In this document: positions 1 to 64,000 of the stretch, in pieces | Layout of the letters: every line of letters begins with the position of its first letter | How positions within the stretch are numbered: position 1 is the first letter of the stretch | Origin: a virus | IMG/VR virus record: IMGVR_UViG_3300043783_000034 | Coordinates: 9,922 to 73,921 of that record | DNA length: 64,000 bases | Reading direction: 5' to 3' (one strand) | Position numbers and translations under genes: made by a program | Notes under the pieces: model-generated | Told to the model about the DNA's origin: nothing | Database searches by the model: none | Seen by the model: the letters and a program-made list of their open reading frames with translations, nothing else

Positions 1-132
1 ACATACGCCAAGGGCGAAGCACGGCTTGAGGCCACAGGTCAGACCTTCACCGAGGTGGCCGCCAAGCGGCTGCCAAAAGAAAAGGGCACCGGCCAAGGCC
101 AGCGCCCTGCTGTGGGCGCCTCCGCGCCATGA
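1..132 (+). CDS. 3' end of a gene, probably a phage DNA-modification methylase (partial)
   Basis: Frame 1 reads TYAKGEARLEATGQTFTEVAAKRL...*, like the 'A.LE..G.TF.EVA..R' tail of phage ParB/N6-methylases, which often neighbour DUF3489 genes. Confidence 0.5.
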   Translation, partial: TYAKGEARLEATGQTFTEVAAKRLPKEKGTGQGQRPAVGASAP

Positions 133-918
133 TCACTTGCCCTCCGGCGTGCCGTAGTAGCGCGTCGGCTCACCTTTGACCTTCTCCTTGCGCAGCTTGA
201 GGCCGACCGCTCTCGCCTGCGCCGGTACGCTCACCGCAGGCCAGCCGGTGGTCTTGAGAATCTCAGCAGTCGTGCAGCCGCTCTTGCGCTGGAGCAATTC
301 GCCAATGAGGGCAGTCTTGGTCTTACCGCCATTGAGTGCCCGCTTCGTGGCGGTGGCCTTCGCCTTCGTCTTCGGCATAGTGATCTCTCTGTCAGGGCCA
401 ATTCGCCGCTTATCACGGGCTACCCTTGCGTCACGCGCCTGATTGGTTTCCGGTGTCCGAACCAAGCAAGCCGGAATGTCGAGGCCATCGCCGACTGGTT
501 TAGCAGGGCCGCCGCCTGCGAAAGCAGGGGCAGGAATAGCCTCAAGCGGTGCGGTCGCTAGGGGTACAGCGGCCTGATTGATGGCCTCTCCACGGCCTTC
601 CTCGGCGGTTCTGGCGGCAAGTGGCGGCGAGGCACCGGCGGCAGCATTCAATTTCATCGCGAGCGACAAGGTGCTCGGGCGCTTGCCGCCGTTGGCTTTT
701 GCCTGTGCTTCTGTATCGGGTTTGACAGTGTCGGTCGGCCGCCAAATCCATGCGCCGTCGACCTTCATTGTCTCAAATTCGAACTCGTGTCGGGCGTGCG
801 GTCCGAGCGTGAGCGTCGCTGCTGCCTTGGCATCGGCCTGCCGTTTGAAACGATCCTGTCCCTTCCGGGCAGTCGTAGTCGATAACTTGGCGGTATTGCC
901 AGCGTGAATCGCCATCAT
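133..918 (-). CDS. DUF3489-like winged-helix domain protein
   Basis: C-terminal TKTALIGELLQRKSGCTTAEILKTTGW...RYY; ATG at 918 follows a GGAGGGG RBS. Confidence 0.65.
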   Translation of the reverse strand: MMAIHAGNTAKLSTTTARKGQDRFKRQADAKAAATLTLGPHARHEFEFETMKVDGAWIWRPTDTVKPDTEAQAKANGGKRPSTLSLAMKLNAAAGASPPLAARTAEEGRGEAINQAAVPLATAPLEAIPAPAFAGGGPAKPVGDGLDIPACLVRTPETNQARDARVARDKRRIGPDREITMPKTKAKATATKRALNGGKTKTALIGELLQRKSGCTTAEILKTTGWPAVSVPAQARAVGLKLRKEKVKGEPTRYYGTPEGK

Positions 919-1091
919 GGTGGTCCCCTCCAATCGGGTTGTCGGCATGGTCGCCGTTCAAGGGGCAAGCAAAGATCACCGCCCCTTGGGCTGCGATCAG
1001 GCCAATTCCAAATCCGCAATGAGGCAGGGAGCGCGCACGTCATAATCTCCTCTGTGAGGGCGGGCCCATCGGGCCCCGGTTGACAACGTGG

Positions 1092-1119
1092 AACATATAG
1101 CAAAAAGTAGGCGTGTCAA
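1092..1119 (-). promoter_or_regulatory. putative leftward sigma70 promoter
   Basis: TTGACA-N16-TATGTT on the - strand in an AT-rich divergent gap. Confidence 0.4.
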
Positions 1120-1147
1120 TACCAAAGAGCGAAAGGGTTAAATCCCT

Positions 1148-1543
1148 ATGCCCCGGGCCACCGCTTCCTCTCGGACGCTCGCGATCGCCGCCCGCTTGGC
1201 GGAAGGCGGGATCAGCTACTCCGCCGTAGGCCGCGAATTCGGCGTCAGCCGACAGCGCGTGGAGACCATAGCCAAGAAGGCCGGTCTGCGTTCCAGCTGT
1301 TCCTTGATCGCGTGTGCCGAGCGCCGCGCCCGTCGCGAGCAAAGCAAGCGCGCTGCCCGCGCGCGCGCGGTGAAGCAAATCGAAGCCGTCCGTAAAGCCA
1401 TCGAAGAACTTGGAATGTCGATCAAAGAAGCTGCCGCCCATCTGCGTATCCCCCATTACACAGTCGCCTATATCGTCCAGAGCCGCGGCTTCCGGTGCCA
1501 TCGGCAAAGCGGGAACCCAAACTACCGGAAGGAGCCCGTCTGA
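1148..1543 (+). CDS. HTH DNA-binding protein
   Basis: Two HTH-like segments (SYSAVGREFGVSRQRV; MSIKEAAAHLRIP). Confidence 0.6.
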   Translation: MPRATASSRTLAIAARLAEGGISYSAVGREFGVSRQRVETIAKKAGLRSSCSLIACAERRARREQSKRAARARAVKQIEAVRKAIEELGMSIKEAAAHLRIPHYTVAYIVQSRGFRCHRQSGNPNYRKEPV

Positions 1544-1821
1544 TGTTCAAGCCCGGCGACCGCGTCCGCTGCATCGACGCGGAAAATTCCTTGGCGATCC
1601 TCACGGAGGGCGCGGTCTACACCGTGGCCGGACTACGTGGCGGCATCCCGAGGCAGCGGAGACACCGTAATCACGCCTTATGTCCCGACGGCTTGATCCT
1701 GCAAGGGATCGCTCTGCCATCGTGGGCGGGATCCTTCGCCGCCGCCCGCTTCGTCCTTATCAATCCGCGGGAAACCTCCATTGAAGTCTTTACGCGCATG
1801 CTCGAAGGCGGCTACCGGTAG
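1543..1821 (+). CDS. small hypothetical phage protein
   Basis: MFKPGDRVRCID start; TGATG coupling to the upstream gene. Confidence 0.6.
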   Translation: MFKPGDRVRCIDAENSLAILTEGAVYTVAGLRGGIPRQRRHRNHALCPDGLILQGIALPSWAGSFAAARFVLINPRETSIEVFTRMLEGGYR

Positions 1822-1895
1822 GTTCATGTAGAGGTCCCTTGCAATCCGTATGCAGTATGATATACACACGGCCGGATGTCAATAGGGCTGCATAC

Positions 1896-2189
1896 ATGAA
1901 ATTTCGCGAAGCGACCGACCAACTATTCAGCCAAATCGAGCACGGCGAGCTTGCCGAAAGGTTGCATGTGTCGATAGCATCTATCAGGCAGGCAAGGTTG
2001 AAGCCTGACGCGCTTGCTCATAGAGCACCGCCCAAAGACTGGGAGCAAGCAGTAGTGAGCTTGGCCGAGCAAAGGATTGAACACTATCGAAAGTTGGCGG
2101 AAGCGTTGCGAAAAGAAAATAATCAAAACACTATCAGCAGCAAACAGCAGATACGTGGTCGCCCGATAACGGAGTGCCGCGCGATTTGA
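1896..2189 (+). CDS. small HTH-like protein
   Basis: ELAERLHVSIASIRQ HTH-like segment. Confidence 0.5.
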   Translation: MKFREATDQLFSQIEHGELAERLHVSIASIRQARLKPDALAHRAPPKDWEQAVVSLAEQRIEHYRKLAEALRKENNQNTISSKQQIRGRPITECRAI

Positions 2190-2220
2190 TTATTTGATTC
2201 TGCCCCTGTAAATTTCAAAA

Positions 2221-2730
2221 ATGCCCCGGGGTGGAAGGCGAGAAGGTGCAGGCCGGCCGCGAAAGACGCGCCCCAAGCGCGTGCAGGATGCGCTCGAGCG
2301 CGGCGCTACGATTCAGGCCGCAAGCCGCAAAGCTGACAAGAAGCAGGCGGTGCAGGTGCTCGAGGATTTCATGTTGCTGTGCGCTGGCATGGCGGCTTAC
2401 TTTCAACCGCGCCCGCCAACGGCCGCCGAGCAGAATCCCAATGCGGATGAAGGCAAATTCCTCGATTACATGGAGCGCGCATGCGACTATGCGATCGGGC
2501 TAGCGCGCTATCAGTCGCCCAGCTTCAAGGCGGTGCTCGCAACCATCCTGACCCCTGGACAGCCCGCTATGGCCGTAGGCGGGGAGCTACCCCAGCTTCC
2601 CGTCCCTGAAACGCACCGGCAGTCCGCTAATGCGCAGGGCGAAGGCGCCAAGGTGATTGATCTGCGCCCTGACGAGGCAGAGCTCGCCCGGGTCTACCAG
2701 CGCATCGTGGGCGCAACCCGCGTTGCTTGA
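2221..2730 (+). CDS. terS: terminase small subunit (putative)
   Basis: Directly upstream of terL; N-terminal RGGRREGAGRPRK motif common in TerS proteins. Confidence 0.65.
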   Translation: MPRGGRREGAGRPRKTRPKRVQDALERGATIQAASRKADKKQAVQVLEDFMLLCAGMAAYFQPRPPTAAEQNPNADEGKFLDYMERACDYAIGLARYQSPSFKAVLATILTPGQPAMAVGGELPQLPVPETHRQSANAQGEGAKVIDLRPDEAELARVYQRIVGATRVA

Positions 2731-4384
2731 CGTCGTTCGCCCGCGGCTGAACTTCCGCAATCCAGACTATGGCAAGATCTTCCGCGAGCGCCTACTCGCC
2801 CTCGACAACATCCGGCGCGACCCGGGTTGCCTGCCGGACCTGCGGGCTTATTATCGCGATAACGTCCCCGACTTCATTTCGGATTGGGGGATCACCTTCG
2901 AGCCGCGCAACGTTGAAATCGGCAAGCCATCGATCGTGCCGATGGTGCTCTTTGATAAACAACGCGAATTCATAGAATGGATCGTCTGGCACTGGAAAGA
3001 CCAGACGCCAGGCTTGGCCGAGAAGTCGCGCGATGTGGGCGCGACGTGGTGTGCAGTCGCGACCGGCTGCGCACTTTGCATCTTTTACGAGGGCTTCGCC
3101 GTCGGCGTGGGCTCTCGTAAGGGCGAGTACGTCGACAAAATCGGCACCATGAAGCCGATCCTGCCCAAGGCGCGTATGTTCATGCGCAACCTTCCGGTCG
3201 AGTTCCGGGCTGGCTGGGAAGAGTGGCGCGACGCGCCGTACATGCGCCTGAACTTCCCGGACACCGGCTCACTGATGACCGGCGAGGCTGGTGATGCCAT
3301 TGGCCGCGGGGATCGGACGTCGATCTATTTCGTGGACGAAGCTGCTCATTTGGAGCGGCCGCGCAGCGTCGACGCCTCCTTGTCGATGACCACGAACTGC
3401 CGCATCGACATGTCTTCGGTCAACACGATGAACAACCCGTTTGCCGAAAAACGGTGGAGCGGCAAGGTCGACGTTTTCGTATTCGACTGGCGCGACGATC
3501 CGCGCAAGGACGAGGCTTGGTACAAAAAGAAATGTGAAGAACTCGATCCAGTCGTCGTCGCCCAAGAGATCGATCGCGACTATCAGGCCTCTGCGACCGG
3601 CGTCATCATCCCGGCCGATTGGGCGCGCGCGTGCCTGGACGCGGCCGCAAAGCTCGGCGTCGAGATCACGGGCGAGCGGTCGATTGCCCTCGACGTCGCG
3701 GACGAAGGCATTGACAAGAACGCGATCGTTGGCGGCAAGGGCATCGAAGTCTCGATCGCCATGGAATGGAGCGGCAAGGGAAGCGACATCCTCGAGACCA
3801 CCCAGCACGCCTTCAATGTGGCCGACCAGTTCGACATCCGGCGCGTGCGTTACGACGCCGACGGCATCGGCGCCGGTGTGCGCGGCGACGCGCGCTCGAT
3901 CAACGAAAAGCGCCGCTCGCTCAAGGCGCACGAGAAGGACTTCGAGCCGTTCCGTGGCAGCGAAGCGGTGGTCGACCCGGAAGGCATCGTCGACGGCACA
4001 ATCGGCAGCGACGGCGACAAGGGCCGCACAAACGAGGATTACTTCGCCAACCGCAAGGCGCAGGGTTGGTGGTCGTTGCGCCGGCGATGCGAGCGCACGT
4101 GGCGATGGATAACCAAGGGCAACAAATGCGATCCCGACGCCATCCTCTCGATCAACACGAAAGAATGCAAGAACTGGCAAAAGCTGGTCACCGAAATGAG
4201 CCAGCCGACGTACAAGCCGAACGAAATAGGGAAACTGGTCGTCAACAAGAAACCGGACGGGATGAAGTCGCCGAACCTTGGTGACGGGCTGATGATGCGC
4301 TACGCGCCCGGCGCCCCGCGGCCGGTACGGTTTACGCCCGATTTGCTGTCGCGACTGCGTGGCATCCCGCGCCGGCGGAGTTGA
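2723..4384 (+). CDS. terL: terminase large subunit
   Basis: EKSRDVGATW (Walker A variant), YFVDEAAH (Walker B), LDVADEG.DKNA RNase-H nuclease, KSPNLGD. Start uncertain: likely TTG 2723 overlapping the terS stop (frame open from 2657). Confidence 0.93.
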   Translation: MLDVVRPRLNFRNPDYGKIFRERLLALDNIRRDPGCLPDLRAYYRDNVPDFISDWGITFEPRNVEIGKPSIVPMVLFDKQREFIEWIVWHWKDQTPGLAEKSRDVGATWCAVATGCALCIFYEGFAVGVGSRKGEYVDKIGTMKPILPKARMFMRNLPVEFRAGWEEWRDAPYMRLNFPDTGSLMTGEAGDAIGRGDRTSIYFVDEAAHLERPRSVDASLSMTTNCRIDMSSVNTMNNPFAEKRWSGKVDVFVFDWRDDPRKDEAWYKKKCEELDPVVVAQEIDRDYQASATGVIIPADWARACLDAAAKLGVEITGERSIALDVADEGIDKNAIVGGKGIEVSIAMEWSGKGSDILETTQHAFNVADQFDIRRVRYDADGIGAGVRGDARSINEKRRSLKAHEKDFEPFRGSEAVVDPEGIVDGTIGSDGDKGRTNEDYFANRKAQGWWSLRRRCERTWRWITKGNKCDPDAILSINTKECKNWQKLVTEMSQPTYKPNEIGKLVVNKKPDGMKSPNLGDGLMMRYAPGAPRPVRFTPDLLSRLRGIPRRRS

Positions 4385-4485
4385 CGGGGCGCGGCGACCG
4401 CCACTCTTTTGCGCCGCTGACACACTTGCCACGATCTTGAAAAACTTGGAAACAATCAAGTGGCCTTTTTCAAGCGAGGGACAGC

Positions 4486-6315
4486 ATGAGCGGCAATGGT
4501 CACGGCGGCGCGCGGCGCGGGTCAGGCCGCAAGAAACTGACCGCCATCGAAGGCGGCAAGCCAGCACCGGCTATTCCAGCCGAGCCGAAGAAGCCCGCGA
4601 CCGCCCGAATCCTCGACATGGCGGCCTGGGCGCAAATTATCGAAGCCAGCCGCGACCGCGCCAGCGCTTCTGCTCGCCGCCCACGAACGCCCGAGTGGAA
4701 TCCATTCCAGTGCGAGAAGCAGCGCGAATTGCACCCACCGATGGCGCGCCCGAAGGATCCCGCGAAGCTGATGGCGAACGACAGCGCGCTCGTGTCGACC
4801 AATGGCTGGAACGCACAGCAATGGAGCGCCGGCGGCGTCTTTTCGAACTTCGCCAGCGAAGGCCTGCTGTTCGTCGGATACCCGTACTTGGCCGAGCTCG
4901 CGCAGCGCCCAGAGTATCGGCTGCTGTCCGAAATTCGCGCCGAGGAATCGACCCGCAAGTGGATCAAATATGTCGGCAATGAAAAAGACGACAGAGCCGC
5001 GAATCGCACCGATGCCCGCATCAAGGAATTGAAGGATTACGCTGAACACCTGCAGGTCCGCCGATGGTTCAAGGACTTCGACGCGCAGGACAGCTTCTTC
5101 GGGCGCTCGCACATTTTCATCGATCTCGGGGCGGGTCTTGACCAAGTCAGCAATCCCGAGCTCAAGACGCCGATCGGCCACGGACGCGATCAATTCACCG
5201 ACGCCGCGATCAAGGAAGGCAAACTCGGCAAAGGCTGCCTCAAGGGTCTGCGCACCATCGAACCGATATGGGCCTACCCGACGACCTACAACGCAGTGAA
5301 CCCGCTGTTGCCGAGTTGGTACGATCCGCAAGTCTGGTATGTGATGGGGACCGAGATCCACGCCACGCGCCTACTGACCGGCATCAGCCGGCCCGTGCCG
5401 GATATCCTCAAGCCAGCCTATAGCTTCGGCGGTTTGTCGATGTCGCAGATGGCGCAGCCTTACGTCCAAATCTGGCTTGATACGCGCGCGGCCGTGGGTC
5501 AAATCGTCACAAATTACTCAATCATCGTTCTGCTGACCGATTTGCAGACGCTTATTCAGCCTGGCGGCGCCGATCTGATCGGGCGGGCGGAAGGCTTCAA
5601 CGCGCTGCGTGGCAACCAGGGCCTCTTCATGGCCAACAAGGCGACCGAGGACGTCAAGAACGTCGTCACGTCGCTGGCGGGTCTGCACGAACTCCAATCG
5701 CAGGCCCAGGAACACCTATGCAGTGTCGCGCGCATTCCGGGCACGAAGTTCACCGGCTTGCAGCCGCAGGGCTTCAATGCCACGGCTGAGGGCGAGATGC
5801 GCGCCTTCGAGGAAACGATCCACGGCCATCAGGAGGACTTTCATCGTCCGCGGCTTACGCCAGTGATCGACCTGATGATGATCTCGCTGTGGGGCGAGCG
5901 CGACGACGACATCACTTTCGAGTTCTTGCCGTTGCAGGAAATGAGCGAGAAGGAGCGCAACGAAATGCGCAAGGTGGACGCCGAGGCGGATGGGCAAGAC
6001 ATCGACCGCGGCGTCATCAGCCCGGAGGAGCGCCGGCGCAAGATCGCGGCTGATCCGGATTCGGGCTACAACGATATCAACCCGAACGACGTGCCCGACT
6101 TACTTGAGGAAGAGGAAGAAGGTCTCGAGCCCGAGAAAGGGCGACCGCAGCCGGTCGCGGGCAAGGGGAAGGGCGGAAAAGAGGCGGCAAGCAAGGGCGG
6201 CGCCGAGGATGTATCATTTGACGATGCGGCGCTTAATCGCGCGCTGGGCCGCGGCGCGGTTAACACGAAGGACCAAGGGGCCAACCTTGAACAGCTGGAG
6301 ACGAGGAATGAATGA
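4486..6315 (+). CDS. portal protein, DUF1073 family
   Basis: Follows terL; GYPYLAELAQRPEYR, LKPAYSFGGLSMSQ, GFNATAEGE motifs. Confidence 0.88.
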   Translation: MSGNGHGGARRGSGRKKLTAIEGGKPAPAIPAEPKKPATARILDMAAWAQIIEASRDRASASARRPRTPEWNPFQCEKQRELHPPMARPKDPAKLMANDSALVSTNGWNAQQWSAGGVFSNFASEGLLFVGYPYLAELAQRPEYRLLSEIRAEESTRKWIKYVGNEKDDRAANRTDARIKELKDYAEHLQVRRWFKDFDAQDSFFGRSHIFIDLGAGLDQVSNPELKTPIGHGRDQFTDAAIKEGKLGKGCLKGLRTIEPIWAYPTTYNAVNPLLPSWYDPQVWYVMGTEIHATRLLTGISRPVPDILKPAYSFGGLSMSQMAQPYVQIWLDTRAAVGQIVTNYSIIVLLTDLQTLIQPGGADLIGRAEGFNALRGNQGLFMANKATEDVKNVVTSLAGLHELQSQAQEHLCSVARIPGTKFTGLQPQGFNATAEGEMRAFEETIHGHQEDFHRPRLTPVIDLMMISLWGERDDDITFEFLPLQEMSEKERNEMRKVDAEADGQDIDRGVISPEERRRKIAADPDSGYNDINPNDVPDLLEEEEEGLEPEKGRPQPVAGKGKGGKEAASKGGAEDVSFDDAALNRALGRGAVNTKDQGANLEQLETRNE

Positions 6316-6360
6316 TATCGCCGTAACTCTTGGACTTCATCGCCAAACAAAGGTGTAAGG

Positions 6361-6501
6361 ATGAACAAACACCACGCCGCCCACTACGTCATCGCCATGC
6401 TGCTCGCGGCCATTTCGGTGGTCGCTCTCGTCACCGTATGGCGCTTGCCAGCGCCAACCCATACGCATAGCTTCGGCTTCGGCGAAGCGGTGCCCAAGTG
6501 A
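6361..6501 (+). CDS. small single-TM protein (46 aa)
   Basis: MNKHHAAHYVIAMLLAAISVVALVTVWR hydrophobic helix; purine-rich RBS. Confidence 0.4.
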   Translation: MNKHHAAHYVIAMLLAAISVVALVTVWRLPAPTHTHSFGFGEAVPK

Positions 6502-6534
6502 ATGGCGCAAATGGCGCGACTTGGTTGAAGCAAC

Positions 6535-6750
6535 ATGACGAATGAACAGAGGACTTGGCTTGTAGCTCACCCGGCCCACGAAGCGGTCGGTACGGGGCGC
6601 ATCTATTCGCAGACCGGCTGGCTGCGCACGGACGGGACGTTCATTCCAGACCGTCCGGGCTCTCGCCCGAGTGGCGTGCTTGTCGGCGCCTTCCGCGTCG
6701 GCATTCGTAAGGTGCCGAGCGATCACTTTCCGCAGGGACCCAGCAGGTGA
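6535..6750 (+). CDS. hypothetical protein
   Basis: ORF fills the gap and stops next to the following ATG. Confidence 0.5.
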   Translation: MTNEQRTWLVAHPAHEAVGTGRIYSQTGWLRTDGTFIPDRPGSRPSGVLVGAFRVGIRKVPSDHFPQGPSR

Positions 6751-6751
6751 C

Positions 6752-7564
6752 ATGCGCGCGCTCCGCAAGGGCGAGAAGGCGCTGCCGCCGGTCCTAGCGA
6801 GTGCGGCGATCCAAGTTGCCTATAAGCGCGCGCTGTTCCAACTCACCGACGAAATGGCGAAGTCCTACGCGCGTCTGCTCAAGGCGCAGTATCGCGAGAC
6901 TCCGCCGCGCATCGCCGATCTCGCCATGGATCGCACGCCGGCGGATATGCTGGCCGACGAACTCAAGAAGCTCGGCAAACGCTGGCTGAAACGCTTTAAC
7001 CAAGCTGCGCCGAAACTCGCCAACTGGTTCGCCAAGGAAGTCGACGATCGCTCGCAGCGCGTTCTCAAGAAGATCCTTCGCGACGCCGGCATCAGCGTCC
7101 GTTTCACCATGACGAAGGAAATGCGCGACGTGGCCGACGCCACGGTGCAGGAAAACATCTCGCTGATCCGCTCGATCGCCACGGAGTATCACACCCAGGT
7201 CGAAGGCATCGTCATGCGCAGCGTGACGCGCGGGCGCGATCTGGAAGACATGGTCAAGGAACTACAGGGGCGCTTCGGCATCGAGCGTCGGCGGGCTGAA
7301 CTGATTGCGCTCGACCAGAACAACAAGGCGACTGCAGCGTTCCGGCGCGTGCGCGAACTAGAACTCGGTCTCGACGTCGGGATATGGCTACACTCGCACG
7401 CTGGGAAGGATCCGCGGCCCACCCACATCGCGAATCACGGTAAACGGTTCAGCGTCAAGGACGGCTGGTTTGATTCGGACCCGAAGGTGCGACGCGCGAT
7501 TCTTCCGGGCGAACTCATCCGCTGTCGCTGTTCGTGGCGGCCGGTGGTGAAAGGCTTCACGTGA
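6752..7564 (+). CDS. head morphogenesis protein (Mu gpF / SPP1 gp7-like)
   Basis: RRAELIALDQNNKA, WLHSHAGKDPRPTH, PGELIRCRC. Confidence 0.85.
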   Translation: MRALRKGEKALPPVLASAAIQVAYKRALFQLTDEMAKSYARLLKAQYRETPPRIADLAMDRTPADMLADELKKLGKRWLKRFNQAAPKLANWFAKEVDDRSQRVLKKILRDAGISVRFTMTKEMRDVADATVQENISLIRSIATEYHTQVEGIVMRSVTRGRDLEDMVKELQGRFGIERRRAELIALDQNNKATAAFRRVRELELGLDVGIWLHSHAGKDPRPTHIANHGKRFSVKDGWFDSDPKVRRAILPGELIRCRCSWRPVVKGFT

Positions 7565-7584
7565 CTATGCGCTCCAGTTAGAAA

Positions 7585-7890
7585 ATGAGCCGACAGCTTG
7601 TCCTGATTCCGTCCTATCGCTATCGCCGGCAGATGATGCTCGGCTGCGCCAGCTATTTCGTGCATCTGATGCCCGGCTGGCTGAGCGCGCCATTTGCCCA
7701 TCAGGTCGGCGTGCCTGCTCAGCCGCGCTACTATCCCAAGGGTTCAATCAATGAGGCCCTATATTTCTTTCGCGAGGCGGTAAAGGCGCTCGGCGGCGAG
7801 CCCTTGACGAAGAACACGCGCGAGCTTGCGGCCGCGCAAAAGCGCCTGCGCGCAGCCTTGGCGGCTGCCCCGGTCAACAGCGCCGATTGA
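7585..7890 (+). CDS. hypothetical protein
   Basis: Co-oriented ORF in the late operon. Confidence 0.5.
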   Translation: MSRQLVLIPSYRYRRQMMLGCASYFVHLMPGWLSAPFAHQVGVPAQPRYYPKGSINEALYFFREAVKALGGEPLTKNTRELAAAQKRLRAALAAAPVNSAD

Positions 7891-8119
7891 TCGACCATCC
7901 CATCGCGTGCTAAAGCCCGACTCGCGGCGGGAGACGAAAACTCCATGAAAAGCCATCCGAGTGGCCGGCCGGTGCGCTATCAGCAGCGCCCGAAGTCGCG
8001 CGAGATACGATGGAATATCCCGCGCGAAAGGTTCGCCTCGCCGGGTCTCAAGCCAACCGTCCCCCTTCCCAATGCCATTGGATTTCATCGGGTAGCCCCA
8101 ACGGCGGAATGGGGCGGGT

Positions 8120-9461
8120 CATGGGCGCGGCGAACGCCATGATGATGCCAGCACTTACCACTGTGCCGAATAGCGCCATTCCGCTCACCTACCGCAAGCG
8201 GGTGTCGCCGGCCGGCGATGAAAAGTTTTCCGCAGCTGGCATCCTGTTTGTGCTTCCGGATGGCCGTGGCCTTTTCTTGAAGCGCGGGGCCGATTGTGAC
8301 CACCCGGGCGAGTGGTGCCTGCCTGGCGGCCGTATGGAGCAGGACGAAGACACCCATGAGGCTGCGCGTCGGGAAACGCTTGAGGAAACAGGTCATCTTC
8401 CCAAGTGGGAGCTCGCGCCGATCGATCGCACAACGTCGCATGATGGCGTGGATTTCACGACGTTCGGCCAACCGCTCGGTACGGAATTCGACCCGGTTCT
8501 GAATGACGAGTACGTCGAGGCAAAGTGGGCGCCGCTGCGCGATCCGCCAAAGCCGCTGCACCCGGGCTTGGCGGCGACATTGGCGAAGTTCCTTGGCGCG
8601 GGTGATGCGATCCAAACGCCAGACGACGGCGACGCCATAGATGATGCTGCCGTCGAGGAAGCACTCGCCCAAGCCCAAGGCGGCAGCAATATCGATGCCG
8701 CACTGACCGATGACGGCGATCCGGCACTTGAAAGCCTCTTGAATGATTTCAAGATGGCGACAGGCGGCCGCGAACCGAACCAGCAGGAAGACGAGACGCT
8801 GCGGATGCAGGCCAAAGGCGCGGTCGGTGACACCGCAGCTCTTGTGCAAGATTCGACGCCGCTGCCGCTGATGCTCGCGCTCGACGAGGCGTCAGTGCGC
8901 CAGATTGATGACGATGGCCGCATGCATGTCATGGTCTCAAACATCAGCAAGGCGAACGTCTGCCCGTACCGAGGAAAGGAGATCCCGGGTGCCGAGGCTC
9001 TCGGCCTCGAACCCGAGCGCATCTATTTCATGCTGCGCGATCCGGAAGAACTCAAGAAGGCCGCACCGACGCTCAACCGCGTGCAGCTTCTTCGTGAACA
9101 CACGCCCGTCGATGCCGACGACCACAAGCCCTGGGACGTAGTCGGCGCTATGGGCTCGAGCGCCGAATGGGTTGCGCCCTATGTGCGCAATGATTTCGCG
9201 ATCTGGTCAGCGAACGATATAGCCGACGTGCAATCCGGCAAGAAAAAGGAACTGTCGGCGGGCTATCACTACGATCCGGACATGACCAGCGGCGAGTTCA
9301 ACGGCATCCACTATGACGGCGTGATGCGCAATATCCGATTTAATCACGTAGCTCTTGTGGAGGAGGGACGTGTGGGACCCGACGTCGTAGTGCAGGACAG
9401 CGTCGACGGCCTGCAATGGTCGGCGATCGAGGCAGCGCTCGACGCGCTGGCCGCCGCATGA
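8120..9461 (+). CDS. NUDIX hydrolase fused to DUF2213 prohead protease
   Basis: Intact Nudix box GGRMEQDEDTHEAARRETLEETG; DUF2213 motifs ISKANVCPYRG, KKELSAGY, NHVALVEEGRVGPDV; start uncertain (8010-8146). Confidence 0.85.
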
Positions 9462-9727
9462 CGGACGGCACGCCCGGCGAATGCGACATCAAACCTCCGT
9501 TGCGGGTCAACGTAAAAGACCTGCGTACGGTGATGGGCCTAAGCCAGATCCAGTTCGCGCGTCGGTTTGGCTTCACGCTGGCGACGCTGCGGCAGTGGGA
9601 GCAGGACCGCCGCTTGCCAAGCGCGTCGGCGCGCGCGCTGCTCGCGGTGATCGCCTACAATCCCGGTGTGGTCATCCAAGCGCTGGCGAATTACGTGCAG
9701 CCGGTCCCGGAGCAAAGGCGAGTGTGA
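9458..9727 (+). CDS. Cro/CI-type HTH protein (HigA/YiaG-like)
   Basis: LRTVMGLSQIQFARRFGFTLATLRQWEQDRRLPS; ATGA coupling. Confidence 0.8.
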   Translation: MTDGTPGECDIKPPLRVNVKDLRTVMGLSQIQFARRFGFTLATLRQWEQDRRLPSASARALLAVIAYNPGVVIQALANYVQPVPEQRRV

Positions 9728-9987
9728 TGCAAGCTGGCCGCATTGATAACGCCACCCGCGTGCTGTTCGCGCCCAGTGACTGGGACAAGGAAAAGCACGG
9801 GACCTGTGGCAGTCTCGCTGTCCGTGACGAGAAGACGACCGCCGGTATGGTGATGACGAGCGCATGGTTTCCGACCGAAAGAGAGATCGATCGCATCCGC
9901 GCCGGCGCTCCGATTTACCTGAGTATAATCGGAGAGGTGCACCCGCCCGTCTCTATGTCAGTCGGACCGCCGCCGCGCGCGTCCTAA
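9727..9987 (+). CDS. conserved small phage protein
   Basis: APSDWD..HGTCGSLAVRD...SAWFPT pattern; TGATG coupling. Confidence 0.65.
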   Translation: MQAGRIDNATRVLFAPSDWDKEKHGTCGSLAVRDEKTTAGMVMTSAWFPTEREIDRIRAGAPIYLSIIGEVHPPVSMSVGPPPRAS

Positions 9988-10060
9988 CGCGCTGACGCAC
10001 TATCGCCTTAAAACTTTTTCCGCCATTGATTGCGCCATCACGTGGAATCCCGCGCGGGAT

Positions 10061-11200
10061 TTGGGGATGACGACGCTCGGCGAAGCCCTTCGGGCGAAAT
10101 ACAAGTCTCCCCGTGCGGCCATGGAGGCCCTCGGCCTCGACGCGGCGCTCCTCGGCGCCAGCAAGCAGGAGACGAAGTGCATGCCCGCCACCGCCGTCCG
10201 CCCGACCCGCATTGCGGCAATGACCCTCGGATTTACCGCACGCGCCGTTCGGCCGCTGCTGGCGATGGATGCCAAGATCGAGTTGATGCCGATCTTTCAA
10301 AACCTGACGACGAAGAATTTCAAGGATCGCAAGCCGGCGATCATCAATGAGCTCAAGGCGCTGCTCAAGGGCAAGACGATCGCCCAAGACGCCGACCTGA
10401 CGCATGTCGAGCACCTCCTCGGACGCATGGAAAATGCGGCCATGAAGGAGCCGAAGTCGGCCGACGAGTCGGTGAGCGAACCCCAGCACAAGGCGATGGA
10501 AGCCGCAGCGCACGGCAACAGCAATCTCGGCATTCCAGAGAATGTCGGTCGCGAGTTCTCGCAGGCGGACAAGGGCAAAGGCTTCGACTCCGAAGCGTTC
10601 AGCGCGCACATGCGCGGCAAGGGCTTCGGCGAGGATGCGATCAAGGAAGCATGCGACTACATGGGCATGCACGCCAAGGACGAAATGCCGGGAAATGCGC
10701 TCGACGAGAGCGACGAGGAAAAGCGCAAGCGCGAGGAAGACGAGGCCAAAACGAAAAAGGAGAAGGAAGCCGAAGACGCCCGCGCGCGCGACGCTGCCAT
10801 GCATGGCAAGGACAATAAGGACATGGGCGCCGACAGCAAGAAGTTCCTCACTCAGGATCAGGCCGACCAGGCGATCGCGACCGCCATCAAGGCGAACAAC
10901 GAACGCCACGCCGGCATCGCCAAGGCGCGCGAGGACGTGCGGCCTTATGTCGGCGATCTCACGATGGCCTTCGACACTGCCGACGGCGTCTACCGCCAGG
11001 CCTGCAAGATGCGGGGTATCGCCGATGTCGACGATCTGCCCGGCAAGGCGTGCCTCCTGATTCTCAAGCAGCAGCCGACCGAGGGCGAGCGCCGCGGGGC
11101 CAGCGCCTTCGCATTCGATTCCGCCCTCTCCACCGACGCCACGAAGTCGGCGGACCTGCGCAAACAGTTCGGCCTCGACCGCGTCACAGCGATGAAGTGA
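10061..11200 (+). CDS. capsid scaffold protein
   Basis: Charged and helical; C-terminal VRPYVGDLTMAFDTADGVYRQA resembles the scaffold part of DUF2213 proteins; precedes cement and capsid genes. Confidence 0.72.
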   Translation: MGMTTLGEALRAKYKSPRAAMEALGLDAALLGASKQETKCMPATAVRPTRIAAMTLGFTARAVRPLLAMDAKIELMPIFQNLTTKNFKDRKPAIINELKALLKGKTIAQDADLTHVEHLLGRMENAAMKEPKSADESVSEPQHKAMEAAAHGNSNLGIPENVGREFSQADKGKGFDSEAFSAHMRGKGFGEDAIKEACDYMGMHAKDEMPGNALDESDEEKRKREEDEAKTKKEKEAEDARARDAAMHGKDNKDMGADSKKFLTQDQADQAIATAIKANNERHAGIAKAREDVRPYVGDLTMAFDTADGVYRQACKMRGIADVDDLPGKACLLILKQQPTEGERRGASAFAFDSALSTDATKSADLRKQFGLDRVTAMK

Positions 11201-11225
11201 CCCCTCTCACCAGGAGCGACGGACC

Positions 11226-12194
11226 ATGAGTGGCTTCCAGACTCAGGTTTATAATCAAGAAGCCCAGGCGGTCGCGGGCGACTTCGCGTCGATGAACCAA
11301 TATATGACGCACCCAGCTGGCCCGGGGGGCCTCATCGCTGGCGCGTCGGGCGTCACCATCGGCGCCTTCGCTTGGACGGCGCCGCCGGATGACCCGAACG
11401 GTGCCAATCAGATCGTCAACAGCTTCGGCAATGGCGGAAATGTCGCTGGCTTCGTATTGCGCAATCAGCAGGGCCTCAACACGGCCTTCCTAAGCGATGC
11501 CGGAATGGTCATCCAGAAGGGCTCGCCCGTCACACTGATGACCGAAGGCGACTACTGGATCGTAAACAATGGCACGACCGAAGCCGTGCCGGGCCAGAAG
11601 GCCTATGCCAACTTCTCGAACGGCCTTGCCAGTTTTGCCGCCGCAAACACGCCGTCGACCGGCGCAACGGCGACCGGATCCAGCATCGCGGCCGAGACAT
11701 TCTCGGTCACAGGCTCGATCGCGAACGATGTGCTGTACGTCACCGTGGTCGGGTCCGGTACCGTCTATCCCGGCGCGACGATCAGCGGCACCGGCATCAC
11801 GACTGGCACGCAGATCATATCGCAGCTCACCGGCACCACCGGTGGCGTCGGCACGTACCTCGTCAATTACGGCCAGCAGACCGTGGCCTCGACCACCGTG
11901 TCGGGAACCTACGGCCTGATGACGATCGGCACGCTCACTTCGACCGCCACCTTCGCGGTCGGCCAGGTCCTCAACGTCAGCGGTGCCGTGGTGGCGAACA
12001 CCACGATCACTGCCAACGTCACCGGTAGCGGCGGCACGGGTGGGACTATGGTGGTCAGCAACAACACAGTGGTGTCGAGCCAGACCATTTCCTCGGTGAG
12101 CAATGTGGAGACGAAATGGTATGCAGTTAGCGCCGCAGTTGCCGGGGGTCTGGTCAAGATTTCGAGTTGGATCGGAACGCAACTGCAAGCGTAA
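11226..12194 (+). CDS. head decoration/cement protein with inserted Thr/Gly-rich modules
   Basis: GFQTQV...AVAGDFAS N-terminus and ETKWY...GLVKISSW C-terminus; lies between scaffold and capsid. Confidence 0.75.
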   Translation: MSGFQTQVYNQEAQAVAGDFASMNQYMTHPAGPGGLIAGASGVTIGAFAWTAPPDDPNGANQIVNSFGNGGNVAGFVLRNQQGLNTAFLSDAGMVIQKGSPVTLMTEGDYWIVNNGTTEAVPGQKAYANFSNGLASFAAANTPSTGATATGSSIAAETFSVTGSIANDVLYVTVVGSGTVYPGATISGTGITTGTQIISQLTGTTGGVGTYLVNYGQQTVASTTVSGTYGLMTIGTLTSTATFAVGQVLNVSGAVVANTTITANVTGSGGTGGTMVVSNNTVVSSQTISSVSNVETKWYAVSAAVAGGLVKISSWIGTQLQA

Positions 12195-12253
12195 CGTCGG
12201 CGCGCGCGCAGGAACACAGGAGCCCGACAGCGGGCGAACGGGGAGCACGGACG

Positions 12254-13390
12254 ATGTTGGACCTCGAGCGCAAGATGGCTTTCGACTCGGTCGGCGACGC
12301 CCGCGTCGCTTTCCAAGCCATCAAGCAGGATCTGGCGACGAGGGGCATCGTGCTTCCGCCCCAGATGCAGCGATTCCTGACGACACGCGAGATCGAGCAG
12401 GACGTGCTCGCGATGGACGCCGCGAGCGGGTTGCCCGGTCCGCTCTCGACCGATCCGAACTCGGCCATTCCGTGGATGCTGACCACCGCGATCGACCCGG
12501 AGATCATCCGCGTCATCTTCTCACCGCTGGCCTTCGCCGAGATCCTCGGCGAGCGAAAGGCCGGTGTGTGGACCGAACAGCAGCGCATGTTCCCGATCGT
12601 GGAGTCGACGGGTGAAGTCTCCAGCTATGGCGATTTCAACAACAACGGTCGCGCGGGCGCGAACTACAACTATCCGTTCTTCCAGTCGTACCTGTTCCAG
12701 AGCATTCTGAAGTACGGTGAACTTGAGATCGATCGCGTCGGCCTCATGAAGATCAATTACGTGTCGGAACTCGGCCTCGCGTGCGCCGACCTGCTCAACC
12801 GCTTTCAAAATCTGTCCTATGCGTTCGGCGTGCAGAACCTGCAGAATTACGGGATCCTCAACAATCCGTATCTGTCTGCCGCGCTGACGCCCGCCGTAAA
12901 GGCGTGGGGTGGCACAGGATGGTTCGATAACGGATCGCCAGCCGCCACCGCGAACGAAGTCTACAATGACATCATTGCGATAATAACGCAGCTTGTCGCG
13001 CAGACCAACGGCGCACTCGACATCAACTCTCCGATGACGCTGGCGTTGAGCCCGAACAGCATGATTGGCATGACGTTCGCAAATTCCTTCGGTGTCTTCG
13101 TGAAGGCGCTGCTCAAGGAAGGCTATCCGAATCTCAAGATCAAGCAGGCGCCGCAGTACGGCACCCAGACGGCGAACAATCCGCAGGGCTATTCGACTGC
13201 CGGCAATGTCGTGCAGCTCATCGCCGACAAGATCCAGAACCAGACGGTCGCGTATGCGGCCTATAACGAGAAGCTTCGCGCGCACAAGATCGTGCCAGAA
13301 CTCTCGGCCTGGATGCAAAAGCAGACGTCCGGAACGTGGGGGACGATCCTGCGCTCGCCAGTCGCCGTCGTTACTATGATCGGTGTTTAA
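12254..13390 (+). CDS. major capsid protein, DUF2184 family
   Basis: GEVSSYGDFNNNG, NYGILNNP, EKLRAHKI, QKQTSGTWG, C-terminal MIGV. Confidence 0.88.
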   Translation: MLDLERKMAFDSVGDARVAFQAIKQDLATRGIVLPPQMQRFLTTREIEQDVLAMDAASGLPGPLSTDPNSAIPWMLTTAIDPEIIRVIFSPLAFAEILGERKAGVWTEQQRMFPIVESTGEVSSYGDFNNNGRAGANYNYPFFQSYLFQSILKYGELEIDRVGLMKINYVSELGLACADLLNRFQNLSYAFGVQNLQNYGILNNPYLSAALTPAVKAWGGTGWFDNGSPAATANEVYNDIIAIITQLVAQTNGALDINSPMTLALSPNSMIGMTFANSFGVFVKALLKEGYPNLKIKQAPQYGTQTANNPQGYSTAGNVVQLIADKIQNQTVAYAAYNEKLRAHKIVPELSAWMQKQTSGTWGTILRSPVAVVTMIGV

Positions 13391-13426
13391 CCGGCGCGGC
13401 TCATCACTTTTAGGAGCATTGATAAA

Positions 13427-14122
13427 TTGAGCGACAACTTCAAGCGCCCGTGCGCAAGCTGCGGTAACCCCGTCCACCGCATGTCGAAGGTCTGCAAGGT
13501 TTGCGGCCACGCCTCGCCGTGGGTACCCAGCCCGCAGCCGGAGCTCGGGAAGCCTCCCGAAGCTGCGCCGCCCGCTGCTCCTGCCCCGCCGCGCGCCCCC
13601 GAGGCGCCGGCTGTCCAGTCCGCACTGAAGGCGCCGCGCACTGTCACGGTGGCCTGCAAGTTCCCAGGCGGCATGCGCCTGCAGCTTTCCCGCCCCGAGC
13701 AACGATTCGAGCCCATTATGGGCGGCGGCACGCGGGAATACACCGTCTACATTCCGACCGGGCGGCCGTGGTTCGTGAGCGGCCCCGCCTATCCGGTCGG
13801 CGTCGTCCCGACGGGCTTTCCCAAGGCGCCTGAAGTCGAAGGCGGCATGGCGCTCACGCATGGCATTCCAGCCGACTTCTGGGAGCAATGGGTCGAGCAG
13901 CACAAGCGGGCCGAATACGTTGTCAGTGGAATCATCTTCGCGCTGCCGAACGCCGAGGACGCCGCCATCAAGGCGCGCGAGCATGAGAAGGAATTGTGCG
14001 GACTCGAACCCCTCAGTCTCGACGAGGACGAGAAGGGCAAGCTCAAGGATCCGCGTGTGCCGAAGCCGATCAATCTCGCCGTGGCGAAGCTCGCGACCGA
14101 ACAACGTACGGCTGCAGGGTAA
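13427..14122 (+). CDS. conserved post-capsid protein with N-terminal Zn ribbon and Pro-rich linker
   Basis: CASC/CKVC; then TVTVACKFPGG...ALTHGIPADFWEQW domain. Confidence 0.7.
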   Translation: MSDNFKRPCASCGNPVHRMSKVCKVCGHASPWVPSPQPELGKPPEAAPPAAPAPPRAPEAPAVQSALKAPRTVTVACKFPGGMRLQLSRPEQRFEPIMGGGTREYTVYIPTGRPWFVSGPAYPVGVVPTGFPKAPEVEGGMALTHGIPADFWEQWVEQHKRAEYVVSGIIFALPNAEDAAIKAREHEKELCGLEPLSLDEDEKGKLKDPRVPKPINLAVAKLATEQRTAAG

Positions 14123-14130
14123 CTGGGCCG

Positions 14131-14637
14131 ATGCAATGGCCGATCCCGCCCGTTCCACCGGTCGCGTTCGTCTATCAGACTTGGGTGGGGATGTTTTCGG
14201 AGTTCGGCTCCGTAAACGATGCTCTCGCGCAAGGGTATTTCCTGCGCGCCTCGATGATCTGCGCAAACTCGACCATAAATCCCTTGTTCTGCTACGGCAC
14301 GTTGCAGACGGTTCTCTATTTGCTGACTGCGCACATTGCCAAATTGAATGCACCCGTCGACGACAACGGCAATCCGACCACCGTCGGCCAGCCTAATCCG
14401 TCGATCGTCGGCCGCATCAATAGCGCGACGCAAGGATCGGTTTCGGTCCAAGCCGAATGGGGAAATGGATCTTCATTCTCGCCCACGGAAGCATGGTATC
14501 TTCAAACCAAATACGGCGCCGAAGCGTGGACCGGGATGGCGCCGGCACGGACTTTCCGCTATGCAGCGCGGCCGACCCGAGTGCCGAGCGGTGCTTATCC
14601 CGGTGGTGGGGTTGTTTTCGGCCGGTTTGGCCGCTGA
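14131..14637 (+). CDS. DUF4054 head-tail adaptor
   Basis: LYLLTAHIA, VGRINSATQGSVSV, WYLQTKYGAEAW. Confidence 0.85.
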   Translation: MQWPIPPVPPVAFVYQTWVGMFSEFGSVNDALAQGYFLRASMICANSTINPLFCYGTLQTVLYLLTAHIAKLNAPVDDNGNPTTVGQPNPSIVGRINSATQGSVSVQAEWGNGSSFSPTEAWYLQTKYGAEAWTGMAPARTFRYAARPTRVPSGAYPGGGVVFGRFGR

Positions 14638-14649
14638 ACGGAGGCGACG

Positions 14650-14877
14650 ATGGACATCGACGTGCTGGCGCGGCAGGTGCGCGAACTGACCGCCTTCAAG
14701 GACAAATACGAGCCGATGCTCAAGGTCGTTCAGGCCAAATACGATCTCGTGCGCGACAAAACCGAGCGCGAAGCCGATGCGGAAAAGACGCGCCCGGCCG
14801 ACGACCCGGACCGCGCTGATCGTGCGCCGCCCCCTACGCCGCCGGCGGCCGAGCCGCAGCCGCAGCCGTCGGCGTAA
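14650..14877 (+). CDS. small coiled-coil protein
   Basis: GGAGG RBS; ORF. Confidence 0.6.
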   Translation: MDIDVLARQVRELTAFKDKYEPMLKVVQAKYDLVRDKTEREADAEKTRPADDPDRADRAPPPTPPAAEPQPQPSA

Positions 14878-14930
14878 CGCTGGCAGCGTCCAGCAACCTC
14901 GAACACGTCCTAAACAGACCCACGAGCGCC

Positions 14931-15203
14931 ATGGCACCGCTGCCGGCCCGACGCGAGGCGAAGCCGCTGGTGCATCTTCCGCGGCCGGCAGAACTCGCCG
15001 GTGCGCCCGCCCGCATGCTGCGGACCATGGATCTTGCCGCGTCGATCCAGCACACGATGCGGCGCTATGACAACGTGCTCGACGCGATCGAGGAAAAGCA
15101 GACGCAAATGGCGGCGCACGTTGACGATCTAGAAGCCTACGATCGCGATCTCGACGCGGTTATCAACAAGATGCTCGAGCCGCCGAAGAACAGCGAGGGT
15201 TGA
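14931..15203 (+). CDS. small coiled-coil protein
   Basis: Co-oriented ORF with a heptad-like C-terminus. Confidence 0.55.
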   Translation: MAPLPARREAKPLVHLPRPAELAGAPARMLRTMDLAASIQHTMRRYDNVLDAIEEKQTQMAAHVDDLEAYDRDLDAVINKMLEPPKNSEG

Positions 15204-15209
15204 CCTGTC

Positions 15210-15464
15210 ATGGATATCCCGGCCCGCTATAAGCACCTCGGCCTCGGCGACGATCACATCCGCCAGGTCCTCGTGCGTCTCGAGGAACTCGGCCAAGAGG
15301 AAGTTGCGGCGCTTATGGCGCGCGACGGTCTTCCGTACGTCTGGCACAACGTCATTCGCATTTGGCGTAAGCAGAAGTTTGCCGAGAATACCGGCATGTC
15401 GAATGTGGAAGATCTAAGCGGGCTTCGTGGGGGAGCAGCGGGGGCGTCCTCGCGCGCGTCGTAA
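15210..15464 (+). CDS. hypothetical protein
   Basis: Co-oriented ORF abutting the next start. Confidence 0.55.
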   Translation: MDIPARYKHLGLGDDHIRQVLVRLEELGQEEVAALMARDGLPYVWHNVIRIWRKQKFAENTGMSNVEDLSGLRGGAAGASSRAS

Positions 15465-15465
15465 A

Positions 15466-15915
15466 ATGGCGACGTTGCGCGGGGGCGGCGCTTTCGAGGC
15501 CAAGCTGCGGCAGATCGCCGAGAGCGTCTCGAAGCCCGGCACACTCCGGGTCGGCTTTCTCGAAAATGCTACTTATCCAGACGGCAAGCAGGTGGCGATG
15601 ATCGCCGCGATCCAAGACTTCGGTGCGCCCGGTGTTGGCATCCCACCGCGGCCGTTCTTCCGCAATATGATCGCTGCGAAACAGAGCGAGTGGCCGAACG
15701 CTATCGGCAATCTGCTTAAGGCAAACAATTACGACGCGCCGCGTGCTTTGAGTGTTGCCGGTGCTGGGATCGCCGGACAGTTGCGTCAGAGCATTATCGA
15801 AACAAATTCCCCCCCTCTTTCGCCCACGACCATCGCAAGGAAAGGCCACGCCAAACCGCTGGTTGACACAGGCCACATGCTGAACTCCGTCGACTTTGAA
15901 GTTAAAACGCGGTGA
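15466..15915 (+). CDS. neck/virion morphogenesis protein (HK97 gp10-like)
   Basis: LRVGFLE.ATYPDG, IPPRPFFR, KPLVDTGHMLNSV. Confidence 0.82.
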   Translation: MATLRGGGAFEAKLRQIAESVSKPGTLRVGFLENATYPDGKQVAMIAAIQDFGAPGVGIPPRPFFRNMIAAKQSEWPNAIGNLLKANNYDAPRALSVAGAGIAGQLRQSIIETNSPPLSPTTIARKGHAKPLVDTGHMLNSVDFEVKTR

Positions 15916-16009
15916 CCTCAATGTGTCTGTGACGCAGATTGTTTCCCGCGCGGCGTAAAATTATGATCGCGCGCGATTTTCATCGCTGCGGATCGAGGGG
16001 ACAACCAAT

Positions 16010-17317
16010 ATGCTCACGAAGCTCCGGGTTGGCATTGCCGCCGTCGCCATCCTCGCCGCAGTGCTGCCCGCGAAGTCGCAGACCACCGTCCTCGACTTGG
16101 TCCCCATTCCGCTCCCGGGCACGAGCAACACCACGCTCAATTCGGAAATGCTCGTGCAGAGCCTCGCGGTTACGGGCGGCACGCTTTTCATCGTTACCAT
16201 TCGGCAGCCGGGCGCCGGCGGCGCAATCCTTGGTTCAACCGCATCCTTCGCCGCGTCCGCAAATGCCGCGATCACGCCCGCGTCGATCACCGGCAGCGTG
16301 GCGCCTTTTCCAATTGCTGGCCTCGCAGCTGCGCAGGGAGGCGCCGTCACCGTCACGGGCGGCGCCTCTTCGACGTCAGCCAATGCTGGCGGGGCCGTTG
16401 ATCTGACCGGCGGCGCGCCGGGGGCGACCGGCGTTGGCGGCGCCATCGTCATCGCCGGCGCAGCCGGCGGAACGACATCGGGCGCGGGTGGCGCTGCGAG
16501 CGTCACGGGCGGCGCTGGCACGGCAGGCAACTCGTCGGGCGGCATTGCTTCGCTGGTCGGCGGCGCCGGCCAGGGCACCGCGAACGGCGCCCAGGCGCAG
16601 GTCACGGGCGGCGCTTCGGGCGCTGGCCCGACCGGAGCCGGTGGCGCGGTCGTCATCGCCGGCGGCGCGGCGGCTTCGACGAACGGCGCGGGCGGCGCGG
16701 CGTCGCTGACGGGCGGTGCGGGCGTCGGCACCGGCAACGGCGGCAACGCGACGGTGGCGGGCGGCGCGGCAGGCGCGACCGGTACCGGCGGCACTGTTGC
16801 GATCACTGCGGGCTCGCCCACGGCTGGCAACGGATCGAGCGTCACCGTGACCGCATCGGCGGGCGCCGGCGGCACCAACGGCGGCGGCAGCATCAACCTC
16901 GTGCCAGGCGCGGCGGTCTCGACCGGCGCTCCGGGCACCGTGCAGGTCAACGGCAATGCCGGCCTGATCTGCCACAACGGGACCATTGCCACCGGCTCGG
17001 CGTCGACCACGATCTTCATCGCGACGCGGGCGATGCTAATCGAGCAAATCAGCGCAATCTGGTCGGCGGCGGCGGGCGGCACCAGCACAGCGGGCGTCTA
17101 TCACGACACGGGCACCAACGCGCCGGGTGGTGGCACCGACATGCTCTCGGCCGACTTCAACCTCAACACCACCGCGAACACCACGAACACCGGCTCGCTG
17201 TCGGCGACCGTGGCGACGCTGATGCTGGCTGCTGGCGATCGCATTTCGGTCAAGATGAACAATGCCATTCAGTCGACCACTGGCTTAAACTTCACTTTCT
17301 GCGCGGCGCCGCAATAA
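16010..17317 (+). CDS. Gly-rich fibre-like protein with signal peptide
   Basis: MLTKLRVGIAAVAILAAVLPAKS-Q signal-like N-terminus; ~13 GGxVxIxGG repeats; C-terminal beta domain bracketed by two Cys. Confidence 0.75.
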   Translation: MLTKLRVGIAAVAILAAVLPAKSQTTVLDLVPIPLPGTSNTTLNSEMLVQSLAVTGGTLFIVTIRQPGAGGAILGSTASFAASANAAITPASITGSVAPFPIAGLAAAQGGAVTVTGGASSTSANAGGAVDLTGGAPGATGVGGAIVIAGAAGGTTSGAGGAASVTGGAGTAGNSSGGIASLVGGAGQGTANGAQAQVTGGASGAGPTGAGGAVVIAGGAAASTNGAGGAASLTGGAGVGTGNGGNATVAGGAAGATGTGGTVAITAGSPTAGNGSSVTVTASAGAGGTNGGGSINLVPGAAVSTGAPGTVQVNGNAGLICHNGTIATGSASTTIFIATRAMLIEQISAIWSAAAGGTSTAGVYHDTGTNAPGGGTDMLSADFNLNTTANTTNTGSLSATVATLMLAAGDRISVKMNNAIQSTTGLNFTFCAAPQ

Positions 17318-17381
17318 GGAGGCGCTTAAACCCAATTCCCACGACAGCCTCGCGGGATCTCACCAGGGGGAACCTGACACC

Positions 17382-18011
17382 ATGAAGCGCGCTTTTCTTC
17401 TCCGGAATGCCGCCGTTGCCGCAATGGTGATGGCAAACCCGCATCTTGGCGCCGCAAAGTCGGCACCGTCTGGCCTGCAGCATCAGCAGCGCCAGTTGAT
17501 GCCGACTTGGCAGCAGGTCGCCCAAATCCAGCAGATGGCGAACTACGAAGCGCCGATTCTGCAAGGCACTGTCGCCACGACCTACAAGAGCAGCGCCCTT
17601 GTCTATTCGTCCGGCTCGCGCCGCATCATGGCGTACGAAATCGAGTTCGGTCAGTCGGGCGCCCTGTCGTCGACGGACTGCCAATGCCAGTGGGACGTCT
17701 CGCGCTTTTCCTCGACGAACATCCTCACCGCCACGTCGGTCGTTCCCAACCCGCTCGATCCGGCGGACGGCACTTGCCTCGCGCTGTTCCTCAACAACGC
17801 GACCACGGAACTCACCTACACGACCGCCGGCGTCGGCCTGTCGCTCAAGAATTGGGGCATCAACCAGCGCGGTTCGTACCGCTGGCGCGCGTTGGACGAT
17901 GGCGACAACCTCATCATTCCGGCGACGAACCTCGTCGGCCTCGGCATCCGGACGCTGAGTTCCAATTTCACCGGTAGCGCAGTTGGCAACCTCTCATTCG
18001 TTGAAAGGTAA
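17382..18011 (+). CDS. beta-rich putative virion filament/appendage subunit
   Basis: AGGGGG RBS, followed by a strong terminator; VPNPLDPAD and NQRGSYRW motifs; alternative start at 17535. Confidence 0.6.
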   Translation: MKRAFLLRNAAVAAMVMANPHLGAAKSAPSGLQHQQRQLMPTWQQVAQIQQMANYEAPILQGTVATTYKSSALVYSSGSRRIMAYEIEFGQSGALSSTDCQCQWDVSRFSSTNILTATSVVPNPLDPADGTCLALFLNNATTELTYTTAGVGLSLKNWGINQRGSYRWRALDDGDNLIIPATNLVGLGIRTLSSNFTGSAVGNLSFVER

Positions 18012-18038
18012 GCGTTTCCGCGCTTCTGTGATCGAACC

Positions 18039-18068
18039 AAAGGGCCCCCTTTCCGGGGCCCTTTTTTT
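18039..18068 (+). terminator. Rho-independent terminator
   Basis: AAAGGGCCCC-CTTTCC-GGGGCCCTTT stem-loop with a T7 run. Confidence 0.85.
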
Positions 18069-18085
18069 GTGTCAAAGACGCACTT

Positions 18086-18397
18086 ATGTCGCGCGATGGT
18101 CCCTTGCTCAAGAACAGCCCTGAATGGAAGATTCCGCATGGCCCATCGATCCGCGCCGGTGGTCTTGGTGAGTATTTCAATCCGGACGGGACGATCACCG
18201 AGGTCTATTCGAGCACCTGCAGCCATTGCCAGCACGTCACCGAGTTTCCGAATCGGCGAAAGATGTTTGAGCATGTCGACGTCTGTCGCGGCTGCATGAA
18301 ATTGATTTGCCTCGGCTGCGCCGGTAAGCCTTGCGTGACTTGGCTCAAGAAGTGCGACATCGAGGAAGCGGTCGCGCGACGAAAGATGTTGGGATGA
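18086..18397 (+). CDS. Cys-rich Zn-binding protein
   Basis: CSHC, CRGC, CLGC and further Cys. Confidence 0.7.
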   Translation: MSRDGPLLKNSPEWKIPHGPSIRAGGLGEYFNPDGTITEVYSSTCSHCQHVTEFPNRRKMFEHVDVCRGCMKLICLGCAGKPCVTWLKKCDIEEAVARRKMLG

Positions 18398-18879
18398 GCG
18401 ACAGGTGCATCACCTGCGCCCGCTGGCTTGTGCGGCAGGAAACTGTCTACAGCGACGGGACGACAATCGTTCGGTGGCGGGCGTCCAGCGGCCACGGAAA
18501 GTGCCGGTTCTTGAACATTGAGACGCCGGCTGAGTTTGGGTGCGCAAAGTTCGAGCAAGCGCGTCATAGTTCTGAGGCAAAAGTGTTTTTTGAAGTGCAA
18601 GTCGAGACAGAGCGCAAGGACGGCGCTCCATGGCAACACTTCACGATGATCGAATGCCCCGCGTGCAGTGGGCGCCCGGGACTAGGCGAGGCCGGCCGGT
18701 GCAAATGCGCCGGCACCGGAAAGACACGCCTCTATGACGACGGCTATGTCGGCGACGAGCACACTCGCAAGCACCCGAAGGAACTGGAACGGCCGCCTAT
18801 CGCGGTCGAGCCCGGCACCATCTTGCAGGCGCTCCCCGAAAAGGCGCCAGCGGCCCTGTGGAATGAAATCCCGCAATGA
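18394..18879 (+). CDS. Cys-rich Zn-binding protein
   Basis: CITC, CPAC, CKC; ATGA coupling at both ends. Confidence 0.7.
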   Translation: MSDRCITCARWLVRQETVYSDGTTIVRWRASSGHGKCRFLNIETPAEFGCAKFEQARHSSEAKVFFEVQVETERKDGAPWQHFTMIECPACSGRPGLGEAGRCKCAGTGKTRLYDDGYVGDEHTRKHPKELERPPIAVEPGTILQALPEKAPAALWNEIPQ

Positions 18880-19664
18880 TCAGGGAAATGCCGCACCGGT
18901 ACGGGCCTCACCCGATCTACGTCCCTGATACGGACAACGGGCAATATGCGTGGCTGCTGACCACCCAGGCGTCGCCCGAGGACGAATGGATTGACTTGGT
19001 CCTCGCCCTGATGGCGCTACGTCCTCGGGGCGTGGCGCTGGACGGGGGTGCGAACTTCGGGTGCTGGACGGTAGCCCTCTCCACGGAGGCCTATCAGGTA
19101 CACGCCTTCGAGCCCCAGCGGCAGGTCTGCGGGCTACTGCGCCGGACAGTTCGACCGCTCGGCAACGTATTCGTTTACCAGAAGGCGATCGGCGAGCATT
19201 CCGGGCTCGCCCGCATCCCGGATCTCGACATGATCAACGGGACAAACTTCGGCGGCGTGAGCATGAATATGGCGCACTGGGAGTACCCCGACGCCCCGAT
19301 GCAGATGGTCGCCGTGGCCACCATCGACAGCTTCGACTTCCAAGACGTGTCATTCATCAAGGTCGACGTCGAAGGCGAAGAGGCGTCCGCACTTGAGGGC
19401 GCGCGCGATACCATCAAGCGATGCAAGCCGATCCTGTTCATTGAAGCGCTGTTCAAGGGCACGGACGATCTGTCAGATGAGGCGAAGCACGAGCGCGCCA
19501 TCAAACGGGCCCGAAAGCTGCAAGACACAATCGAGGCGATGGGATATGCGGTGGACCATCGCGGCCCGAACTATCTCTGCTTGCCGCTTGTGAGGGACAA
19601 ATGCCTGCCGACCTCAACGCCATGGTGGAATCGGCCCGCGCCGCCGTTGAGAGCGACCAAGTAG
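18876..19664 (+). CDS. FkbM-family SAM methyltransferase
   Basis: LDGGANFG, HAFEPQ, NFGGVS, FIKVDVEGEE, KPILFIE. Confidence 0.88.
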   Translation: MIREMPHRYGPHPIYVPDTDNGQYAWLLTTQASPEDEWIDLVLALMALRPRGVALDGGANFGCWTVALSTEAYQVHAFEPQRQVCGLLRRTVRPLGNVFVYQKAIGEHSGLARIPDLDMINGTNFGGVSMNMAHWEYPDAPMQMVAVATIDSFDFQDVSFIKVDVEGEEASALEGARDTIKRCKPILFIEALFKGTDDLSDEAKHERAIKRARKLQDTIEAMGYAVDHRGPNYLCLPLVRDKCLPTSTPWWNRPAPPLRATK

Positions 19665-21280
19665 CCGCTGCCGGCGTTTTCTACCGATCGATCCTTCGGG
19701 AAACATCGCCCCCCAAGACGGCGACGGAGCGAGTAGCTCACGGCGAGGCATGCTGGTTCAATGGCCGCCTGGCGCTCGCCCGCGGCAAACTGGGCGAAGC
19801 GGCCGACTGGTACAAAGAAGCACTCGACGCCGACCCGCGTGCGACCGACTACCGCATCGAGTTCGTCATCCGGTGCCTGATCCCCATGGGCGCGCTCAAG
19901 GACGCGAGGATCGAGGCCGAGCGCGCGACGCGCATCGATCCGCACCACCCGATGGCTTGGCGGACACTTGCGAGCGTCGAGCATTCCATGAGCAATGCCG
20001 AAGGCGCCATTGCGGCCTATGACAGGCAGCTTGAGCTTCTGGATGCGGGAACGCCGGAATACGCGAATGCGCTGGTCGATCGGATATCGATCGCGATCGA
20101 CACCGCAGATTATGTGACCGTCCGGCGCCTATGTGATCGCGTGATGGGCACCGAGCGTCAGGCCGATGCGCTGCACTGCCTCGCGATGGCGGCCTACCGG
20201 GAGGCCGAACACGAGAAGGCAATCGAGTTATTCGACGCAGCGATCGCTGGCGGCTGCTACGACCCGGCGCTTGCGCGCTGGAACAAGTCGCTTGCCCTGC
20301 ACGCAATCGGCCAATGGGAAGAGGGCTGGTCCGATCACGAGCAGCGCGGCAAACAGAGAACCGACCGCGCGATGGCGCTGATGATGAATCGCTTCGTGAT
20401 GCCGATATGGGACGGCGAACCGGCACCGGCACGGCTTCATGTACATCAGGAAATGGGATCAGGCGACGTCATCGCGATGGCGCGTTATCTGCCGATCTTG
20501 GTTCGCCACGGCTATGACGTTCGGCTCGAAGTCAACGAGCAGATGGTCGACCTGATGCGCGCGAGCCTTGACGGCGTAACCGTGATGGCGAAGGCGCCAG
20601 ATTACCCGGGCGCATTGGGCATTCCGCCGTTCGACTACCACGTGCCGATGCTCTCGCTGCCGTATCTGTTTAAAACGACGGTAAACACTGTGCCAACTTG
20701 GATGCCATACTTGAAGGCGCCGACCAATTTTCTGAGATTCCAAAACCCAGGGCTCAAGGTCGGCCTATGCTGGTCATCAGGCATTCGCGACGGCGGAGTG
20801 TGGCTTCGCGAATACGGGATGCGCAAGTCCATGTCATTTGACGATTTACAGCCACTCATCAAGGCAACCGACCACCAAATACAATTCTTCTCACTACAGA
20901 TCGGTCCGGAGCGCAGACAAGTAGCGTGGCCCGTCTATGATATTGTTTTGCCCAAAAAACCCACTTGGGGCGAAACGGCCGATCTCATCGCGCAACTCGA
21001 TCTTGTCATCACCGTCGACACATCGGTGGCGCACCTCGCTGGCGCCATGGGCAAGCCGGTGTGGGTCATGGCGCAGCGCGACTGTTCGTCGTGGCACTTC
21101 ATGTGCTGGCGCCCTGACGCAGTATGGAACGACCGCAGCCCGTGGTATCCTTCGGCGCGCGTCTTCCGCCAGCACCGGTTCAACGAACCGCACAAGTGGG
21201 ACGAAGTCGTCGAGGACGTGACCAAGGCGCTCATCGAATGGGCCGACGCGCAAAGGGCAAATCTCGACGCCGCTGAATAA
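19601..21280 (+). CDS. TPR-repeat glycosyltransferase (GT-B, GT9/GT41-like)
   Basis: N-terminal TPRs; EMGSGDVIAMARY, FDYHVPMLSLP, LDLVITVDTSVAHLAGAMGKP, SPWYPSARVFRQ. Confidence 0.88.
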   Translation: MPADLNAMVESARAAVESDQVAAAGVFYRSILRETSPPKTATERVAHGEACWFNGRLALARGKLGEAADWYKEALDADPRATDYRIEFVIRCLIPMGALKDARIEAERATRIDPHHPMAWRTLASVEHSMSNAEGAIAAYDRQLELLDAGTPEYANALVDRISIAIDTADYVTVRRLCDRVMGTERQADALHCLAMAAYREAEHEKAIELFDAAIAGGCYDPALARWNKSLALHAIGQWEEGWSDHEQRGKQRTDRAMALMMNRFVMPIWDGEPAPARLHVHQEMGSGDVIAMARYLPILVRHGYDVRLEVNEQMVDLMRASLDGVTVMAKAPDYPGALGIPPFDYHVPMLSLPYLFKTTVNTVPTWMPYLKAPTNFLRFQNPGLKVGLCWSSGIRDGGVWLREYGMRKSMSFDDLQPLIKATDHQIQFFSLQIGPERRQVAWPVYDIVLPKKPTWGETADLIAQLDLVITVDTSVAHLAGAMGKPVWVMAQRDCSSWHFMCWRPDAVWNDRSPWYPSARVFRQHRFNEPHKWDEVVEDVTKALIEWADAQRANLDAAE

Positions 21281-21293
21281 AGGGGATTCGACG

Positions 21294-21449
21294 GTGTGGC
21301 AATCGCAAGCGCTGGCGCCGTTGCCCGTCTCCCGGCCCGCAGGCCCTACTCTGCAATGGCATGACGTCAAGGTCGGCGGCGGCGGATTCACGCGCGATAT
21401 GGATATCGCGCCGGACGCAGTCTCTTGGTTAGAGACAGACGGCTGCTGA
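21294..21449 (+). pseudogene. 51-aa relic resembling the start of a GH74-like beta-propeller
   Basis: AGGGGA RBS, GTG start; LQWHDVKVGGGGFTRDMDIAPD then an early stop. Confidence 0.45.
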
Positions 21450-21485
21450 TTCCGCGCAGGGCCGCCTAAATCAGGGAACGGAGCA

Positions 21486-23981
21486 TTGCCTGCTTCTATT
21501 GTCAGCATCGGCTCCAACTCGACGGTCGTAACCGGCAAGGTCACGATCACCCTTTCGGCTGCGGTGCCGGCTGGTGCTCAGATTGTCGTCCTTGCCTCTT
21601 ATAATTCGACGGGCAATGCAGGAAGCTGTGCTGACTCTGGCAGCAATACCTATTCAAGCGGGCCATTCGCGAACAATAATGGCAACGCTACTCTCGGCAC
21701 ATTGGCATCTTATATAGCGACGGCTAATGCCGGTCTTGCAAATGGAGGTACAATTACCTTTACATTGCCGAGCGGCGCAACATTGGCATCGGTTGCGGCT
21801 GTTTATTTGCTCGGCGTAGTGACCGGCACTCTGTCCCAAAGCAATAGCGGCAGCGGAGTAGGCACCAACCCCAGTATTTCCACTGTCGCCAATGTGCAAT
21901 CCGGTCAGGCCGCCGTCGCGGCTGTTTCCGGATCGTCGCTCATCACTTCCTTTACTCAGGACACCGCTGATGGCTGGTCAAGCCCAATCGGCGATGTATC
22001 CAATGCCGCACCCGTTTTGGCTGGTGGGTCGCAGGTTATCCCAGCGTCGGGAAGTTTGACTTACGCGCCGACTTTCGGCTCGTCCGATAATTGGGCGGCG
22101 GTCATCCTTATTTTTCTGCCGTGGACGAACTGGATACCGGAAGATCATCTGAAACCCAATCAGCACCCGCGCCCCGAGCGCAGCGGCGCCTTGCAGATCG
22201 GCGAAGGCAATATCAGCGGCACAGAATATCCGATCATACAGTGGTTCAATTACGGGTGGCCGGTCCAGCCCCCGATGATCCGACATCCCATGCCAGAGCG
22301 CGCCGGATCGATCATGCCATTGTCGCAGATCGATACGCTTTTCCCGTGGTCGCTTTTCGGATGGGAGCCATATTCGGTCACCTACGCAAAAGTAGGCGTA
22401 CGAGCGCGGCTCGTGCAGGCGCCGGATATCGGTGCGTACGTCGCGCCACCGCCCTTTACGATTTACCGCAGCGAGATCCAATCCTGGCAGTCGCCGCACC
22501 CGCGCCCGGAGAAAGGAGGCTCGCTTGCTGGCGGCGACTTCGGCGTTACTTTTCAGCAACTGCTTCCCCAATTCTATCAGGGATGGGAAGTGCTGCTCTG
22601 GCAGCCGCCGCACCCGCGCCCGGAGAAGGGCGGATCGATCGCGCGCGGCGACGACGGTACCGAGGCCAAATTCCAGTTCGTGCCTCCGTCCTTCATTTGG
22701 GCGGCCGAAGTTCAATATTCCTACGTGCTGCCGCGCCAGCCGATGCCTCTGCGAGATCCAGCGTGGCGGGTTGATAACGGTGCCGATTGGCCGACCCGTC
22801 CGTGGCTGTTCATGGGGTTCGAGGTACAGCAGCCCCCACCGCCGCATCCCCGGTCGGAACGGTGGGCAGCAGTCTTCCCAGAAGATGACGGTATCGAGGC
22901 GCCACTGTATCGATGGCAGAATTATGGGTGGCAGATCGAGCCACCATCGCCACCGCATGTGCGCTTCGAGCGCGCCGCCGGCGTGCTCCCGATCGTCAAC
23001 CCGGACGGCACGTTGCCCCCGTTCTATCAATGGGGTTGGGAAAACGCGCCGGCGCTGCCGCCGCATCCGCGCCCCGAGCGATTCGGCGCCAATGCCCGTG
23101 GCGATGATGGCACCGAGCTCAATCTCGCATTTTGGGTCACCGCCGGTCGTGGGTCGCAGGACTTCCAGCCCCCCCACCCGCGCCCGGAACGCGCGGGATC
23201 GACCCTCAAGGGCGACGAAGGAATCGAGGGCATCTATCATTTCGTAACGGCACCCTTCGCTTGGTCACTCGACGTCCATTACGCCTACCCGCATCGACCA
23301 TTCCGCGATGCCTCCTGGCGCGGCGACGATGGCGCGCAGGGCTTGTTCTCGCAGTGGATAAACGTCGGCTGGGAGCCGACGCCGCCGATGCTCTACTTCC
23401 CGCGCCAATGGCGCGCGGGCGCAACGATGCGCGGCGATGATGGCAACGAAGGTCGCTATCAGTTTTGGGTCAATCGCGGGTGGGAGGAGACCACCGTCGA
23501 CATTCCGCGGCGCCGCGTCGAGCGCGTTGGCACGCTTCCTGGCGACGATGGCATTGAGGCGCTCTACAAGCCCTTCATTCCAATCTTTACGTGGTGGTTC
23601 CCGTACCAACCACAGCGCATTCCCTTCAATCGGGAGGCCGCTATTGCGGCCGGTGACCACGGCACGGAATTGCCTTTCGTCCCGCCGTTCGTCGGCGGCG
23701 GAAAATTGTTCGAACCTCCGCAATATTGGCGCGCACGGTCGAAACTGGATGTTCCCCGGTGGGAAGAAGGCACCGAAGCGCCAATGCAGCAGCAGCCGAT
23801 CACCGGCTGGGACGGTACACCACCTGTGCTGCAGATACCGTGGTTCAAGTTCGCGGCCGCCTTCATGGCGGGCTCGCCGGGCATCGACGCCGTGTACTAC
23901 GTGCCGGTCTTCTATGCGAAGACGACGATCACGTGGATGCGCGGCGTAACCGTGGTAAAAGGCGAGTGGTCACCAGATTGA
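21486..23981 (+). CDS. large protein: N-terminal beta-sandwich plus ~14 Pro/Trp-rich repeats
   Basis: GGAG RBS, TTG start; repeated PPHPRPER..G....GDDG.E...GWE units. Confidence 0.8.
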   Translation: MPASIVSIGSNSTVVTGKVTITLSAAVPAGAQIVVLASYNSTGNAGSCADSGSNTYSSGPFANNNGNATLGTLASYIATANAGLANGGTITFTLPSGATLASVAAVYLLGVVTGTLSQSNSGSGVGTNPSISTVANVQSGQAAVAAVSGSSLITSFTQDTADGWSSPIGDVSNAAPVLAGGSQVIPASGSLTYAPTFGSSDNWAAVILIFLPWTNWIPEDHLKPNQHPRPERSGALQIGEGNISGTEYPIIQWFNYGWPVQPPMIRHPMPERAGSIMPLSQIDTLFPWSLFGWEPYSVTYAKVGVRARLVQAPDIGAYVAPPPFTIYRSEIQSWQSPHPRPEKGGSLAGGDFGVTFQQLLPQFYQGWEVLLWQPPHPRPEKGGSIARGDDGTEAKFQFVPPSFIWAAEVQYSYVLPRQPMPLRDPAWRVDNGADWPTRPWLFMGFEVQQPPPPHPRSERWAAVFPEDDGIEAPLYRWQNYGWQIEPPSPPHVRFERAAGVLPIVNPDGTLPPFYQWGWENAPALPPHPRPERFGANARGDDGTELNLAFWVTAGRGSQDFQPPHPRPERAGSTLKGDEGIEGIYHFVTAPFAWSLDVHYAYPHRPFRDASWRGDDGAQGLFSQWINVGWEPTPPMLYFPRQWRAGATMRGDDGNEGRYQFWVNRGWEETTVDIPRRRVERVGTLPGDDGIEALYKPFIPIFTWWFPYQPQRIPFNREAAIAAGDHGTELPFVPPFVGGGKLFEPPQYWRARSKLDVPRWEEGTEAPMQQQPITGWDGTPPVLQIPWFKFAAAFMAGSPGIDAVYYVPVFYAKTTITWMRGVTVVKGEWSPD

Positions 23982-23988
23982 GGACGCA

Positions 23989-24330
23989 ATGCTCTCGGGC
24001 GGCATCCAGGCGATTACCCGCGGCGCGACGATCCAGTTCGCAACGACGTTCTATGACGTCAATGGGAACGTCGTCGTGCCAGATTCCGCCAATGTGCAGA
24101 TCTTCTATGCGACGCCCGCCGAGCCGGACGGGATCTACGCCAATGTAGCAATGACGCGGCCCGGCATCGGCAATACGCTGTGGACGGCGCTGTGGGATTC
24201 GCGAGGTGCGCTCGCGCCTTGGGTCATCGAATGGGCGATCCAGACCGGCATGGACGATCCTATCCCTGTGACGCAGGAAGACGGCATCTTCCGACTCGTC
24301 GCCAACAACGCCAACTTGCCGACGTTCTGA
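23989..24330 (+). CDS. small Ig-like/beta-rich putative adaptor
   Basis: GAGG RBS; alternating beta-strand pattern. Confidence 0.6.
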   Translation: MLSGGIQAITRGATIQFATTFYDVNGNVVVPDSANVQIFYATPAEPDGIYANVAMTRPGIGNTLWTALWDSRGALAPWVIEWAIQTGMDDPIPVTQEDGIFRLVANNANLPTF

Positions 24331-24334
24331 TGCC

Positions 24335-24724
24335 ATGAACCTCAACTTTCTCGCCGGGGGCGTTGCGGCTGCGGTCAATCCGCAGATGCGCGTCAAGGTG
24401 CAGGTCAGCACCGGATGGACGCTGAGCCCAAACGGGGACGGCTCGCGCATTCCGTCCTACGCGCCGCCGGTCTATGTGTTCGGCCAGATCCAGCCCGTCA
24501 CATGGCGCGATATCCAGCACCTTGACGGATTGAACCTGCAAGGCACGCGCCGCGTGATATACCTCAACGGCAGAATCGAAGGGCTTGTGCGACCGACGAA
24601 TCAGGGCGGCGATCTTATAACGCTGCCGGATAAGTCGGTGTGGCTGGTGACGCTCATCATCGAGGGCTGGAGCCCGACCGCCGGATGGACGAAGGCTGCG
24701 ATCCAACTGCAAAACGGGAGCTGA
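24335..24724 (+). CDS. head-closure / head-tail joining protein
   Basis: MNL...AAVNP, QHLDGLNLQGTRR.IYLNG, GGDLI...WLV...E.W. Confidence 0.75.
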   Translation: MNLNFLAGGVAAAVNPQMRVKVQVSTGWTLSPNGDGSRIPSYAPPVYVFGQIQPVTWRDIQHLDGLNLQGTRRVIYLNGRIEGLVRPTNQGGDLITLPDKSVWLVTLIIEGWSPTAGWTKAAIQLQNGS

Positions 24725-24726
24725 TT

Positions 24727-25299
24727 ATGCGCAAGCTATACTTGGCTGCTGCGACATGGATTGCCCTCACGGCAATGGCATGGGCACAGGGCGCCACTGG
24801 CCTCCTGATCCAGCCTCTCGGTTATTGCCAGCTTTCCGCGACGCAGCTTTCTTCGGCGATCGGCCTTGCCTCGTGCACGCGGGCAAGTTTTACCGGCACC
24901 GGATCGGGTACGAACCTGACGACGACAAGCGTCACGGGAATCATCAAGGTCGGCGATACGGTGACGGGAACGGGCGTGCCTTCGGGGACGACGATTCTCT
25001 CGCAGACCAGCGGCACCGCTGGCGGCGCCGGCGTCTACGTGACCAGTGCCACGACTACATCATCGAGTGCCAGCCTTACGTCGGGCGGCATCCCTTCGCG
25101 AGCTAATCTCGTGGCGCTACAAGCCGAAACGGCCAACGTGCGCTACCGCGATGATGGCGGCGCACCCACGGCCTCGATCGGGGAAATTATCGTCAGCGGG
25201 CAGCAACCATTCCTGTATTCGGGGACACTGTCGACACTCCAATTCATCGCGGCAAGCGGCAGCCCGCTTCTTGACGTGCTGTTCTATTATTCGCCATGA
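24727..25299 (+). CDS. small virion-type protein with signal peptide and inserted Thr/Gly module
   Basis: MRKLYLAAATWIALTAMAWA-Q; PLGYCQ...VRYRDDGGAPTAS.G core. Confidence 0.72.
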   Translation: MRKLYLAAATWIALTAMAWAQGATGLLIQPLGYCQLSATQLSSAIGLASCTRASFTGTGSGTNLTTTSVTGIIKVGDTVTGTGVPSGTTILSQTSGTAGGAGVYVTSATTTSSSASLTSGGIPSRANLVALQAETANVRYRDDGGAPTASIGEIIVSGQQPFLYSGTLSTLQFIAASGSPLLDVLFYYSP

Positions 25300-25376
25300 C
25301 GTTTCTGCAAATCTTCGCGCTTTACTGCATTCCATCCTTGCTCGTGGCGTTGCTCGTGGTATTGCGCGCTTAAATC

Positions 25377-26129
25377 ATGGCCTCGATCTCTCCGACACAA
25401 TCGAACATCACCGCCGCGCTTTATGCATTCCTGACATTCATTTTGCCGCCGAATACCTTGGTGGTGCTCGCGGCCGATAATCGCGTCACTGAACCGAGCC
25501 AGACTAACTTCGTCGTCATGACGCCAATTCGCTTCGAGCGCATCGCCACCAACATCGACACCGGCGCAGACGTGAAGTTCACAGGATCCATTAGCGGCAA
25601 TACGCTCACTGTCGAGAGCGTGGCTATCGGGGTGCTCGCGCCGGGTGCCATCATCAACGGGCCAAGCATTCCCCCGGGCATCACGGTTGGCAGTCAGCGG
25701 AGCGGATCTCCGGGCGGCGCTGGCGTCTACGTTGTCAATGGCGCCCCACCAACGGTCCCCGTGGAAACCATGTCATGCGGGGCGATCGGGTTGTTGCAGT
25801 TGGCAGTCGTCACGGTGCAACTTGATTTTCATTCCGGAACCAATGGCAGCGCCAGCGCGGCGTCGGATATGGCGCAGACAGTGTCGACGGTGCTGCGCGA
25901 CGAGCAAGGCGTCAACTTCTTCGCAACGCTCGCGCCGCCCCTCAACGGCGTCGTGCCGCTCTATGCGGATGATCCGCGCTACATGCCTTTCATCAATGAT
26001 GCGGAGCAATATGAATGGCGATGGGTGCTCGAAGCGCGCTTCGAGGCCGACCAGCTTGTCAGTCTGCCGCAGCAGTTCTTCGACTCGGCGACGATCACGG
26101 TTGAGAGCGCGACGGCGCTACCGGATTAA
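25377..26129 (+). CDS. tail completion/neck terminator protein with inserted module
   Basis: DNRVTEP...FVVMTP, VQLDFH, PLYADDPR.MPFIN.AEQYE.RW; upstream of the sheath gene. Confidence 0.75.
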   Translation: MASISPTQSNITAALYAFLTFILPPNTLVVLAADNRVTEPSQTNFVVMTPIRFERIATNIDTGADVKFTGSISGNTLTVESVAIGVLAPGAIINGPSIPPGITVGSQRSGSPGGAGVYVVNGAPPTVPVETMSCGAIGLLQLAVVTVQLDFHSGTNGSASAASDMAQTVSTVLRDEQGVNFFATLAPPLNGVVPLYADDPRYMPFINDAEQYEWRWVLEARFEADQLVSLPQQFFDSATITVESATALPD

Positions 26130-26229
26130 GTCTTCTTGGCTCGCTACTCCCCTGACGCACTAGCACTTTCGCGGTCGCCCGCTATGGTCAACCCGGCTCG
26201 CTGTGGCAGCCAGGGGAGCGCCGCCGCCC

Positions 26230-28227
26230 ATGTCCTCAATCCCGTCCCAAGAAATTGTCAATACACAGGGCACGGTACTGGCGGCCGGCGGTGCGGGACT
26301 CCAATTCAACGGCCTTTTTCTGACGAACAACACGCGCGTGCCGATCGGCACCGTGATGCAATTCGGCAGTCTTGCCGCAGTCCAGCAATACTTCGGCGCA
26401 TCGTCCGTCTTTGCAGCGCGTGCGGCGGTCTATTTCACCGGCCCGGCCAATGCGACGCAGACGCCGCAAGGCCTTCTCGTCACGCAATATCCGTCGACGA
26501 ATGTCGCCGCCTATCTCCGGGGCGGCAATATCTCGGCGCTGCCGCTCGCTACGCTGCAGACCTACAATGGCACGCTCTCCGTCACCATCAATGGCAGCCT
26601 TAAGTCGGCGGCCATCAACCTCGCCACGGCGGCAAGCTTCTCGAATGCGGCCGAACTCATCGGCCAAGGCCTCGGTATTGAGGGCCAGCAAGCGGCAACC
26701 TTCACGGCCTCGGTCGGCGGTACGTTCACGTGTACGTCCACCGGAACGACACTCAACGTCTCTGCGGTTCTGACGGGCAGCCTACAGTCCGGCGACATCG
26801 TCAGTGGCACCGATGGCACGAACTCGCTGCCGGGCGGCACGCAGATCATATCGCAGCTCACCGGCACGCCTGGTGGTGTCGGCACGTACCAATTGAGCGC
26901 GGCGGCGACGCCGGGGAACCTCGGCAGCTGCACCGTCACGTCGCTATCGACTGTGCTCAATGTCACTGCGATCGCGAGCGGCGCCCTCGCCACGGCCGAC
27001 GTCGTGACCGGCACCAGCATTCCCGCAAATACGTACATCACCGGCCAGATCTCCGGGACGACGGGCGGCATCGGCACGTATGGCCTGAGCGGCACCGGCC
27101 ACACGATCGCCAGCGAAGCGATGACGGCCTTCGGGCCGGGCGTGGTCTACGACAGCATTTCCGGTGCCTTCGTGATCAATTCGAGCACGGCTGGCGCGAC
27201 GTCGACGATCACCTTCGGATCGGGCGCGCTCGCGACGAATCTACTGCTCACCCAGGCGACCGGTGCGGTACTCTCGCAGGGCAGCGCTCCAGCGACGCCG
27301 GCCGCGTTCATGACCGCTATCCTGTCGCAAACCGTGAACTGGGTCTGTTTTGCGACCGATTTTGATCCCGACGGCGGCTCCGGGAATGCGCAAAAGCAAC
27401 TGTTTGCGGCGTGGAAAAATACCGCGCTCGGCGGCAATCGCTTCGCATATGTTTGCTGGGACAACGACGTCACGCCAACCGTCAGCGTGCCGGCGACGGC
27501 AAGTCTCGGTTACATTCTCGATCAGAACGGGGACTCGGGAACGGCACTCATCTGGGAGCCAGCTGGCGCCGTCGGAGACGCTGATTACTATTCCGCCTTT
27601 GCGATGGGTTGGGCGGCTTCGATCAATTTCAGTGCGCCGAATGGTCGATCAACGCTCGCATTCAAGAATCAAGCTGGCCTCGTGCCAACGGTTTCTGATC
27701 CGCTTACGGCGCAGAACCTCGGCGGCAATCCGCAGGCGCCCGACAGCTTCGGCAACGGGTATAGCTTCTATGGCGCTTACGGCACGGCCGGTCAGAGCAA
27801 TACGTGGTTCCAGCGCGGTTTTATCACCGGGCCGTACGAATGGTTCGACGGATACGTCAACCAGATATGGCTGCTGAACCAATGCCAGATCGCGTTGCTT
27901 ACCGCATTCGGCAATCTCACTTCGCTGCCGTTCACGACCGCCGGCCAAGGCATCATCAGCGAGGTATTGCAGCCGTCCATCCAGGCGGGACTAAGCTTCG
28001 GCGCCTTCGGCCCTGGCCCGCTCACGACCTCGCAACAGGCGCAGATCAATCAGCAGGCCGGCGCGAACATCGCCGCGACGATCTCGGCGCAAGGCTGGTA
28101 TCTCCAGTTCATCGCGGCGTCGCCAGCGGTCAAGGCCTCGCGTGGGCCGCAGCAGCTCGTACTATGGTATCTCGACAATGGCGTGATCCAGTCGATCAGC
28201 CTGACCAGCGTCGCCGTCGTGGGCTGA
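26230..28227 (+). CDS. tail sheath protein, DUF3383 family
   Basis: SIPSQEIVN..GTVLAAGG, AAYLRGG, NGYSFYGAY, WFDGYVNQIWL. Confidence 0.88.
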   Translation: MSSIPSQEIVNTQGTVLAAGGAGLQFNGLFLTNNTRVPIGTVMQFGSLAAVQQYFGASSVFAARAAVYFTGPANATQTPQGLLVTQYPSTNVAAYLRGGNISALPLATLQTYNGTLSVTINGSLKSAAINLATAASFSNAAELIGQGLGIEGQQAATFTASVGGTFTCTSTGTTLNVSAVLTGSLQSGDIVSGTDGTNSLPGGTQIISQLTGTPGGVGTYQLSAAATPGNLGSCTVTSLSTVLNVTAIASGALATADVVTGTSIPANTYITGQISGTTGGIGTYGLSGTGHTIASEAMTAFGPGVVYDSISGAFVINSSTAGATSTITFGSGALATNLLLTQATGAVLSQGSAPATPAAFMTAILSQTVNWVCFATDFDPDGGSGNAQKQLFAAWKNTALGGNRFAYVCWDNDVTPTVSVPATASLGYILDQNGDSGTALIWEPAGAVGDADYYSAFAMGWAASINFSAPNGRSTLAFKNQAGLVPTVSDPLTAQNLGGNPQAPDSFGNGYSFYGAYGTAGQSNTWFQRGFITGPYEWFDGYVNQIWLLNQCQIALLTAFGNLTSLPFTTAGQGIISEVLQPSIQAGLSFGAFGPGPLTTSQQAQINQQAGANIAATISAQGWYLQFIAASPAVKASRGPQQLVLWYLDNGVIQSISLTSVAVVG

Positions 28228-28243
28228 TAGGAGCGCAGCAGCG

Positions 28244-28678
28244 ATGCCCGGAACGATCACATCGGCCAACGTCCTCCTGACGCTTTCGCAGACGATCCTG
28301 TTTCCGACGCCGCAGCCTATCCAGGGCTTCATGGCGGACGACGTTTTCGATACGCCGCAGGTGCGCACCAAGGAAGTGCTGATGGGTGTCGACGGCACGC
28401 TGTCTTTCGGCTTCGTATGGGCTGCGCGCCCGGTGACCGTGGCGCTGCAGGCCAATTCGCCATCGCTGTCGTTTTTTGACACCATCAATGCTCAGGAAGA
28501 GGCGGCGCAGGACGTCTACCCGATTTCCGGCACCCTGATTTATCCGTCAATTTCCACGCGATTCACCCTCGTCAATGGCGCCATGACCGACTACAAGTTC
28601 ATTCCGGATGCCAAGCGCACGCTGATCGGACGGCGCATGGTGCTCACCTTCAACCGGGTGATCGTCTCCCCGCAATAG
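28244..28678 (+). CDS. tail tube protein
   Basis: TITSAN, QGFMADD, MGVDG.LS.G, LQANSPS; follows the sheath gene. Confidence 0.82.
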   Translation: MPGTITSANVLLTLSQTILFPTPQPIQGFMADDVFDTPQVRTKEVLMGVDGTLSFGFVWAARPVTVALQANSPSLSFFDTINAQEEAAQDVYPISGTLIYPSISTRFTLVNGAMTDYKFIPDAKRTLIGRRMVLTFNRVIVSPQ

Positions 28679-28689
28679 GCTTTGCGCGT

Positions 28690-29154
28690 ATGTCGCTCAA
28701 AAGCAGCGTGGTTGTCGCCGCCTTTGGGCGCGACACCGGAAAGACCTTTCTGCTCACCGAGCAGCCGGCGATCATTGCGGAAAAATGGGCGCTCCGGTTT
28801 TTCCTGGCACTCAAGGGCACCGGCGCCGTCATCGACGACCGCGTCATGGAAATGGGCTATGTCGCGGTTGCGGTCCGCGGCATCAATTCGTTTCTCGCGG
28901 CCGACGTCGATTTCGCGAAGATCGAGCCGTTGCTCGACGAAATGCTCGGGTGTGTGCAGATCATCCGCGACAAGTCACGTCCCGAAGTCGCAACGCCACT
29001 TGTGCCGATGGCCGATATCATGGAAGTGCGAACGCTGATCTGGCTCAGGGGGGAGGTCCTGAGCCTCCACGCGGGTTTTTCCGTCACCGCGAGCCTCTCA
29101 GCCTTGCTCGACTTTCTGCGCAGCAAGACGCCGGCGATTACGCCCGATCCGTGA
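28690..29154 (+). CDS. tail assembly chaperone (G-like)
   Basis: GRDTGKTFLLTE, DIMEVRTL..LR.EVL.LH.GF; between tube and tape measure. Confidence 0.8.
   Translation: MSLKSSVVVAAFGRDTGKTFLLTEQPAIIAEKWALRFFLALKGTGAVIDDRVMEMGYVAVAVRGINSFLAADVDFAKIEPLLDEMLGCVQIIRDKSRPEVATPLVPMADIMEVRTLIWLRGEVLSLHAGFSVTASLSALLDFLRSKTPAITPDP
29073..29079 (+). promoter_or_regulatory. -1 ribosomal frameshift site G GGT TTT
   Basis: X XXY YYZ heptamer in frame; the -1 frame is open to 29327. Confidence 0.75.
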
Positions 29155-29327
29155 ACGTGCCGGCGACCGTCGAGGCACTGCTCACGTGCAAACCCGAGCT
29201 CTACCCGGCTTTTTGCACCGTACTCGGGCTCGAATCGCTGCATGACGTTCTCGAGGTGATCGAAGTCGAGGCCTACAACGCCCACGTCGCTGATGAGCGG
29301 CGCAGGGCAGCGGAGCGGGGGTCGTAA
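29074..29327 (+). CDS. tail chaperone extension (GT-like; -1 frame, or independent GTG start at 29151)
   Basis: VNVPATV...LESLHDVLEVIEVEAYN; TAATG coupling to the tape measure gene. Confidence 0.65.
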
Positions 29328-30733
29328 TGGTCATCGATTCGATGGTGCTGGAATTTAATCTTGACCCTCATCAGTTCACTCAGGCGCAGCGTGAAACGAT
29401 CGATGGGTTGCGGCGGATGGAGTATGAGGCCGAGCGTCGCGGCGGTGCAATTGAGGCCGCCATCAGCAAAATGGGGGGCTCTTTCTCGGTTGCTAAGGCG
29501 AATGCACTTGGCCTCCTAGGCACATTTATCGGTGCCGAGATGGTTGGAGCGCTGAACAATATAGCGGAGCTCGATAGCCGCATCGGCCGCGCGGCAAAGC
29601 GGTCTGGCGACAGCGTCAAGGATCTGTCTCAGTGGGAAGGCGCGGTGCAGGCCATCGGCGGCTCGGCCGGAAGCGCCACCGAAAACATCGAACGCCTCGA
29701 GGATACCATCAACAAGGTGAACATGGGCGCCGCCAACCTGAGCCCGATGGCGGCCATGCTGTTCAACCGCATTGGTGCGAACGTGCGTACCATGACGCCT
29801 CATGATGTGGCCGATTTGCCGATGCGGCTCGCCGAGTTCTTCGACCGCGAGCGCGCGGCAGGCCGTAGCACCTCGGCGCAACAAGCCTCGGCGCTCCGCG
29901 AAACCGGCCTGTTCAACCAGGACATGATTGATTTGATCCTCCGCGGCGCGCGCGCCATGCGCGAACTGCGGGATTCGATCAAGGGGGCGACCGACGAGAG
30001 CGTGGAAGCATCCAATCGGTTCATTGAAAACAAACAGAAAATTGACCAGTTCTTTTCGAACGTCTTCCGATCGATCCTCGACGTGTTCATGTATCCGTTC
30101 CAGTCCGACGACTTTCACGCCAAAATCCGCAAACAGGCCGAGGATGCCATGGCCGGTAAAGGGCCTCCAGGCGTGGCTACGGCTGCCGCTGGTGCGGTTG
30201 CGGCACCGTCCGCTGGTGGTCTTACCCCCGAGTTCTCGGCCGCCCTGGCGCGCCTACAGGCGAATATGCCGCCCGGCATGTCGTTCTCGATTACCTCCGG
30301 GTTCCGGACCCGAGATGAGCAGGCGGCCTTATTTGCCTCCCGGCCGGCGCTCGCAGCCCCGCCAGGGCATTCCCGGCACGAATTAGGCATGGCGGCCGAT
30401 CTCAAGTTCTCTTCGCCTGCGGCCGAGGCTTGGGCGCACGCGCACGGTGCCGACTTCGGGGTGCGCTTTCCCGTCGGCCGCGAGCCGTGGCACGCCGAAC
30501 CCGAGCGCGGCGCCAGTTTCAACGAGCGATTCGGTTCGATGCCGGGTCTGAGCGGGCGATCATCCGCGCAACCGCCGGGGTCGCGGACGGAAAACAAGAC
30601 CGCCAATGTGACGGTCTCGATCAATAAGGTCGAGGTCAACAGCGCGCGCGATGCGGCCGACGTTGCTAATGGGATTGATCGTCACATTGAGCGGGTGGCG
30701 AAGGCGATGCCGGCGAACTACGGACTCGTTTAA
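29327..30733 (+). CDS. tape measure protein with M15-type peptidase domain
   Basis: Helical N-terminus; SGFRTRDEQ..L, APPGHSRHELGMAADL, EPWH Zn-peptidase motifs. Confidence 0.82.
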   Translation: MVIDSMVLEFNLDPHQFTQAQRETIDGLRRMEYEAERRGGAIEAAISKMGGSFSVAKANALGLLGTFIGAEMVGALNNIAELDSRIGRAAKRSGDSVKDLSQWEGAVQAIGGSAGSATENIERLEDTINKVNMGAANLSPMAAMLFNRIGANVRTMTPHDVADLPMRLAEFFDRERAAGRSTSAQQASALRETGLFNQDMIDLILRGARAMRELRDSIKGATDESVEASNRFIENKQKIDQFFSNVFRSILDVFMYPFQSDDFHAKIRKQAEDAMAGKGPPGVATAAAGAVAAPSAGGLTPEFSAALARLQANMPPGMSFSITSGFRTRDEQAALFASRPALAAPPGHSRHELGMAADLKFSSPAAEAWAHAHGADFGVRFPVGREPWHAEPERGASFNERFGSMPGLSGRSSAQPPGSRTENKTANVTVSINKVEVNSARDAADVANGIDRHIERVAKAMPANYGLV

Positions 30734-30790
30734 GGAAACGCGCGTTCAGCGTGCTATATGGGTTGCCAGATCGTAGGAATCGTCAACCCC

Positions 30791-31495
30791 ATGCCCGACG
30801 TCCCGCAGGTCCCCGGAGTGCCATCGCTCTCCAGCTACGGCCCTGGCGGCGGCGCGCTGCTCGCGGCGGACGCGGCCGACCTTGCTTCGATCGGCGTCTC
30901 GGCCGTCCTGCCGCAATGGGGCATCTTCCTCAATGGCGCGCCGGTGATCCAGCCGGCCAGTTTCATTTCGCAGGCGCTCTCGACCGTCGCGCCTGTCGTC
31001 GCACCAGTGCTTGCGGCCTTCGGCCTGTCCTTTCCGGTTTTCGCCTCTTTCATCGATTACGAATATAAGCAGGACTGGCCGATCAGCGACTATCCGGTCG
31101 AGGATGGCGGATTCCAGTCATATGACAAGGTCCAGCAGCCTTTCGAGTTGCGCGTGCGAATCACATGCGCCGGCAGCGCGGTCGAGCGCCAGCAATCCCT
31201 TGCCGCCATCGACGCGGTCGCAAACAGTCTCCAGCTTTTCACGGTGATGACGCCCGAGGGCGGCTACGATAGTTGCTGCCCGAGTCACTACGACTACAAG
31301 CGCACGAACGACAACGGCGGTGTGAGCATGATCACCGTCGACCTATGGTTCACCGAGATCCGTGTCACCGCGACGGCGACCTTTCAGAATACGTCGACGC
31401 CGACGGCCGCAGGAACGCAATCGATCGGGAACGTGCAGGCCTTCTCGCCAAGCGCGTCGATCAATCAGATGTACGCTGCGGGAGGATTTACCTGA
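30791..31495 (+). CDS. baseplate protein (tube initiator/Dit-like)
   Basis: PDVP..PGVP, QWGIF, ISDYPVEDGGFQSYDKVQQPF. Confidence 0.75.
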   Translation: MPDVPQVPGVPSLSSYGPGGGALLAADAADLASIGVSAVLPQWGIFLNGAPVIQPASFISQALSTVAPVVAPVLAAFGLSFPVFASFIDYEYKQDWPISDYPVEDGGFQSYDKVQQPFELRVRITCAGSAVERQQSLAAIDAVANSLQLFTVMTPEGGYDSCCPSHYDYKRTNDNGGVSMITVDLWFTEIRVTATATFQNTSTPTAAGTQSIGNVQAFSPSASINQMYAAGGFT

Positions 31496-31812
31496 TGCCG
31501 CTCGTCATCCCCGCGCAGGCGATCGCCAACCAAACCTTGCAAGTTCAACTCGCAGGCCAGCCGGTGACGTTGGCAATTTACCAAGAGGCGTTCGGATTGT
31601 TTATGGACGTGCTCGTCAATGGCGGCGTGATCGTCGCTGGCGTCATCTGCCAGAATATCAACCGAATCGTGCGCGATTTATATTTGAATTTTCAGGGCGA
31701 TCTTATTTGGCTCGACTCGTCTGGCGCAGGCAACGACCCGACCTTCGACGGCATTGGCTCGACATACCAATTGCTCTACCTGACCGAGGCCGATCTCGCG
31801 GGCGCCGGATGA
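31495..31812 (+). CDS. baseplate plug-type protein
   Basis: NQTLQVQLAGQ, GVICQN, F.GDL.WLD..G..DP...G.G..YQL.Y. Confidence 0.75.
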   Translation: MPLVIPAQAIANQTLQVQLAGQPVTLAIYQEAFGLFMDVLVNGGVIVAGVICQNINRIVRDLYLNFQGDLIWLDSSGAGNDPTFDGIGSTYQLLYLTEADLAGAG

Positions 31813-32798
31813 CGCTGCAGGTCAATCTCGCGAAGCCCGCACCGGACGCGCTCCCGGGCCAGATCAGCTTCACCCAAAAGCTGCTTCGCTTCACTGTCAC
31901 CCTTTCGGCCAGTCCGCTCAACAATGCGTCGGCGACCTTTCAAGGTACCGGTGTGCCAAGCGCCGATGGCACCAATCAAGTAACGCTTTCCGGTCTGCGC
32001 GCGCATGTGCGGATTCAAAACAACGGCGCCCCGGCTGGCAGCATGGCCGACGTGTCGATTTATGGCCTAACGCCGAGCCTCATGAATCAGCTTTCGACGC
32101 TGGGTCAGGTCTACAATTCAATCAGCCGCAATTCGCTGCAGATCAGTGCTGGCGACGAGAGTACAGGCGTGGTGCCGATCTTCCTTGGCACCATCACCAG
32201 TGCGTTCGGCGACTATCAGAAAATGCCGGACGTTCCGTTCGAAATGCACTGCCAGAGCGGCACCATCGATGCAGTCTCGTCGGCGACGCCATCAAGTTTC
32301 CCCGGCAATGTCGACGTGGCGACTGTCATGTCTGGACTCGCGAGCCAAATGAACCTCGGCTTCATCAACGGCGGCGTCAGCGTCAAGTTGCCGGGTGGCA
32401 TTTATCTGCGCGGCAACCTCGAACAGCAGGTCAAGCAACTGGCGTCGTGGGCGAACATTCTCGCCGAGCGTGTCAACGGCGGCACGGCGCTCGCTATCTG
32501 GAAACGCGGCAGTACATGGCAAACCGGAATCGTGCCGCTGCTGTCAAAGAGCACCGGCATGATCACGGCGCCATCGCTGTCGATTTATGGGCCGGTCGTG
32601 CGCTCGATCTTCAATTCGCAAGTCGCCTTCGGCGGCAGCGTGCAAATTCAATCCGACGTCGTGCCTCAGGCTAACGGAATGTGGTACGTGCAAAAGGTCG
32701 ACCTCGCACTCGATAGCCTGGTGCCGAAGGGTCGTTGGGAGATGACGGTCCACACCAACGGCCTCAATGCGACCTTTCCGACGCCACCCCCACCATGA
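31809..32798 (+). CDS. baseplate hub protein
   Basis: IYGLT..LMNQLS, ISAGD, IFLGTI..A..D...PDV; synteny. Confidence 0.75.
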   Translation: MTLQVNLAKPAPDALPGQISFTQKLLRFTVTLSASPLNNASATFQGTGVPSADGTNQVTLSGLRAHVRIQNNGAPAGSMADVSIYGLTPSLMNQLSTLGQVYNSISRNSLQISAGDESTGVVPIFLGTITSAFGDYQKMPDVPFEMHCQSGTIDAVSSATPSSFPGNVDVATVMSGLASQMNLGFINGGVSVKLPGGIYLRGNLEQQVKQLASWANILAERVNGGTALAIWKRGSTWQTGIVPLLSKSTGMITAPSLSIYGPVVRSIFNSQVAFGGSVQIQSDVVPQANGMWYVQKVDLALDSLVPKGRWEMTVHTNGLNATFPTPPPP

Positions 32799-33511
32799 GT
32801 GACACCTCGTCCTACGGGTACGGGCAACTCCAGCCCGAGGACTTCAATCACGAGATGGCCGTGGTCGCGGCGATCGCGCGCCAGATGATCGCCGAGCTCG
32901 ATACCATCAAGCTGGTGCAGGTCGCCGCAGTGCATGGTGGCGGTGTGGCGCTCGCTGGCACTGTCGATGTGGTGCCGCTCGTCAATCAGGTCGACGGCCA
33001 ATTCAATCCGGTGCCGCACGGCACGGTCTATGGCGTGCCATGGACGCGCGTACAGGGCGGCCCGAATGCCATCATTTGCGACCCGCAAGTCAACGATATC
33101 GGATGGGTCGCATGCTGTGATCGCGACATTTCAAAGGCGGTCGCGCAGAATGGCATGCTGTCGGGCAGTTCGCTGCTCGGCACTGGCGTCAATCCCGGCT
33201 CTTGGCGCAAATACAACATCTGCGACGGCATCTATGTCGGCGGCGCGCTCAATGTGTCGCCGACGCAGTATCTTCAATTCACCGCTACCGGCGCGCGCCT
33301 CGTCGACAAGAACGGAAATTCGGTCGCGCTTGGGCCCAACGGAATCACCCTCACGGACGCGAACGGAAACGTGATAAGCACGACTTCAGCCGGAATCGCG
33401 GTCACGCTCGCGTCCGGGGGGGACTTCGTCATCAATGGCATCGGCTTCCTCGCCCACATCCATAGCGGCGTCACCGCCGGCAGCGCCGACACAGGGCCAC
33501 CGGTCCCGTGA
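32795..33511 (+). CDS. central spike, Gp138-like
   Basis: VDV.PLV.Q.DG, ICDPQVNDIG...CDRDIS, C-terminal HIHSGV...TGPP metal-binding tip. Confidence 0.85.
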   Translation: MSDTSSYGYGQLQPEDFNHEMAVVAAIARQMIAELDTIKLVQVAAVHGGGVALAGTVDVVPLVNQVDGQFNPVPHGTVYGVPWTRVQGGPNAIICDPQVNDIGWVACCDRDISKAVAQNGMLSGSSLLGTGVNPGSWRKYNICDGIYVGGALNVSPTQYLQFTATGARLVDKNGNSVALGPNGITLTDANGNVISTTSAGIAVTLASGGDFVINGIGFLAHIHSGVTAGSADTGPPVP

Positions 33512-33632
33512 CCTTCTGACATTCGATGAGGCTCATCGCCTTCTCGAATACCGCCCTTTAATGGGAGACTTTTCGGCAGCTTATTGGCGCGAGGCCCAGA
33601 AGCAATTCGGCGAGTTTGCGAGGCTTCGGTAA
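33510..33632 (+). pseudogene. internally deleted HNH-AP2 homing endonuclease relic
   Basis: LTFDEAHRLLEYRPLMGDF (typical N-terminus) joined directly to AAYWREAQKQFGEFAR (typical C-terminus). Confidence 0.62.
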
Positions 33633-34009
33633 TGGCTGCAACACTTTTGCTAGACCGTTCCACGTGGGATCTTTGCCTCGATGCGCAAGGGAATATAGCC
33701 GTGGCGACGGCTCCATATGCCTTGGCTCAAGATGCGGCCAGCGCAATCATGACAGTCTTGGGAACCTGCTGGTGGGATACGACCGTCGGCGTGAACTGGT
33801 CGCAATTCCTCGGCGCCACGCCACAACTCGCGCCGCTCAAGGCCGCACTCATCGCGGCGGCGCTCACGGTGCCTGACGTTGCCTCGGCACAAGTCTATTT
33901 CAATTCGATCACAGATCGCATTGTGTCCGGGCAGGTGCAGATCACAGCCGAGTCGACGGGACAAACCGCCGTCGCGCCATTCCAGGTCGTCAATCCGCAG
34001 GGAGTGTGA
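33632..34009 (+). CDS. baseplate wedge (gp25-like)
   Basis: TLLLD...WDLCLDA.GNIA.A..PYALAQD.ASA. Confidence 0.78.
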   Translation: MAATLLLDRSTWDLCLDAQGNIAVATAPYALAQDAASAIMTVLGTCWWDTTVGVNWSQFLGATPQLAPLKAALIAAALTVPDVASAQVYFNSITDRIVSGQVQITAESTGQTAVAPFQVVNPQGV

Positions 34010-34012
34010 GCC

Positions 34013-35677
34013 GTGGGCACGACCGCCGTACCTCCGATCACCTTTACTGCGGCCGGATGGCAAATCCCATCGGGCCCCGCGATCCTCGCTGGCGTGCAGG
34101 CGGACATTCAGGCCGCCTTTGGCGTCGCGCTCGATTTCAATCTCAACACGCCGCAGGGGCAGTTGTCCTCAAGCGAAGCGGCGAACATCAACAACACGTA
34201 CCAAACCTTCGGCTATTACACGCAGCAGGTCGACCCGGCCTATGCGAGCGGCCGCTTTCAGGACGCGATCGCGCGCTTCTATTTTCTCACGCGCAATGCG
34301 GCCCAGCCGACCACGTTGCAGGTAAATTGCTTCGGCCTCGCGCAATTGATTCTGCCGACCGGGGCAACGATCATCGACGAGGCCGGCAACCTCTACCAAC
34401 TCACATCGTCCGTCACGATCGCTGCTGGCGGTAGCGTTGTGGGATCCTTCGCCTGCGCAGTGCCGGGTCCGGTTCCGGTGCCGGAGACAGATGACGTTTC
34501 GATCTATCAGCAAATTCCAGGCTGGGACTCGGTCGCCGTCGCGTCTGGCACACAGGGTGTGAACACGGAAGGGCGACAGGCATTCGAGCAGCGCCGACAG
34601 GATAGCGTTGCCGGCAACAGCTTTGGGCCAATTGGCGCCATCATCGGCGCCGTCGCGCAAGTACCGAATGTCACTGATTATTTCGGCTACAGCAACAATA
34701 CGGCGGCGCCCGTCACCGTTGGCGGCGTCTCGATCGCCGCAAACGCGATTTACATTTGTGTTGCCGGCGGCGACCCGGTTGCGGTGGGGACGGCTATCCT
34801 GTCAAAAAAGGGGCCTGGCGCGCCGATGACCGGAACGACCCAGGTCACGGTCTACGACACGAATCCGCTTTATGCGTCTCCTGTCCCCTACACCATCAAA
34901 TTCCAGGTCGCGGCACCGCTGCAGCTTCTTTTTGAGGTCGAACTCGTCGCTTCTCCGCTGATTCCATCGAATGCGATCCAACTCGTTCAGGCGGCGCTTA
35001 TTGCCGCAGTAACGCAAGGCATTCTGCCGAACGGCGCCGCGCAGCAGGTGCTCTCTCCGGGTCTGCGCGCGCGCATCAATTCGGTGATCTACGCGCAACA
35101 ATATACACAAGCCATCAATCAGCTTGGCGCTTGGGGCCTCGTTGCTTCGATTCAGATTGGCTCGGAGAATACGCCGGGCGCCGTGGTGACAGGCACAATC
35201 TCTGGAACGGTCCTCACGGTCTCGGGTGTAACATCGGGTACACTCGCGGTCGGCCAAGCGCTTTTCGATCCGCTCAACGACATCATCAACGGCACGGTCA
35301 TCGTATCGCTGGGCAGCGGCACGGGAGGCACCGGAACCTACAACGTCAACAACTCGCAAACCGTTGGCGGCGCGACTTTTACAGGCACCGGCTCAGGCTT
35401 CAATCTCACTGCCAGCAGCGTCACAGGCGTCATCGGCAGTGGGGACGTCATCAGCGGAACGGGCGTGCCGTCTGGCACCACCATCATTACTCAGACGTCC
35501 GGAACGCCCGGCGGCGCTGGTGTCTATGTCACGAGCGCCTCGACCACTTCGTCCGGCGCCACCATTACCACCAGCAAGACAATCTCGGCCGCCTCGGCCA
35601 ATCAGACGCTCGTGTCAGTTCAGGCCAACCAGGAGCCGCAACTCGTGGCGGCTAATATCGTCGTGACGCAGACATGA
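34013..35677 (+). CDS. baseplate J/gp47-like protein with two inserted modules
   Basis: [29 protein letters not shown]. Confidence 0.85.
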
Positions 35678-36345
35678 CCTTTCCGGGTCCTCCGGTGCCG
35701 CCGCCGCCGGCGCCGGGCTCGAATGCGATCGGCAAATTCCAAATCGGCACGAGCCCGATCGGAACGATTCCCCCGTTCAACACGTGGGAAACGATCATCG
35801 ACGAGTACGCGACTTCGCCGATCATCACAGGCATTGCGGCATCGTTCGGTACAGCCGCAGATATGACCGCGGCATTCGACCTGTTTTTTGACAGCCAGTG
35901 GAATCCGGACACGGCATCAGGGCCCGGTCTTGACGTCATCGGCCGCATCGTTGGCGTGACGCGCACCCTGCAGATCAGCGGCGAGGCTGGACCATTTTTA
36001 GGATTCGAGGAGGCGGATGATCCGGACGACGTCGGCTTCAACCAGGCGCCGTTCTATACCGGCGGTCAGTTGACACAGAATTTCCAACTTCAAGACTCCG
36101 ACTTCCGCAAATTGATAAATGCCAAGATGCTTTTGAACATCTGCGACGGCTCGATTCCGGCGATCAACAACATTCTGCTGACACTCTTTCCAAACCGTGG
36201 TCCTTGCTATGTGACGGATGGGTTAAACATGACGATGACCTATACATTTGCCTTCACGCCGACTGCTATCGAACTTGCGATCCTGCAGCAATCGAATGTG
36301 CTGCCGACACCGGCCGGGGTCGTTGCTACGCTCGTCTACCCGTAG
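35674..36345 (+). CDS. DUF2612 baseplate wedge protein
   Basis: TII.EYA.SP, TA.G.GLDV.GRIVGV.R, LPTPAGV. Confidence 0.85.
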
Positions 36346-36415
36346 CGCCGTCTCTGACGTACTTAGCGGGCGTGCGAGGCTGTGAAATAAACGCTTCTCA
36401 AAGAGGGGCCAACTC

Positions 36416-37924
36416 ATGAATCGCCTGATCTCGGTATTCGCCGCGCTGGCGATGCTCGCCACTCCAGCGCTCGCGATCGACGAGTCTGCCGTCCCACCGA
36501 AATTCTCCATTCCGTGGGGCAATAACGCCGGCGCTGCCTATATCCGATCGATCCCGACTGCATCACAAATCGGCATCCAAAATTGTGCGGCGTCGCTCAC
36601 CGACGGCTTTCCGCCTCTGAGTTTCCAGGCCTCCGCATCAGGCGGTTGCCCGCCGTTCGGCCAGGACTTCAATGGCATCCTCAAACAGGTCACACAATGG
36701 GGCCAGTGGCAGGCCGCAGGTGGCCCGCTTGTTTTCGATAATACATTCGCCGCGAATATTGGCGGTTATCCGAGACAAGGAACGCTATCGAATGCGACGA
36801 CGCCGGGATGCTGGTGGGTCTCGCAGATCGATAACAATCTCGGCAATCCGGACGCCGGCGCGCTGAATTGGCTCAATACGTGCGCACTCGGCGGCGTGCT
36901 CTCGGGCACGCCATACAATGCGAGCATCGTTGCCAGCGGCGTCACGCCGAGCGCCTATGTGGCGCCGACCATCACGGTTGGTGCAGACGGACGTCTCATC
37001 GCCGCGTCTGGTATCGCCTCGAGTTTCATGCCGTCGAATGTGTCGATTTCGGCAACGGTCGCATCGAACAATCTCACCATTGCGCTCACCCAAACGAATG
37101 GCGCAGCGATCGGGTCGATTCCCTATTCGGCGAACGGAGCGCAGCTCGGTCTGCCGCTTGCGTCGACGTCGAGTTTTACGGTCCCCAGTGGCAATACGAT
37201 GGGCTGCGTCAGCGGCCAGGCCTGCCGCCTATGGGTGATCGCCGGCGCACAGAGCGCGAGCATATTCACGTGCGCCTACAATGCGACGAGCGGCACGACC
37301 GTCGTGCCCTTGATCGAGGGCCATTCCTATGTATCCGGTAGCGGTTCGGGCGGCGGCTCGTCGGCGCAAACGCTTTATTGCAATTCGAGCAGTATCACCG
37401 CGGCCGTTCGGTACATCGGCTATATTGAAATCGTTCAGACGTCGGGTCTGTGGTCGGCGAATCCGAACTTCGTAATGATCACGGGCCCGAGCGGCCCGAA
37501 GCCCGCCGATGTCGTGCGGCATCAGTACGGGCAGTTTGGCGCCACCACTGCGATTTCCAATGGAAGCTACATAGCGACCGCGACGTCGGTCGCATTGTTT
37601 CCCAGCAGCGCCGCAAATCTGATCCGCATTTCAGTAAGCGGCTCGATCAGTGCGATCTACAACGGCACGTCGAACGGCCTTGAAGTGCAGATCCAGTTGC
37701 GGCGCAATACCTCGACGCAGGTCGGCATCACGTGGCCCGTCATCGGGCCGCCCTGCACCGGCTGCGCTAGCCAGAGCATCGGCTGGCAAATCGGCATCCC
37801 ACTGATCTACGATTCACCGGCCACCACGGCTCTGACCACGTACACGGTTTATGTTCAGGGCACCACGCTCGGTAGCGGAACATGGGAACCCAGTACTCTC
37901 ACTCTTGAGGAGATCATGGGATGA
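36416..37924 (+). CDS. tail fibre protein with N-terminal signal peptide
   Basis: Follows DUF2612; baseplate-anchor motifs ASLTDGFPPL, PP.GQDFNGIL, IGGYP; preceded by MNRLISVFAALAMLATPALA. Confidence 0.8.
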   Translation: MNRLISVFAALAMLATPALAIDESAVPPKFSIPWGNNAGAAYIRSIPTASQIGIQNCAASLTDGFPPLSFQASASGGCPPFGQDFNGILKQVTQWGQWQAAGGPLVFDNTFAANIGGYPRQGTLSNATTPGCWWVSQIDNNLGNPDAGALNWLNTCALGGVLSGTPYNASIVASGVTPSAYVAPTITVGADGRLIAASGIASSFMPSNVSISATVASNNLTIALTQTNGAAIGSIPYSANGAQLGLPLASTSSFTVPSGNTMGCVSGQACRLWVIAGAQSASIFTCAYNATSGTTVVPLIEGHSYVSGSGSGGGSSAQTLYCNSSSITAAVRYIGYIEIVQTSGLWSANPNFVMITGPSGPKPADVVRHQYGQFGATTAISNGSYIATATSVALFPSSAANLIRISVSGSISAIYNGTSNGLEVQIQLRRNTSTQVGITWPVIGPPCTGCASQSIGWQIGIPLIYDSPATTALTTYTVYVQGTTLGSGTWEPSTLTLEEIMG

Positions 37925-40920
37925 TGCGCCGCCTCGCGCTCGCCGCGCTCGCGCTCGTGCTGTGGTGCTCGGGCGCGCTGGCGCAATCGTCCTGCACCAT
38001 CGGTGGCATCAACATTTTCGCGCCCGGGGTCATTCCAACGCCGGGTCAGTGGGCGCAATGCTTAGAGTCCAAGCAGGACTTTCTCGGATCATCCGCGCTT
38101 GCCGTAACCAACGTCTTTGGCACCGCGCCGATCACGGTCAATGTCGCCGGGACGATTGTCACAATCGGGATCTCAAACGGCGTGAGCGTCGTCAATCCCG
38201 GCACTGGTACGCTTGAGACGGTGTTTCCGATTCAGACGGTAGCGGGCGCAAGCAAGACCTTCGCGACCGCCGACCTGTTCAAGGAAACCCGCCGGTCGAA
38301 TTCCGGGTCGGCGATGACCGATACCTTTCCGGCTGCGACTGTCACCGGCATAGTGTCCGGCACGCGGATCACCGTCACGAACGTGGATGCGACTGCGACC
38401 GATACAATCACGGCCGGTTCTGGCACTACGATCTCCGGCAATGCCACCTATGCGGTTGGGCCCGGGCGCGCGGTGCAGTTCGCGTATGATCTGGCTAATA
38501 CGGAGTGGCGCCCAACACTCAACACCGGCGATGCGCTGCTCGGGCCGAACAATCTCAATGACGTTTCTAATCGCGCAACGGCGCTCGCCAACTTGATGCC
38601 GACGCCAACGCGCGCCGGCGATATCGTGTATTGGAATGGCTCGAACTGGGTCACGCTCGCTGGCAATAATTCCGGTACCCAGTGCCTCGTCGAGAACTCT
38701 TCTGGGTCCCCGACTTGGACGAACTGCGGGCCAGCCGGTTCATCTGGGCAAGTGCAGACCAACTCTGGCAGTGGGTCTTTTGCAGCGCTTACCAACACGC
38801 AGCTTACAGCGCTCATCAATGTTGCCACCGCGAGCCTGTCTGGCGCCCTTCCGGCATGGCCAAACACCACTACAACGTATTTTCGTGGCGACGGTACGTA
38901 TCAAACACTGAACCCAACTGCGGTCGGCGCGCTCGCAATTTCCAACAATCTCAGCGATGTCGCCAGCAAGACGACCGCTCAGAACAACCTGTTTCCATCG
39001 CCAACCCGGGCCGGCGATATCGTGTATTGGAATGGCTCGAACTGGGTCACGCTCGCTGGCAATAATTCCGGTACCCAGTGCCTCGTCGAGAACTCTTCTG
39101 GGTCCCCGACTTGGACGAACTGCGGTTGGGCGATCAATGCGGTGCAAACCTATGGGGCGGTCGGCGACGACAACACCGACAACACGGCGGCGATGACATC
39201 CGCCATCAATCAGGTCAATTCCGTCGGTGGATTTGTAGCGTGGCCGGAAGGCTCATATCGTTACAACTGCGCGAGCACTCCAGCCATCACGGCGACGGGT
39301 GGCGGATTTATCGGCGTCGGATCAGGCTCGGCCTATACGTCGCAGAACACTGGACCATCGGGCGCGGCTCACGGCACGATTTTCCGCTGCACGAGCGCCA
39401 CCGCCAATTCGCTGACGACGGGCGGATCAATCGGTTTTGCGATTCGCGATATTGGCTTTTGGCCGGTACCGTTTAAAACCGGCGGCTTTGAAATACAGGA
39501 TGGCGGAACCAACACGATAATAGATAACGTTAGCTGCTCGTACGTCAACGGATGTATTTTCTTTGGCGGCGGGTCAAATGGAAGCTCGGCCCGTCACACG
39601 CGATGTTTCGGTGTTTTCGGATCGACCGGATGCGTGATGACGCAAGGGTCTTCATCCGCAATCGCCAACTGGGCGCAAGGCATTCTGGTCGACGACATTA
39701 TCGCATATAATCCTTGGCCTGTTTCTGAACCCGGCCAAACGGCATCTATCAATGCAAGCTGGACGGCAGGCGCGACCTACGCGACAGGCGCGATCGTCAT
39801 AAACGGCAATTATGTCTTTCAGGCGATCACCGGCGGTGTTGCGGCTGCAAGCGGAGGAGGTCCGGTTCCTCCATCATATAGTTTTGCCGGCGCCCCAACG
39901 ACGACCGGAATTACGGACAATACCGTCGTCTGGCATATGACAGAGGCGGCGCAGGCCGGGGCCGTGAATGTAGATTCGAACTCCGTTAACATCACGATCA
40001 GCAATGCGCAATTGCTGACGTTTTTTTGGGGCCTCATAGTTGAAAATACGCTATCGTCAAGTCAATACCCTCAGGATGTAACCATTTCACTGTACTTGGT
40101 AGACAGCACGTTAGGCGACAGCATTTTCGCTCCCGCCGGCTCGCGGCTTAGCATACTTGACGGTCGCATGCACGAATCCGCTATTGGGCGTGGATTCACC
40201 GGTGGAGCGGGCTTCACTGGCGGACTGCTCATCCGCGGCAATCACGTTTGGAAAGCGGCGCTTAATGGCATCCAGTTGCCGCCGATTACAAATTGTATTT
40301 GCACCGTGGTCGACAACGTGATTGCGGGTAATGGCGCCAAAACGTCAAATACCTATGCCGGTATTCTTATCGGGTCATCGACAACCAAAGTCACGGCGCG
40401 TGGAAATACGATAGGCCCGGACGCGGCGGGCGGCGGTACGCAGTCGTATGGCATGACGATAGATGCCGGCAGCGACAGCCTTGAGATTGATCACAACAAC
40501 CTGTGCGGCAACGGCACGGGTGGGATGTTGAACGGTGCGACGACAGTGAACAGCGTCATCGTCGACAATCTTTGTTATAACCCGGTTGGTGTCACGGCAG
40601 CCGCAAATGTCGGCACATCGCCAGCTACGATCACGAACGGCGCGACGCCGGCGACGCATTACCTCAATCAATCAGCCACCAATACTGCAACCGTCGCCAA
40701 AGGCGGCCGCGCCGTCGCGACGCTCGCGGGCTCGTCAACCTATTACCCAATCCAGCTCGGCCCGAACGAGAGCTACACGGTGACGTGGAGCACGACGCAG
40801 CCGACTTACACCGCTGACGTGCATCTGCGCGACGACGCGTTTGCCGCGCGAATGCTCGATGTGGCGAACGATAACGAGGAAATTTTCTACAAGGCCGCGC
40901 GGCGGTCAAATGGACGGTGA
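37921..40920 (+). CDS. tailspike with right-handed beta-helix (pectin-lyase fold) and signal peptide
   Basis: MMRRLALAALALVLWCSGALA-Q; NNLSDV repeats; YGAVGD..TDNTAA...WPEGSY beta-helix cap; Asn-ladder repeats. Confidence 0.82.
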   Translation: MMRRLALAALALVLWCSGALAQSSCTIGGINIFAPGVIPTPGQWAQCLESKQDFLGSSALAVTNVFGTAPITVNVAGTIVTIGISNGVSVVNPGTGTLETVFPIQTVAGASKTFATADLFKETRRSNSGSAMTDTFPAATVTGIVSGTRITVTNVDATATDTITAGSGTTISGNATYAVGPGRAVQFAYDLANTEWRPTLNTGDALLGPNNLNDVSNRATALANLMPTPTRAGDIVYWNGSNWVTLAGNNSGTQCLVENSSGSPTWTNCGPAGSSGQVQTNSGSGSFAALTNTQLTALINVATASLSGALPAWPNTTTTYFRGDGTYQTLNPTAVGALAISNNLSDVASKTTAQNNLFPSPTRAGDIVYWNGSNWVTLAGNNSGTQCLVENSSGSPTWTNCGWAINAVQTYGAVGDDNTDNTAAMTSAINQVNSVGGFVAWPEGSYRYNCASTPAITATGGGFIGVGSGSAYTSQNTGPSGAAHGTIFRCTSATANSLTTGGSIGFAIRDIGFWPVPFKTGGFEIQDGGTNTIIDNVSCSYVNGCIFFGGGSNGSSARHTRCFGVFGSTGCVMTQGSSSAIANWAQGILVDDIIAYNPWPVSEPGQTASINASWTAGATYATGAIVINGNYVFQAITGGVAAASGGGPVPPSYSFAGAPTTTGITDNTVVWHMTEAAQAGAVNVDSNSVNITISNAQLLTFFWGLIVENTLSSSQYPQDVTISLYLVDSTLGDSIFAPAGSRLSILDGRMHESAIGRGFTGGAGFTGGLLIRGNHVWKAALNGIQLPPITNCICTVVDNVIAGNGAKTSNTYAGILIGSSTTKVTARGNTIGPDAAGGGTQSYGMTIDAGSDSLEIDHNNLCGNGTGGMLNGATTVNSVIVDNLCYNPVGVTAAANVGTSPATITNGATPATHYLNQSATNTATVAKGGRAVATLAGSSTYYPIQLGPNESYTVTWSTTQPTYTADVHLRDDAFAARMLDVANDNEEIFYKAARRSNGR
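38614..39125 (+). repeat. perfect 116-bp direct repeat (38614-38729 and 39010-39125)
   Basis: Copies identical when read base by base; offset 396 bp, in frame. Confidence 0.92.
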
Positions 40921-41187
40921 CGGGATGGCCGCGCTTCTGAACCGCATCTGGGCCGCCGTCACAATCGGGCTCATCGTCTGCATTTCTTTGAGCCGGACGC
41001 TGACCACACACCACATTGAAGAGGAAACGCAAAAATGAAGGTTTTAACACTATGCGCCGCGCTCATCCTCTCAGCATTGACGCCGATGGCGGCTATGCGC
41101 CACCGCAGCCGCCTCCGGGGGAGTTGCCACCGCGGCCGCCGGGCGTCAACATGCCTCCCCGTCCAGTCTTACAGAGGTAGAATTCCC

Positions 41188-41577
41188 ATGAAACGCTTTT
41201 TGATTGCGGTCGCGCTCGCGACCGCGCCCTCCGTCGCCTTTGCGCAGCAGCAGGCTCCGCAGCAGGTGCCGCCGCCAGATCCAGAGATCCTGCAGTATTC
41301 GATCAATGCGGTCCGCGACCAGCGCAATCGGGCGTTTGACGAGGCCGCCGGTGCTGAGGCTGCGCTTGCCAAGGTGCAGTCGGTCAACAACCAGCTCCAG
41401 ACAATGATCGCCAATTCAAAGAAAGAGGCCGCCGATGCTGGCAGCCGCGCCAAGACGGCCGAGGATCGCGCCACGAAGGCTGAGACCGCGCTCGCGGCCG
41501 CGCTGGACCGCGCCACCAAGGCCGAGAGCGCGGTCTCGGCCGCGCCAGCGCCCGCCAAGGAAGGAAGGGAGCCATGA
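41188..41577 (+). CDS. secreted coiled-coil protein
   Basis: MKRFLIAVALATAPSVAFA-QQ signal; Ala-rich heptads. Confidence 0.7.
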   Translation: MKRFLIAVALATAPSVAFAQQQAPQQVPPPDPEILQYSINAVRDQRNRAFDEAAGAEAALAKVQSVNNQLQTMIANSKKEAADAGSRAKTAEDRATKAETALAAALDRATKAESAVSAAPAPAKEGREP

Positions 41578-41701
41578 TCCTGCCGGGCTATTCGGCGATT
41601 TTTCATCGCTTGCGCATCATCGGCGCGACAATCTTTGCGTCTGCGACCATCCTTGCCTCGGCGGGAATCTGCTATTCTCTCCCGTGAAGGGGGAGTAAAT
41701 C

Positions 41702-42040
41702 ATGCGAAAGGTTTGCCTTCTGGCGGCCGCAGCTTCAATGCTGGCGGCCGTTTTCGTTTCCGGCGCCGCCGCGCGCGATGATGGGCGCTACGCCCAAAGC
41801 CCGCTGAAAGAGTGGTTCGATAGCCTGTCGAGTAGCAGAGGCTATTGCTGTTCGGAGGCCGACGGCCGTGAAACCGAATACGACATTCGCGGTGACAAAT
41901 TCTGGGTGCCCGTCGACGGCGTGTGGCAAGAAGTGCCGGACGATGCGCTCATAACCAGCCCGAACCGGCTGGGGCGGCCGATGCTTTGGCTCGACGGTTC
42001 GCACAATATTCGCTGCTTCATTCCAGGATCCGGGCTGTGA
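41702..42040 (+). CDS. small secreted Cys-containing protein
   Basis: GGGGAG RBS; signal peptide; WFDSL...CCSEADG...RCFIPG. Confidence 0.75.
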   Translation: MRKVCLLAAAASMLAAVFVSGAAARDDGRYAQSPLKEWFDSLSSSRGYCCSEADGRETEYDIRGDKFWVPVDGVWQEVPDDALITSPNRLGRPMLWLDGSHNIRCFIPGSGL

Positions 42041-42180
42041 CTCGCGCGCGGCGCCCGTGGTGGCGTCGCCCGCGCGTTTTTGCCGACTCCATCCTGATGG
42101 CCGTCATTTTGCTGGTGTTCGCGATGACGGCCTATGTTATATGCGCGGCCATCATCGATTACATTTTCGCGAGGCCATAA
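42037..42180 (+). CDS. small membrane protein
   Basis: GTGA overlap; one TM helix. Confidence 0.45.
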   Translation: MTRARRPWWRRPRVFADSILMAVILLVFAMTAYVICAAIIDYIFARP

Positions 42181-42181
42181 C

Positions 42182-42925
42182 ATGACCAACAGACCATACT
42201 GCATCGACATCTATCAAGGCGACGACGTTCTCGACGCACCCGGACAGGTGGACGCCGGTTTCGTCAAGGCGAAGGCCTACGGCATCGCGTTTCTCGATCA
42301 TAAGGCCAGTCAGGGTACCGGCATGGTGGACAGCCGGTGTGCGCTCCGTCGCTCGAAATGGATGGACGGAGAGCCGATCCCCGTGACCGACATTGACGGC
42401 ACGGTGCTGCAACTCAAACCGCGCTGGGGCTTCTACCACTACAACGGTGGCGCATCGGCTGCGTCTGAGGCCGCGCATTTCCTCGCCGTCGTCAAGCCGA
42501 TGTTCGAGAAGGGTGATGATCTTTGTCTCGACTGGGAGGACATCGGCGCGTCCGGCACGCAAATGTCGGCAGAATGGGCAGACGATTTCTGCAAGGACGT
42601 CGAGGATTGGTCCGGTTTCCCAATGAAGGTGTACGGTGGCGACGCTCCCCGTGAACAGCTTCTCCGGGCTTCTACCGCGATCCTCGAGCGCTTCGCCGCG
42701 CGCCGCTTCTGGTTCTGTCAGTACGGCGCATTCAATACCGCGCTAGTACCGCTGCCATGGAAGGGCAAGCCGACCGGCGTCTTCCAGTGGCAGGACGATG
42801 GCGATCAATACGGCCCGGGACCGCACACCATCCCCGGTGTCGAACGCTATTGTGACAACTCCACGGTCGTCGGTGCCATGACGGTAGCGAAGATGAATGC
42901 GCTATGGGGCGGCGGCTCGGCATGA
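42182..42925 (+). CDS. endolysin, GH25 muramidase-like
   Basis: IDIYQG, HKASQG, GFYHY, LDWED (DxE), WFCQYG, FQWQ. Confidence 0.8.
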   Translation: MTNRPYCIDIYQGDDVLDAPGQVDAGFVKAKAYGIAFLDHKASQGTGMVDSRCALRRSKWMDGEPIPVTDIDGTVLQLKPRWGFYHYNGGASAASEAAHFLAVVKPMFEKGDDLCLDWEDIGASGTQMSAEWADDFCKDVEDWSGFPMKVYGGDAPREQLLRASTAILERFAARRFWFCQYGAFNTALVPLPWKGKPTGVFQWQDDGDQYGPGPHTIPGVERYCDNSTVVGAMTVAKMNALWGGGSA

Positions 42926-43131
42926 ATGATCCGGCCGACTGGCCTGCGCTAGAAGCGGCAATCAACAAGGCTTTTGACGCTTACGTCGAGTGCCTTTTTG
43001 ATGTGATGGTTTCCGGCATGATCACTGGCCTTGAGGCAGACGCTCGCAGGCGATTCGCCAGCGGCCTCGAGAAGGCCATAGAAGCCAAGCGACTCGCCAT
43101 GAGCGTGGTCGATGAAAGGGCCAAGCAATGA
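42922..43131 (+). CDS. hypothetical protein
   Basis: ATGA coupling at both ends. Confidence 0.6.
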   Translation: MNDPADWPALEAAINKAFDAYVECLFDVMVSGMITGLEADARRRFASGLEKAIEAKRLAMSVVDERAKQ

Positions 43132-43934
43132 AGGTCATCCGCCACCCGATCACGGGCCAACCATTTTGCATGGGGCGCACCCGGCCGGCTATGCGGCCGC
43201 AACTTCGTTTCGCGCGATATCTGGATGTGGTGGATCTTCCGGCATCGCCCGTCGCTGTTGATTACGCTTCGAAGGCCACGACGATCCTTTTCCAGATTCT
43301 GGGCAACGATCAGTATGGCGATTGCACGGTTGCGGGTGCCTTTCACGTCCATGGCACGATTCTCGCCAATGCTGGCGAGCCGCCCGACCCTGACCTGAGC
43401 GCCGCCAATGCCACGAACCTTTACCTGCAACTCACTGGTGGCAAGGATATCGGCCTTGACGAGCAGACCGTACTCAATCACTGGCAGAAGGATGGCCTGT
43501 TGCCCGGCGGCACGCGCAAGATCGCTGGATGGATGGCGGTCGATGCAACAAACAAGGCGCACTGCCAACTAGCGGCATGGCTCTTTGAAAACCTGTATTT
43601 CGGCGTCGAGTTGCCCGACGCTTGGATCAATCCGATGCCGAGCGCATCCGGATTTCTGTGGGACGTTGCCGGTGCGCCTGATCCCGATAACGGCCATTGC
43701 TTCGTCGCACCCGGCTATGATGCCGCAGGTCCGAAATGCGCCACTTGGGGCATGGTCGGGAATGTTTCCTGGGAGGCTGTGGCGAAGTATGCGGTCGACA
43801 GCGCCAGCGGCGAACTCTACACGGTCATCAGCGCGGATGGCATTGCCAAGGCCACCGCGCGCTGCCCAGCTGGCGTCGATTGGGCAGGCCTTGTGGCGGA
43901 CTTTGCCGCGCTCGGCGGCACCGCGACCGCGTAG
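43128..43934 (+). CDS. papain-like cysteine peptidase
   Basis: GNDQYGDCTVA (Cys), GHCFVAPGYD (His), TWG. Confidence 0.65.
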   Translation: MKVIRHPITGQPFCMGRTRPAMRPQLRFARYLDVVDLPASPVAVDYASKATTILFQILGNDQYGDCTVAGAFHVHGTILANAGEPPDPDLSAANATNLYLQLTGGKDIGLDEQTVLNHWQKDGLLPGGTRKIAGWMAVDATNKAHCQLAAWLFENLYFGVELPDAWINPMPSASGFLWDVAGAPDPDNGHCFVAPGYDAAGPKCATWGMVGNVSWEAVAKYAVDSASGELYTVISADGIAKATARCPAGVDWAGLVADFAALGGTATA

Positions 43935-43949
43935 GAAGGAATATTCACA

Positions 43950-44126
43950 ATGGCAAAAGCACTCGAGACACTCGCGGCCGAGGTGGCGACATCAGAATCG
44001 GCCTTCGGCATCGACTGGCCGACATTCAAGGCCGGCTTTGCGGAGCTCGTCGCGCGCATCGAGACGGTAGAGGCCGAATTGCAACAGTTGAAGCAAAACG
44101 TGGCGGCTGCTCAGAAGGGGCAGTGA
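43950..44126 (+). CDS. small coiled-coil protein (58 aa)
   Basis: AGGAAGGA RBS; heptad pattern. Confidence 0.55.
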   Translation: MAKALETLAAEVATSESAFGIDWPTFKAGFAELVARIETVEAELQQLKQNVAAAQKGQ

Positions 44127-44185
44127 CGCACCGATCGATTTCAGATAAGGCGATGGTTGCTGACCTTTGAGGGGGAGCAACCACC

Positions 44186-45133
44186 ATGAAGTTTGACTGG
44201 ATTCTCATTGTCGCCTGCATCACTACGATTTTGCAGGCGGTAGCATCTGGCACCATTCACCTCACGGATATGGTGCCTGACCAGTACCTCAAGAAGATCA
44301 CCGCCTGGGCCGGGTTCTTCGCCTTCTGCAACTCCACGTTCTTAACGGTCGTCGTCGGCATCAAGACGAACGCAGCGACAGCCATGGGAGAAACCATCAT
44401 GCGATATGCATCCGCCGCATTGCGGCTCATCATCGTCTTGCTACTCGCCGTCTTCGTGTTCCTCGCGCCCGCCGCGCGCGCGGCCGACATGCCGCTCGCC
44501 GTGCCGGATACGCCGGTTTACACGAAGGCGGTGCCGAAGCGCCTGACGCTCGCGTCGACGCCGTGCACCGTCCTATCGTGCAGCGGCTTCTATGGCGGCG
44601 TGACGGTCCTCGGCAGCGGATCGAATCTCGACATCATCGGCGGCGGCATCAACAATTCGGTGCTCGCCGGTGGCGCCACCGCAGGCGTCGATGCCGGCTA
44701 TCAGCTTTGGAATGGCCAGTGGTTCGCCGACATCGAAGCATTCATCGGCTATACGCTAAACGCCAACAACAATCAGGTGACCGCGCCAGCGAATGCGAAC
44801 CACTGGGCGGCCTACCAAGTGGTCGACGTCGGCTATGGCCTGTCGAATCTGTTCGGCACCAACGGCAATGCGCCATCGCCCTCGCAGGGACCAGTGACAA
44901 TTCCGACCGCGCTCGCTTCGACGCTGATCTCGCCGTTCATCAGTTTCGGTGCGTGCGAGCGGCCATGGGGAACAGCATGGTGCACCGGCGCCGGCGCCGC
45001 CTTCGTGCTCGCGCCGCAATGGGAACTCAAGATCCGCTATCTGTATGCCAACTATTCGAACGCTCAGGTAAACCTGAACACGACGCAGCAGTCCGACAAT
45101 TACGTGGGCGTCTCGGCCAATTATAAATTCTGA
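44186..45133 (+). CDS. holin-like TM domain fused to an Omp31/RopB-like outer-membrane beta-barrel
   Basis: Two TMs, then a signal-like helix ending ARA-ADMP..YTKA, SGFYGG, C-terminal GVSANYKF beta-signal. Confidence 0.72.
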   Translation: MKFDWILIVACITTILQAVASGTIHLTDMVPDQYLKKITAWAGFFAFCNSTFLTVVVGIKTNAATAMGETIMRYASAALRLIIVLLLAVFVFLAPAARAADMPLAVPDTPVYTKAVPKRLTLASTPCTVLSCSGFYGGVTVLGSGSNLDIIGGGINNSVLAGGATAGVDAGYQLWNGQWFADIEAFIGYTLNANNNQVTAPANANHWAAYQVVDVGYGLSNLFGTNGNAPSPSQGPVTIPTALASTLISPFISFGACERPWGTAWCTGAGAAFVLAPQWELKIRYLYANYSNAQVNLNTTQQSDNYVGVSANYKF

Positions 45134-45172
45134 CGCGAACTCCCTGCGCGTCAGCGACAGACTTTCTAAATC

Positions 45173-45211
45173 AAGGGCGGCGTGGCCTATTGCAGGCCAA
45201 GGCCGCCCTTT
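45173..45211 (+). terminator. probable intrinsic terminator
   Basis: AAGGGCGGC..TGGCCT-ATTGC-AGGCCA..GCCGCCCTTT hairpin. Confidence 0.65.
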
Positions 45212-45257
45212 CTACGTCTTGGCAAGGACACCGGCCGACGCGAGAAAGGCCGCGCCA

Positions 45258-45566
45258 ATGCTCCGACAACTGATGGTGGAGTTGGGCGTCGACCCTAAGT
45301 CGTTGTTCTGGAGCTTCTTCGGATCGATTGCGGCGATCTATTTCATTCCCGCGCCGCGGACGCCTAGTGCGGCGTTCTGGACGGTCGTCGTCGGCACGAT
45401 CTTCGGAACCAGTTTCACGCCGCTCGCGTCTAACCTATGGTCGATCGCCGAAACTTACGCCAATGGCATCGCCACGCTGATAGGGTTCCTCGGAATGCCA
45501 GCGGGCCAGGCCATTCGAGTCGGGTTCCGCAAGTGGAAACCTTCATTCCCGGAGCGAAAATCATGA
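45258..45566 (+). CDS. holin-like membrane protein
   Basis: Three predicted TMs and a basic C-terminus; in the lysis region. Confidence 0.6.
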   Translation: MLRQLMVELGVDPKSLFWSFFGSIAAIYFIPAPRTPSAAFWTVVVGTIFGTSFTPLASNLWSIAETYANGIATLIGFLGMPAGQAIRVGFRKWKPSFPERKS

Positions 45567-45919
45567 CCGAACTCGATCTCGAGCACGCGCACATCGTAAA
45601 CGACTTCATCAATGCGGTCGGCTTCTTCGGCGGACTGCTCGCCGCTGGATTGGCGATCTATACATTGCTCGGCTGGATCGGCGCACCGACGGATGGGCCG
45701 CACATACGGCTTGCGCGCAGTCTGGTCTTTGCTCTGATCGCCATTGGCTTCATGGGTCTTTTCGCGTTTCCTGATGCAGGCTTTTCGATCAACTTACCGC
45801 TCGCGGTGCTGGTGATCGGCGTCGTCGGGCAGATGTTAATCACGGCATGGTCGGCTTGGTGGAATCACCGACGCAGCGCAGCGCCACGCGCACCATTCAT
45901 GTGGGGACACTGGCGCTGA
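45563..45919 (+). CDS. membrane protein
   Basis: Three hydrophobic helices; ATGA coupling. Confidence 0.6.
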   Translation: MTELDLEHAHIVNDFINAVGFFGGLLAAGLAIYTLLGWIGAPTDGPHIRLARSLVFALIAIGFMGLFAFPDAGFSINLPLAVLVIGVVGQMLITAWSAWWNHRRSAAPRAPFMWGHWR

Positions 45920-46291
45920 TTTCGAATAATGGCCACCGCTACCGCTCTGCCTCGGGCCGACCGATAACGCGCCCCGATTGGAGGCGATGCGCGCTACCAT
46001 GTACCGCCGGGGGCTGAGGTCAACCCTGGGGGCTAACGGGCGGCCCGGCGATGCACCTCTTATCGTTTCTTGCCTCTCAGCTTGCGTTTGACGCGGCGAC
46101 TTATCGCCTCATCTGGCTCAGTCGCCTTCGCATCGTCAGGGGCACCGGATAGTTGTCGGGCTAATTGGTTCGGCCGGACTTCGCGCATCGCGCGGAGCGC
46201 GTCGGCCTTGGGTGTCGGATCTTTGCTCACAGGCTTGGCTCCCGGCTGGCGACGACTCGACGGATCGTCGGCGACCAGCGCTGGGCGGCAG

Positions 46292-47041
46292 TCATGGCCT
46301 CGCTGCCCTTCGGCGGTAGAGTTCGGCGCCGGCGGTATGGCGAATGTCTTCGTCAAATTTATCGCCTTGGTCCAGAACCCATTGAAGGTAATCGTCAGGA
46401 ATCGTGTCGACCGATTTGCCTTGATGCTTGCCAAAGTGAAAGCGCCGCAGATAGGCCGGCATGCGGCTAACCTCGATCATCTGCGCGAGCACCTCGTCGA
46501 CTGTCGGATGCGATGGGTCAGCGAGCGCGCGCACGATCATGAGACGGAGGAGCGCGCCAGTCACCGTCACGTCGCCGGGCGCACGGTGCGGCTCCGGTAC
46601 GCTGGCGAGGCGCAGCTTGAGCCAGTAGCGAAGCACCTGATTGGCGTGCGACGGCGCGTCGGGCCACATGCGCAGTGCGACCTTGCGCGTGCAGATAACC
46701 GGGATGATGTCGGTCGGCTGCTTGAACCATTGCAGATCGAACCGCGCGTGGTGGATGGCGATAGCGGCGAGCGGACCACGGAATATGTATCCTTGCATCG
46801 TATCGTCGAATGCCGGAGCCTCGAGCACGTCGTCATCAACAATGTGGTGGATGGCGCTCGCCTGCGGCGGGATCGACTTGCCGGGATTGCAAAGGCTCGA
46901 CCACGATTCGCCGCGCGCGATGGTGCCGCCCTCGTCGATGACAAGATCGGTCGTAGCGACTTCGCAAACGCCGCCGTCTTCTGGCTTGAGGCCGCAGGTC
47001 TCAAGATCGATGCAGCGTACGATGCGTGGGGCGATGCTCAC
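46292..47041 (-). CDS. DEDDh 3'-5' exonuclease (ExoX-like)
   Basis: IDLETCG, HHARFD, HRAPGDV, C-terminal FGKHQGK...IPDDYLQW. Confidence 0.85.
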   Translation of the reverse strand: MSIAPRIVRCIDLETCGLKPEDGGVCEVATTDLVIDEGGTIARGESWSSLCNPGKSIPPQASAIHHIVDDDVLEAPAFDDTMQGYIFRGPLAAIAIHHARFDLQWFKQPTDIIPVICTRKVALRMWPDAPSHANQVLRYWLKLRLASVPEPHRAPGDVTVTGALLRLMIVRALADPSHPTVDEVLAQMIEVSRMPAYLRRFHFGKHQGKSVDTIPDDYLQWVLDQGDKFDEDIRHTAGAELYRRRAARP

Positions 47042-47086
47042 CGGGAAACCTCCGGGCGCCGTAGGGGCTGGTGACGGTCAAGAGGC

Positions 47087-47245
47087 TCATGACGGCTCCG
47101 CAGTGCGCAGTTCGCGCCTGCGGTCCAGTTCGTCCCGGCATGCAGTGCACATCAGTCCCCATGTGATCGGAGCGTCGCAGAGATTGCAGAGGCGGGAAGG
47201 AGCCCGGAATGGGGGGCCGTTCAAATGATCTTCGATGCGCTTCAT
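47087..47245 (-). CDS. small Zn-finger protein
   Basis: CNLC...CTAC; GGAAAGG RBS. Confidence 0.5.
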   Translation of the reverse strand: MKRIEDHLNGPPFRAPSRLCNLCDAPITWGLMCTACRDELDRRRELRTAEPS

Positions 47246-47294
47246 GGTTAATGCCTTTCCGTGATCGCCCCAATGGCGGTGATGATGATGGCGG

Positions 47295-48173
47295 TCAGCA
47301 TGGGTTACCCGATTGCTTCGATGCTGGCGGCGATGAACTCTGCCGCGATTTGCGGGACGATCGCGTTGCCGTAGGCGCGCAAGCGTCCCACTCGACCGGG
47401 TATCCTTGAAGCCAGCGGGAATGTGCCGGGTTCAACTGGCCGCGCTTTTCCGTCGGTGCAGGGGAGCCATTCGCAATCGCTCCAGGCGCTTGCCGCCCGA
47501 GAGGGGACGTTGGTGTCGCCCAGGCCGCCATTTGAGTGAGCGACGATCCGCTCATCGCCGATGTAATGGTGCCTCCCCGCTCGCCGTCCGTCGCGGACGG
47601 AGTCGTCCATGCCGCTGGCAGCGCTACAAGGGCCGCTGCCCGTGCCATATTCGCGCCGCAAGCATTCGCCGCTGCTGGCGTCGTCCAGGCTTTGAGCGAC
47701 GAACCACAGTCGCTGTCGGATATGGGGCGCGCCGATGCCACAAGCCGGCAGTGCGGCCGCCCCCGTGGCGTAACCTTCGCCTTCCAAGTCAGCGCAAACA
47801 GCGTCGAGCCAGCCCTGTTCAATCGCTGCCGCAACCTGTTCGCCAAAGAGGATTGGAGGGCGGCACTCGCGGATGAGACGGAACCAATGCGGCCATAGGT
47901 GCCGGCGGTCGGCGCCACCTTGTCTTTTGCCTGCGGCCGAGAAGGGTTGGCAGGGGCAAGAGCCTGTCCAAACAGGTCGATCGTCGGGGATTCCTGCGAG
48001 CCTGCATGCAAGTGCCCAGCCCGCAATCCCGGCGAAGAAATGGCATTGGGCATAGCCTCGGAGATCGGCGGCGCGGACATCAACGATGCTGCGCTCATCA
48101 ACGTCGCCGGGCGCGATGTGTCCGGCTGCGATGAGGTTGCGGAGCCATTGAGCGGCATATCGGTCGTTTTCAT
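47295..48173 (-). CDS. nested alternative-frame polypeptide of the C5 methyltransferase (motif IX/TRD)
   Basis: Open frame overlapping almost the whole MTase gene; W(T/A)TP repeats and [17 protein letters not shown]; true start uncertain. Confidence 0.65.
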
Positions 48174-48189
48174 TGTAGTAGGCCGTCAT
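47305..48189 (-). CDS. C5-cytosine DNA methyltransferase, large polypeptide
   Basis: FFAGIAGW (I), SCPCQPFS (IV), EQV (VI), HIRQRLWFV (VIII), [10 protein letters not shown] (X). Confidence 0.9.
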
Positions 48190-48209
48190 CCCTTTGGCGC
48201 GCGCATGGG

Positions 48210-48950
48210 TCAGCGGCCCTCTGCCGTGTCGCGTGCTGGCGGGAATGTTACCTCGCAGCCTTCCCAGTGGAAGCTTTTGTGCGCCTCGGCCATGTCGGTG
48301 ACAAAGAGACCGCGAGCCGTTTCAAGCACGTCCACTGACCACGCGCCGCCGCAGGCTTCGCCGGCACGCGACGCTAGCGAGAGCACGCGGCCAATGTCGT
48401 CCTCGCGACACAGGTTCTCGTAAACCGACTCGTTCGCGCCGCCCCTGATCAACGCCTCGCGGGGCCAATAGGGATGATGGCAGAGCACTTTTGGCCCATC
48501 CACGAACACCCGAAACTCGCGGCATACCGGCATGTCGCCGTAGGATGGACAGACGGTCAGCGGCTGGATCGGCAAAAACTCGCGAATGGCCCAGCGTTCA
48601 TACGGGAGACCGATGATGGACGCGCACTCGCAATATTCGACGATCGCGATTATATGGCTTTCGACCTTTTCAGGATCGCCGACGAAACACGAGCGCTTCC
48701 AGGAATGCTTTGCGGACGTGTGATCGGTCCGAAGGAAGAATGGCGCGCCAAACTCGCTGGCTTCGCGCCTGATGGTTTGAGCAAAACGTTTCAGCCCAAT
48801 GCTTCCGTCCGGGCCGTCTTTGCCATCGAATGCGGCGAAGATGTCCTCCAGAGCCGCAGACGTAATCTCCACGATCTTCGTGCGCGGCACCGGCAGGTCG
48901 GCGGCAGCGATCCGGGGAAACCAGTAGGATAGTGCTGTGCGGTCGCTCAT
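48210..48950 (-). CDS. ATP-grasp-fold protein
   Basis: FFLRTD..SAKH, IREFL, REFRVFV, WSVDVL...VTDM. Confidence 0.62.
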   Translation of the reverse strand: MSDRTALSYWFPRIAAADLPVPRTKIVEITSAALEDIFAAFDGKDGPDGSIGLKRFAQTIRREASEFGAPFFLRTDHTSAKHSWKRSCFVGDPEKVESHIIAIVEYCECASIIGLPYERWAIREFLPIQPLTVCPSYGDMPVCREFRVFVDGPKVLCHHPYWPREALIRGGANESVYENLCREDDIGRVLSLASRAGEACGGAWSVDVLETARGLFVTDMAEAHKSFHWEGCEVTFPPARDTAEGR

Positions 48951-48953
48951 GGC

Positions 48954-49313
48954 CTAGTCCGTGTCGCGTGCTGGCGGGGGAGGAAGGGGCTGCCAGTGGG
49001 TAACGGGAATATCAATGGGAGCGGCGCTTTCGCCCATATCCATCAACCAGTCCTCATTGCCCATGGTGTCCCAGCGGCCGAACACGATTTCGAGAATACG
49101 CGAGCCCGGCACGAACAACAGAACAAGCGTCCCATCCTTCGGCGCGCTCTCGATCGTCCGCCACTCCCGCTCGCGCTTCTCGGCTTCCAGTTCGGCGACG
49201 CGGGTGCGGAGGTGGGTGATTTCGTCGATGATTTCCTGGAAAATTGGCCCATACGTATAGGGGTCAAGATGATGTCGGACCAAGTAGTGCAATCGCTCAA
49301 CGATGTCGCTCAT
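48954..49313 (-). CDS. DUF551-like protein
   Basis: WRTIESAPKDGT...VTHWQPLPPPP. Confidence 0.75.
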   Translation of the reverse strand: MSDIVERLHYLVRHHLDPYTYGPIFQEIIDEITHLRTRVAELEAEKREREWRTIESAPKDGTLVLLFVPGSRILEIVFGRWDTMGNEDWLMDMGESAAPIDIPVTHWQPLPPPPARDTD

Positions 49314-49468
49314 GGCTTCTCAACGCTTGGTACGTGTCAGAAGGAACAACAAGAGAAAAACGAACAACGTGCCGAAAAAGGCTGCGGCTTTGCTGAGAGT
49401 CGGACAGGTCGCGCTATCGCTGTTGCTACAGAATGGGTCGATACCCGCCATGATAATGTCAGGGCCGC

Positions 49469-50281
49469 TCATGGCTTCTCTCCGAGGGCGGCACGGGCTC
49501 GATGCTGGATAGTTCTAATCGTATGGCCTAAGCTTTCGCTGTCGTTTACGGTCAAAAGCGACATCACGCGCCACTCGATCTCAACAAGCACCTCTCTCAG
49601 CCTCTCGACCTGCGCTCGCAGCGCGTCGCGTTCGACCTCGATCTTTTCGGTCTCATCATAGTCCGCTTCCATTTGTGTGTTCTGCTGCTGGATTTTCGCC
49701 AAGTCGGCTTCGTGCTTTGCCCGCAGCGCGTCGCGTTCGGCGAGAAGGGCGGGGGCGGCGGCAATCAGGCGGGCGTTAGCGATAGAATCGGGCGTTGGCT
49801 GACTGCCAGGAGAGCAATCGCAAATAACACCGCGTCCTGGACCCTGTGGTCCCCAAACGCAGTCGGCGTACTCAGGACCGTAAGTGTGCCTAATGCCGTT
49901 TTTAATGACTAGTTCGCCTCCGTTATCAAATTGCTGCCACGGACCCTGCGTGTGCCCGTCGAACTGCGCCCCCGCCACGGATGACGGGGGCGGCGTTTTA
50001 TTCCCCAATCCCGGTTGGGTCGAGGTATCTTGCGATGCGGATATCCTGTCTCCGGGTCTATGCTGCATCACCTCCTCTCGGTTGGGTGCGTTGTCAGCGC
50101 GGGCGCGACGGGCGGCGAGAAGAGCGGCGCGGGCTTGCACTCGGTACTTTTCTCTAATCTCCGGAAAGGCGAAGTCATAAGCCGGAGGCGGGCGACTAAC
50201 ATTCGAATATGACGACGTATGTAGATCATAGAGGGCCTTCGCCGCCGCTTCGACTTCCGCCGGGGTTATGTCGTCGGTCAT
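49469..50281 (-). CDS. mosaic hypothetical phage protein
   Basis: HTQGPW...ANARLIAAAP motif plus coiled coil. Confidence 0.65.
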   Translation of the reverse strand: MTDDITPAEVEAAAKALYDLHTSSYSNVSRPPPAYDFAFPEIREKYRVQARAALLAARRARADNAPNREEVMQHRPGDRISASQDTSTQPGLGNKTPPPSSVAGAQFDGHTQGPWQQFDNGGELVIKNGIRHTYGPEYADCVWGPQGPGRGVICDCSPGSQPTPDSIANARLIAAAPALLAERDALRAKHEADLAKIQQQNTQMEADYDETEKIEVERDALRAQVERLREVLVEIEWRVMSLLTVNDSESLGHTIRTIQHRARAALGEKP

Positions 50282-51693
50282 TGTGCGACCTTCGCCTGCG
50301 CGTCGGCGACCGCCTTGCGGCAGGCATCAAGTTCGGCGGTCGTCATGGCCTCGCCGAGCGCTGCGCGGATGTCCCGCTGCGGCGGCCCCTTGAACCACTC
50401 TTGGATGGCAGTCGGGCTGGCGCCCTCGATTGCGAGCCGCGCGACTTTCTCGCGGACATAGGCCAGATAGTCCTCGCCGGTTTTCTGCTCCGGATCGGGG
50501 AACTCGGTCGCCGAGCCCGGCTTCTTGCCGTCGCCCCCGGCCAGAGGAAGGCCGCCAGTGGCTTGAGCAGGCGGGGGGGCTGCGTGGGTAGCCCCCAGCG
50601 CATCGGACGCATGGGTGGCCTGTTTCTGGGCCGTGGTGCCCCCATTGCCACCAAGCGTAGTCTTGGCTGCTTGCGTGGCCGGTTCGCGCTGATGGTCCGC
50701 CGCTGGCTCGCCTTGGGGAATGGGGCGGTCGGCGGCGGTGGTTCCGGCAGCATCGGCGGGGGAAGCGGATGTGGCCGGTTTCGAACCTTCGACTTGGTGG
50801 GGATGGGCGCCCTGCTGCTCGCTGCCGTCGTCGCCGAGTGGATTGTCGACCCGGTCAAAGGCGCCCGATGTCATGAAGCGCGGGTCGAATAGTTCGTCGG
50901 CGGTGACGACTTCATCTTTCAGCTGCTCATACATGCCGCGCAGCATGACCATGTGGTCGAGCGTGATTTCCTTCTCGTCGCGAATGCCGAGCGCAGCGAA
51001 GATTTTCTGCGGCGTGACGCCGAAATTAGCGAAGGTGGCAATCATCTTGGCGCGCCGCTCGGGCAGCGTTGCCGTCGTTCCGCGGACGATGACCAGTGCT
51101 TCCTCGTAGATCGGGCGCCAAATCACGTCCGACACGCCTTTGAAGATCGCATTGCGCTGCGCGATCGACGTCGCCGCCTGGATCGTGACGGCGATCATGT
51201 CGTCGCTGTAAATAAGGCCATTCTTGCCGCTGATCCTGCGGGTGACTGTTGCCGATGACGTACGATTAGTCTGCAAGTCGCGGAACATGCCTTCGCAGAC
51301 CACGACCTTATTCGTCCGATCAGTGTGCACCCACCAGCCGCGATCAATGCAGTTTCCCCAGGCCGTGGCGGTGATGGTGGCGAGGCCAATCGACGGGCCG
51401 ATGATTGCCTTGTCTTTGCGCGGCAGCGCGTAGACGCACCGATTCGCGGACGCATCGGTGAACAGCGCCATCTGCCGGATTTGGTCCTGCACGACCGCCA
51501 TGCGGCGCGGATGCCGCAAGGCATGTTCCATCGAGACGTCAAGCTCCATGCGCAGCACGCCAACGTCAAGAGCGGACTTGTGGAGCGCATCGAGCGGGCC
51601 CTCGATCTCCTGGCGGGCTGGGGCACGCACGCTGTTCGTGGGCTGGCGCTCCTGCTGCTGATCGTTGCCGGGCGCATTCGGGTGGTCGTTCAT
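50278..51693 (-). CDS. putative single-strand annealing/recombination protein
   Basis: YALPR...IIGPSI.LA....WGN, DLQTN, SIAQRNAIF core plus a disordered C-terminus; GGAGGA RBS. Confidence 0.5.
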   Translation of the reverse strand: MNDHPNAPGNDQQQERQPTNSVRAPARQEIEGPLDALHKSALDVGVLRMELDVSMEHALRHPRRMAVVQDQIRQMALFTDASANRCVYALPRKDKAIIGPSIGLATITATAWGNCIDRGWWVHTDRTNKVVVCEGMFRDLQTNRTSSATVTRRISGKNGLIYSDDMIAVTIQAATSIAQRNAIFKGVSDVIWRPIYEEALVIVRGTTATLPERRAKMIATFANFGVTPQKIFAALGIRDEKEITLDHMVMLRGMYEQLKDEVVTADELFDPRFMTSGAFDRVDNPLGDDGSEQQGAHPHQVEGSKPATSASPADAAGTTAADRPIPQGEPAADHQREPATQAAKTTLGGNGGTTAQKQATHASDALGATHAAPPPAQATGGLPLAGGDGKKPGSATEFPDPEQKTGEDYLAYVREKVARLAIEGASPTAIQEWFKGPPQRDIRAALGEAMTTAELDACRKAVADAQAKVAQ

Positions 51694-51778
51694 GGTCGGA
51701 ATCCTCCAATCGGGTATCAGTCGGTCGGTTATTTGGCGCGCGGTTCAGGCACGGCGTCAACCGTGAAAATAGGACGTA

Positions 51779-51810
51779 TTGACATATAGGTCGTACTGTC
51801 CTATATTGTC
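51779..51810 (+). promoter_or_regulatory. sigma70 promoter with overlapping palindromic operator
   Basis: TTGACA-N17-TATATT; ATATAGG-N9-CCTATAT inverted repeat across the spacer and -10. Confidence 0.75.
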
Positions 51811-51872
51811 CATCGTCAGGTCGAGATGGACTTGAACCCCGCGCCTCGGGGCATCAGGGGCGAGGAACGAAA

Positions 51873-52118
51873 ATGACCAATCATCCGAACCGCAGCGCTC
51901 GTCCGATCCGCAGCACTCCGCGCAATGCGTTTCCCGGCGATCCCGTACGGATCATGCAAGGCGCTCGTCGGGACACGGCATGCAACCTGTGGCCGCACGG
52001 AACCGAATTCAAGCCGCAGACCTACGGGGCAAACAACGTGCGAGGCCGAGTAGTGCAAGTCGTGTCAATTGGCGGGCGAGACGTCGAATTTCTGTGCGGA
52101 GAGATTGGCATCGCCTAA
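51873..52118 (+). CDS. hypothetical moron protein
   Basis: GAGGA RBS; MTNHPNRS start. Confidence 0.65.
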   Translation: MTNHPNRSARPIRSTPRNAFPGDPVRIMQGARRDTACNLWPHGTEFKPQTYGANNVRGRVVQVVSIGGRDVEFLCGEIGIA

Positions 52119-52119
52119 A

Positions 52120-52317
52120 ATGACCGTTTCCGAATTCAACTCGATCCTCGCGCGCCTCGATCTTTCCCAGGTCGGGGCCGCGAAACTGCTGGGGGTTACA
52201 GATCGGCAGGCGCGTCGCTATGCGGCTGGCGATTCCGACATCCCGCAAGCAGCGGCCAAACTTCTGCGGCTGCTTGCGCGTGGCGCTCTGACGGTCGAGC
52301 AGATTCAGCGTGCCTGA
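52120..52317 (+). CDS. small HTH regulator
   Basis: LDLSQVGAAKLLGVTDRQARRY..G...IP. Confidence 0.78.
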   Translation: MTVSEFNSILARLDLSQVGAAKLLGVTDRQARRYAAGDSDIPQAAAKLLRLLARGALTVEQIQRA

Positions 52318-52564
52318 TCTCACAGCTCTTCGGTTCCCTTCCTAGGCAGTCATAGCTGCTGAAATACCCAAAGCGAAATCTAGATGTTCCAGGTCGGCTT
52401 TCTGCCCCGGTTGCTCGATCGTGTTTCGCTAGAGCGTCCGGACCGCTCGTCTGACAGCACGCGGGCAGTCGTCAGCGGACTTTCCCCGTCTCTCCGTGAG
52501 TGTTCGCATCGGGAATGGTTACCCTAGCGGCCGAATCGTTCCATCTAGACTTCGCTTTGGCTCC

Positions 52565-52816
52565 CTATTTGCTGGCGTCCAGTTCGTAACGAAACCGCCC
52601 GAGCGGCGTGAGTTCGAACAGCCCGCTCGCTTCCGCGATCTTGGTGTGGGTCGCGTAGCCTGCCTCCACGCATCGCTGGAGACAGCAAAGTGCGGCCGCT
52701 GAATTGCTCAAGGCTTCGGACCCACCATCGAGCTCTAACGTCACGACCATGCGACCCCCGCGCGCCGCTAGGCCCTTGAGGGCGACACGTTGGGCTTCGG
52801 TCAGCGGATCGTCCAT
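52565..52816 (-). CDS. winged-helix-like protein
   Basis: LTEAQR.AL...FELTPLGR; AAGGAG RBS. Confidence 0.55.
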   Translation of the reverse strand: MDDPLTEAQRVALKGLAARGGRMVVTLELDGGSEALSNSAAALCCLQRCVEAGYATHTKIAEASGLFELTPLGRFRYELDASK

Positions 52817-52832
52817 GGCGGAAGCTCCTTCG

Positions 52833-53117
52833 CTAGAGACTAGCTTCCGCAATGATATCGGGCTGCTGGCTGCACCATTCGCACCATCGCATGTGGATTG
52901 GTAGCGGCACGTGATACTCCCACCATTCGAATTTCCATCCGGTCGTGGGGTCGCGGTTTTCGCGAGAGACGCGCTCGATCAAACCTCGATCGAGAAGCGC
53001 CTTGAGCGTTCGATCCGAGAGCGTTCGACCCGAGGCATACGGCGGTTGATTGATCGCGATGCGCTCAAATGTTGCGATCTGCGCCTTGGTCATGCCCTTG
53101 CACGGGTGATCGGTCAT
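52833..53117 (-). CDS. hypothetical protein
   Basis: AAGGAG RBS; TLKALLDRGLIER. Confidence 0.6.
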   Translation of the reverse strand: MTDHPCKGMTKAQIATFERIAINQPPYASGRTLSDRTLKALLDRGLIERVSRENRDPTTGWKFEWWEYHVPLPIHMRWCEWCSQQPDIIAEASL

Positions 53118-53128
53118 CGGTTGGCTCC

Positions 53129-53581
53129 TTACGTAGAGGCTGGATCGAGATAGTCGCCAAGCACAACGGTAACGATGTTGTTGCGATGTGCGACGATGAA
53201 TGTGACGGCATCCTTGGTGTAGGCCACAGCGTCACCCTTCGCGCGGCAGATTGCATTATCACCATTCGCTTTTGCCTCAAGAGCTGTGTCGGCAATCTTT
53301 TTTCGCAGCGCATCCATGTCGAAGCCTTCAACCTTTTCGAGCCACCGCACGATGGCGTGATCGCTGACTTTTAGTTCCGGCTGTTCGCGTGAATGCAGGA
53401 TAGCGGTAATCGCATCGGATTCGACGCGAAGTTTATTAACGGTGGCGCCATGCACCTGCATTAGACTGCCGAGGTCCGCGCGGCGAGCGGCCAGGATGCT
53501 GCTAGGCTTATCCGCGAGAAAAGAAAACTCCGCGATGTTCACCATCTTCGGCAGTCGCCCGTTGCTCCGCTTCTTGCTCAT
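53129..53581 (-). CDS. hypothetical protein
   Basis: VSDHAIVRWLEKV motif; ATGA coupling. Confidence 0.6.
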   Translation of the reverse strand: MSKKRSNGRLPKMVNIAEFSFLADKPSSILAARRADLGSLMQVHGATVNKLRVESDAITAILHSREQPELKVSDHAIVRWLEKVEGFDMDALRKKIADTALEAKANGDNAICRAKGDAVAYTKDAVTFIVAHRNNIVTVVLGDYLDPAST

Positions 53582-53835
53582 CGGACCGATGCCACTTTGA
53601 CCAAAATGCGCCGCTTCGCCGAGACGGTATGCGTTGTTTTCATCACATGATAAATCGCGCCTTCGCCGCCTTCATTGTCGTTCCGGCAGCAATTTCTGGC
53701 GAAAACAATAGCCTCTTTCTCGGAAAAGAAAGTTTCCACTCTTGGGTCTTGCGTGGCGATGGCTTCGCCATCTTGCACGAGTAACACTAACCAGCGCTTT
53801 GTGCCGCCGTCATCGGCCTTTTGTTCTTCGGCCAT
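53578..53835 (-). CDS. hypothetical protein
   Basis: GGGAG RBS; coupled ORF. Confidence 0.55.
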   Translation of the reverse strand: MAEEQKADDGGTKRWLVLLVQDGEAIATQDPRVETFFSEKEAIVFARNCCRNDNEGGEGAIYHVMKTTHTVSAKRRILVKVASVR

Positions 53836-53854
53836 TCTAAATGCTCCCTTCATG

Positions 53855-54094
53855 CTAATCCAGAAATCCTTCCGACACGTCTGCCGGACTGAGGCGTGGC
53901 GCCGCCGGCGCGGCACTTTCTAGCTGGCCAGACTTTTGCAACACGTCGCGGAAGTAATTTTCGAGACCAATGGGGCGCAAGCCTTCCGAGCGTGGAAGAA
54001 ACTTAAGTGCGTCTTCAATCGCCCACTGCTCGACGGCCACGAAGCGCAGCCCCGACTTCGCCGCGTCAATGAGGTGTTCCTCGCGTTTGTTCAT
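53855..54094 (-). CDS. hypothetical protein
   Basis: GGGAG RBS. Confidence 0.5.
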   Translation of the reverse strand: MNKREEHLIDAAKSGLRFVAVEQWAIEDALKFLPRSEGLRPIGLENYFRDVLQKSGQLESAAPAAPRLSPADVSEGFLD

Positions 54095-54104
54095 CGGGCT
54101 CTCC

Positions 54105-54314
54105 CTACGTAGAGGCTTCGTCTTTGCGTCGGCGCTTCTCGCCTTTGCCGCCCAGCATCCTTTGCACCTCTTCCAATTCGCAATAGGCATTGCGAGCGAA
54201 AATCGTTCGATCGTCGTCCTTGCCGAATACCGCCTCGATATCGCGGGTCAGCAGAATGACCTTGTCGAGAAGCGCGAGCGCTCTTTTTTGGAGTTTCGCC
54301 TGCGACCTCGGCAT
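54105..54314 (-). CDS. hypothetical protein
   Basis: GGGAG RBS. Confidence 0.55.
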   Translation of the reverse strand: MPRSQAKLQKRALALLDKVILLTRDIEAVFGKDDDRTIFARNAYCELEEVQRMLGGKGEKRRRKDEAST

Positions 54315-54343
54315 TGCGGCGACTGCTCCCTAGATGCGATTCG

Positions 54344-54595
54344 TTAAGTGGTCCAATGATCGCCGAGCGTCGGCGATGGCATTGATTCTATGCGTCCATC
54401 GGAGATCGCTGGTCGGGGCAACTCCTGCCACGCGACGACCTTGGCAGTCTCTAACACGCCATTATTTACCCACGCATTGCCAAATGAATTCCACGCGCGA
54501 ATGCCGACCCAGACCATACCGCCGGGTTCTTTGAGCGTGACGAGTTTTCGGCAATCCCCTTCACCGCGCGGGGGGTCGAAATTCCAGCCCGTCAT
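54344..54595 (-). CDS. hypothetical protein (DUF551-like C-terminus)
   Basis: AGGAGG RBS; VVAWQELP. Confidence 0.6.
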   Translation of the reverse strand: MTGWNFDPPRGEGDCRKLVTLKEPGGMVWVGIRAWNSFGNAWVNNGVLETAKVVAWQELPRPAISDGRIESMPSPTLGDHWTT

Positions 54596-54605
54596 TAGTT
54601 CCTCC

Positions 54606-54809
54606 TTATCGGGTTACTCTGTCGGCGCGGCACTTTGAACGAATGCGCCGCGCATCTTCGTTGTCGCCGTAGTCACAATCCTTGCACCGGCTGCATACGT
54701 TGACCGGAACCGAACATCCGCACCAATCGCCACAGCCGGCATTGCATCCGCCAATGGATTGCCAGTCGTGGCCGCGCTCGCAGCCGACAAAGAGGAAATC
54801 GCGTGGCAT
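54606..54809 (-). CDS. small Cys-rich protein
   Basis: GCERGHDW..IGGCNAGC...CGCSVPV..CSRCKDCDYG. Confidence 0.65.
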   Translation of the reverse strand: MPRDFLFVGCERGHDWQSIGGCNAGCGDWCGCSVPVNVCSRCKDCDYGDNEDARRIRSKCRADRVTR

Positions 54810-54826
54810 CAGATGCTCCTTCGCTG

Positions 54827-55015
54827 TTACGCCCTCACGTCCCTTGTCGGCGTCGTCCGCACGATGCCGATAAAGAGACGCGCGAAGCTGATTCCGAACC
54901 ACCACCGGATCGGATGCTCGAAATAGCACTCCTGCTTTTGCTCGCCCCACGTGATCGTCCCACGATGAAAGCGGAAGCAACCGTCATGGTGAGGTGGCCC
55001 GTAATGCAGGTTCAA
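54827..55015 (-). CDS. hypothetical protein
   Basis: AAGGAG RBS; TTG start. Confidence 0.45.
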   Translation of the reverse strand: MNLHYGPPHHDGCFRFHRGTITWGEQKQECYFEHPIRWWFGISFARLFIGIVRTTPTRDVRA

Positions 55016-55034
55016 AACTGGCTCCTTCGCTGTT

Positions 55035-55232
55035 TCAGCCCTGAGTGTAATAGATGCCTTCCTCGCGGCGAGCTTCGCCATAGGTGCGACAGCAGTGCGG
55101 ACATGTCTTGGCGTCGGTATCCATGTCGCGGCAGATTTCGTCGGCCAACTCTCTCGTCGCCACGAGCGAGCCGCAGAGCGCACAGACTTTGTAGATTTCC
55201 GCATCATCGGGAACGGCTGCGCGCAACGCCAT
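55035..55232 (-). CDS. small Zn-finger protein
   Basis: CALC...CPHC; AAGGAG RBS. Confidence 0.6.
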   Translation of the reverse strand: MALRAAVPDDAEIYKVCALCGSLVATRELADEICRDMDTDAKTCPHCCRTYGEARREEGIYYTQG

Positions 55233-55241
55233 AATGGCTCC

Positions 55242-55427
55242 TTACGCGGTTTCGGATTCTGTCGGAACGGTTTCGGTGCGTTCCAAATCCCATCCCAAAT
55301 TCGTAGCGGCCGAATTGAGTACGAGCTTCGCATGCGGATCGTTCATTTCCTCGGCGCGCTTATGCAGCCAAGTGATTGCGAAGCGGATGCCGTCGCGTCT
55401 GCCGAGCTTGCGTTCGTGCGAGGCCAT
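55242..55427 (-). CDS. hypothetical protein
   Basis: GGAGG RBS. Confidence 0.6.
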   Translation of the reverse strand: MASHERKLGRRDGIRFAITWLHKRAEEMNDPHAKLVLNSAATNLGWDLERTETVPTESETA

Positions 55428-55439
55428 GGACTGCCCTCC

Positions 55440-55616
55440 CTAGATACCAATGGTCATGCGCTGAAACCATTCCGTGTTGGTATCGGCGCAGTATTTTCTG
55501 AACTGTTCTTCGCTCATGCCGTCAATGTCGAGACATTCGACCGTTTCACCGTCGATTTTTTTTTCGATTACATCGACGCCATAAGCCTTGCGTGGTAATT
55601 TAATTACATCAGCCAT
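55440..55616 (-). CDS. hypothetical protein (58 aa)
   Basis: AAGGAG RBS; MADVIKLP start. Confidence 0.5.
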   Translation of the reverse strand: MADVIKLPRKAYGVDVIEKKIDGETVECLDIDGMSEEQFRKYCADTNTEWFQRMTIGI

Positions 55617-55637
55617 ATTTGGCTCCTTCGCTGTTGA

Positions 55638-56159
55638 CTACGTATTCGCGAATATCTCGAGCTGCGGGCGATAACTTTCCCAGGCACGAGTAACCGCGCC
55701 GCTGCCAGGAAAGAGATCGACCATTTCGTCGCTTCGTTCCGCTCCTACAACCTCAAAAGCCCAATGGCACACGTCAGCAGGCTTAGCGCCCGTAAATCCT
55801 CGGCGCATGGTCATTGGCGCCTCGATCCAATCACGCTGCACAAAGCTTCCGGTGTAGTTTTCGGCCATGCGGCGCATTGGCTTGAAGATGATGGGTTCCC
55901 ATGCATAGGCTGGGCGTACCCCTTTTTTGAAAGCCGCGAATGATTTCACCCATGCACCCCACCGCACGCCCTCGATCTGACCGACCATCGCTGCAATGAT
56001 TGGAATGGCAACGCTGCTCGTGTGTAAAATCCAGCCGTCAAAATCTGCCTCAAGCTGTGCTATGAGTTTGGCATGATCGACCTCCCCGGCAAAATCCGGG
56101 TGATCCTTGTACAAATGTGCAAGGCCAGGATAAGGGGGATCAGCATATCCAAGTTTCAA
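55638..56159 (-). CDS. compact amino (N6A/N4C) DNA methyltransferase-like protein
   Basis: YADPPY catalytic motif N-terminal to DLFPGSG SAM motif (beta order); GAGGAG RBS, TTG start. Confidence 0.75.
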   Translation of the reverse strand: MKLGYADPPYPGLAHLYKDHPDFAGEVDHAKLIAQLEADFDGWILHTSSVAIPIIAAMVGQIEGVRWGAWVKSFAAFKKGVRPAYAWEPIIFKPMRRMAENYTGSFVQRDWIEAPMTMRRGFTGAKPADVCHWAFEVVGAERSDEMVDLFPGSGAVTRAWESYRPQLEIFANT

Positions 56160-56169
56160 GGACCGCTCC

Positions 56170-56421
56170 TCACCTAGAAAGCCTGATACGATTGTTTTTT
56201 CGAAGATCGCGATGAAAGTCTTTCTCACGATACGTCTTCGCTTCACGAATGAGACCGATGCAGTAAGGACAGTTGATCCGCCAGCCAATACCGACTGCGG
56301 TAGTCTTCTGTCCGACCTTGCTATCGTTGCCATCCATGCCACAGAGCGTCGCGTAATTGCCGTTGACGCCTTCCGCATGCACCTCAATTTTGCCGTCCTG
56401 CTCGATTGCGACGTACCGCAT
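56170..56421 (-). CDS. small Zn-binding protein
   Basis: TLCG...CPYC; AAGGAG RBS. Confidence 0.55.
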   Translation of the reverse strand: MRYVAIEQDGKIEVHAEGVNGNYATLCGMDGNDSKVGQKTTAVGIGWRINCPYCIGLIREAKTYREKDFHRDLRKNNRIRLSR

Positions 56422-56433
56422 GTCACACGCTCC

Positions 56434-56613
56434 TTATCGGGTTTGCAAAGCCTGTGCAGCCTCATCGGTTATGCAATGGCAGCAAACATCTTGACCCTTG
56501 TGTCTGGTCGCAGTGCCTTCGCGCTTTGTCACGCGACGAACATCGGCCGGAGATTTGGTGCTCCCGTCGATCGTGCGCCCACACCTGTCGCACACGAGAT
56601 TGTAGTCGATCAC
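56434..56613 (-). CDS. small Zn-finger protein (59 aa)
   Basis: CDRC...CCHC; AAGGAG RBS. Confidence 0.55.
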   Translation of the reverse strand: MIDYNLVCDRCGRTIDGSTKSPADVRRVTKREGTATRHKGQDVCCHCITDEAAQALQTR

Positions 56614-56636
56614 GGGCTTGGCTCCTTAGGTGAGAA

Positions 56637-57380
56637 CTACGCGGCCAGCGCCGCCGGAAACGCTTTGTGCTCGCGACCGTCGAGTGCGCAGCCATTCGCT
56701 TTCGGTCGCACGCCGCCCCATTGCTTGAAGTGAAAGGCCACGCCGTTGCGCGCGCATTGGTCGCGAAGGCTGCGCACCCAGTCGGCCGGCGTGTTGCGAT
56801 GGTGCGGGCCACTCTCGCCGCCAGCGATGATCCAGTCCGGCTTGGCCTCGCCAATGTCGATCGGACCAAGCAGCGGTTCGGCTGACACCCCGTGCCATGC
56901 CGCCGGCGTTGCGGCGAGCTTACGATAGTCGCGATCCCATTCCTCTGGGGTAGCAAGCGTTGCCATCAGGCCGGCGTGCGGATAGGGCCAGTCCGGCGGC
57001 AGCATCTTCACGGCGTTGCCGATGCGCTTGGTCAGCAGCATCCAGCGGAGATTCGGCGTTGCGCGGATGAGCGCCCACAGGTCATCCCGCCACGCCTGAT
57101 CGACCTCGTTGTCGAACACGTCGGCCAGCGACGCGCAGAACACGCGCGGCCGATATCCGGTGATCGCAGCGTTGCGGTTCCACTTGAGCGGGTCGCCCCA
57201 AGTCTTGGTGCGGCGCCGGGGAACGCCGTGCCCCCATCCAGGCACCCAGCCGCGTCGAGTATTGTCGCGCTCCGCATAGCAAAATTCGCAGGCACCACGC
57301 GGGCCGCGTGCTACCTTGGTGCAGCCGATCCACGGATTGAATGTCGCGTCGGCCCAAGAAATTGCGGTTTGTTCGGCCAT
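56637..57380 (-). CDS. phage Gp37/Gp68 (DUF5131) family protein
   Basis: TFNPWIGCTKV...CEFCYAE, VFCASLADVFD, LLTKR, SAEPLLG, GGESG, FKQWGG. Confidence 0.9.
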   Translation of the reverse strand: MAEQTAISWADATFNPWIGCTKVARGPRGACEFCYAERDNTRRGWVPGWGHGVPRRRTKTWGDPLKWNRNAAITGYRPRVFCASLADVFDNEVDQAWRDDLWALIRATPNLRWMLLTKRIGNAVKMLPPDWPYPHAGLMATLATPEEWDRDYRKLAATPAAWHGVSAEPLLGPIDIGEAKPDWIIAGGESGPHHRNTPADWVRSLRDQCARNGVAFHFKQWGGVRPKANGCALDGREHKAFPAALAA

Positions 57381-57399
57381 TCTAAATGCTCCCCCGCTG

Positions 57400-57711
57400 T
57401 TAACGCTTCAAATCGTCATCAGTGATGCGAAGGCCGGCGTCAGCATCGAGTAGGCCGTCGATCGCCTTCGTTCTCGCATTGCATCGCTTGACCATCCGGT
57501 CGCCCTTTTTCCAGGCATGATCGGCGCGCTCAAGCGCAACGCGATCCTCGTGTTCGAGGTGGGGAAAGAGGTTCGGCGTTTCCAGCTGTCGCCTCAACCG
57601 GCTTTTTTCCGCTGAGGCGGCAGCCTTGATCACACCACCAAACATCGCTTCGCCAGCGCCGCGCTCACACCATTCGCGGAAGTCGTCCCACATCTTTTTC
57701 GGGTCGGTCAC
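57400..57711 (-). CDS. hypothetical protein
   Basis: AAGGAG RBS; GTG start. Confidence 0.55.
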   Translation of the reverse strand: MTDPKKMWDDFREWCERGAGEAMFGGVIKAAASAEKSRLRRQLETPNLFPHLEHEDRVALERADHAWKKGDRMVKRCNARTKAIDGLLDADAGLRITDDDLKR

Positions 57712-57723
57712 GTCTGGCTCTCC

Positions 57724-58362
57724 TTATCGGGTTCGCTTCTTCACGTAGGCCTCACGGCCGCCGGGAAGCCGATTGTTGATCAGGCTTGTCGAGATGTCGC
57801 ACAACTCAGCAACTTTGGCTGTGCTGTACTTCCATTCGCCGTGGCGATCTTTCGCCGTCCAAAACTTGATGACCTGGGCGCGCTTCTCATCGGTGAACAG
57901 CAATTTCTGCCCGATCTGCACGCCGCGCTTGCGGGCCTCGGCCATGCCGGCGATCGTCCGCTCGACCGTCAACTGCCGCTCGAATTCCGCCATCGCGGCG
58001 ACAACGTGCATGATCAGACGGCCGACTGCGGTCACCGTGTCGAAATTCTCGGTCAAGCTTTTGAACTTTGCGCCGGCTTCTTCGATGTCCTGGAGGCGAG
58101 TCAAGAGGTCGCGGATAGAGCGTGCCAAACGATCGAGGCGCCATACCACCAGCGTATCGCCGGGACGCAAATCGCGAATCAGGCGGTCGAGTTCGACGCG
58201 CTTTCGCGACGTGGCGCCGAGCTTTTCCTGATAGATCACATAGCATCCGGCGTTCTTGAGCGCATCGATCTGCAAATCAAGGCGCTGCTCGTCCGTCGAG
58301 ACGCGGGCGTAGCCGATCAGTTCGCCCTTAACGGACTCGGATGATTGGGGAATTCGTTTCAT
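57724..58362 (-). CDS. serine recombinase (resolvase/invertase, Pin/Hin-like)
   Basis: GYARVSTDEQ, GDTLVVWRLDRLARS, AEFERQL..ERT.AG, C-terminal HTH. Confidence 0.92.
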   Translation of the reverse strand: MKRIPQSSESVKGELIGYARVSTDEQRLDLQIDALKNAGCYVIYQEKLGATSRKRVELDRLIRDLRPGDTLVVWRLDRLARSIRDLLTRLQDIEEAGAKFKSLTENFDTVTAVGRLIMHVVAAMAEFERQLTVERTIAGMAEARKRGVQIGQKLLFTDEKRAQVIKFWTAKDRHGEWKYSTAKVAELCDISTSLINNRLPGGREAYVKKRTR

Positions 58363-58370
58363 CAGCAGTC

Positions 58371-58448
58371 AATATAGTCGGGAATGGATTTTTCGTCAAC
58401 AGAAAAGGGGTCATGGTAGTTGACAATTTATTCGGGATGTGCTATCAT
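58371..58448. promoter_or_regulatory. back-to-back sigma70 promoters
   Basis: Leftward TTGACG-N17-TATATT (58399-58371); rightward TTGACA-N17-TATCAT with TGn extension (58420-58448). Confidence 0.75.
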
Positions 58449-58479
58449 AGTTTTTATTCAATGGGAATACGAACCGCCA

Positions 58480-58731
58480 ATGGCTAGGTTCTGGAAAACA
58501 TTCAAACTCCCCGGCTGCGAGCGGTACGAGTTGCAAGCGCGGTGGGAGCATTTTGGCGACCCAAAAGGCCCGGGCGATCTTTTCGTCACTTGGGATTTGC
58601 CGGCAAATATGCCAGATGCAGACGAAGATCAAAAGCGGGCACTTAGGCTGTTTATGGATGCCGTAGCTGGTAGCTATGAATCGGCCAAAGAAGCTAATAC
58701 GGCGTGGCAACACGCCATCGCTCACGTATAA
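58480..58731 (+). CDS. hypothetical protein
   Basis: First ORF after the rightward promoter. Confidence 0.55.
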   Translation: MARFWKTFKLPGCERYELQARWEHFGDPKGPGDLFVTWDLPANMPDADEDQKRALRLFMDAVAGSYESAKEANTAWQHAIAHV

Positions 58732-58748
58732 CAGCAAAGGCCGGCCAG

Positions 58749-58961
58749 ATGGCGATAGAGGTCAGCGATTGGGTCGATGCCGGAAACCGCGAATATGTCA
58801 ACGTCGTTGCCGATTCGGCGCAGCTTGGAAATTACAAGTCGCTTTGTGTGAGGCGGACTGATCGAGGATGGTCTTTTACCGTCAACGGCAAGCTTCGCGG
58901 CTTTCGAGAAACTAAAGCTCGCGCCCAATCTGACGCGATCAAATTTGCAAAAGCGAACTGA
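58749..58961 (+). CDS. hypothetical protein
   Basis: Co-oriented ORF. Confidence 0.55.
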   Translation: MAIEVSDWVDAGNREYVNVVADSAQLGNYKSLCVRRTDRGWSFTVNGKLRGFRETKARAQSDAIKFAKAN

Positions 58962-58983
58962 AACACCGGAGGCCCGAACGATC

Positions 58984-59289
58984 ATGGCGTACCAGCAGCC
59001 ACAAATCCCGGCGACGATTGCGAACCTTAAGGTCGCCCATTCGAAGCGCATTGGGCGGCGGCAGGCAAATTTTTTGTGTGCGATCGCTGAACGGGGCTCG
59101 TGGCATCAGTTCGCGGGCTGGACCTGGGGCGGCGTCGGCGCAACCGAGCGTTTGGCGATGACCTTGGTAAAACGAAAAATGCTCGTTGCCGAGCCTGTTG
59201 AATTTCCCAATCGCGGGACGATGGGAATCATTTACCGCATCACGCCGAGCGGGCGCGCAATGGCACGCCATCTCAGCGAAGCTGCTTAG
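58984..59289 (+). CDS. winged-helix-like protein
   Basis: GGAGG RBS; TLVKRKML...YRITPSGR. Confidence 0.55.
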   Translation: MAYQQPQIPATIANLKVAHSKRIGRRQANFLCAIAERGSWHQFAGWTWGGVGATERLAMTLVKRKMLVAEPVEFPNRGTMGIIYRITPSGRAMARHLSEAA

Positions 59290-59306
59290 CCTCACGAAAG
59301 GCCCGC

Positions 59307-59621
59307 ATGCTCCACACCACATGCTACCGAGTCCATGCGAACGTACTGCGCGACGACGCGCCGCCCGGCTTGTGGGAGGACACGGCGGCCAAGTTGTTGC
59401 TGCTTGCTTCGGCGCAGATCGAGCGCATGCACCAAGAGCGTTTGGTTCTTGATCGGCGCATCCACAACCAACGGGTCGCGCTTCGTAAAACTTGGGAGAT
59501 TGTCGAGAACCGCCCCAAGTGGCTCGGCAGCGATACGGCTCGCAGAATGTACTGCGATCTGTTGAAGCGTTACCGCATCGCCATCGGGCGCGACCCGATG
59601 ACCGGCGCAAAGTCTACTTAA
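59307..59621 (+). CDS. hypothetical protein
   Basis: Co-oriented ORF; RRIHNQRVALR. Confidence 0.55.
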   Translation: MLHTTCYRVHANVLRDDAPPGLWEDTAAKLLLLASAQIERMHQERLVLDRRIHNQRVALRKTWEIVENRPKWLGSDTARRMYCDLLKRYRIAIGRDPMTGAKST

Positions 59622-59672
59622 GGGGAGGATTTGGTGCCTCGCGATTTCCTCTTTTTAGGCTGCGAGCACGGC

Positions 59673-59769
59673 CTACCAGCGCAACGTGACGGGGCCAACT
59701 CCATCGAGCCCGAGCGCCCGGGCGCCGGCGGGCGTCAGGTCGATCACCCGACCGGCGATGAAGGGCCCG
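59673..59769 (-). pseudogene. 3' relic of an RlpA-like (double-psi beta-barrel) gene
   Basis: GPFIAGRVIDLTPAGARALG...VTL; upstream NDR and N-terminus missing. Confidence 0.6.
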
Positions 59770-60517
59770 GCCAGATGCCCAGCATGACCAAGAAAAAAGC
59801 GGCGGCACGACGCAAGGTGCTGAACATCCTGCCACGCAAGATGCTGGAGGAATTTTCTCGGCATGATCGGCCGCACATGCAGACGAAACCGCAACTTATT
59901 GCATTGGCTCTCGCCAATTGGGATGAGGACGAAATTCGAGACGCGATCGACGTCATCTTGCTCGAGACTGCGGATAGGAGCGAGCCATGAGCCTCCAAGA
60001 TCAATTAGACGAAGCGGAATGCGCCTTACAGGCAAGCATCGACGCCTGCCGTACGCATGGACACCAAGGTATCACCTGGGCATGTCTTGCAGCCGACAGC
60101 GCGCGCGTTAGAGAGTTGCGCGCGCAGATCGCAGCCCAGCCGAATTGAGGCCGCCACACGGCTCGCCGAAGTCATTGCCGCGATTGGCGGCTGATTCTCC
60201 TGAAAGGCCCGGACCCATGGCTAATCATCATCCTCGGCGCGCAATCGGAGCCGCACAGCGGCGCACCATTGAGGAGCGATTGCGGCGCCATGCCGACTTC
60301 ATGCGCATATTTCAAGCGCAGGGCATGAGCCGCGATGACGCAAGCCGGAAGGCATTCCAGATGGTTAAAGCTGGTGCCAAACCACAGGACATGGATGATC
60401 CTCCTATCTGGCCGTGGCGCCGAAACAACCCCATTCTTTAGCAAAGGCCCGTCATGAATAAAACACCTGATATCTGCAAGGAAGCGTGGGAAAAATATGG
60501 CCGTCCATTGGCGGGCA

Positions 60518-60721
60518 TCAGGGAAGGGGTGGCCTCATCTTTTCATGTTCTTTGCTCTTAATCATCTGATTAAGGCGATCAGTCAGTAGGGCGCGAGCCA
60601 CGTCAGTTTCCTTCGGTCCCAAGATCGTATGCTTGGTTAGGTACCCAAGATAGGCATACAGAACCGGCGAAACTCTGAAATCTAGGGGCTTCGATTTGTC
60701 GTCGGCCACGGACGCCACCAC
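60518..60721 (-). CDS. small putative DNA-binding protein
   Basis: Strand-helix-helix-like pattern. Confidence 0.4.
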   Translation of the reverse strand: MVASVADDKSKPLDFRVSPVLYAYLGYLTKHTILGPKETDVARALLTDRLNQMIKSKEHEKMRPPLP

Positions 60722-61033
60722 GCGCTGGAATTTTGGGGAAGAAACTCCGCAAAATTCCTTGCGCCGCGACTGTACGTTCTGTGAAGACCATCGTCATGTG
60801 ACGGGGAAACTGCTCTTCTGAGGGGAAGCCTTCATCGAAGAGCGGTCCCATCGAAGCGCCGCCTGATATGGACCTTTGCGATTGTGGCAAAGCGGCGCCG
60901 CAGGTCGCCAGCAGAGGTGGCCGAGAATACGGGCATTCGGTCGCGTGCCGTTCACTCGACATGAGCCACGCTCGGAAGTGGACCGAATGGATGCGGGGGC
61001 GCAGCTTCGGAAGCTAGGGTATAGCGTCGCCAT

Positions 61034-61243
61034 TCAACTACGGCCGCTTCGGCACTCTGGGCAGGCGTGTTCCCACTCGCCGCGCTTGTTCTTGATCGCC
61101 CGCCAGCCTGCCGCCTTAGCGGCGTTCCACGATTCATTCCAGTCTCGCGGCTCCGAACCACGGCCGAGGCGTGGCGGCGTCCACACCTCGTCGCAGGTAT
61201 CACAGGAAAATTCGATCCCGTCGCGGCAGGCCGACGAAGTCAT
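61034..61243 (-). CDS. small Zn-ribbon protein
   Basis: CDTC...AKAAGW...CPEC. Confidence 0.65.
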   Translation of the reverse strand: MTSSACRDGIEFSCDTCDEVWTPPRLGRGSEPRDWNESWNAAKAAGWRAIKNKRGEWEHACPECRSGRS

Positions 61244-61249
61244 CGGATC

Positions 61250-62287
61250 TCACTCTCTGCGGGCGTACCATTGCGGCATGGATTCAATGTCCAACTCGCC
61301 CGGCGCGTCGAGCAAGATCCACGGCTCTCCGGGCGCGAACCGCTGGCGGTGGTCGACGTAGGCGTCGATCGCTAGAGCGCGGTCGCGCATAGCGACTTGG
61401 TAAAGCGGATTGTTTTCGTCGGGCGTGATGATGCACGACCACGTGACCGGAGCCTCGGCGGCCTGGAAGAATACAAATTGGAAGGCGAAGGACTTCTCGG
61501 CGGTGACGCGTTGAATAAGCACACTATGAACGGTATCGGAATCATGAAGCGGGACCGGCGCGCCATCTGGATCGAATACGAGTCCGGATTTGACCAGCAG
61601 CGGGAGCGCCTTGCGCCCTTCAAGGTAATGTGCCGCCTGGATATCGTAGCGGTAATTGGCGATCGCCTCGCGGCAACCACGCCGGAACTCGATCCCCTTG
61701 AAGTTCGTAATCGACTTCAAGTCGCCGCAGCCGCGCGGCTTGAGGTAATCGATGCGCGCCTTGCATCGGACGACGTCGCCCGTGCCAGCGACGATGTGAT
61801 CCCAGAAGATGCTCACCTCGCCGAGGCCGCCCTGAAAGGCAGTCTTGAGCGCCGGGTTCTTGGTGATGAAAGATGCTGCGATGACGACGCGATGATAGTC
61901 CTTCGCGGGCAGCAGAATCTTCCACGGTTCGTTCTTCGCGAGTTTCGCCTTTGCGGCCTTGGTTGCGGTGGCCTTGTCGCTCGGCGACATATCAGCGGTA
62001 TGCACCGGGCCGCAGGCGTAAAGATTACCGAAGGCTGCTTCACCCTCGATCACCATCTTGTGGATCGCAGTGCCGCGGATGGTCGCCGGCGTGTCCTTGT
62101 CATTGTCTTCGTCGCGGTTTGGATTGAGCGAAGATGCCCACCAATAGTTAGCTGGCGAGAGCAAAAGGTTGCGCACGTCGCTTGATCCTAAGGCCGGATC
62201 ATCATGATATTCGGCCTCATCAAGGCCGAGATAGACGCCCGGCGCGTGAACCTTCACGCCAGGCGCTGCGCCTGTCGTCGCATCCAT
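61250..62287 (-). CDS. RecE/ExoVIII-like PD-(D/E)XK exonuclease (DUF3799-like)
   Basis: EYHDDPALGSS, GTAIH, EVSIFW, KARIDYL...DLKS, YDIQAAHY. Confidence 0.85.
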   Translation of the reverse strand: MDATTGAAPGVKVHAPGVYLGLDEAEYHDDPALGSSDVRNLLLSPANYWWASSLNPNRDEDNDKDTPATIRGTAIHKMVIEGEAAFGNLYACGPVHTADMSPSDKATATKAAKAKLAKNEPWKILLPAKDYHRVVIAASFITKNPALKTAFQGGLGEVSIFWDHIVAGTGDVVRCKARIDYLKPRGCGDLKSITNFKGIEFRRGCREAIANYRYDIQAAHYLEGRKALPLLVKSGLVFDPDGAPVPLHDSDTVHSVLIQRVTAEKSFAFQFVFFQAAEAPVTWSCIITPDENNPLYQVAMRDRALAIDAYVDHRQRFAPGEPWILLDAPGELDIESMPQWYARRE

Positions 62288-62484
62288 TGCTTTGTCTCCT
62301 CGCTTGCATCGGTGAATAGACGAACTTGCCGACTGGTGAATCCAAGTCGCAACAAAAGCTGGCATGCACTCCCGAGGTCAACCGCAGCAACGATCTTTTC
62401 GCGCTCGCAGCGAGCAAGCGCCCGGATCATTTCGGTGACCACCGCCTTTTCTGCATCGCTGCCGGCGGCCCATGGCGTCGTCAT
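62254..62484 (-). CDS. hypothetical protein
   Basis: Coupled ORF. Confidence 0.5.
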   Translation of the reverse strand: MTTPWAAGSDAEKAVVTEMIRALARCEREKIVAAVDLGSACQLLLRLGFTSRQVRLFTDASEETKQWMRRQAQRLA

Positions 62485-62789
62485 TGCGGCGTCGCTTCGG
62501 GTTGGGCGAATGCCAGCCTGTCTCGCAGGATGCGCTCGACCGCATCATCGATCAATGGCGCGACTACGGCGAGCATTTGCTTGCGCTCCCAGGCCTCGGG
62601 CATGTTAGCTATCTCGTGCGCTGCCTGCATCATCAAGGCGCTCAAAATATCCTCGGCGGACGCGCCAGCGGCTTTGTAGGTTTTGACGGCTGCGGTAATC
62701 GCGCCGTTGAGCGACGTGCGGAACGCGACCTCGTGGGCAATGTCGTTCATGTGGATTTCTCCGCGCCCAAGGCCTTTCATGGTCATCAT
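62481..62789 (-). CDS. hypothetical protein
   Basis: Coupled ORF; GGAG RBS. Confidence 0.5.
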   Translation of the reverse strand: MMTMKGLGRGEIHMNDIAHEVAFRTSLNGAITAAVKTYKAAGASAEDILSALMMQAAHEIANMPEAWERKQMLAVVAPLIDDAVERILRDRLAFAQPEATPQ

Positions 62790-63086
62790 CTATCTCCCTG
62801 CTTGCGCCGCGCCCGGGAGGGGCGATTGGCGGGGTTGTGAATCATCGAGGCATTCGGCGCGCGCAAGCTTAGGGGAACTGCACGCATATCCGTCCCTATT
62901 GAAAGTGGGCGGAGGCCAAAGCGTGTTGCCGTCCGCGTCGCACGACACTGGCGGACAGAAACGCTCGCGGTTCAATTCGCAGGCGAGTCGTTTGCAGAGC
63001 GGTGGTGGTACATCTTGCACAACGCTTACGTGGCCGTTCGACGTAACCACCAGCAGCGTCGCCCAAATGATCGAAGCGTGTTTCAT
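62790..63086 (-). CDS. small exported Cys-rich protein
   Basis: Hydrophobic N-terminus, six Cys; G-rich RBS. Confidence 0.5.
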   Translation of the reverse strand: MKHASIIWATLLVVTSNGHVSVVQDVPPPLCKRLACELNRERFCPPVSCDADGNTLWPPPTFNRDGYACSSPKLARAECLDDSQPRQSPLPGAAQAGR

Positions 63087-63128
63087 ACCCCCCCCTCGAT
63101 TAGCGCGGTGCGCCTCGGCGATTGATCG

Positions 63129-63932
63129 ATGCTAGAAGCCATCGGCAAGTGGTCGAACACGCGCCTATTTTGGACGCTTGTATTATCTTATGTGTTTTTC
63201 GCAGAGGCTGTGAGTTGGATAACATCACAGACCTCGTTGTGCATAGTAGATGCCGAAAGCTACGGCGAATATTATTCCGAACACCGTGAATGCCCCAAGC
63301 CCCACGTCGTTCTTATTAAATCTCTGGCCAGCGTATTCGAAGCAGTTGGACATGAGTGGCTTCTCGCGATCGCCACAACTGTTATTGCCGGTTTCACGGC
63401 TACGCTTTGGTGGTCCACTCGCGGACTGCTTTTCGCCACCAGCGAAACGATCAAACTCGCCAGAGACGAATTTCTTTCTACCCATCGACCAAAAATCCGC
63501 ATCAAGAGCGTTTTTTTGATGAACGAAATGATTGTTCATGGCGAACCGCTGATCATCCACGTCGTCTGCGTAAATAGTGGGGTTAGTAGTGCTACAATTG
63601 TCGATTTCGGAATTGAGTCTTTCATCGTCTGGAAAGATCGGTCTCTTCCGGCGGATAAAAGGCTCGAAATGGTTCGAGTTCATTTTGTGCTCGACTCTGG
63701 CATTAGCGTTCCGTTGCCAGACTATGAGCACCGCATTACGAATGACGAAGAGGTCCGGCTCAGACGTGGTGAAACCAATTTGTATTGTCTGGGCTGCGTA
63801 CATTATCGTGATGACGCCAAGCGCCTCAGAACAACCCATTTCTGTCGAGTATTGACCTTTGATCCTCTCTCCGGCGCGAGTGGAGGCCACTTCGCTCCCA
63901 CTAATAATCCCGACTACGAGTACCAGGATTGA
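63129..63932 (+). CDS. AT-richer membrane-anchored moron protein
   Basis: Two TMs followed by a beta-rich domain; opposite strand and lower GC than its neighbours. Confidence 0.7.
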   Translation: MLEAIGKWSNTRLFWTLVLSYVFFAEAVSWITSQTSLCIVDAESYGEYYSEHRECPKPHVVLIKSLASVFEAVGHEWLLAIATTVIAGFTATLWWSTRGLLFATSETIKLARDEFLSTHRPKIRIKSVFLMNEMIVHGEPLIIHVVCVNSGVSSATIVDFGIESFIVWKDRSLPADKRLEMVRVHFVLDSGISVPLPDYEHRITNDEEVRLRRGETNLYCLGCVHYRDDAKRLRTTHFCRVLTFDPLSGASGGHFAPTNNPDYEYQD

Positions 63933-64000
63933 AGCGGCCCGCGCCGCGGGCGCCCCCACGGCGCGCCACCTACCCTAGCACCACTCCCGGTGTTTGGTGC

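Follow-up and report, generated by a model that had tools for sequence, protein, structure and literature searches.

An uncultured, contractile-tailed soil phage with a 74-kb genome very probably folds its host-recognition proteins in the periplasm, while its particle is built in the cytoplasm. This conclusion is drawn because its tail fibre, a spike-like enzyme and a neck-region protein all carry predicted secretion signals together with paired cysteines. In the fuller form that we favour, with a probability of roughly 55%, all three proteins are exported precursors that would fold in the periplasm with disulfide bonds, and the fibre would dock on the particle at lysis. Export and disulfide folding are well supported by sequence comparison, because the fibre family provides a natural experiment in leaders and cysteines, the predicted cut falls at the old start methionine, and the fibre anchor is encoded only once. 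Actual export, dependence on Dsb enzymes and docking at lysis are steps that we infer. Textbook tailed-phage morphogenesis is wholly cytoplasmic.

The window analysed is a stretch of 64,000 nucleotides from this phage, whose portal protein is at most 43% identical to that of any cultured phage. The relevant features, in window coordinates, are these:

16010-17317, plus strand: Gly/Ala/Thr-rich protein, 435 aa, with leader (from the translation)
24727-25299, plus strand: small predicted exported protein, 190 aa (homologue leaders, Cys pair)
34013-35677, plus strand: baseplate J-like wedge protein, leaderless (Pfam PF04865, PHROG 6)
35674-36345, plus strand: DUF2612 wedge protein, leaderless (Pfam PF11041, PHROG 587)
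36416-37924, plus strand: tail fibre precursor, 502 aa (matches to PHROG 12796/38625/1396, gene order)
36416-36475, plus strand: predicted fibre leader, residues 1-20 (heuristic)
36476-36895, plus strand: fibre baseplate-anchor domain, residues ~21-160 (alignment with cultured fibres)
37921-40920, plus strand: tailspike-like protein, 999 aa (beta-helix model, Foldseek)
41185-41577, plus strand: leader-bearing coiled-coil protein (lysis-side context)
41702-42040, plus strand: leader-bearing 112-aa protein with 4 Cys (lysis-side context)
42134-42925, plus strand: GH25 muramidase, leaderless (lysis-side context)

An earlier note on this DNA had claimed signal peptides for the genes at 16010, 24727, 36416 and 37921, and all four claims stand. 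Each gene starts with ATG, lies 8-13 nt downstream of a GAGG/GGGAG-type Shine-Dalgarno-like ribosome-binding site, and shows a coding-like GC3 of 0.67-0.82. In all four N-termini a basic n-region is followed by an uncharged hydrophobic stretch and then by a small-x-small site, as in leaders of the Sec/signal-peptidase-I type. Leaders and cut sites were called with our own heuristic, not SignalP, which places the cuts at LPA↓KS or AKS↓QT (16010), AMA↓WA or AWA↓QG (24727), ALA↓ID (36416) and ALA↓QS (37921). Across the large families of 36416, 37921 and 24727 the physico-chemistry of the leader is kept while its sequence is free to vary, and hundreds of relatives share leaders and paired cysteines on such proteins. 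A recount of cysteines in the predicted mature parts returned the numbers given earlier (2, 2, 10 and 16, in gene order), with a 17th residue inside the leader of 37921. That all four counts are even is true but weak evidence by itself, as it would occur by chance once in 16 times.

All 77 called open reading frames were scored for a leader at the start. In this census none was found on the recognised capsid, portal, sheath, tube, tape-measure, hub, baseplate J or DUF2612 proteins, which agrees with the earlier statement that capsid, sheath, tube and baseplate genes lack them. The only further clear positives, at 41185-41577, 41702-42040 and 44186-45133, all adjoin lysis genes and were missing from the original list of four. 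The leaderless J and DUF2612 proteins are the expected cytoplasmic docking partners for the fibre.

The assignment of 36416 as a tail fibre following DUF2612, with its anchor kept, was upheld both by gene order and by anchor homology. PHROG tail-fibre families 12796, 38625 and 1396 match it from residue 23 (for 12796, E 1.5e-22 over residues 23-327), and 163 phage records match residues ~21-153. The gene lies directly 3′ of those for baseplate J and DUF2612, and the order J, DUF2612-type, fibre is identical in Ralstonia phage Adzire, Burkholderia phage PE067, Pseudomonas phage Orisa01, Acetobacter phage phiAO1 and related loci, where the cultured fibres occupy the same slot. These cultured homologues (Adzire gp46, NC_054462; PE067 gp025, KT803877; Orisa01, PP179329; phiAO1, LC644971) are 37-48% identical to 36416 over residues ~21-153. 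The anchor domain occurs once in the genome and retains 55-68% identity, including residues that are invariant in leaderless virion fibres. Cys57/Cys78 and Cys132/Cys156 lie within it, and the variable distal part of the protein holds 6 further cysteines.

Unlike 36416, the homologues from cultured Ralstonia, Burkholderia, Pseudomonas and Acetobacter phages have no leader, and the four named fibres begin with Met exactly at its predicted cut. Among 213 non-redundant anchor domains, 134 proteins carry a leader and 79 do not. The start Met lies at -6 from an invariant Pro in 60 of 64 leaderless proteins, and the predicted cut lies 6 residues before this Pro in 76 of 122 leader-bearing fibres and 8 before it in 27 more. 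Two thirds of the leader-bearing fibres have L, I, E or A in place of the ancestral Met; in 36416 the codon is ATC (Ile). The true start very probably does not lie downstream of the hydrophobic segment, since an ATG with its Shine-Dalgarno-like site opens the leader, and between leader and conserved domain the only alternative start is Met13, which lacks such a site.

The fibre leaders, 15-30 residues long (median 20, n=108), have Ala at position -1 in 107 of 108 cases and Ala or Val at -3 in 98, and by our heuristic they show the n-region, h-region, -3/-1 residues and length of Sec/signal-peptidase-I substrates. Tat signals were rejected for them (RR in 5/108), as were lipoprotein signals (a lipobox ending in +1 Cys in 0/108). 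A Tat signal was likewise considered for 37921, where RR is present but is KR, KK or RK in most homologues. Among named carriers of fibres with a leader, the closest are an isolate of Bradyrhizobium and a metagenome-assembled genome of Terracidiphilus (Acidobacteriota); the copy in the cultured Bradyrhizobium isolate is a prophage, and the prophage of Bradyrhizobium oropedii Pear76 is a leader-bearing relative.

The earlier suggestion that cysteine pairs might co-occur with the signal peptide, when aligned with signal-less homologues, holds for the fibre. The first pair is present in 124 of 134 leader-bearing and 0 of 79 leaderless fibres, and the second (C132/C156) is confined to leader-bearing fibres. 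Within the 213 domains, C57 and C78 occur both together in 124, are both absent in 88 and stand alone in 1; the corresponding numbers for C132 and C156 are 55, 157 and 1. Each pair changed about nine times on the tree, always together. The four named cultured fibres lack Cys at all four positions; for the first pair, Adzire gp46 and PE067 have Gly or Arg in one place and Val or Ile in the other. The association between leader and cysteines is phylogenetically clumped, with ~10 leader changes and only three well-supported independent contrasts, so that the Fisher value of p = 9e-48 is not a true probability. Because 10 leader-bearing fibres lack the first pair, its putative disulfide is not obligatory. 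The AlphaFold2 model is poor near C57/C78 (pLDDT 42-58) and places a helix at residues 2-14. Taken as a comparison of sequences, these patterns strongly support a fibre leader that is real and selected, a cut site at the ancestral N-terminus, and paired cysteines.

The start of 37921 overlaps the fibre stop (ATGA). Its leader (residues 1-21) is followed by fibre-type modules (residues 22-400), which include a 141-nt internal duplication (38589-38729 / 38985-39125). Residues 401-999 are modelled as a right-handed parallel beta-helix with a C-terminal domain (AlphaFold2, pLDDT 91.5), for which Foldseek returned 180 PDB matches at E <= 0.001. The best are to the epimerases AlgE4/AlgE6 and to the tailspikes Fri1 gp49, Det7 gp208, Sf6, HK620 and CBA120. 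The beta-helix shows no sequence-level match to any solved chain, and the N-terminal 400 residues match uncultured proteins only. The model thus favours the tailspike identity proposed earlier, and the fold is common to tailspike depolymerases and AlgE-type enzymes (6c72, 6f7k, 2vbm, 4xn0 and 5w6f; 2pyg and 5lw3; E 5e-10 to 4e-6), although the solved tailspikes lack the signal peptide that 37921 carries.

Leaders are present in 66 of 74 homologues of 37921. Their N-terminal cysteine pair is complete in 5 and absent in 6, with one Cys inside a leader excluded. The beta-helix holds 1.36 Cys per 100 aa in leaderless relatives versus 1.50 in leader-bearing ones, so its cysteines are not special to the leader-bearing forms. 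At related loci, the gene 3′ of the fibre has a leader in 14 of 18 cases when the fibre is leader-bearing and in 9 of 30 when it is leaderless. Leader-bearing spikes also follow leaderless fibres, and occur in other phage contexts too; the spike may therefore be a free enzyme.

The gene at 24727 is flanked by those for head completion (24335) and the tail terminator (25377). Its product has a leader (residues 1-20) and a conserved cysteine pair (PLGYC...LASC). It also contains a Thr/Gly module of 60 aa, 64% identical to residues 454-513 of baseplate J, and a C-terminal domain of ~70 aa. There are 409 homologues, with leaders in at least 110 of the best 120. Exactly two mature cysteines are found in 105 of the 110 leader-bearing homologues, and of the 88 sequences in which the motif could be located, 86 have C/C. 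Leader, cysteines and synteny are all kept in the orthologues of two related complete phages. The neck module holds an inserted 8-kb cassette, whose first gene is the one at 16010. Its protein has a leader of 21-23 aa and two cysteines, both in a C-terminal domain of ~125 aa that resembles small viral and cement-like proteins (Atlas). Searches of Pfam, PHROG, IMG/VR and five related phages returned neither a family match nor a homologue, so that, with a single sequence, conservation of its leader cannot be judged. The earlier note gave no evidence for calling these two proteins virion appendages; 16010 is an orphan, and 24727 a conserved small protein of the neck region. From the original interpretation the leaders and the fibre and tailspike-type identities survive; the appendage label for these two, and the weight placed on even cysteine counts and on the cysteines of the spike's beta-helix, went too far.

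Literature searches turned up no description of leader-bearing tail fibres or spikes. Signal-peptide and SAR endolysins and spanins are late phage proteins that use host Sec and act in the periplasm at lysis, but they are lysis effectors rather than particle parts, and none is known to have a baseplate-anchor domain as 36416 does. Filamentous phage pIII and pVIII are virion proteins with cleavable signal peptides, and the disulfides of pIII are formed by DsbA; these phages, however, extrude at the membrane without lysis, whereas the head and tail encoded here are standard cytoplasmic Caudoviricetes parts. A precedent comes from cultured Cellulophaga phages, where phi10:1 gp091-gp094 (KC821618) and phi46:3 gp082 (KC821622) are tail-end late proteins with Sec-type leaders like those in the window. 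The phages are unrelated, their host phylum is Bacteroidota, and the proteins share no sequence similarity. The four consecutive phi10:1 genes, all with leaders, are labelled 'structural protein, experimental MS/MS'. This label is the sole experimental hint that proteins with leaders become part of tailed-phage particles, although exported proteins could have co-purified and the records are silent on leaders, cleavage and assembly route.

The most serious competing explanation, which we nonetheless consider unlikely, is that the exported proteins never join the virion and instead are receptor-destroying or masking enzymes, or decoys, at work in the infected cell's periplasm or outside it. Possible roles would be to strip away O-antigen or exopolysaccharide ahead of lysis, to block superinfection or to keep progeny off debris. 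Phages are well known to encode exported blockers (Llp, Cor and Lom, for example), the fold of the spike body resembles both tailspikes and the secreted polysaccharide enzymes AlgE4/AlgE6, leader-bearing spikes sit beside leaderless, cytoplasmic fibres at ~30% of such loci, and the same operon of a related phage holds a leader-bearing GH5-like enzyme. This explanation suits the spike better than the fibre, whose anchor, kept at 55-68% identity, still has the residues that never vary in leaderless virion fibres, and whose predicted cut restores the canonical N-terminus. As 36416 is the sole anchor-domain gene, the phage would then have no fibre at all, and leader-bearing proteins were detected in purified Cellulophaga particles.

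Two further explanations concern the leader itself, and both seem very improbable. The hydrophobic N-terminus might be no export signal, but rather an uncleaved tether, an assembly helix, a late export shut-off or a mis-called start; the leaders are called here from sequence, and the modelled helix at fibre residues 2-14 would fit, though any signal peptide would give the same. Against this stand the ATG starts with Shine-Dalgarno-like sites, the narrow length range and the nearly constant -1 and -3 residues, the conservation of leader properties amid variable sequence, the coincidence of the cut with the leaderless N-terminus, and the lack of any comparable segment in the recognised structural late proteins of the 77-ORF census. 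Marginally less probable still is that the fibre gene yields two products: translation from the upstream ATG would make a form for export, and ribosomes re-initiating at the ancestral start would make the cytoplasmic fibre that goes into particles. Phage lysis cassettes often contain dual-start genes, and 42 of 122 leader-bearing fibres still have the ancestral Met directly behind the leader. But the codon specifies Leu, Ile, Glu or Ala in two thirds of them (ATC, CTA, CTC, CTG, CTT and GCC among loci with DNA), 36416 has ATC and no Shine-Dalgarno-like site inside its leader, and cysteine pairs found only with leaders speak for selection of the exported form.

On the export-and-docking reading that we prefer, 36416, 37921 and 24727 would be late precursors, each synthesised with a cleavable Sec signal peptide and exported unfolded into the periplasm of a diderm host. 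Signal peptidase I would cut the fibre where its leaderless relatives start, yielding the canonical baseplate-anchor N-terminus, and the exported proteins would fold and trimerise in the periplasm with disulfide bonds. Fibreless particles would be finished in the cytoplasm. Lysis by holin, GH25 endolysin and spanin-like proteins would then breach the envelope and mix the compartments, whereupon the fibre would dock on the DUF2612/J wedge. Fibres of T4 and Mu are made separately, are added last to finished particles, and can be added in vitro to fibreless ones. Docking after mixing is therefore physically plausible, although in T4 and Mu both fibre and particle are cytoplasmic, whereas two compartments are proposed here.

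The fibre family offers a clean handle for tests, as its anchor domain exists with and without the leader, including the prophage copy in cultured Bradyrhizobium. Whether a large group of tailed phages of soil diderms makes cytoplasmic heads, tails and baseplates onto which Sec-exported, disulfide-bonded fibres and spikes snap at lysis is, in our estimate, evenly balanced. If so, such genes would be mislabelled wherever annotators or gene callers cut back or mistrust a hydrophobic N-terminus, and recombinant fibres and depolymerases of this type would need periplasmic expression. Periplasmic spikes could remodel the surface of the dying cell before lysis, and disulfide-stabilised fibres may explain persistence in soil. 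Infectivity would depend on host Sec and Dsb, making these and signal peptidase determinants of host range and resistance, and virions would mature after the death of the cell.

The window spans bases 9922-73921 of an IMG/VR virus record. This source record, 73.9 kb long and complete according to CheckV, belongs to a contractile-tailed phage whose structural genes, encoded in the window (GC about 61%), are E217/XM1-like. No nucleotide match to any cultured phage was found for the window, and portal identity to cultured phages reaches 43% at most. The genes that matter here are listed by their start positions in the window, with leader denoting a Sec-type N-terminal signal peptide.

4486, portal
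6671, MuF
11226, cement protein
15427, neck protein
16010, leader-bearing Gly/Ala/Thr-rich protein, 435 aa
24727, leader-bearing small neck-region protein, 190 aa
25377, tail terminator
26203, sheath
28244, tube
29327, tape measure
31362, hub
34013, baseplate J
35674, DUF2612
36416, leader-bearing tail fibre precursor with baseplate-anchor domain, 502 aa
37921, leader-bearing tailspike-like protein (spike), 999 aa
42134, GH25 muramidase, in the lysis region downstream of 37921

The head module also includes a fusion of a NUDIX hydrolase domain with DUF2213, a domain of the head-protease or scaffold type (8010-9461).

The observation of an earlier note that four of these ORFs open with leaders is confirmed. 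Their translations agree with its description, the predicted mature parts of 16010, 24727, 36416 and 37921 contain 2, 2, 10 and 16 Cys as it had counted, and all four are positive by our simple n-h-c plus -3/-1 heuristic, which was used for leader calls rather than SignalP. Its statement that capsid, sheath, tube and baseplate genes lack leaders also holds, since no recognised cytoplasmic structural protein among the 77 called ORFs is called at its start. Clear positives elsewhere are limited to three genes next to the lysis cassette. Each of the four ORFs has coding-type GC3 and begins with ATG, 8-13 nt downstream of a GAGG-type site. The stop codon of 36416 overlaps the ATG of 37921, and these two genes are thus late and translationally coupled. 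A wrong-start artefact is ruled out by the ATG codons with their Shine-Dalgarno (SD)-like sites, the lack of a usable internal start and the retention of leaders in relatives.

Two further small leader-bearing proteins are encoded after the spike and ahead of the GH25 endolysin (41185-41577 and 41702-42040); the former is a coiled-coil protein of 130 aa and may be spanin-like, and the latter has 112 aa and 4 Cys. In ORF 44186-45133 the leader begins at an internal Met, and the C-terminus, which ends in YKF, gives a weak, sub-threshold match (E 0.0036) to PF13505, an outer-membrane beta-barrel family. This ORF may encode an outer-membrane protein of a type common in Hyphomicrobiales.

The fibre offers a natural comparison between proteins with and without a leader. 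Tail-fibre PHROGs match 36416 from residue 23, and the fibres of 163 deposited phages match it from residues 21-32. Four cultured phages, Ralstonia phage Adzire, Burkholderia phage PE067, Pseudomonas phage Orisa01 and Acetobacter phage phiAO1, share with the window the placement of the fibre gene after baseplate J and a DUF2612-type gene. However, these four fibres start at, or at most nine codons upstream of, the onset of the match (36416 residues 21-32) and, unlike 36416, have no leader. Among the best 120 metagenomic homologues, almost all have a leader of their own directly before the conserved domain, and these leaders vary in sequence while remaining alike in properties. Combining these homologues with 80 IMG/VR loci and 45 loci from GTDB genomes yielded 213 non-redundant anchor domains, with a leader present in 134 and absent from 79. 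The fibre leaders range from 15 to 30 aa in length (median 20), have Ala at position -1 in 107 of 108 cases and rarely contain twin arginines (5/108) or a lipobox (0/108), all of which identifies them as Sec/SPase-I type; the last two counts rule out Tat and lipoprotein signals. A PDB sequence search with the 36416 anchor domain gave only a marginal match, to the N-terminus of a tailspike depolymerase (24qi, E 0.033).

With the invariant Pro in the SxxP-x-KF motif as reference point, the start Met lies at -6 in 60 of 64 leaderless fibres. Of 122 leader-bearing fibres, 76 have their predicted cleavage site at this same position and a further 27 have it at -8. We conclude that the leader was grafted onto the ancestral start and that cleavage yields a mature protein equivalent to the leaderless form. 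The genes could instead use both starts and yield two products each, and 42 of the 122 leader-bearing fibres do keep the ancestral Met. In the others it has been replaced by Leu, Ile, Glu or Ala, encoded by non-start codons, and in 36416 the corresponding codon is ATC and the leader contains no SD-like site, making dual starts unlikely as a general rule. Because 36416 is the only anchor-domain gene of the phage, an exported fibre would have no cytoplasmic substitute.

Alignment with leaderless homologues, the test suggested in the earlier note, shows that cysteine pairs co-occur with the leader in the fibre family. Across the 213 anchor domains, Cys57 and Cys78 are both present in 124, both absent from 88 and present singly in 1; the corresponding counts for Cys132 and Cys156 are 55, 157 and 1. 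The first pair occurs in 124/134 leader-bearing fibres versus 0/79 leaderless ones, and the second is found exclusively in leader-bearing fibres. On a tree from whose alignment these columns were left out, each pair changes state about nine times. The association with the leader reflects few events, with only about ten changes of leader state on the tree. Only three contrasts lie on well-supported branches, which leaves a phylogenetically independent test underpowered, and the Fisher value of 9e-48 is therefore not a real probability. The AF2 model of the fibre has a mean pLDDT of 56.6 and is poor around Cys57/Cys78, and a Foldseek search with it returned nothing meaningful. No phage-encoded DsbA was found in the 73.9-kb genome.

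Leaders are likewise common among relatives of the spike (66/74 homologues), and its first two mature cysteines (C25 and C46) are jointly present or jointly absent in relatives that share the motif. Residues 401-999 form a confidently modelled beta-helix (AF2 pLDDT 91.5) resembling AlgE-type epimerases and many phage tailspike depolymerases; a PDB sequence search with the spike gave no match. The cysteines of this beta-helix are not diagnostic, since relatives of the module are mostly ordinary leaderless phage fibres (leader in only 50/149) and Cys density is similar in the two groups. The spike gene also contains a 141-nt direct duplication (38589-38729 and 38985-39125, 95% identity, 396 nt apart), through which a fibre module of about 47 aa that contains Cys occurs twice.

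No homologues of the spike or of 24727 were found among 50,697 phage records. The 24727 family is well conserved, comprising 409 proteins, and the best 120 of these show 57-77% identity. At least 110 of this best 120 have a leader, and exactly two mature Cys are present in 105 of 110 leader-bearing homologues. In two related complete phages, the 24727 orthologue likewise has a leader and the Cys pair and precedes the tail terminator. Residues 53-112 of 24727 are 64% identical to the C-terminal module of the cytoplasmic baseplate J of the same phage, which at most hints at a particle-surface role. This Thr/Gly-rich module of about 60 aa (24883-25062) recurs in baseplate J at 35372-35551 (residues 454-513), in the sheath at 26770-26910 (residues 190-236, 47% identity) and in the tail terminator 25377 (PHROG 21413/38233 matches). 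In the related phage G003 (L137 8-1456), a 482-aa leader-bearing ORF that reads like a GH5-type glycanase immediately precedes the 24727 orthologue within the late operon.

Relatives of 16010 were detected neither in five related phages nor in IMG/VR, so its leader rests on a single sequence; in the Atlas, the C-terminal domain of 16010 is similar to small, cement-like proteins of viruses. The gene opens an 8-kb cassette (16010-23981) between neck gene 15427 and head-completion genes 23989 and 24335. The cassette also encodes a methyltransferase (18876, PHROG 8156), a TPR plus GT9-like glycosyltransferase (19601) and, at 21486, a protein of 831 aa that matched no family, and may serve in protein glycosylation or decoration.

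Leaderless fibre copies occur in prophages of Rhizobium, Mesorhizobium, Methylobacterium, Paraburkholderia and others, and leader-bearing copies in Bradyrhizobium oropedii Pear76 and a Terracidiphilus MAG. The Pear76 locus has the gene order of the window: baseplate J, DUF2612, fibre and a leader-bearing 557-aa protein. All of these named hosts are diderm and possess a periplasm.

Judged from sequence, export and disulfide folding of 36416, 37921 and 24727 are very probable, and export of 16010 is plausible. We infer that the exported fibre joins the particle, as it retains the anchor domain in sole copy with its mature N-terminus restored, and fibres can be attached to finished particles in other myoviruses. 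An experimental hint comes from the cultured Cellulophaga phage phi10:1, where gp091-gp094 all open with classic leaders, like the window proteins, and are annotated in GenBank as 'structural protein, annotation based on experimental MS/MS proteomics analysis'; phi46:3 gp082 is similar. The next phi10:1 gene, gp095 (L161 11389-12879), encodes a pectate lyase with a hydrophobic, Cys-containing N-terminus that is possibly a lipoprotein signal and was not called as a leader by the heuristic.

The principal competing explanation is that these proteins are exported without being structural, and it fits the spike best. Among related loci, a leader is present on the large gene that follows the fibre in 14/18 with a leader-bearing fibre and also in 9/30 with a leaderless one, so the spike could act as a free exported enzyme and not be bound to the fibre. 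For the fibre, the retained anchor domain and restored N-terminus argue against this explanation, as do the phi10:1 proteins, although these may have co-purified with particles. Overall we consider it unlikely, and place attachment to the particle at lysis at about even odds. To the whole route of export, periplasmic disulfide folding and attachment at lysis, as the earlier note had envisaged, we assign a probability of roughly 0.55. A limited full-text search of open-access papers did not turn up any account of tailed-phage fibres with Sec leaders. The window is a particularly clean instance of a leader-bearing fibre, because the same anchor domain is known both with and without the leader.

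What the first reader, a model, noticed from the sequence alone, without database searches (positions are those of the whole stretch)
16010..24330. ~8.3 kb cassette in the neck genes: putative glycosylated/methylated virion appendage system
Seen: between the gp10-like neck gene and the head-closure gene, which I recall as near-adjacent in this phage type, lies a co-oriented block. It encodes a Gly-rich fibre, a beta-rich protein with strong RBS and terminator (suggesting high copy), two Zn-finger proteins, an FkbM methyltransferase overlapping a TPR-glycosyltransferase, a GH74-like relic, an 831-aa repeat protein and a small Ig-like protein. Established: TPR-GT enzymes often modify proteins, FkbM enzymes O-methylate sugars and other hydroxyls, and virion glycosylation is known in some actinobacteriophages. 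Inference: a self-contained module that builds a head or neck filament and decorates it, or other Ser/Thr-rich virion proteins, with methylated sugars.
Basis: partly seen in the sequence, partly recalled or inferred. Interest (0 to 1): 0.85.

Follow-up and report, generated by a model that had tools for sequence, protein, structure and literature searches.

The report
Conserved phage glycosylation-and-appendage gene cassette
An 8.3 kb block wedged between two neck genes of a tailed phage contains a five-gene core (an unknown jelly-roll protein, two zinc proteins, a methyltransferase and a TPR-glycosyltransferase) that recurs in the same order in about 20 other uncultured phages, and probably builds or sugar-coats an accessory virion part.

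Summary
In related myoviruses the Neck1 and collar genes overlap; here 8.4 kb of co-oriented genes separates them.

- **Core order:** p158 jelly-roll protein, Zn-ribbon, Zn-ribbon, methyltransferase, TPR-GT9-like glycosyltransferase. This order is kept in all 22 IMG/VR loci that extend far enough.
- **Position:** always inside virion-morphogenesis clusters, but on at least four different phage backbones.
- **Methyltransferase:** either a separate FkbM gene (window and four loci) or an unrelated Methyltransf_24-like domain fused to the GT (17 loci). This ties methylation to glycosylation.
- **Repeat protein:** a Pro/Trp-rich ~37-aa repeat protein follows in at least 14 loci. Near-identical phages carry 757, 831 or 1175 aa versions. 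The repeats are predicted disordered.
- **Not part of the core:** the Gly-rich "fibre" has no counterpart elsewhere.
- **Relic:** the 51-aa remnant matches the N-terminus of an 846-aa BNR/sortilin-like protein only weakly.

p158 has no Pfam, PHROG, NCBIfam or PDB sequence match, and no isolated phage carries it.

Best reading (about 0.4): a horizontally exchanged accessory-appendage and protein-glycosylation cassette. Virion location, sugar and acceptor are all inferred. Other first-stage notes in this scan cover the same DNA stretch, none other DNA.

The parts
15427..15915 (+). Left flank: Neck1 / tail-completion protein (HK97 gp10-like).
   Evidence: phrog_222, E 2.7e-44. Directly abuts the collar gene in phages 4_D05 and phiE131.
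16010..17317 (+). Gly/Ala/Thr-rich 435-aa protein: N-terminal signal-peptide-like segment, about thirteen 16-17-aa repeats, ~110-aa C-terminal globular part. Lineage-specific, not part of the conserved core.
   Evidence: Composition G 21%, A 20%, T 13%, and repeats. No Pfam, PHROG, NCBIfam or PADLOC hit. No homologue in 28 related loci. L018 and L032 carry an unrelated 200-aa protein (phrog_33012) in this slot; L033 carries a 212-aa protein with only a weak phrog_4271 hit.
17382..18011 (+). p209, which is the p158 jelly-roll core (17535-18011) plus a 51-aa N-terminal extension. Founding gene of the conserved module.
   Evidence: 421 clusters at 90% identity and 539 at 50%, nearly all stand-alone at about 155 aa. 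AF2 pLDDT 89.5, all-beta. Single jelly-roll, best Z 8.5-7.7 to STNV coat, Ena, KHP40 cement and XepA. BFVD hits to uncharacterised phage proteins, E 4e-8, TM 0.76. No Pfam, PHROG, NCBIfam or PDB sequence hit.
18039..18064 (+). Intrinsic-terminator-like hairpin plus T-run after p209.
   Evidence: Not conserved in relatives.
18086..18397 (+). Zn103: small Cys-rich protein with pattern C-x-HC ... CRxC ... IC..C....C.
   Evidence: Conserved Cys/His columns in 20 homologues. Always the first conserved module gene after p158 (in some loci an extra 0.7-1.1 kb lies between). Only a weak DUF6510 hit, E 0.016.
18394..18879 (+). Zn182 (likely ATG 18394, an ATGA overlap with the Zn103 stop). N-terminal 4-Cys ribbon plus a CPxC...CxxCxGxGxV motif that resembles the DnaJ Cys-rich region.
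   Evidence: Alignment of 20 homologues. No Pfam family at E <= 0.1, so this is resemblance only.
18876..19664 (+). FkbM-family SAM-dependent methyltransferase.
   Evidence: PF05050 E 3.5e-13; TIGR01444 E 9e-19; phrog_8156 E 2e-20. The same slot holds a Methyltransf_24-like domain fused to the GT in 17 other loci.
19601..21280 (+). TPR (about residues 40-240) plus GT9-like GT-B glycosyltransferase (about residues 250-559).
   Evidence: TPR families and PF01075. TIGR02193 heptosyltransferase I motif, E 2e-5. A profile of 22 phage homologues finds only WaaC/WaaF in the PDB, E 0.18. At least 587 bacterial homologues at 32-40% identity.
21294..21449 (+). 51-aa ORF: probable N-terminal remnant of a BNR/sortilin-type beta-propeller gene.
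   Evidence: Colinear with residues 7-44 of L007's 846-aa protein that follows the GT (E 7e-4). That protein hits BNR and Sortilin-Vps10.
21486..23981 (+). rep831: two N-terminal beta-sandwich domains (1-214) plus about 13 copies of a ~37-aa unit (HPRPERxG...GDDGxE...W..GWE..PP).
   Evidence: Repeat HMM. AF2 gives pLDDT about 88 for the N-domain and below 35 for the repeats. N-domain Z <= 7.7 to CBM / receptor-binding-protein-head type folds. 120 homologues; near-identical phages have 1175- and 757-aa versions.
23989..24330 (+). 113-aa beta-rich protein, last gene of the insertion.
   Evidence: Homologue (54% identity) in the same position before the collar gene in L018. Weak phrog_9849 hit. 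Fold not tested.
24335..24724 (+). Right flank: collar / head-closure-type protein.
   Evidence: phrog_1912, E 7e-29; PF22755 (E217 gp28), E 1.2e-3. 142 phage records carry a homologue.

Best explanation
The block is a real insertion into the Neck1|collar junction of a myovirus late operon.

Its heart is a horizontally exchanged, phage-specific cassette with a fixed gene order:
- p158, a small and very conserved single-jelly-roll protein;
- two zinc-ribbon proteins, probably folding or assembly factors;
- a SAM methyltransferase;
- a TPR-GT9-like glycosyltransferase.
After these come variable beta-sandwich or propeller proteins and a long Pro/Trp-rich repeat protein.

Proposed mechanism (all inferred): the cassette is transcribed with the late structural genes. 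The TPR domain recruits a phage protein substrate. The GT9-like domain transfers a sugar from a host nucleotide-sugar pool; ADP-heptose is the obvious candidate for a GT9 enzyme. The methyltransferase O-methylates that sugar. p158 and the repeat protein form an accessory virion part, such as a neck or head fibre or a decoration. The length of that part can change with repeat number.

The Gly-rich gene, the propeller relic and the 113-aa gene are lineage-specific cargo around this core.

Shown: the insertion, the conserved order, the enzyme families, the methyltransferase displacement, the jelly-roll fold, the repeat polymorphism and the cassette exchange between backbones.
For: - **Insertion:** Neck1 and collar are adjacent in relatives.
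- **Core synteny:** Zn103 and Zn182 follow p158 in 27 of 29 loci. MT plus TPR-GT follow in all 22 loci that extend far enough.
- **Structural context on different backbones:** between Neck1 and collar in the window, L018, L032 and L033. After collar in L004. Right after the portal in L011 and L012. After a phrog_3287 virion protein in L017. After tail-tubular-B-like (my reading) and phrog_5880 proteins in L005, L007 and L009.
- **Translational coupling in the window:** an ATGA overlap between Zn103 and Zn182. Zn182/FkbM and FkbM/GT also overlap. Gaps of 4-8 nt run from rep831 to the collar gene, and no promoter-like site lies at a gene start.
- **Methyltransferase displacement:** FkbM and a fused Methyltransf_24-like domain occupy the same slot.
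- **GT architecture:** TPR plus GT-B is the same architecture as the flagellin O-glycosyltransferase FlmG (PMC7591256). GT9-type enzymes that heptosylate proteins are known (TibC, PMC4358343).
- **p158 fold:** the jelly-roll is of the kind used by phage cement proteins, fibre knobs and Ena pili.
- **Repeat protein:** co-occurs in at least 14 loci. It varies between 757, 831 and 1175 aa in near-identical phages and is predicted disordered alone.
- **Cassette exchange:** the p158 tree conflicts with the backbones. The window groups with L011, L012 and L010 (92/92). L004 (myovirus) pairs with L005 (podovirus-like) (97/94).
- **Rare in bacterial genomes:** 1 locus in the 185,579-species scan (patterns from the close-homologue alignment) and 0 of 400 further genomes of the class of MAG G001, labelled Alphaproteobacteria. 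This argues against a lysogenic-conversion cargo.
- **Not a known defence family:** no PADLOC hit.
Against: - There is no direct evidence that any cassette protein is in virions or is glycosylated.
- No isolated phage carries p158 (tblastn against 50,697 phage records), so no proteomics exists.
- Fold matches for p158 are at Z <= 8.5, a level the tool flags as common for unrelated jelly-rolls.
- The repeat consensus has no conserved Ser or Thr, so the acceptor is unknown.
- About a fifth of close p158 homologues, including the window's, have a hydrophobic N-terminal extension and often lack the canonical Met. If this is a signal peptide, p158 would leave the cytoplasm.
- The phage already has canonical tail fibres (phrog_12796 at 36416-37924).
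- One bacterial MAG locus (L010) has p158 without the enzymes.
- The GT9 assignment rests on a short motif.
Confidence: 0.4

Rival explanations
1. Envelope-directed late function. The GT9-like enzyme and the methyltransferase modify a host envelope component, such as LPS core heptose or an exported protein. p158, exported in the leader-bearing forms, acts in the periplasm or at the cell surface. Possible purposes are masking receptors on infected cells and debris, blocking superinfection, or helping release.
For: - GT9 is classically an LPS heptosyltransferase family, and the only PDB and NCBIfam motif matches are WaaC/WaaF.
- 27 of the 120 closest p158 homologues carry a hydrophobic N-terminal extension that often replaces the canonical Met.
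- The window's Gly-rich protein has an N-terminus that looks like a Sec signal by eye.
- p158 shows fold likeness to XepA, the exported protein of the PBSX lysis cassette (Z 7.7).
Against: - The GT carries a TPR domain, which is typical of protein-directed enzymes.
- Most p158 proteins (158 aa) have no leader.
- The cassette always sits in morphogenesis clusters, co-oriented and in the window overlapping or tightly spaced with structural genes.
- It was hardly found in bacterial genomes, so it was not seen as prophage cargo.
- The disordered repeat protein and lectin-like proteins have no obvious role in this model.
Confidence: 0.2
2. General virion glycosylation system. The TPR-GT and methyltransferase decorate the phage's main capsid or tail proteins, as mycobacteriophage glycosyltransferases do. 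p158 and the Zn proteins serve as adaptors or chaperones rather than as parts of a separate appendage.
For: - The position next to head, neck and portal genes.
- The enzyme pair is conserved while the downstream genes vary.
- Virion glycosylation by phage-encoded GTs is inferred in mycobacteriophage genome reports (PMC11256854, listed; abstract only); that it is experimentally established I take from memory.
Against: - The cassette moves between unrelated backbones (myovirus, podovirus-like, others) whose capsid and tail proteins differ. A backbone-specific substrate is therefore unlikely unless recognition is very loose.
- p158 is the most conserved and most constant partner, so the substrate or partner probably travels with the cassette.
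Confidence: 0.15
3. A chance pile-up of unrelated morons at a permissive site, with no joint function.
For: - The Gly-rich gene, the propeller relic and the 113-aa gene are lineage-specific.
- A terminator sits inside the block.
Against: - The five-gene order is kept in 22 of 22 sufficiently long loci on different backbones.
- Identities there are p158 51-75% and GT 41-55%.
- The methyltransferase is fused to the GT in 17 loci.
Confidence: 0.03

Closest known systems
FlmG-type flagellin O-glycosyltransferase (Caulobacter crescentus; PMC7591256)
   Same: Same two-part build and similar size: an N-terminal TPR domain that binds the protein substrate plus a C-terminal GT-B glycosyltransferase. 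FlmG is 596 aa; the window's protein is 559 aa. Both are cytoplasmic enzymes that modify a structural protein before assembly.
   Different: Homology to FlmG was not tested, because no FlmG sequence was on hand. No flagellin or pseudaminic-acid genes are present here. The partner proteins (p158, Zn proteins, repeat protein) are phage-specific and absent from all 80 bacterial loci that hold a GT homologue.
Bacterial autotransporter heptosyltransferases (TibC/Aah; PMC4358343) and LPS heptosyltransferases WaaC/WaaF (GT9)
   Same: The GT domain carries the GT9 nucleotide-sugar motif (PF01075; TIGR02193; WaaC/WaaF are the only PDB sequence hits). TibC shows that heptosyltransferases can hyper-glycosylate repeat-rich proteins.
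   Different: The match covers only about 40 residues at weak E-values. TibC itself was not hit. TibC has no TPR domain and works as an iron-containing dodecamer. The sugar donor here is unknown.
Mycobacteriophage virion glycosylation (phage-encoded glycosyltransferases near capsid genes)
   Same: A phage-encoded GT inside the structural region, with a presumed protein target on the particle.
   Different: Different host group (probably Proteobacteria) and a different GT type, which here is TPR-GT9-like. Other features are a coupled methyltransferase, a fixed set of accessory proteins, and mobility between backbones. That the mycobacteriophage enzymes are GT-A type is from memory, not tested.
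Jelly-roll cement, decoration and fibre subunits (H. pylori phage KHP40 cement protein 7dou; Bacillus Ena pili 7a02; satellite-virus coats 2buk)
   Same: p158 is a compact single jelly-roll of similar size (Z 8.2-8.5, rmsd 2.5-3.2 over 97-123 residues).
   Different: No sequence similarity. The Z values lie in the range the tool calls common. p158 is far more conserved than typical decoration proteins and travels with enzymes.

Membership tests
FkbM methyltransferase family (PF05050 / TIGR01444) | Profile score above the curated cutoff over the SAM-binding domain. | tested here: met
   PF05050 50.5 bits (cutoff 22.7), residues 56-196. TIGR01444 68.3 bits (cutoff 37.7).
Glycosyltransferase family 9 (PF01075, heptosyltransferases) | Profile match over the GT-B C-terminal domain, including the nucleotide-sugar-binding D-[TS]-x-x-x-H-L motif. 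| tested here: inconclusive
   PF01075 25.9 bits against a cutoff of 22, but only residues 456-487. TIGR02193 23.9 bits against a cutoff of 185. PDB profile search finds WaaC/WaaF at E 0.18. The motif VDTxVAHLAGAMGKP is invariant or near-invariant in 22 phage homologues.
Glycosyltransferase family 9 | ADP-heptose as the donor sugar. | not testable with these tools
   Needs an enzyme assay or mass spectrometry.
TPR-containing protein O-glycosyltransferases (FlmG / OGT-like architecture) | N-terminal TPR array fused to a C-terminal GT-B catalytic domain. | tested here: met
   TPR_2, TPR_16, TPR_19 and others at residues 47-215, and the GT motif at 449-487. FlmG architecture from PMC7591256.
TPR-containing protein O-glycosylransferases (FlmG / OGT-like) | Sequence homology of the catalytic domain to FlmG or GT41. 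| not tested
   PDB OGT hits cover only the TPR region. No FlmG sequence was available.
DnaJ-type Cys-rich zinc finger (CxxCxGxG) | Match to the DnaJ_CXXCXGXG profile. | tested here: not met
   No Pfam family at E <= 0.1 for 18331-18879. Only the motif CPxC...CxxCxGxGxV is conserved, so this is resemblance rather than membership.
Phage cement / decoration jelly-roll proteins | Fold match clearly above background, plus location on the capsid. | tested here: inconclusive
   KHP40 cement Z 8.2; GP4 Z 6.6; Pam1 Z 6.0. All are within the generic range. Capsid location is not testable here.
Ena-type endospore appendage subunits | Jelly-roll core plus an N-terminal connector with Cys that cross-links subunits. 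| tested here: inconclusive
   Fold Z 8.4 to 7a02. A subset of homologues has an N-terminal extension with a Cys just before the core, but most do not.
BNR/sortilin (GH74-like) beta-propeller, for the 51-aa relic | Homology to a full-length propeller protein at the same position. | tested here: inconclusive
   Pairwise E 7e-4, colinear with the N-terminus of L007's 846-aa protein. That protein scores BNR 27.0 (cutoff 27) and Sortilin-Vps10 25.8 (cutoff 33). No other locus has it.
Known anti-phage defence systems (PADLOC) | Any profile hit. | tested here: not met
   No hit for 8 cassette proteins at E <= 0.01.

The most novel reading that the evidence does not exclude
p158 subunits assemble on the disordered Pro/Trp-rich repeat protein, with one binding site per ~37-aa HPRPER...GDDGxE...GWE unit. 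Repeat number (11, 13 or 22 in near-identical phages) would then set the length of a virion filament. The TPR-GT9-like enzyme and a methyltransferase coat that filament with methylated sugar. This would be a portable, length-programmable, glycosylated appendage system that phages of Gram-negative bacteria swap between myovirus, podovirus-like and other backbones. It would also be the first phage-encoded GT9-type protein glycosyltransferase.
Probability: 0.15. Interest if true: 0.85.

Novelty: new variant of a known kind. Interest (0 to 1): 0.62.

Why it matters
- **Phage glycobiology:** to my knowledge (not checked here), phage-encoded virion or protein glycosylation is documented mainly in actinobacteriophages and giant viruses. 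A conserved, mobile glycosylation-plus-methylation cassette in soil and freshwater phages of probable Proteobacteria would extend it to a new host range and enzyme type.
- **Uncharted protein families:** three abundant phage families lack any annotation. They are p158 (539 clusters at 50% identity), the two Zn proteins and the repeat protein (120 or more homologues). The fixed gene order gives a concrete five-gene set that can be co-expressed and tested.
- **Possible applications:** if the appendage reading holds, the cassette would be a natural example of modular virion accessorising. That bears on host recognition, particle stability and phage engineering.

Tried and rejected
**Searches that found nothing**
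- Megablast of 12000-28000 against 50,697 phage records.
- tblastn of p158 against the same phage records.
- p158 against longer proteins, looking for fused forms.
- PDB sequence searches with p158 profiles A1 and A3.
- PHROGs on 58 distant p158 relatives: a single weak hit.
- PADLOC on the cassette proteins.
- Exact 25-mer from the repeat-gene start in metagenome and viral contigs.

**Uninformative or failed**
- The single-protein scan for rep831 in viral contigs found nothing, although tblastn later found relatives in the p158 loci.
- Foldseek against the PDB gave nothing clear for either model.
- hhalign of the p158 profile against LIMEzero ORF57 and tail tubular protein A showed no homology. 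The BFVD fold hits therefore could not be tied to a function.
- Distant-member alignment A3 was too diverged for locus scans.
- Bacterial neighbourhoods of GT homologues looked heterogeneous and were not resolved. FkbM was nearby in only 3 of 80.

**Tools and steps that were closed or stopped**
- The protein-atlas search could not read the sequences.
I stopped that step. The signal-peptide reading of the extensions is therefore by eye only.

**Ideas rejected**
- The Gly-rich protein as the conserved filament: it has no homologues.
- A closed beta-propeller for the repeat region: repeat number varies by 2 and 9 units between near-identical phages.
- A lysogenic-conversion cassette as the main reading: p158 is nearly absent from bacterial genomes.


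Full report
**1. What is in the window**

The window is part of a 73.9 kb IMG/VR virus record, rated complete by CheckV. It encodes a myovirus-type structural module:
- major head protein, 12167-13390 (phrog_264);
- Neck1 / tail-completion protein, 15427-15915 (phrog_222);
- collar / head-closure-type protein, 24335-24724 (phrog_1912; weak E217 gp28 hit);
- sheath, 26203-28227 (phrog_205);
- its own tail fibre, 36416-37924.

The collar protein has relatives in 142 phage records. In Aeromonas phage 4_D05 and Burkholderia phage phiE131 the Neck1 gene overlaps the collar gene by 4 nt. tblastn of the window's proteins confirms that everything between them is absent there.

**2.

- **FkbM:** confirmed above curated cutoffs (PF05050, TIGR01444).
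- **TPR plus GT:** confirmed. The GT9 assignment rests on a short but diagnostic nucleotide-sugar motif (PF01075 25.9 bits, residues 456-487; TIGR02193). A profile of 22 phage homologues finds only WaaC and WaaF in the PDB, at E 0.18.
- **Two Zn proteins:** both have Cys/His columns conserved in 20 homologues. The second also has a CPxC...CxxCxGxGxV motif that looks like the DnaJ Cys-rich region, but it does not hit that Pfam family.
- **Terminator:** the hairpin at 18039-18064 is the best in 16.5 kb. It is specific to this phage.
- **51-aa ORF:** it aligns colinearly with the N-terminus of an 846-aa BNR/sortilin-like protein that follows the GT in locus L007. "Relic" is plausible but weakly supported.
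- **Gly-rich ORF:** 21% Gly, 20% Ala, 13% Thr, with about thirteen 16-17-aa repeats and an N-terminus that looks like a Sec signal.

**3.

Scans of IMG/VR with the 209-aa protein and then with an alignment of its homologues gave 28 viral loci. A genome scan added one MAG locus. tblastn of all window proteins against them gave the following.
- The two Zn proteins follow p158 in 27 of 29 loci. One exception ends 165 nt after p158. The other is the MAG locus L010.
- A methyltransferase plus the TPR-GT follow in all 22 loci that extend far enough.
- The methyltransferase is a separate FkbM gene in the window, L011, L012, L015 and L016.
- In the other 17 loci it is an unrelated Methyltransf_24-like domain (phrog_24975) fused to the N-terminus of a 750-940-aa TPR-GT ORF.

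Two unrelated methyltransferases in the same slot, one of them physically fused to the GT, is the strongest argument that methylation and glycosylation act on the same product.

The repeat protein is found downstream in 14 loci. At least 12 contig lengths are shared between the p158 and repeat-protein hit lists. This points to the same contigs, although that step is inference.

The Gly-rich protein has no counterpart anywhere. L018 and L032 carry an unrelated 200-aa protein (phrog_33012) in its place, and L033 a 212-aa protein with only a weak phrog_4271 hit.

**4. Genomic context**

The cassette is always inside morphogenesis clusters, but on different backbones:
- between Neck1 and collar in the window, L018, L032 and L033 (head protein 57-71% identical to the window's);
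- after the collar gene in L004;
- directly after the portal in L011 and L012;
- after a phrog_3287 virion protein in L017;
- after a tail-tubular-B-like protein (my reading; it hits phrog_460) and phrog_5880-type large proteins, in the slot where tail fibres lie in T7-like genomes (from general knowledge), in L005, L007 and L009.

An IQ-TREE of p158 places the window with L011, L012 and L010 (92/92) rather than with its myovirus cousins. It pairs myovirus L004 with podovirus-like L005 (97/94). The cassette is therefore exchanged between backbones. At the Neck1|collar site both methyltransferase subtypes occur.

**5. p158**

Homologues start at MANYEAP, preceded by a GGAG ribosome-binding site.

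The family is large:
- 421 clusters at 90% identity, most 70-85% identical to the window's;
- 539 clusters at 50% identity;
- nearly always stand-alone at about 155 aa, with no fused forms found.

It has no Pfam, PHROG, NCBIfam or PDB sequence match. No isolated phage carries it. It is almost absent from bacterial genomes: one locus in the 185,579-species scan (using patterns from the close-homologue alignment), and none in 400 further genomes of the class of MAG G001.

AlphaFold2 gives a confident all-beta model (pLDDT 89.5). It is a single jelly-roll, with best matches at Z 8.5-7.7:
- satellite-virus coat proteins;
- Bacillus Ena subunits;
- the KHP40 cement protein;
- XepA;
- TNF-like trimers.

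These values are in the range the tool warns is generic. BFVD gives significant fold matches (E 4e-8, TM 0.76), but only to uncharacterised phage proteins. Two LIMEzero candidates showed no profile similarity.

**6. An unexplained twist**

27 of the 120 closest homologues are 170-209 aa long. In most of the eleven inspected the canonical Met is replaced (for example CFANYEAP or GEANYEGP), and a 20-50-aa extension with a short hydrophobic stretch precedes the core. The window's protein is of this kind: ATG 17382 has an SD-like GGGGGA, and ATG 17535 has none. Whether this is a signal peptide, an anchor or an Ena-like connector was not resolved.

**7. The repeat protein**

A repeat HMM finds about 13 units of about 37 aa, with the pattern HPRPERxG...GDDGxE...W..GWE..PP. 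The family consensus keeps QPPHPRPER almost invariant while overall identity is about 30%.

Two near-identical proteins from other contigs are 1175 and 757 aa long. They differ from the window's 831 aa by clean in-frame gain or loss of whole repeats. This fits an open, length-tolerant structure rather than a closed propeller.

AlphaFold2 with 32 homologues folds residues 1-214 into two beta-sandwiches (pLDDT about 88). It leaves residues 215-831 without structure (pLDDT below 35). The N-domain resembles CBM and receptor-binding-head folds only generically (Z <= 7.7).

In most relatives the repeats are preceded by a Gly-rich (GGGGGG) domain instead. One such protein in L005, without repeats, gave a weak Gly_rich_2 hit.

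**8. The GT in bacteria**

At least 587 bacterial homologues were found (32-40% identity over the GT domain, TPR included). They occur in Azospirillum, Bradyrhizobium, Acetobacteraceae, Acidobacteria, Planctomycetes, cyanobacteria and others. None of the 80 best loci has p158, the Zn proteins or the repeat protein, and only 3 have FkbM nearby. The enzyme is therefore of bacterial type, and its partners are phage-specific.

Its architecture equals that of FlmG, in which the TPR domain binds flagellin and the GT-B domain glycosylates it (PMC7591256). TibC shows that heptosyltransferases can hyper-glycosylate repeat proteins (PMC4358343).

**9. Interpretation**

Shown:
- an insertion into the neck-gene junction;
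- a conserved five-gene core plus a repeat protein;
- enzyme families, with non-orthologous methyltransferase displacement;
- a jelly-roll fold;
- repeat-number polymorphism;
- mobility between backbones;
- near-absence from bacterial genomes.

Inferred:
- late co-expression;
- a protein substrate, from the TPR domain;
- a methylated sugar;
- heptose as the donor;
- virion location.

I rate the reading [quoted passage not shown] at about 0.4. The rivals are:
- an envelope-directed late function, about 0.2, favoured by the leader-bearing p158 forms and the LPS ancestry of GT9;
- general glycosylation of capsid or tail proteins, about 0.15;
- a chance collection of morons, about 0.03, contradicted by the synteny.

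**10. Novelty**

I found no description of this cassette in the literature searches, and no family entries for three of its proteins. It is best classed as a new variant of phage-encoded protein or virion glycosylation, with uncharacterised structural partners. Other first-stage notes in this scan cover the same stretch; none had been followed up.

Noticed in passing
window 24727-25299 (+): The gene between the collar gene and the phrog_1876 gene starts with a textbook signal peptide (hydrophobic core, then AWA|Q). Its homologue in L018 (54% identity) also has one (ARA|Q). It also shares a ~70-aa Thr/Gly-rich segment with tail-fibre families phrog_38233 and phrog_21413.
   Followed up: partly
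window 26203-28227 (+), residues ~149-313: The sheath protein is 674 aa. Its matches to the sheaths of 4_D05 and phiE131 split into residues 12-148 and 311-673, which are contiguous in those phages. The window's sheath therefore carries a ~165-aa insertion. The neighbouring 250-aa protein (25377-26129) also has an inserted segment that hits the same tail-fibre PHROGs.
   Followed up: no
L005 ~9810-10000, L007 ~9810-10003, L009 ~9830-10000: In the podovirus-like loci a small, very basic ~60-aa ORF lies directly upstream of p158. It has a conserved HTRKA...KRRQW.HV...G...G.AIR.AN.V motif and an Arg-rich tail. By eye it looks ChaB-like.
   Followed up: no
L032 6595-7201: Two small Gly-rich proteins with clear signal peptides lie between the major head gene and the phrog_2085-type gene in a myovirus cousin.
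   Followed up: no
L010 3404-4733 (alphaproteobacterial MAG contig): This is the only bacterial-genome copy of p158. It has a hydrophobic N-terminal extension, lacks the Zn, MT and GT genes, and is followed by a phrog_2085-like protein. In the window that family sits right after the major head gene.
   Followed up: partly
window 57724-58362 (-) and 47295-48173 (-): A small serine recombinase / DNA invertase (phrog_125, E 4e-58) and a DNA methyltransferase (phrog_1008). Among the ten further ORFs scanned against PHROGs none hit a tyrosine-integrase family; the only integrase-family hit was the serine recombinase itself.
   Followed up: no
window 18876-19664 vs L011 3140-3847 and L012 11381-12091: The window's FkbM is 262 aa, against 235-236 aa in relatives. 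Its extra C-terminal ~21 aa produce the 64-nt overlap with the GT start. Relatives have a 4-nt overlap.
   Followed up: no
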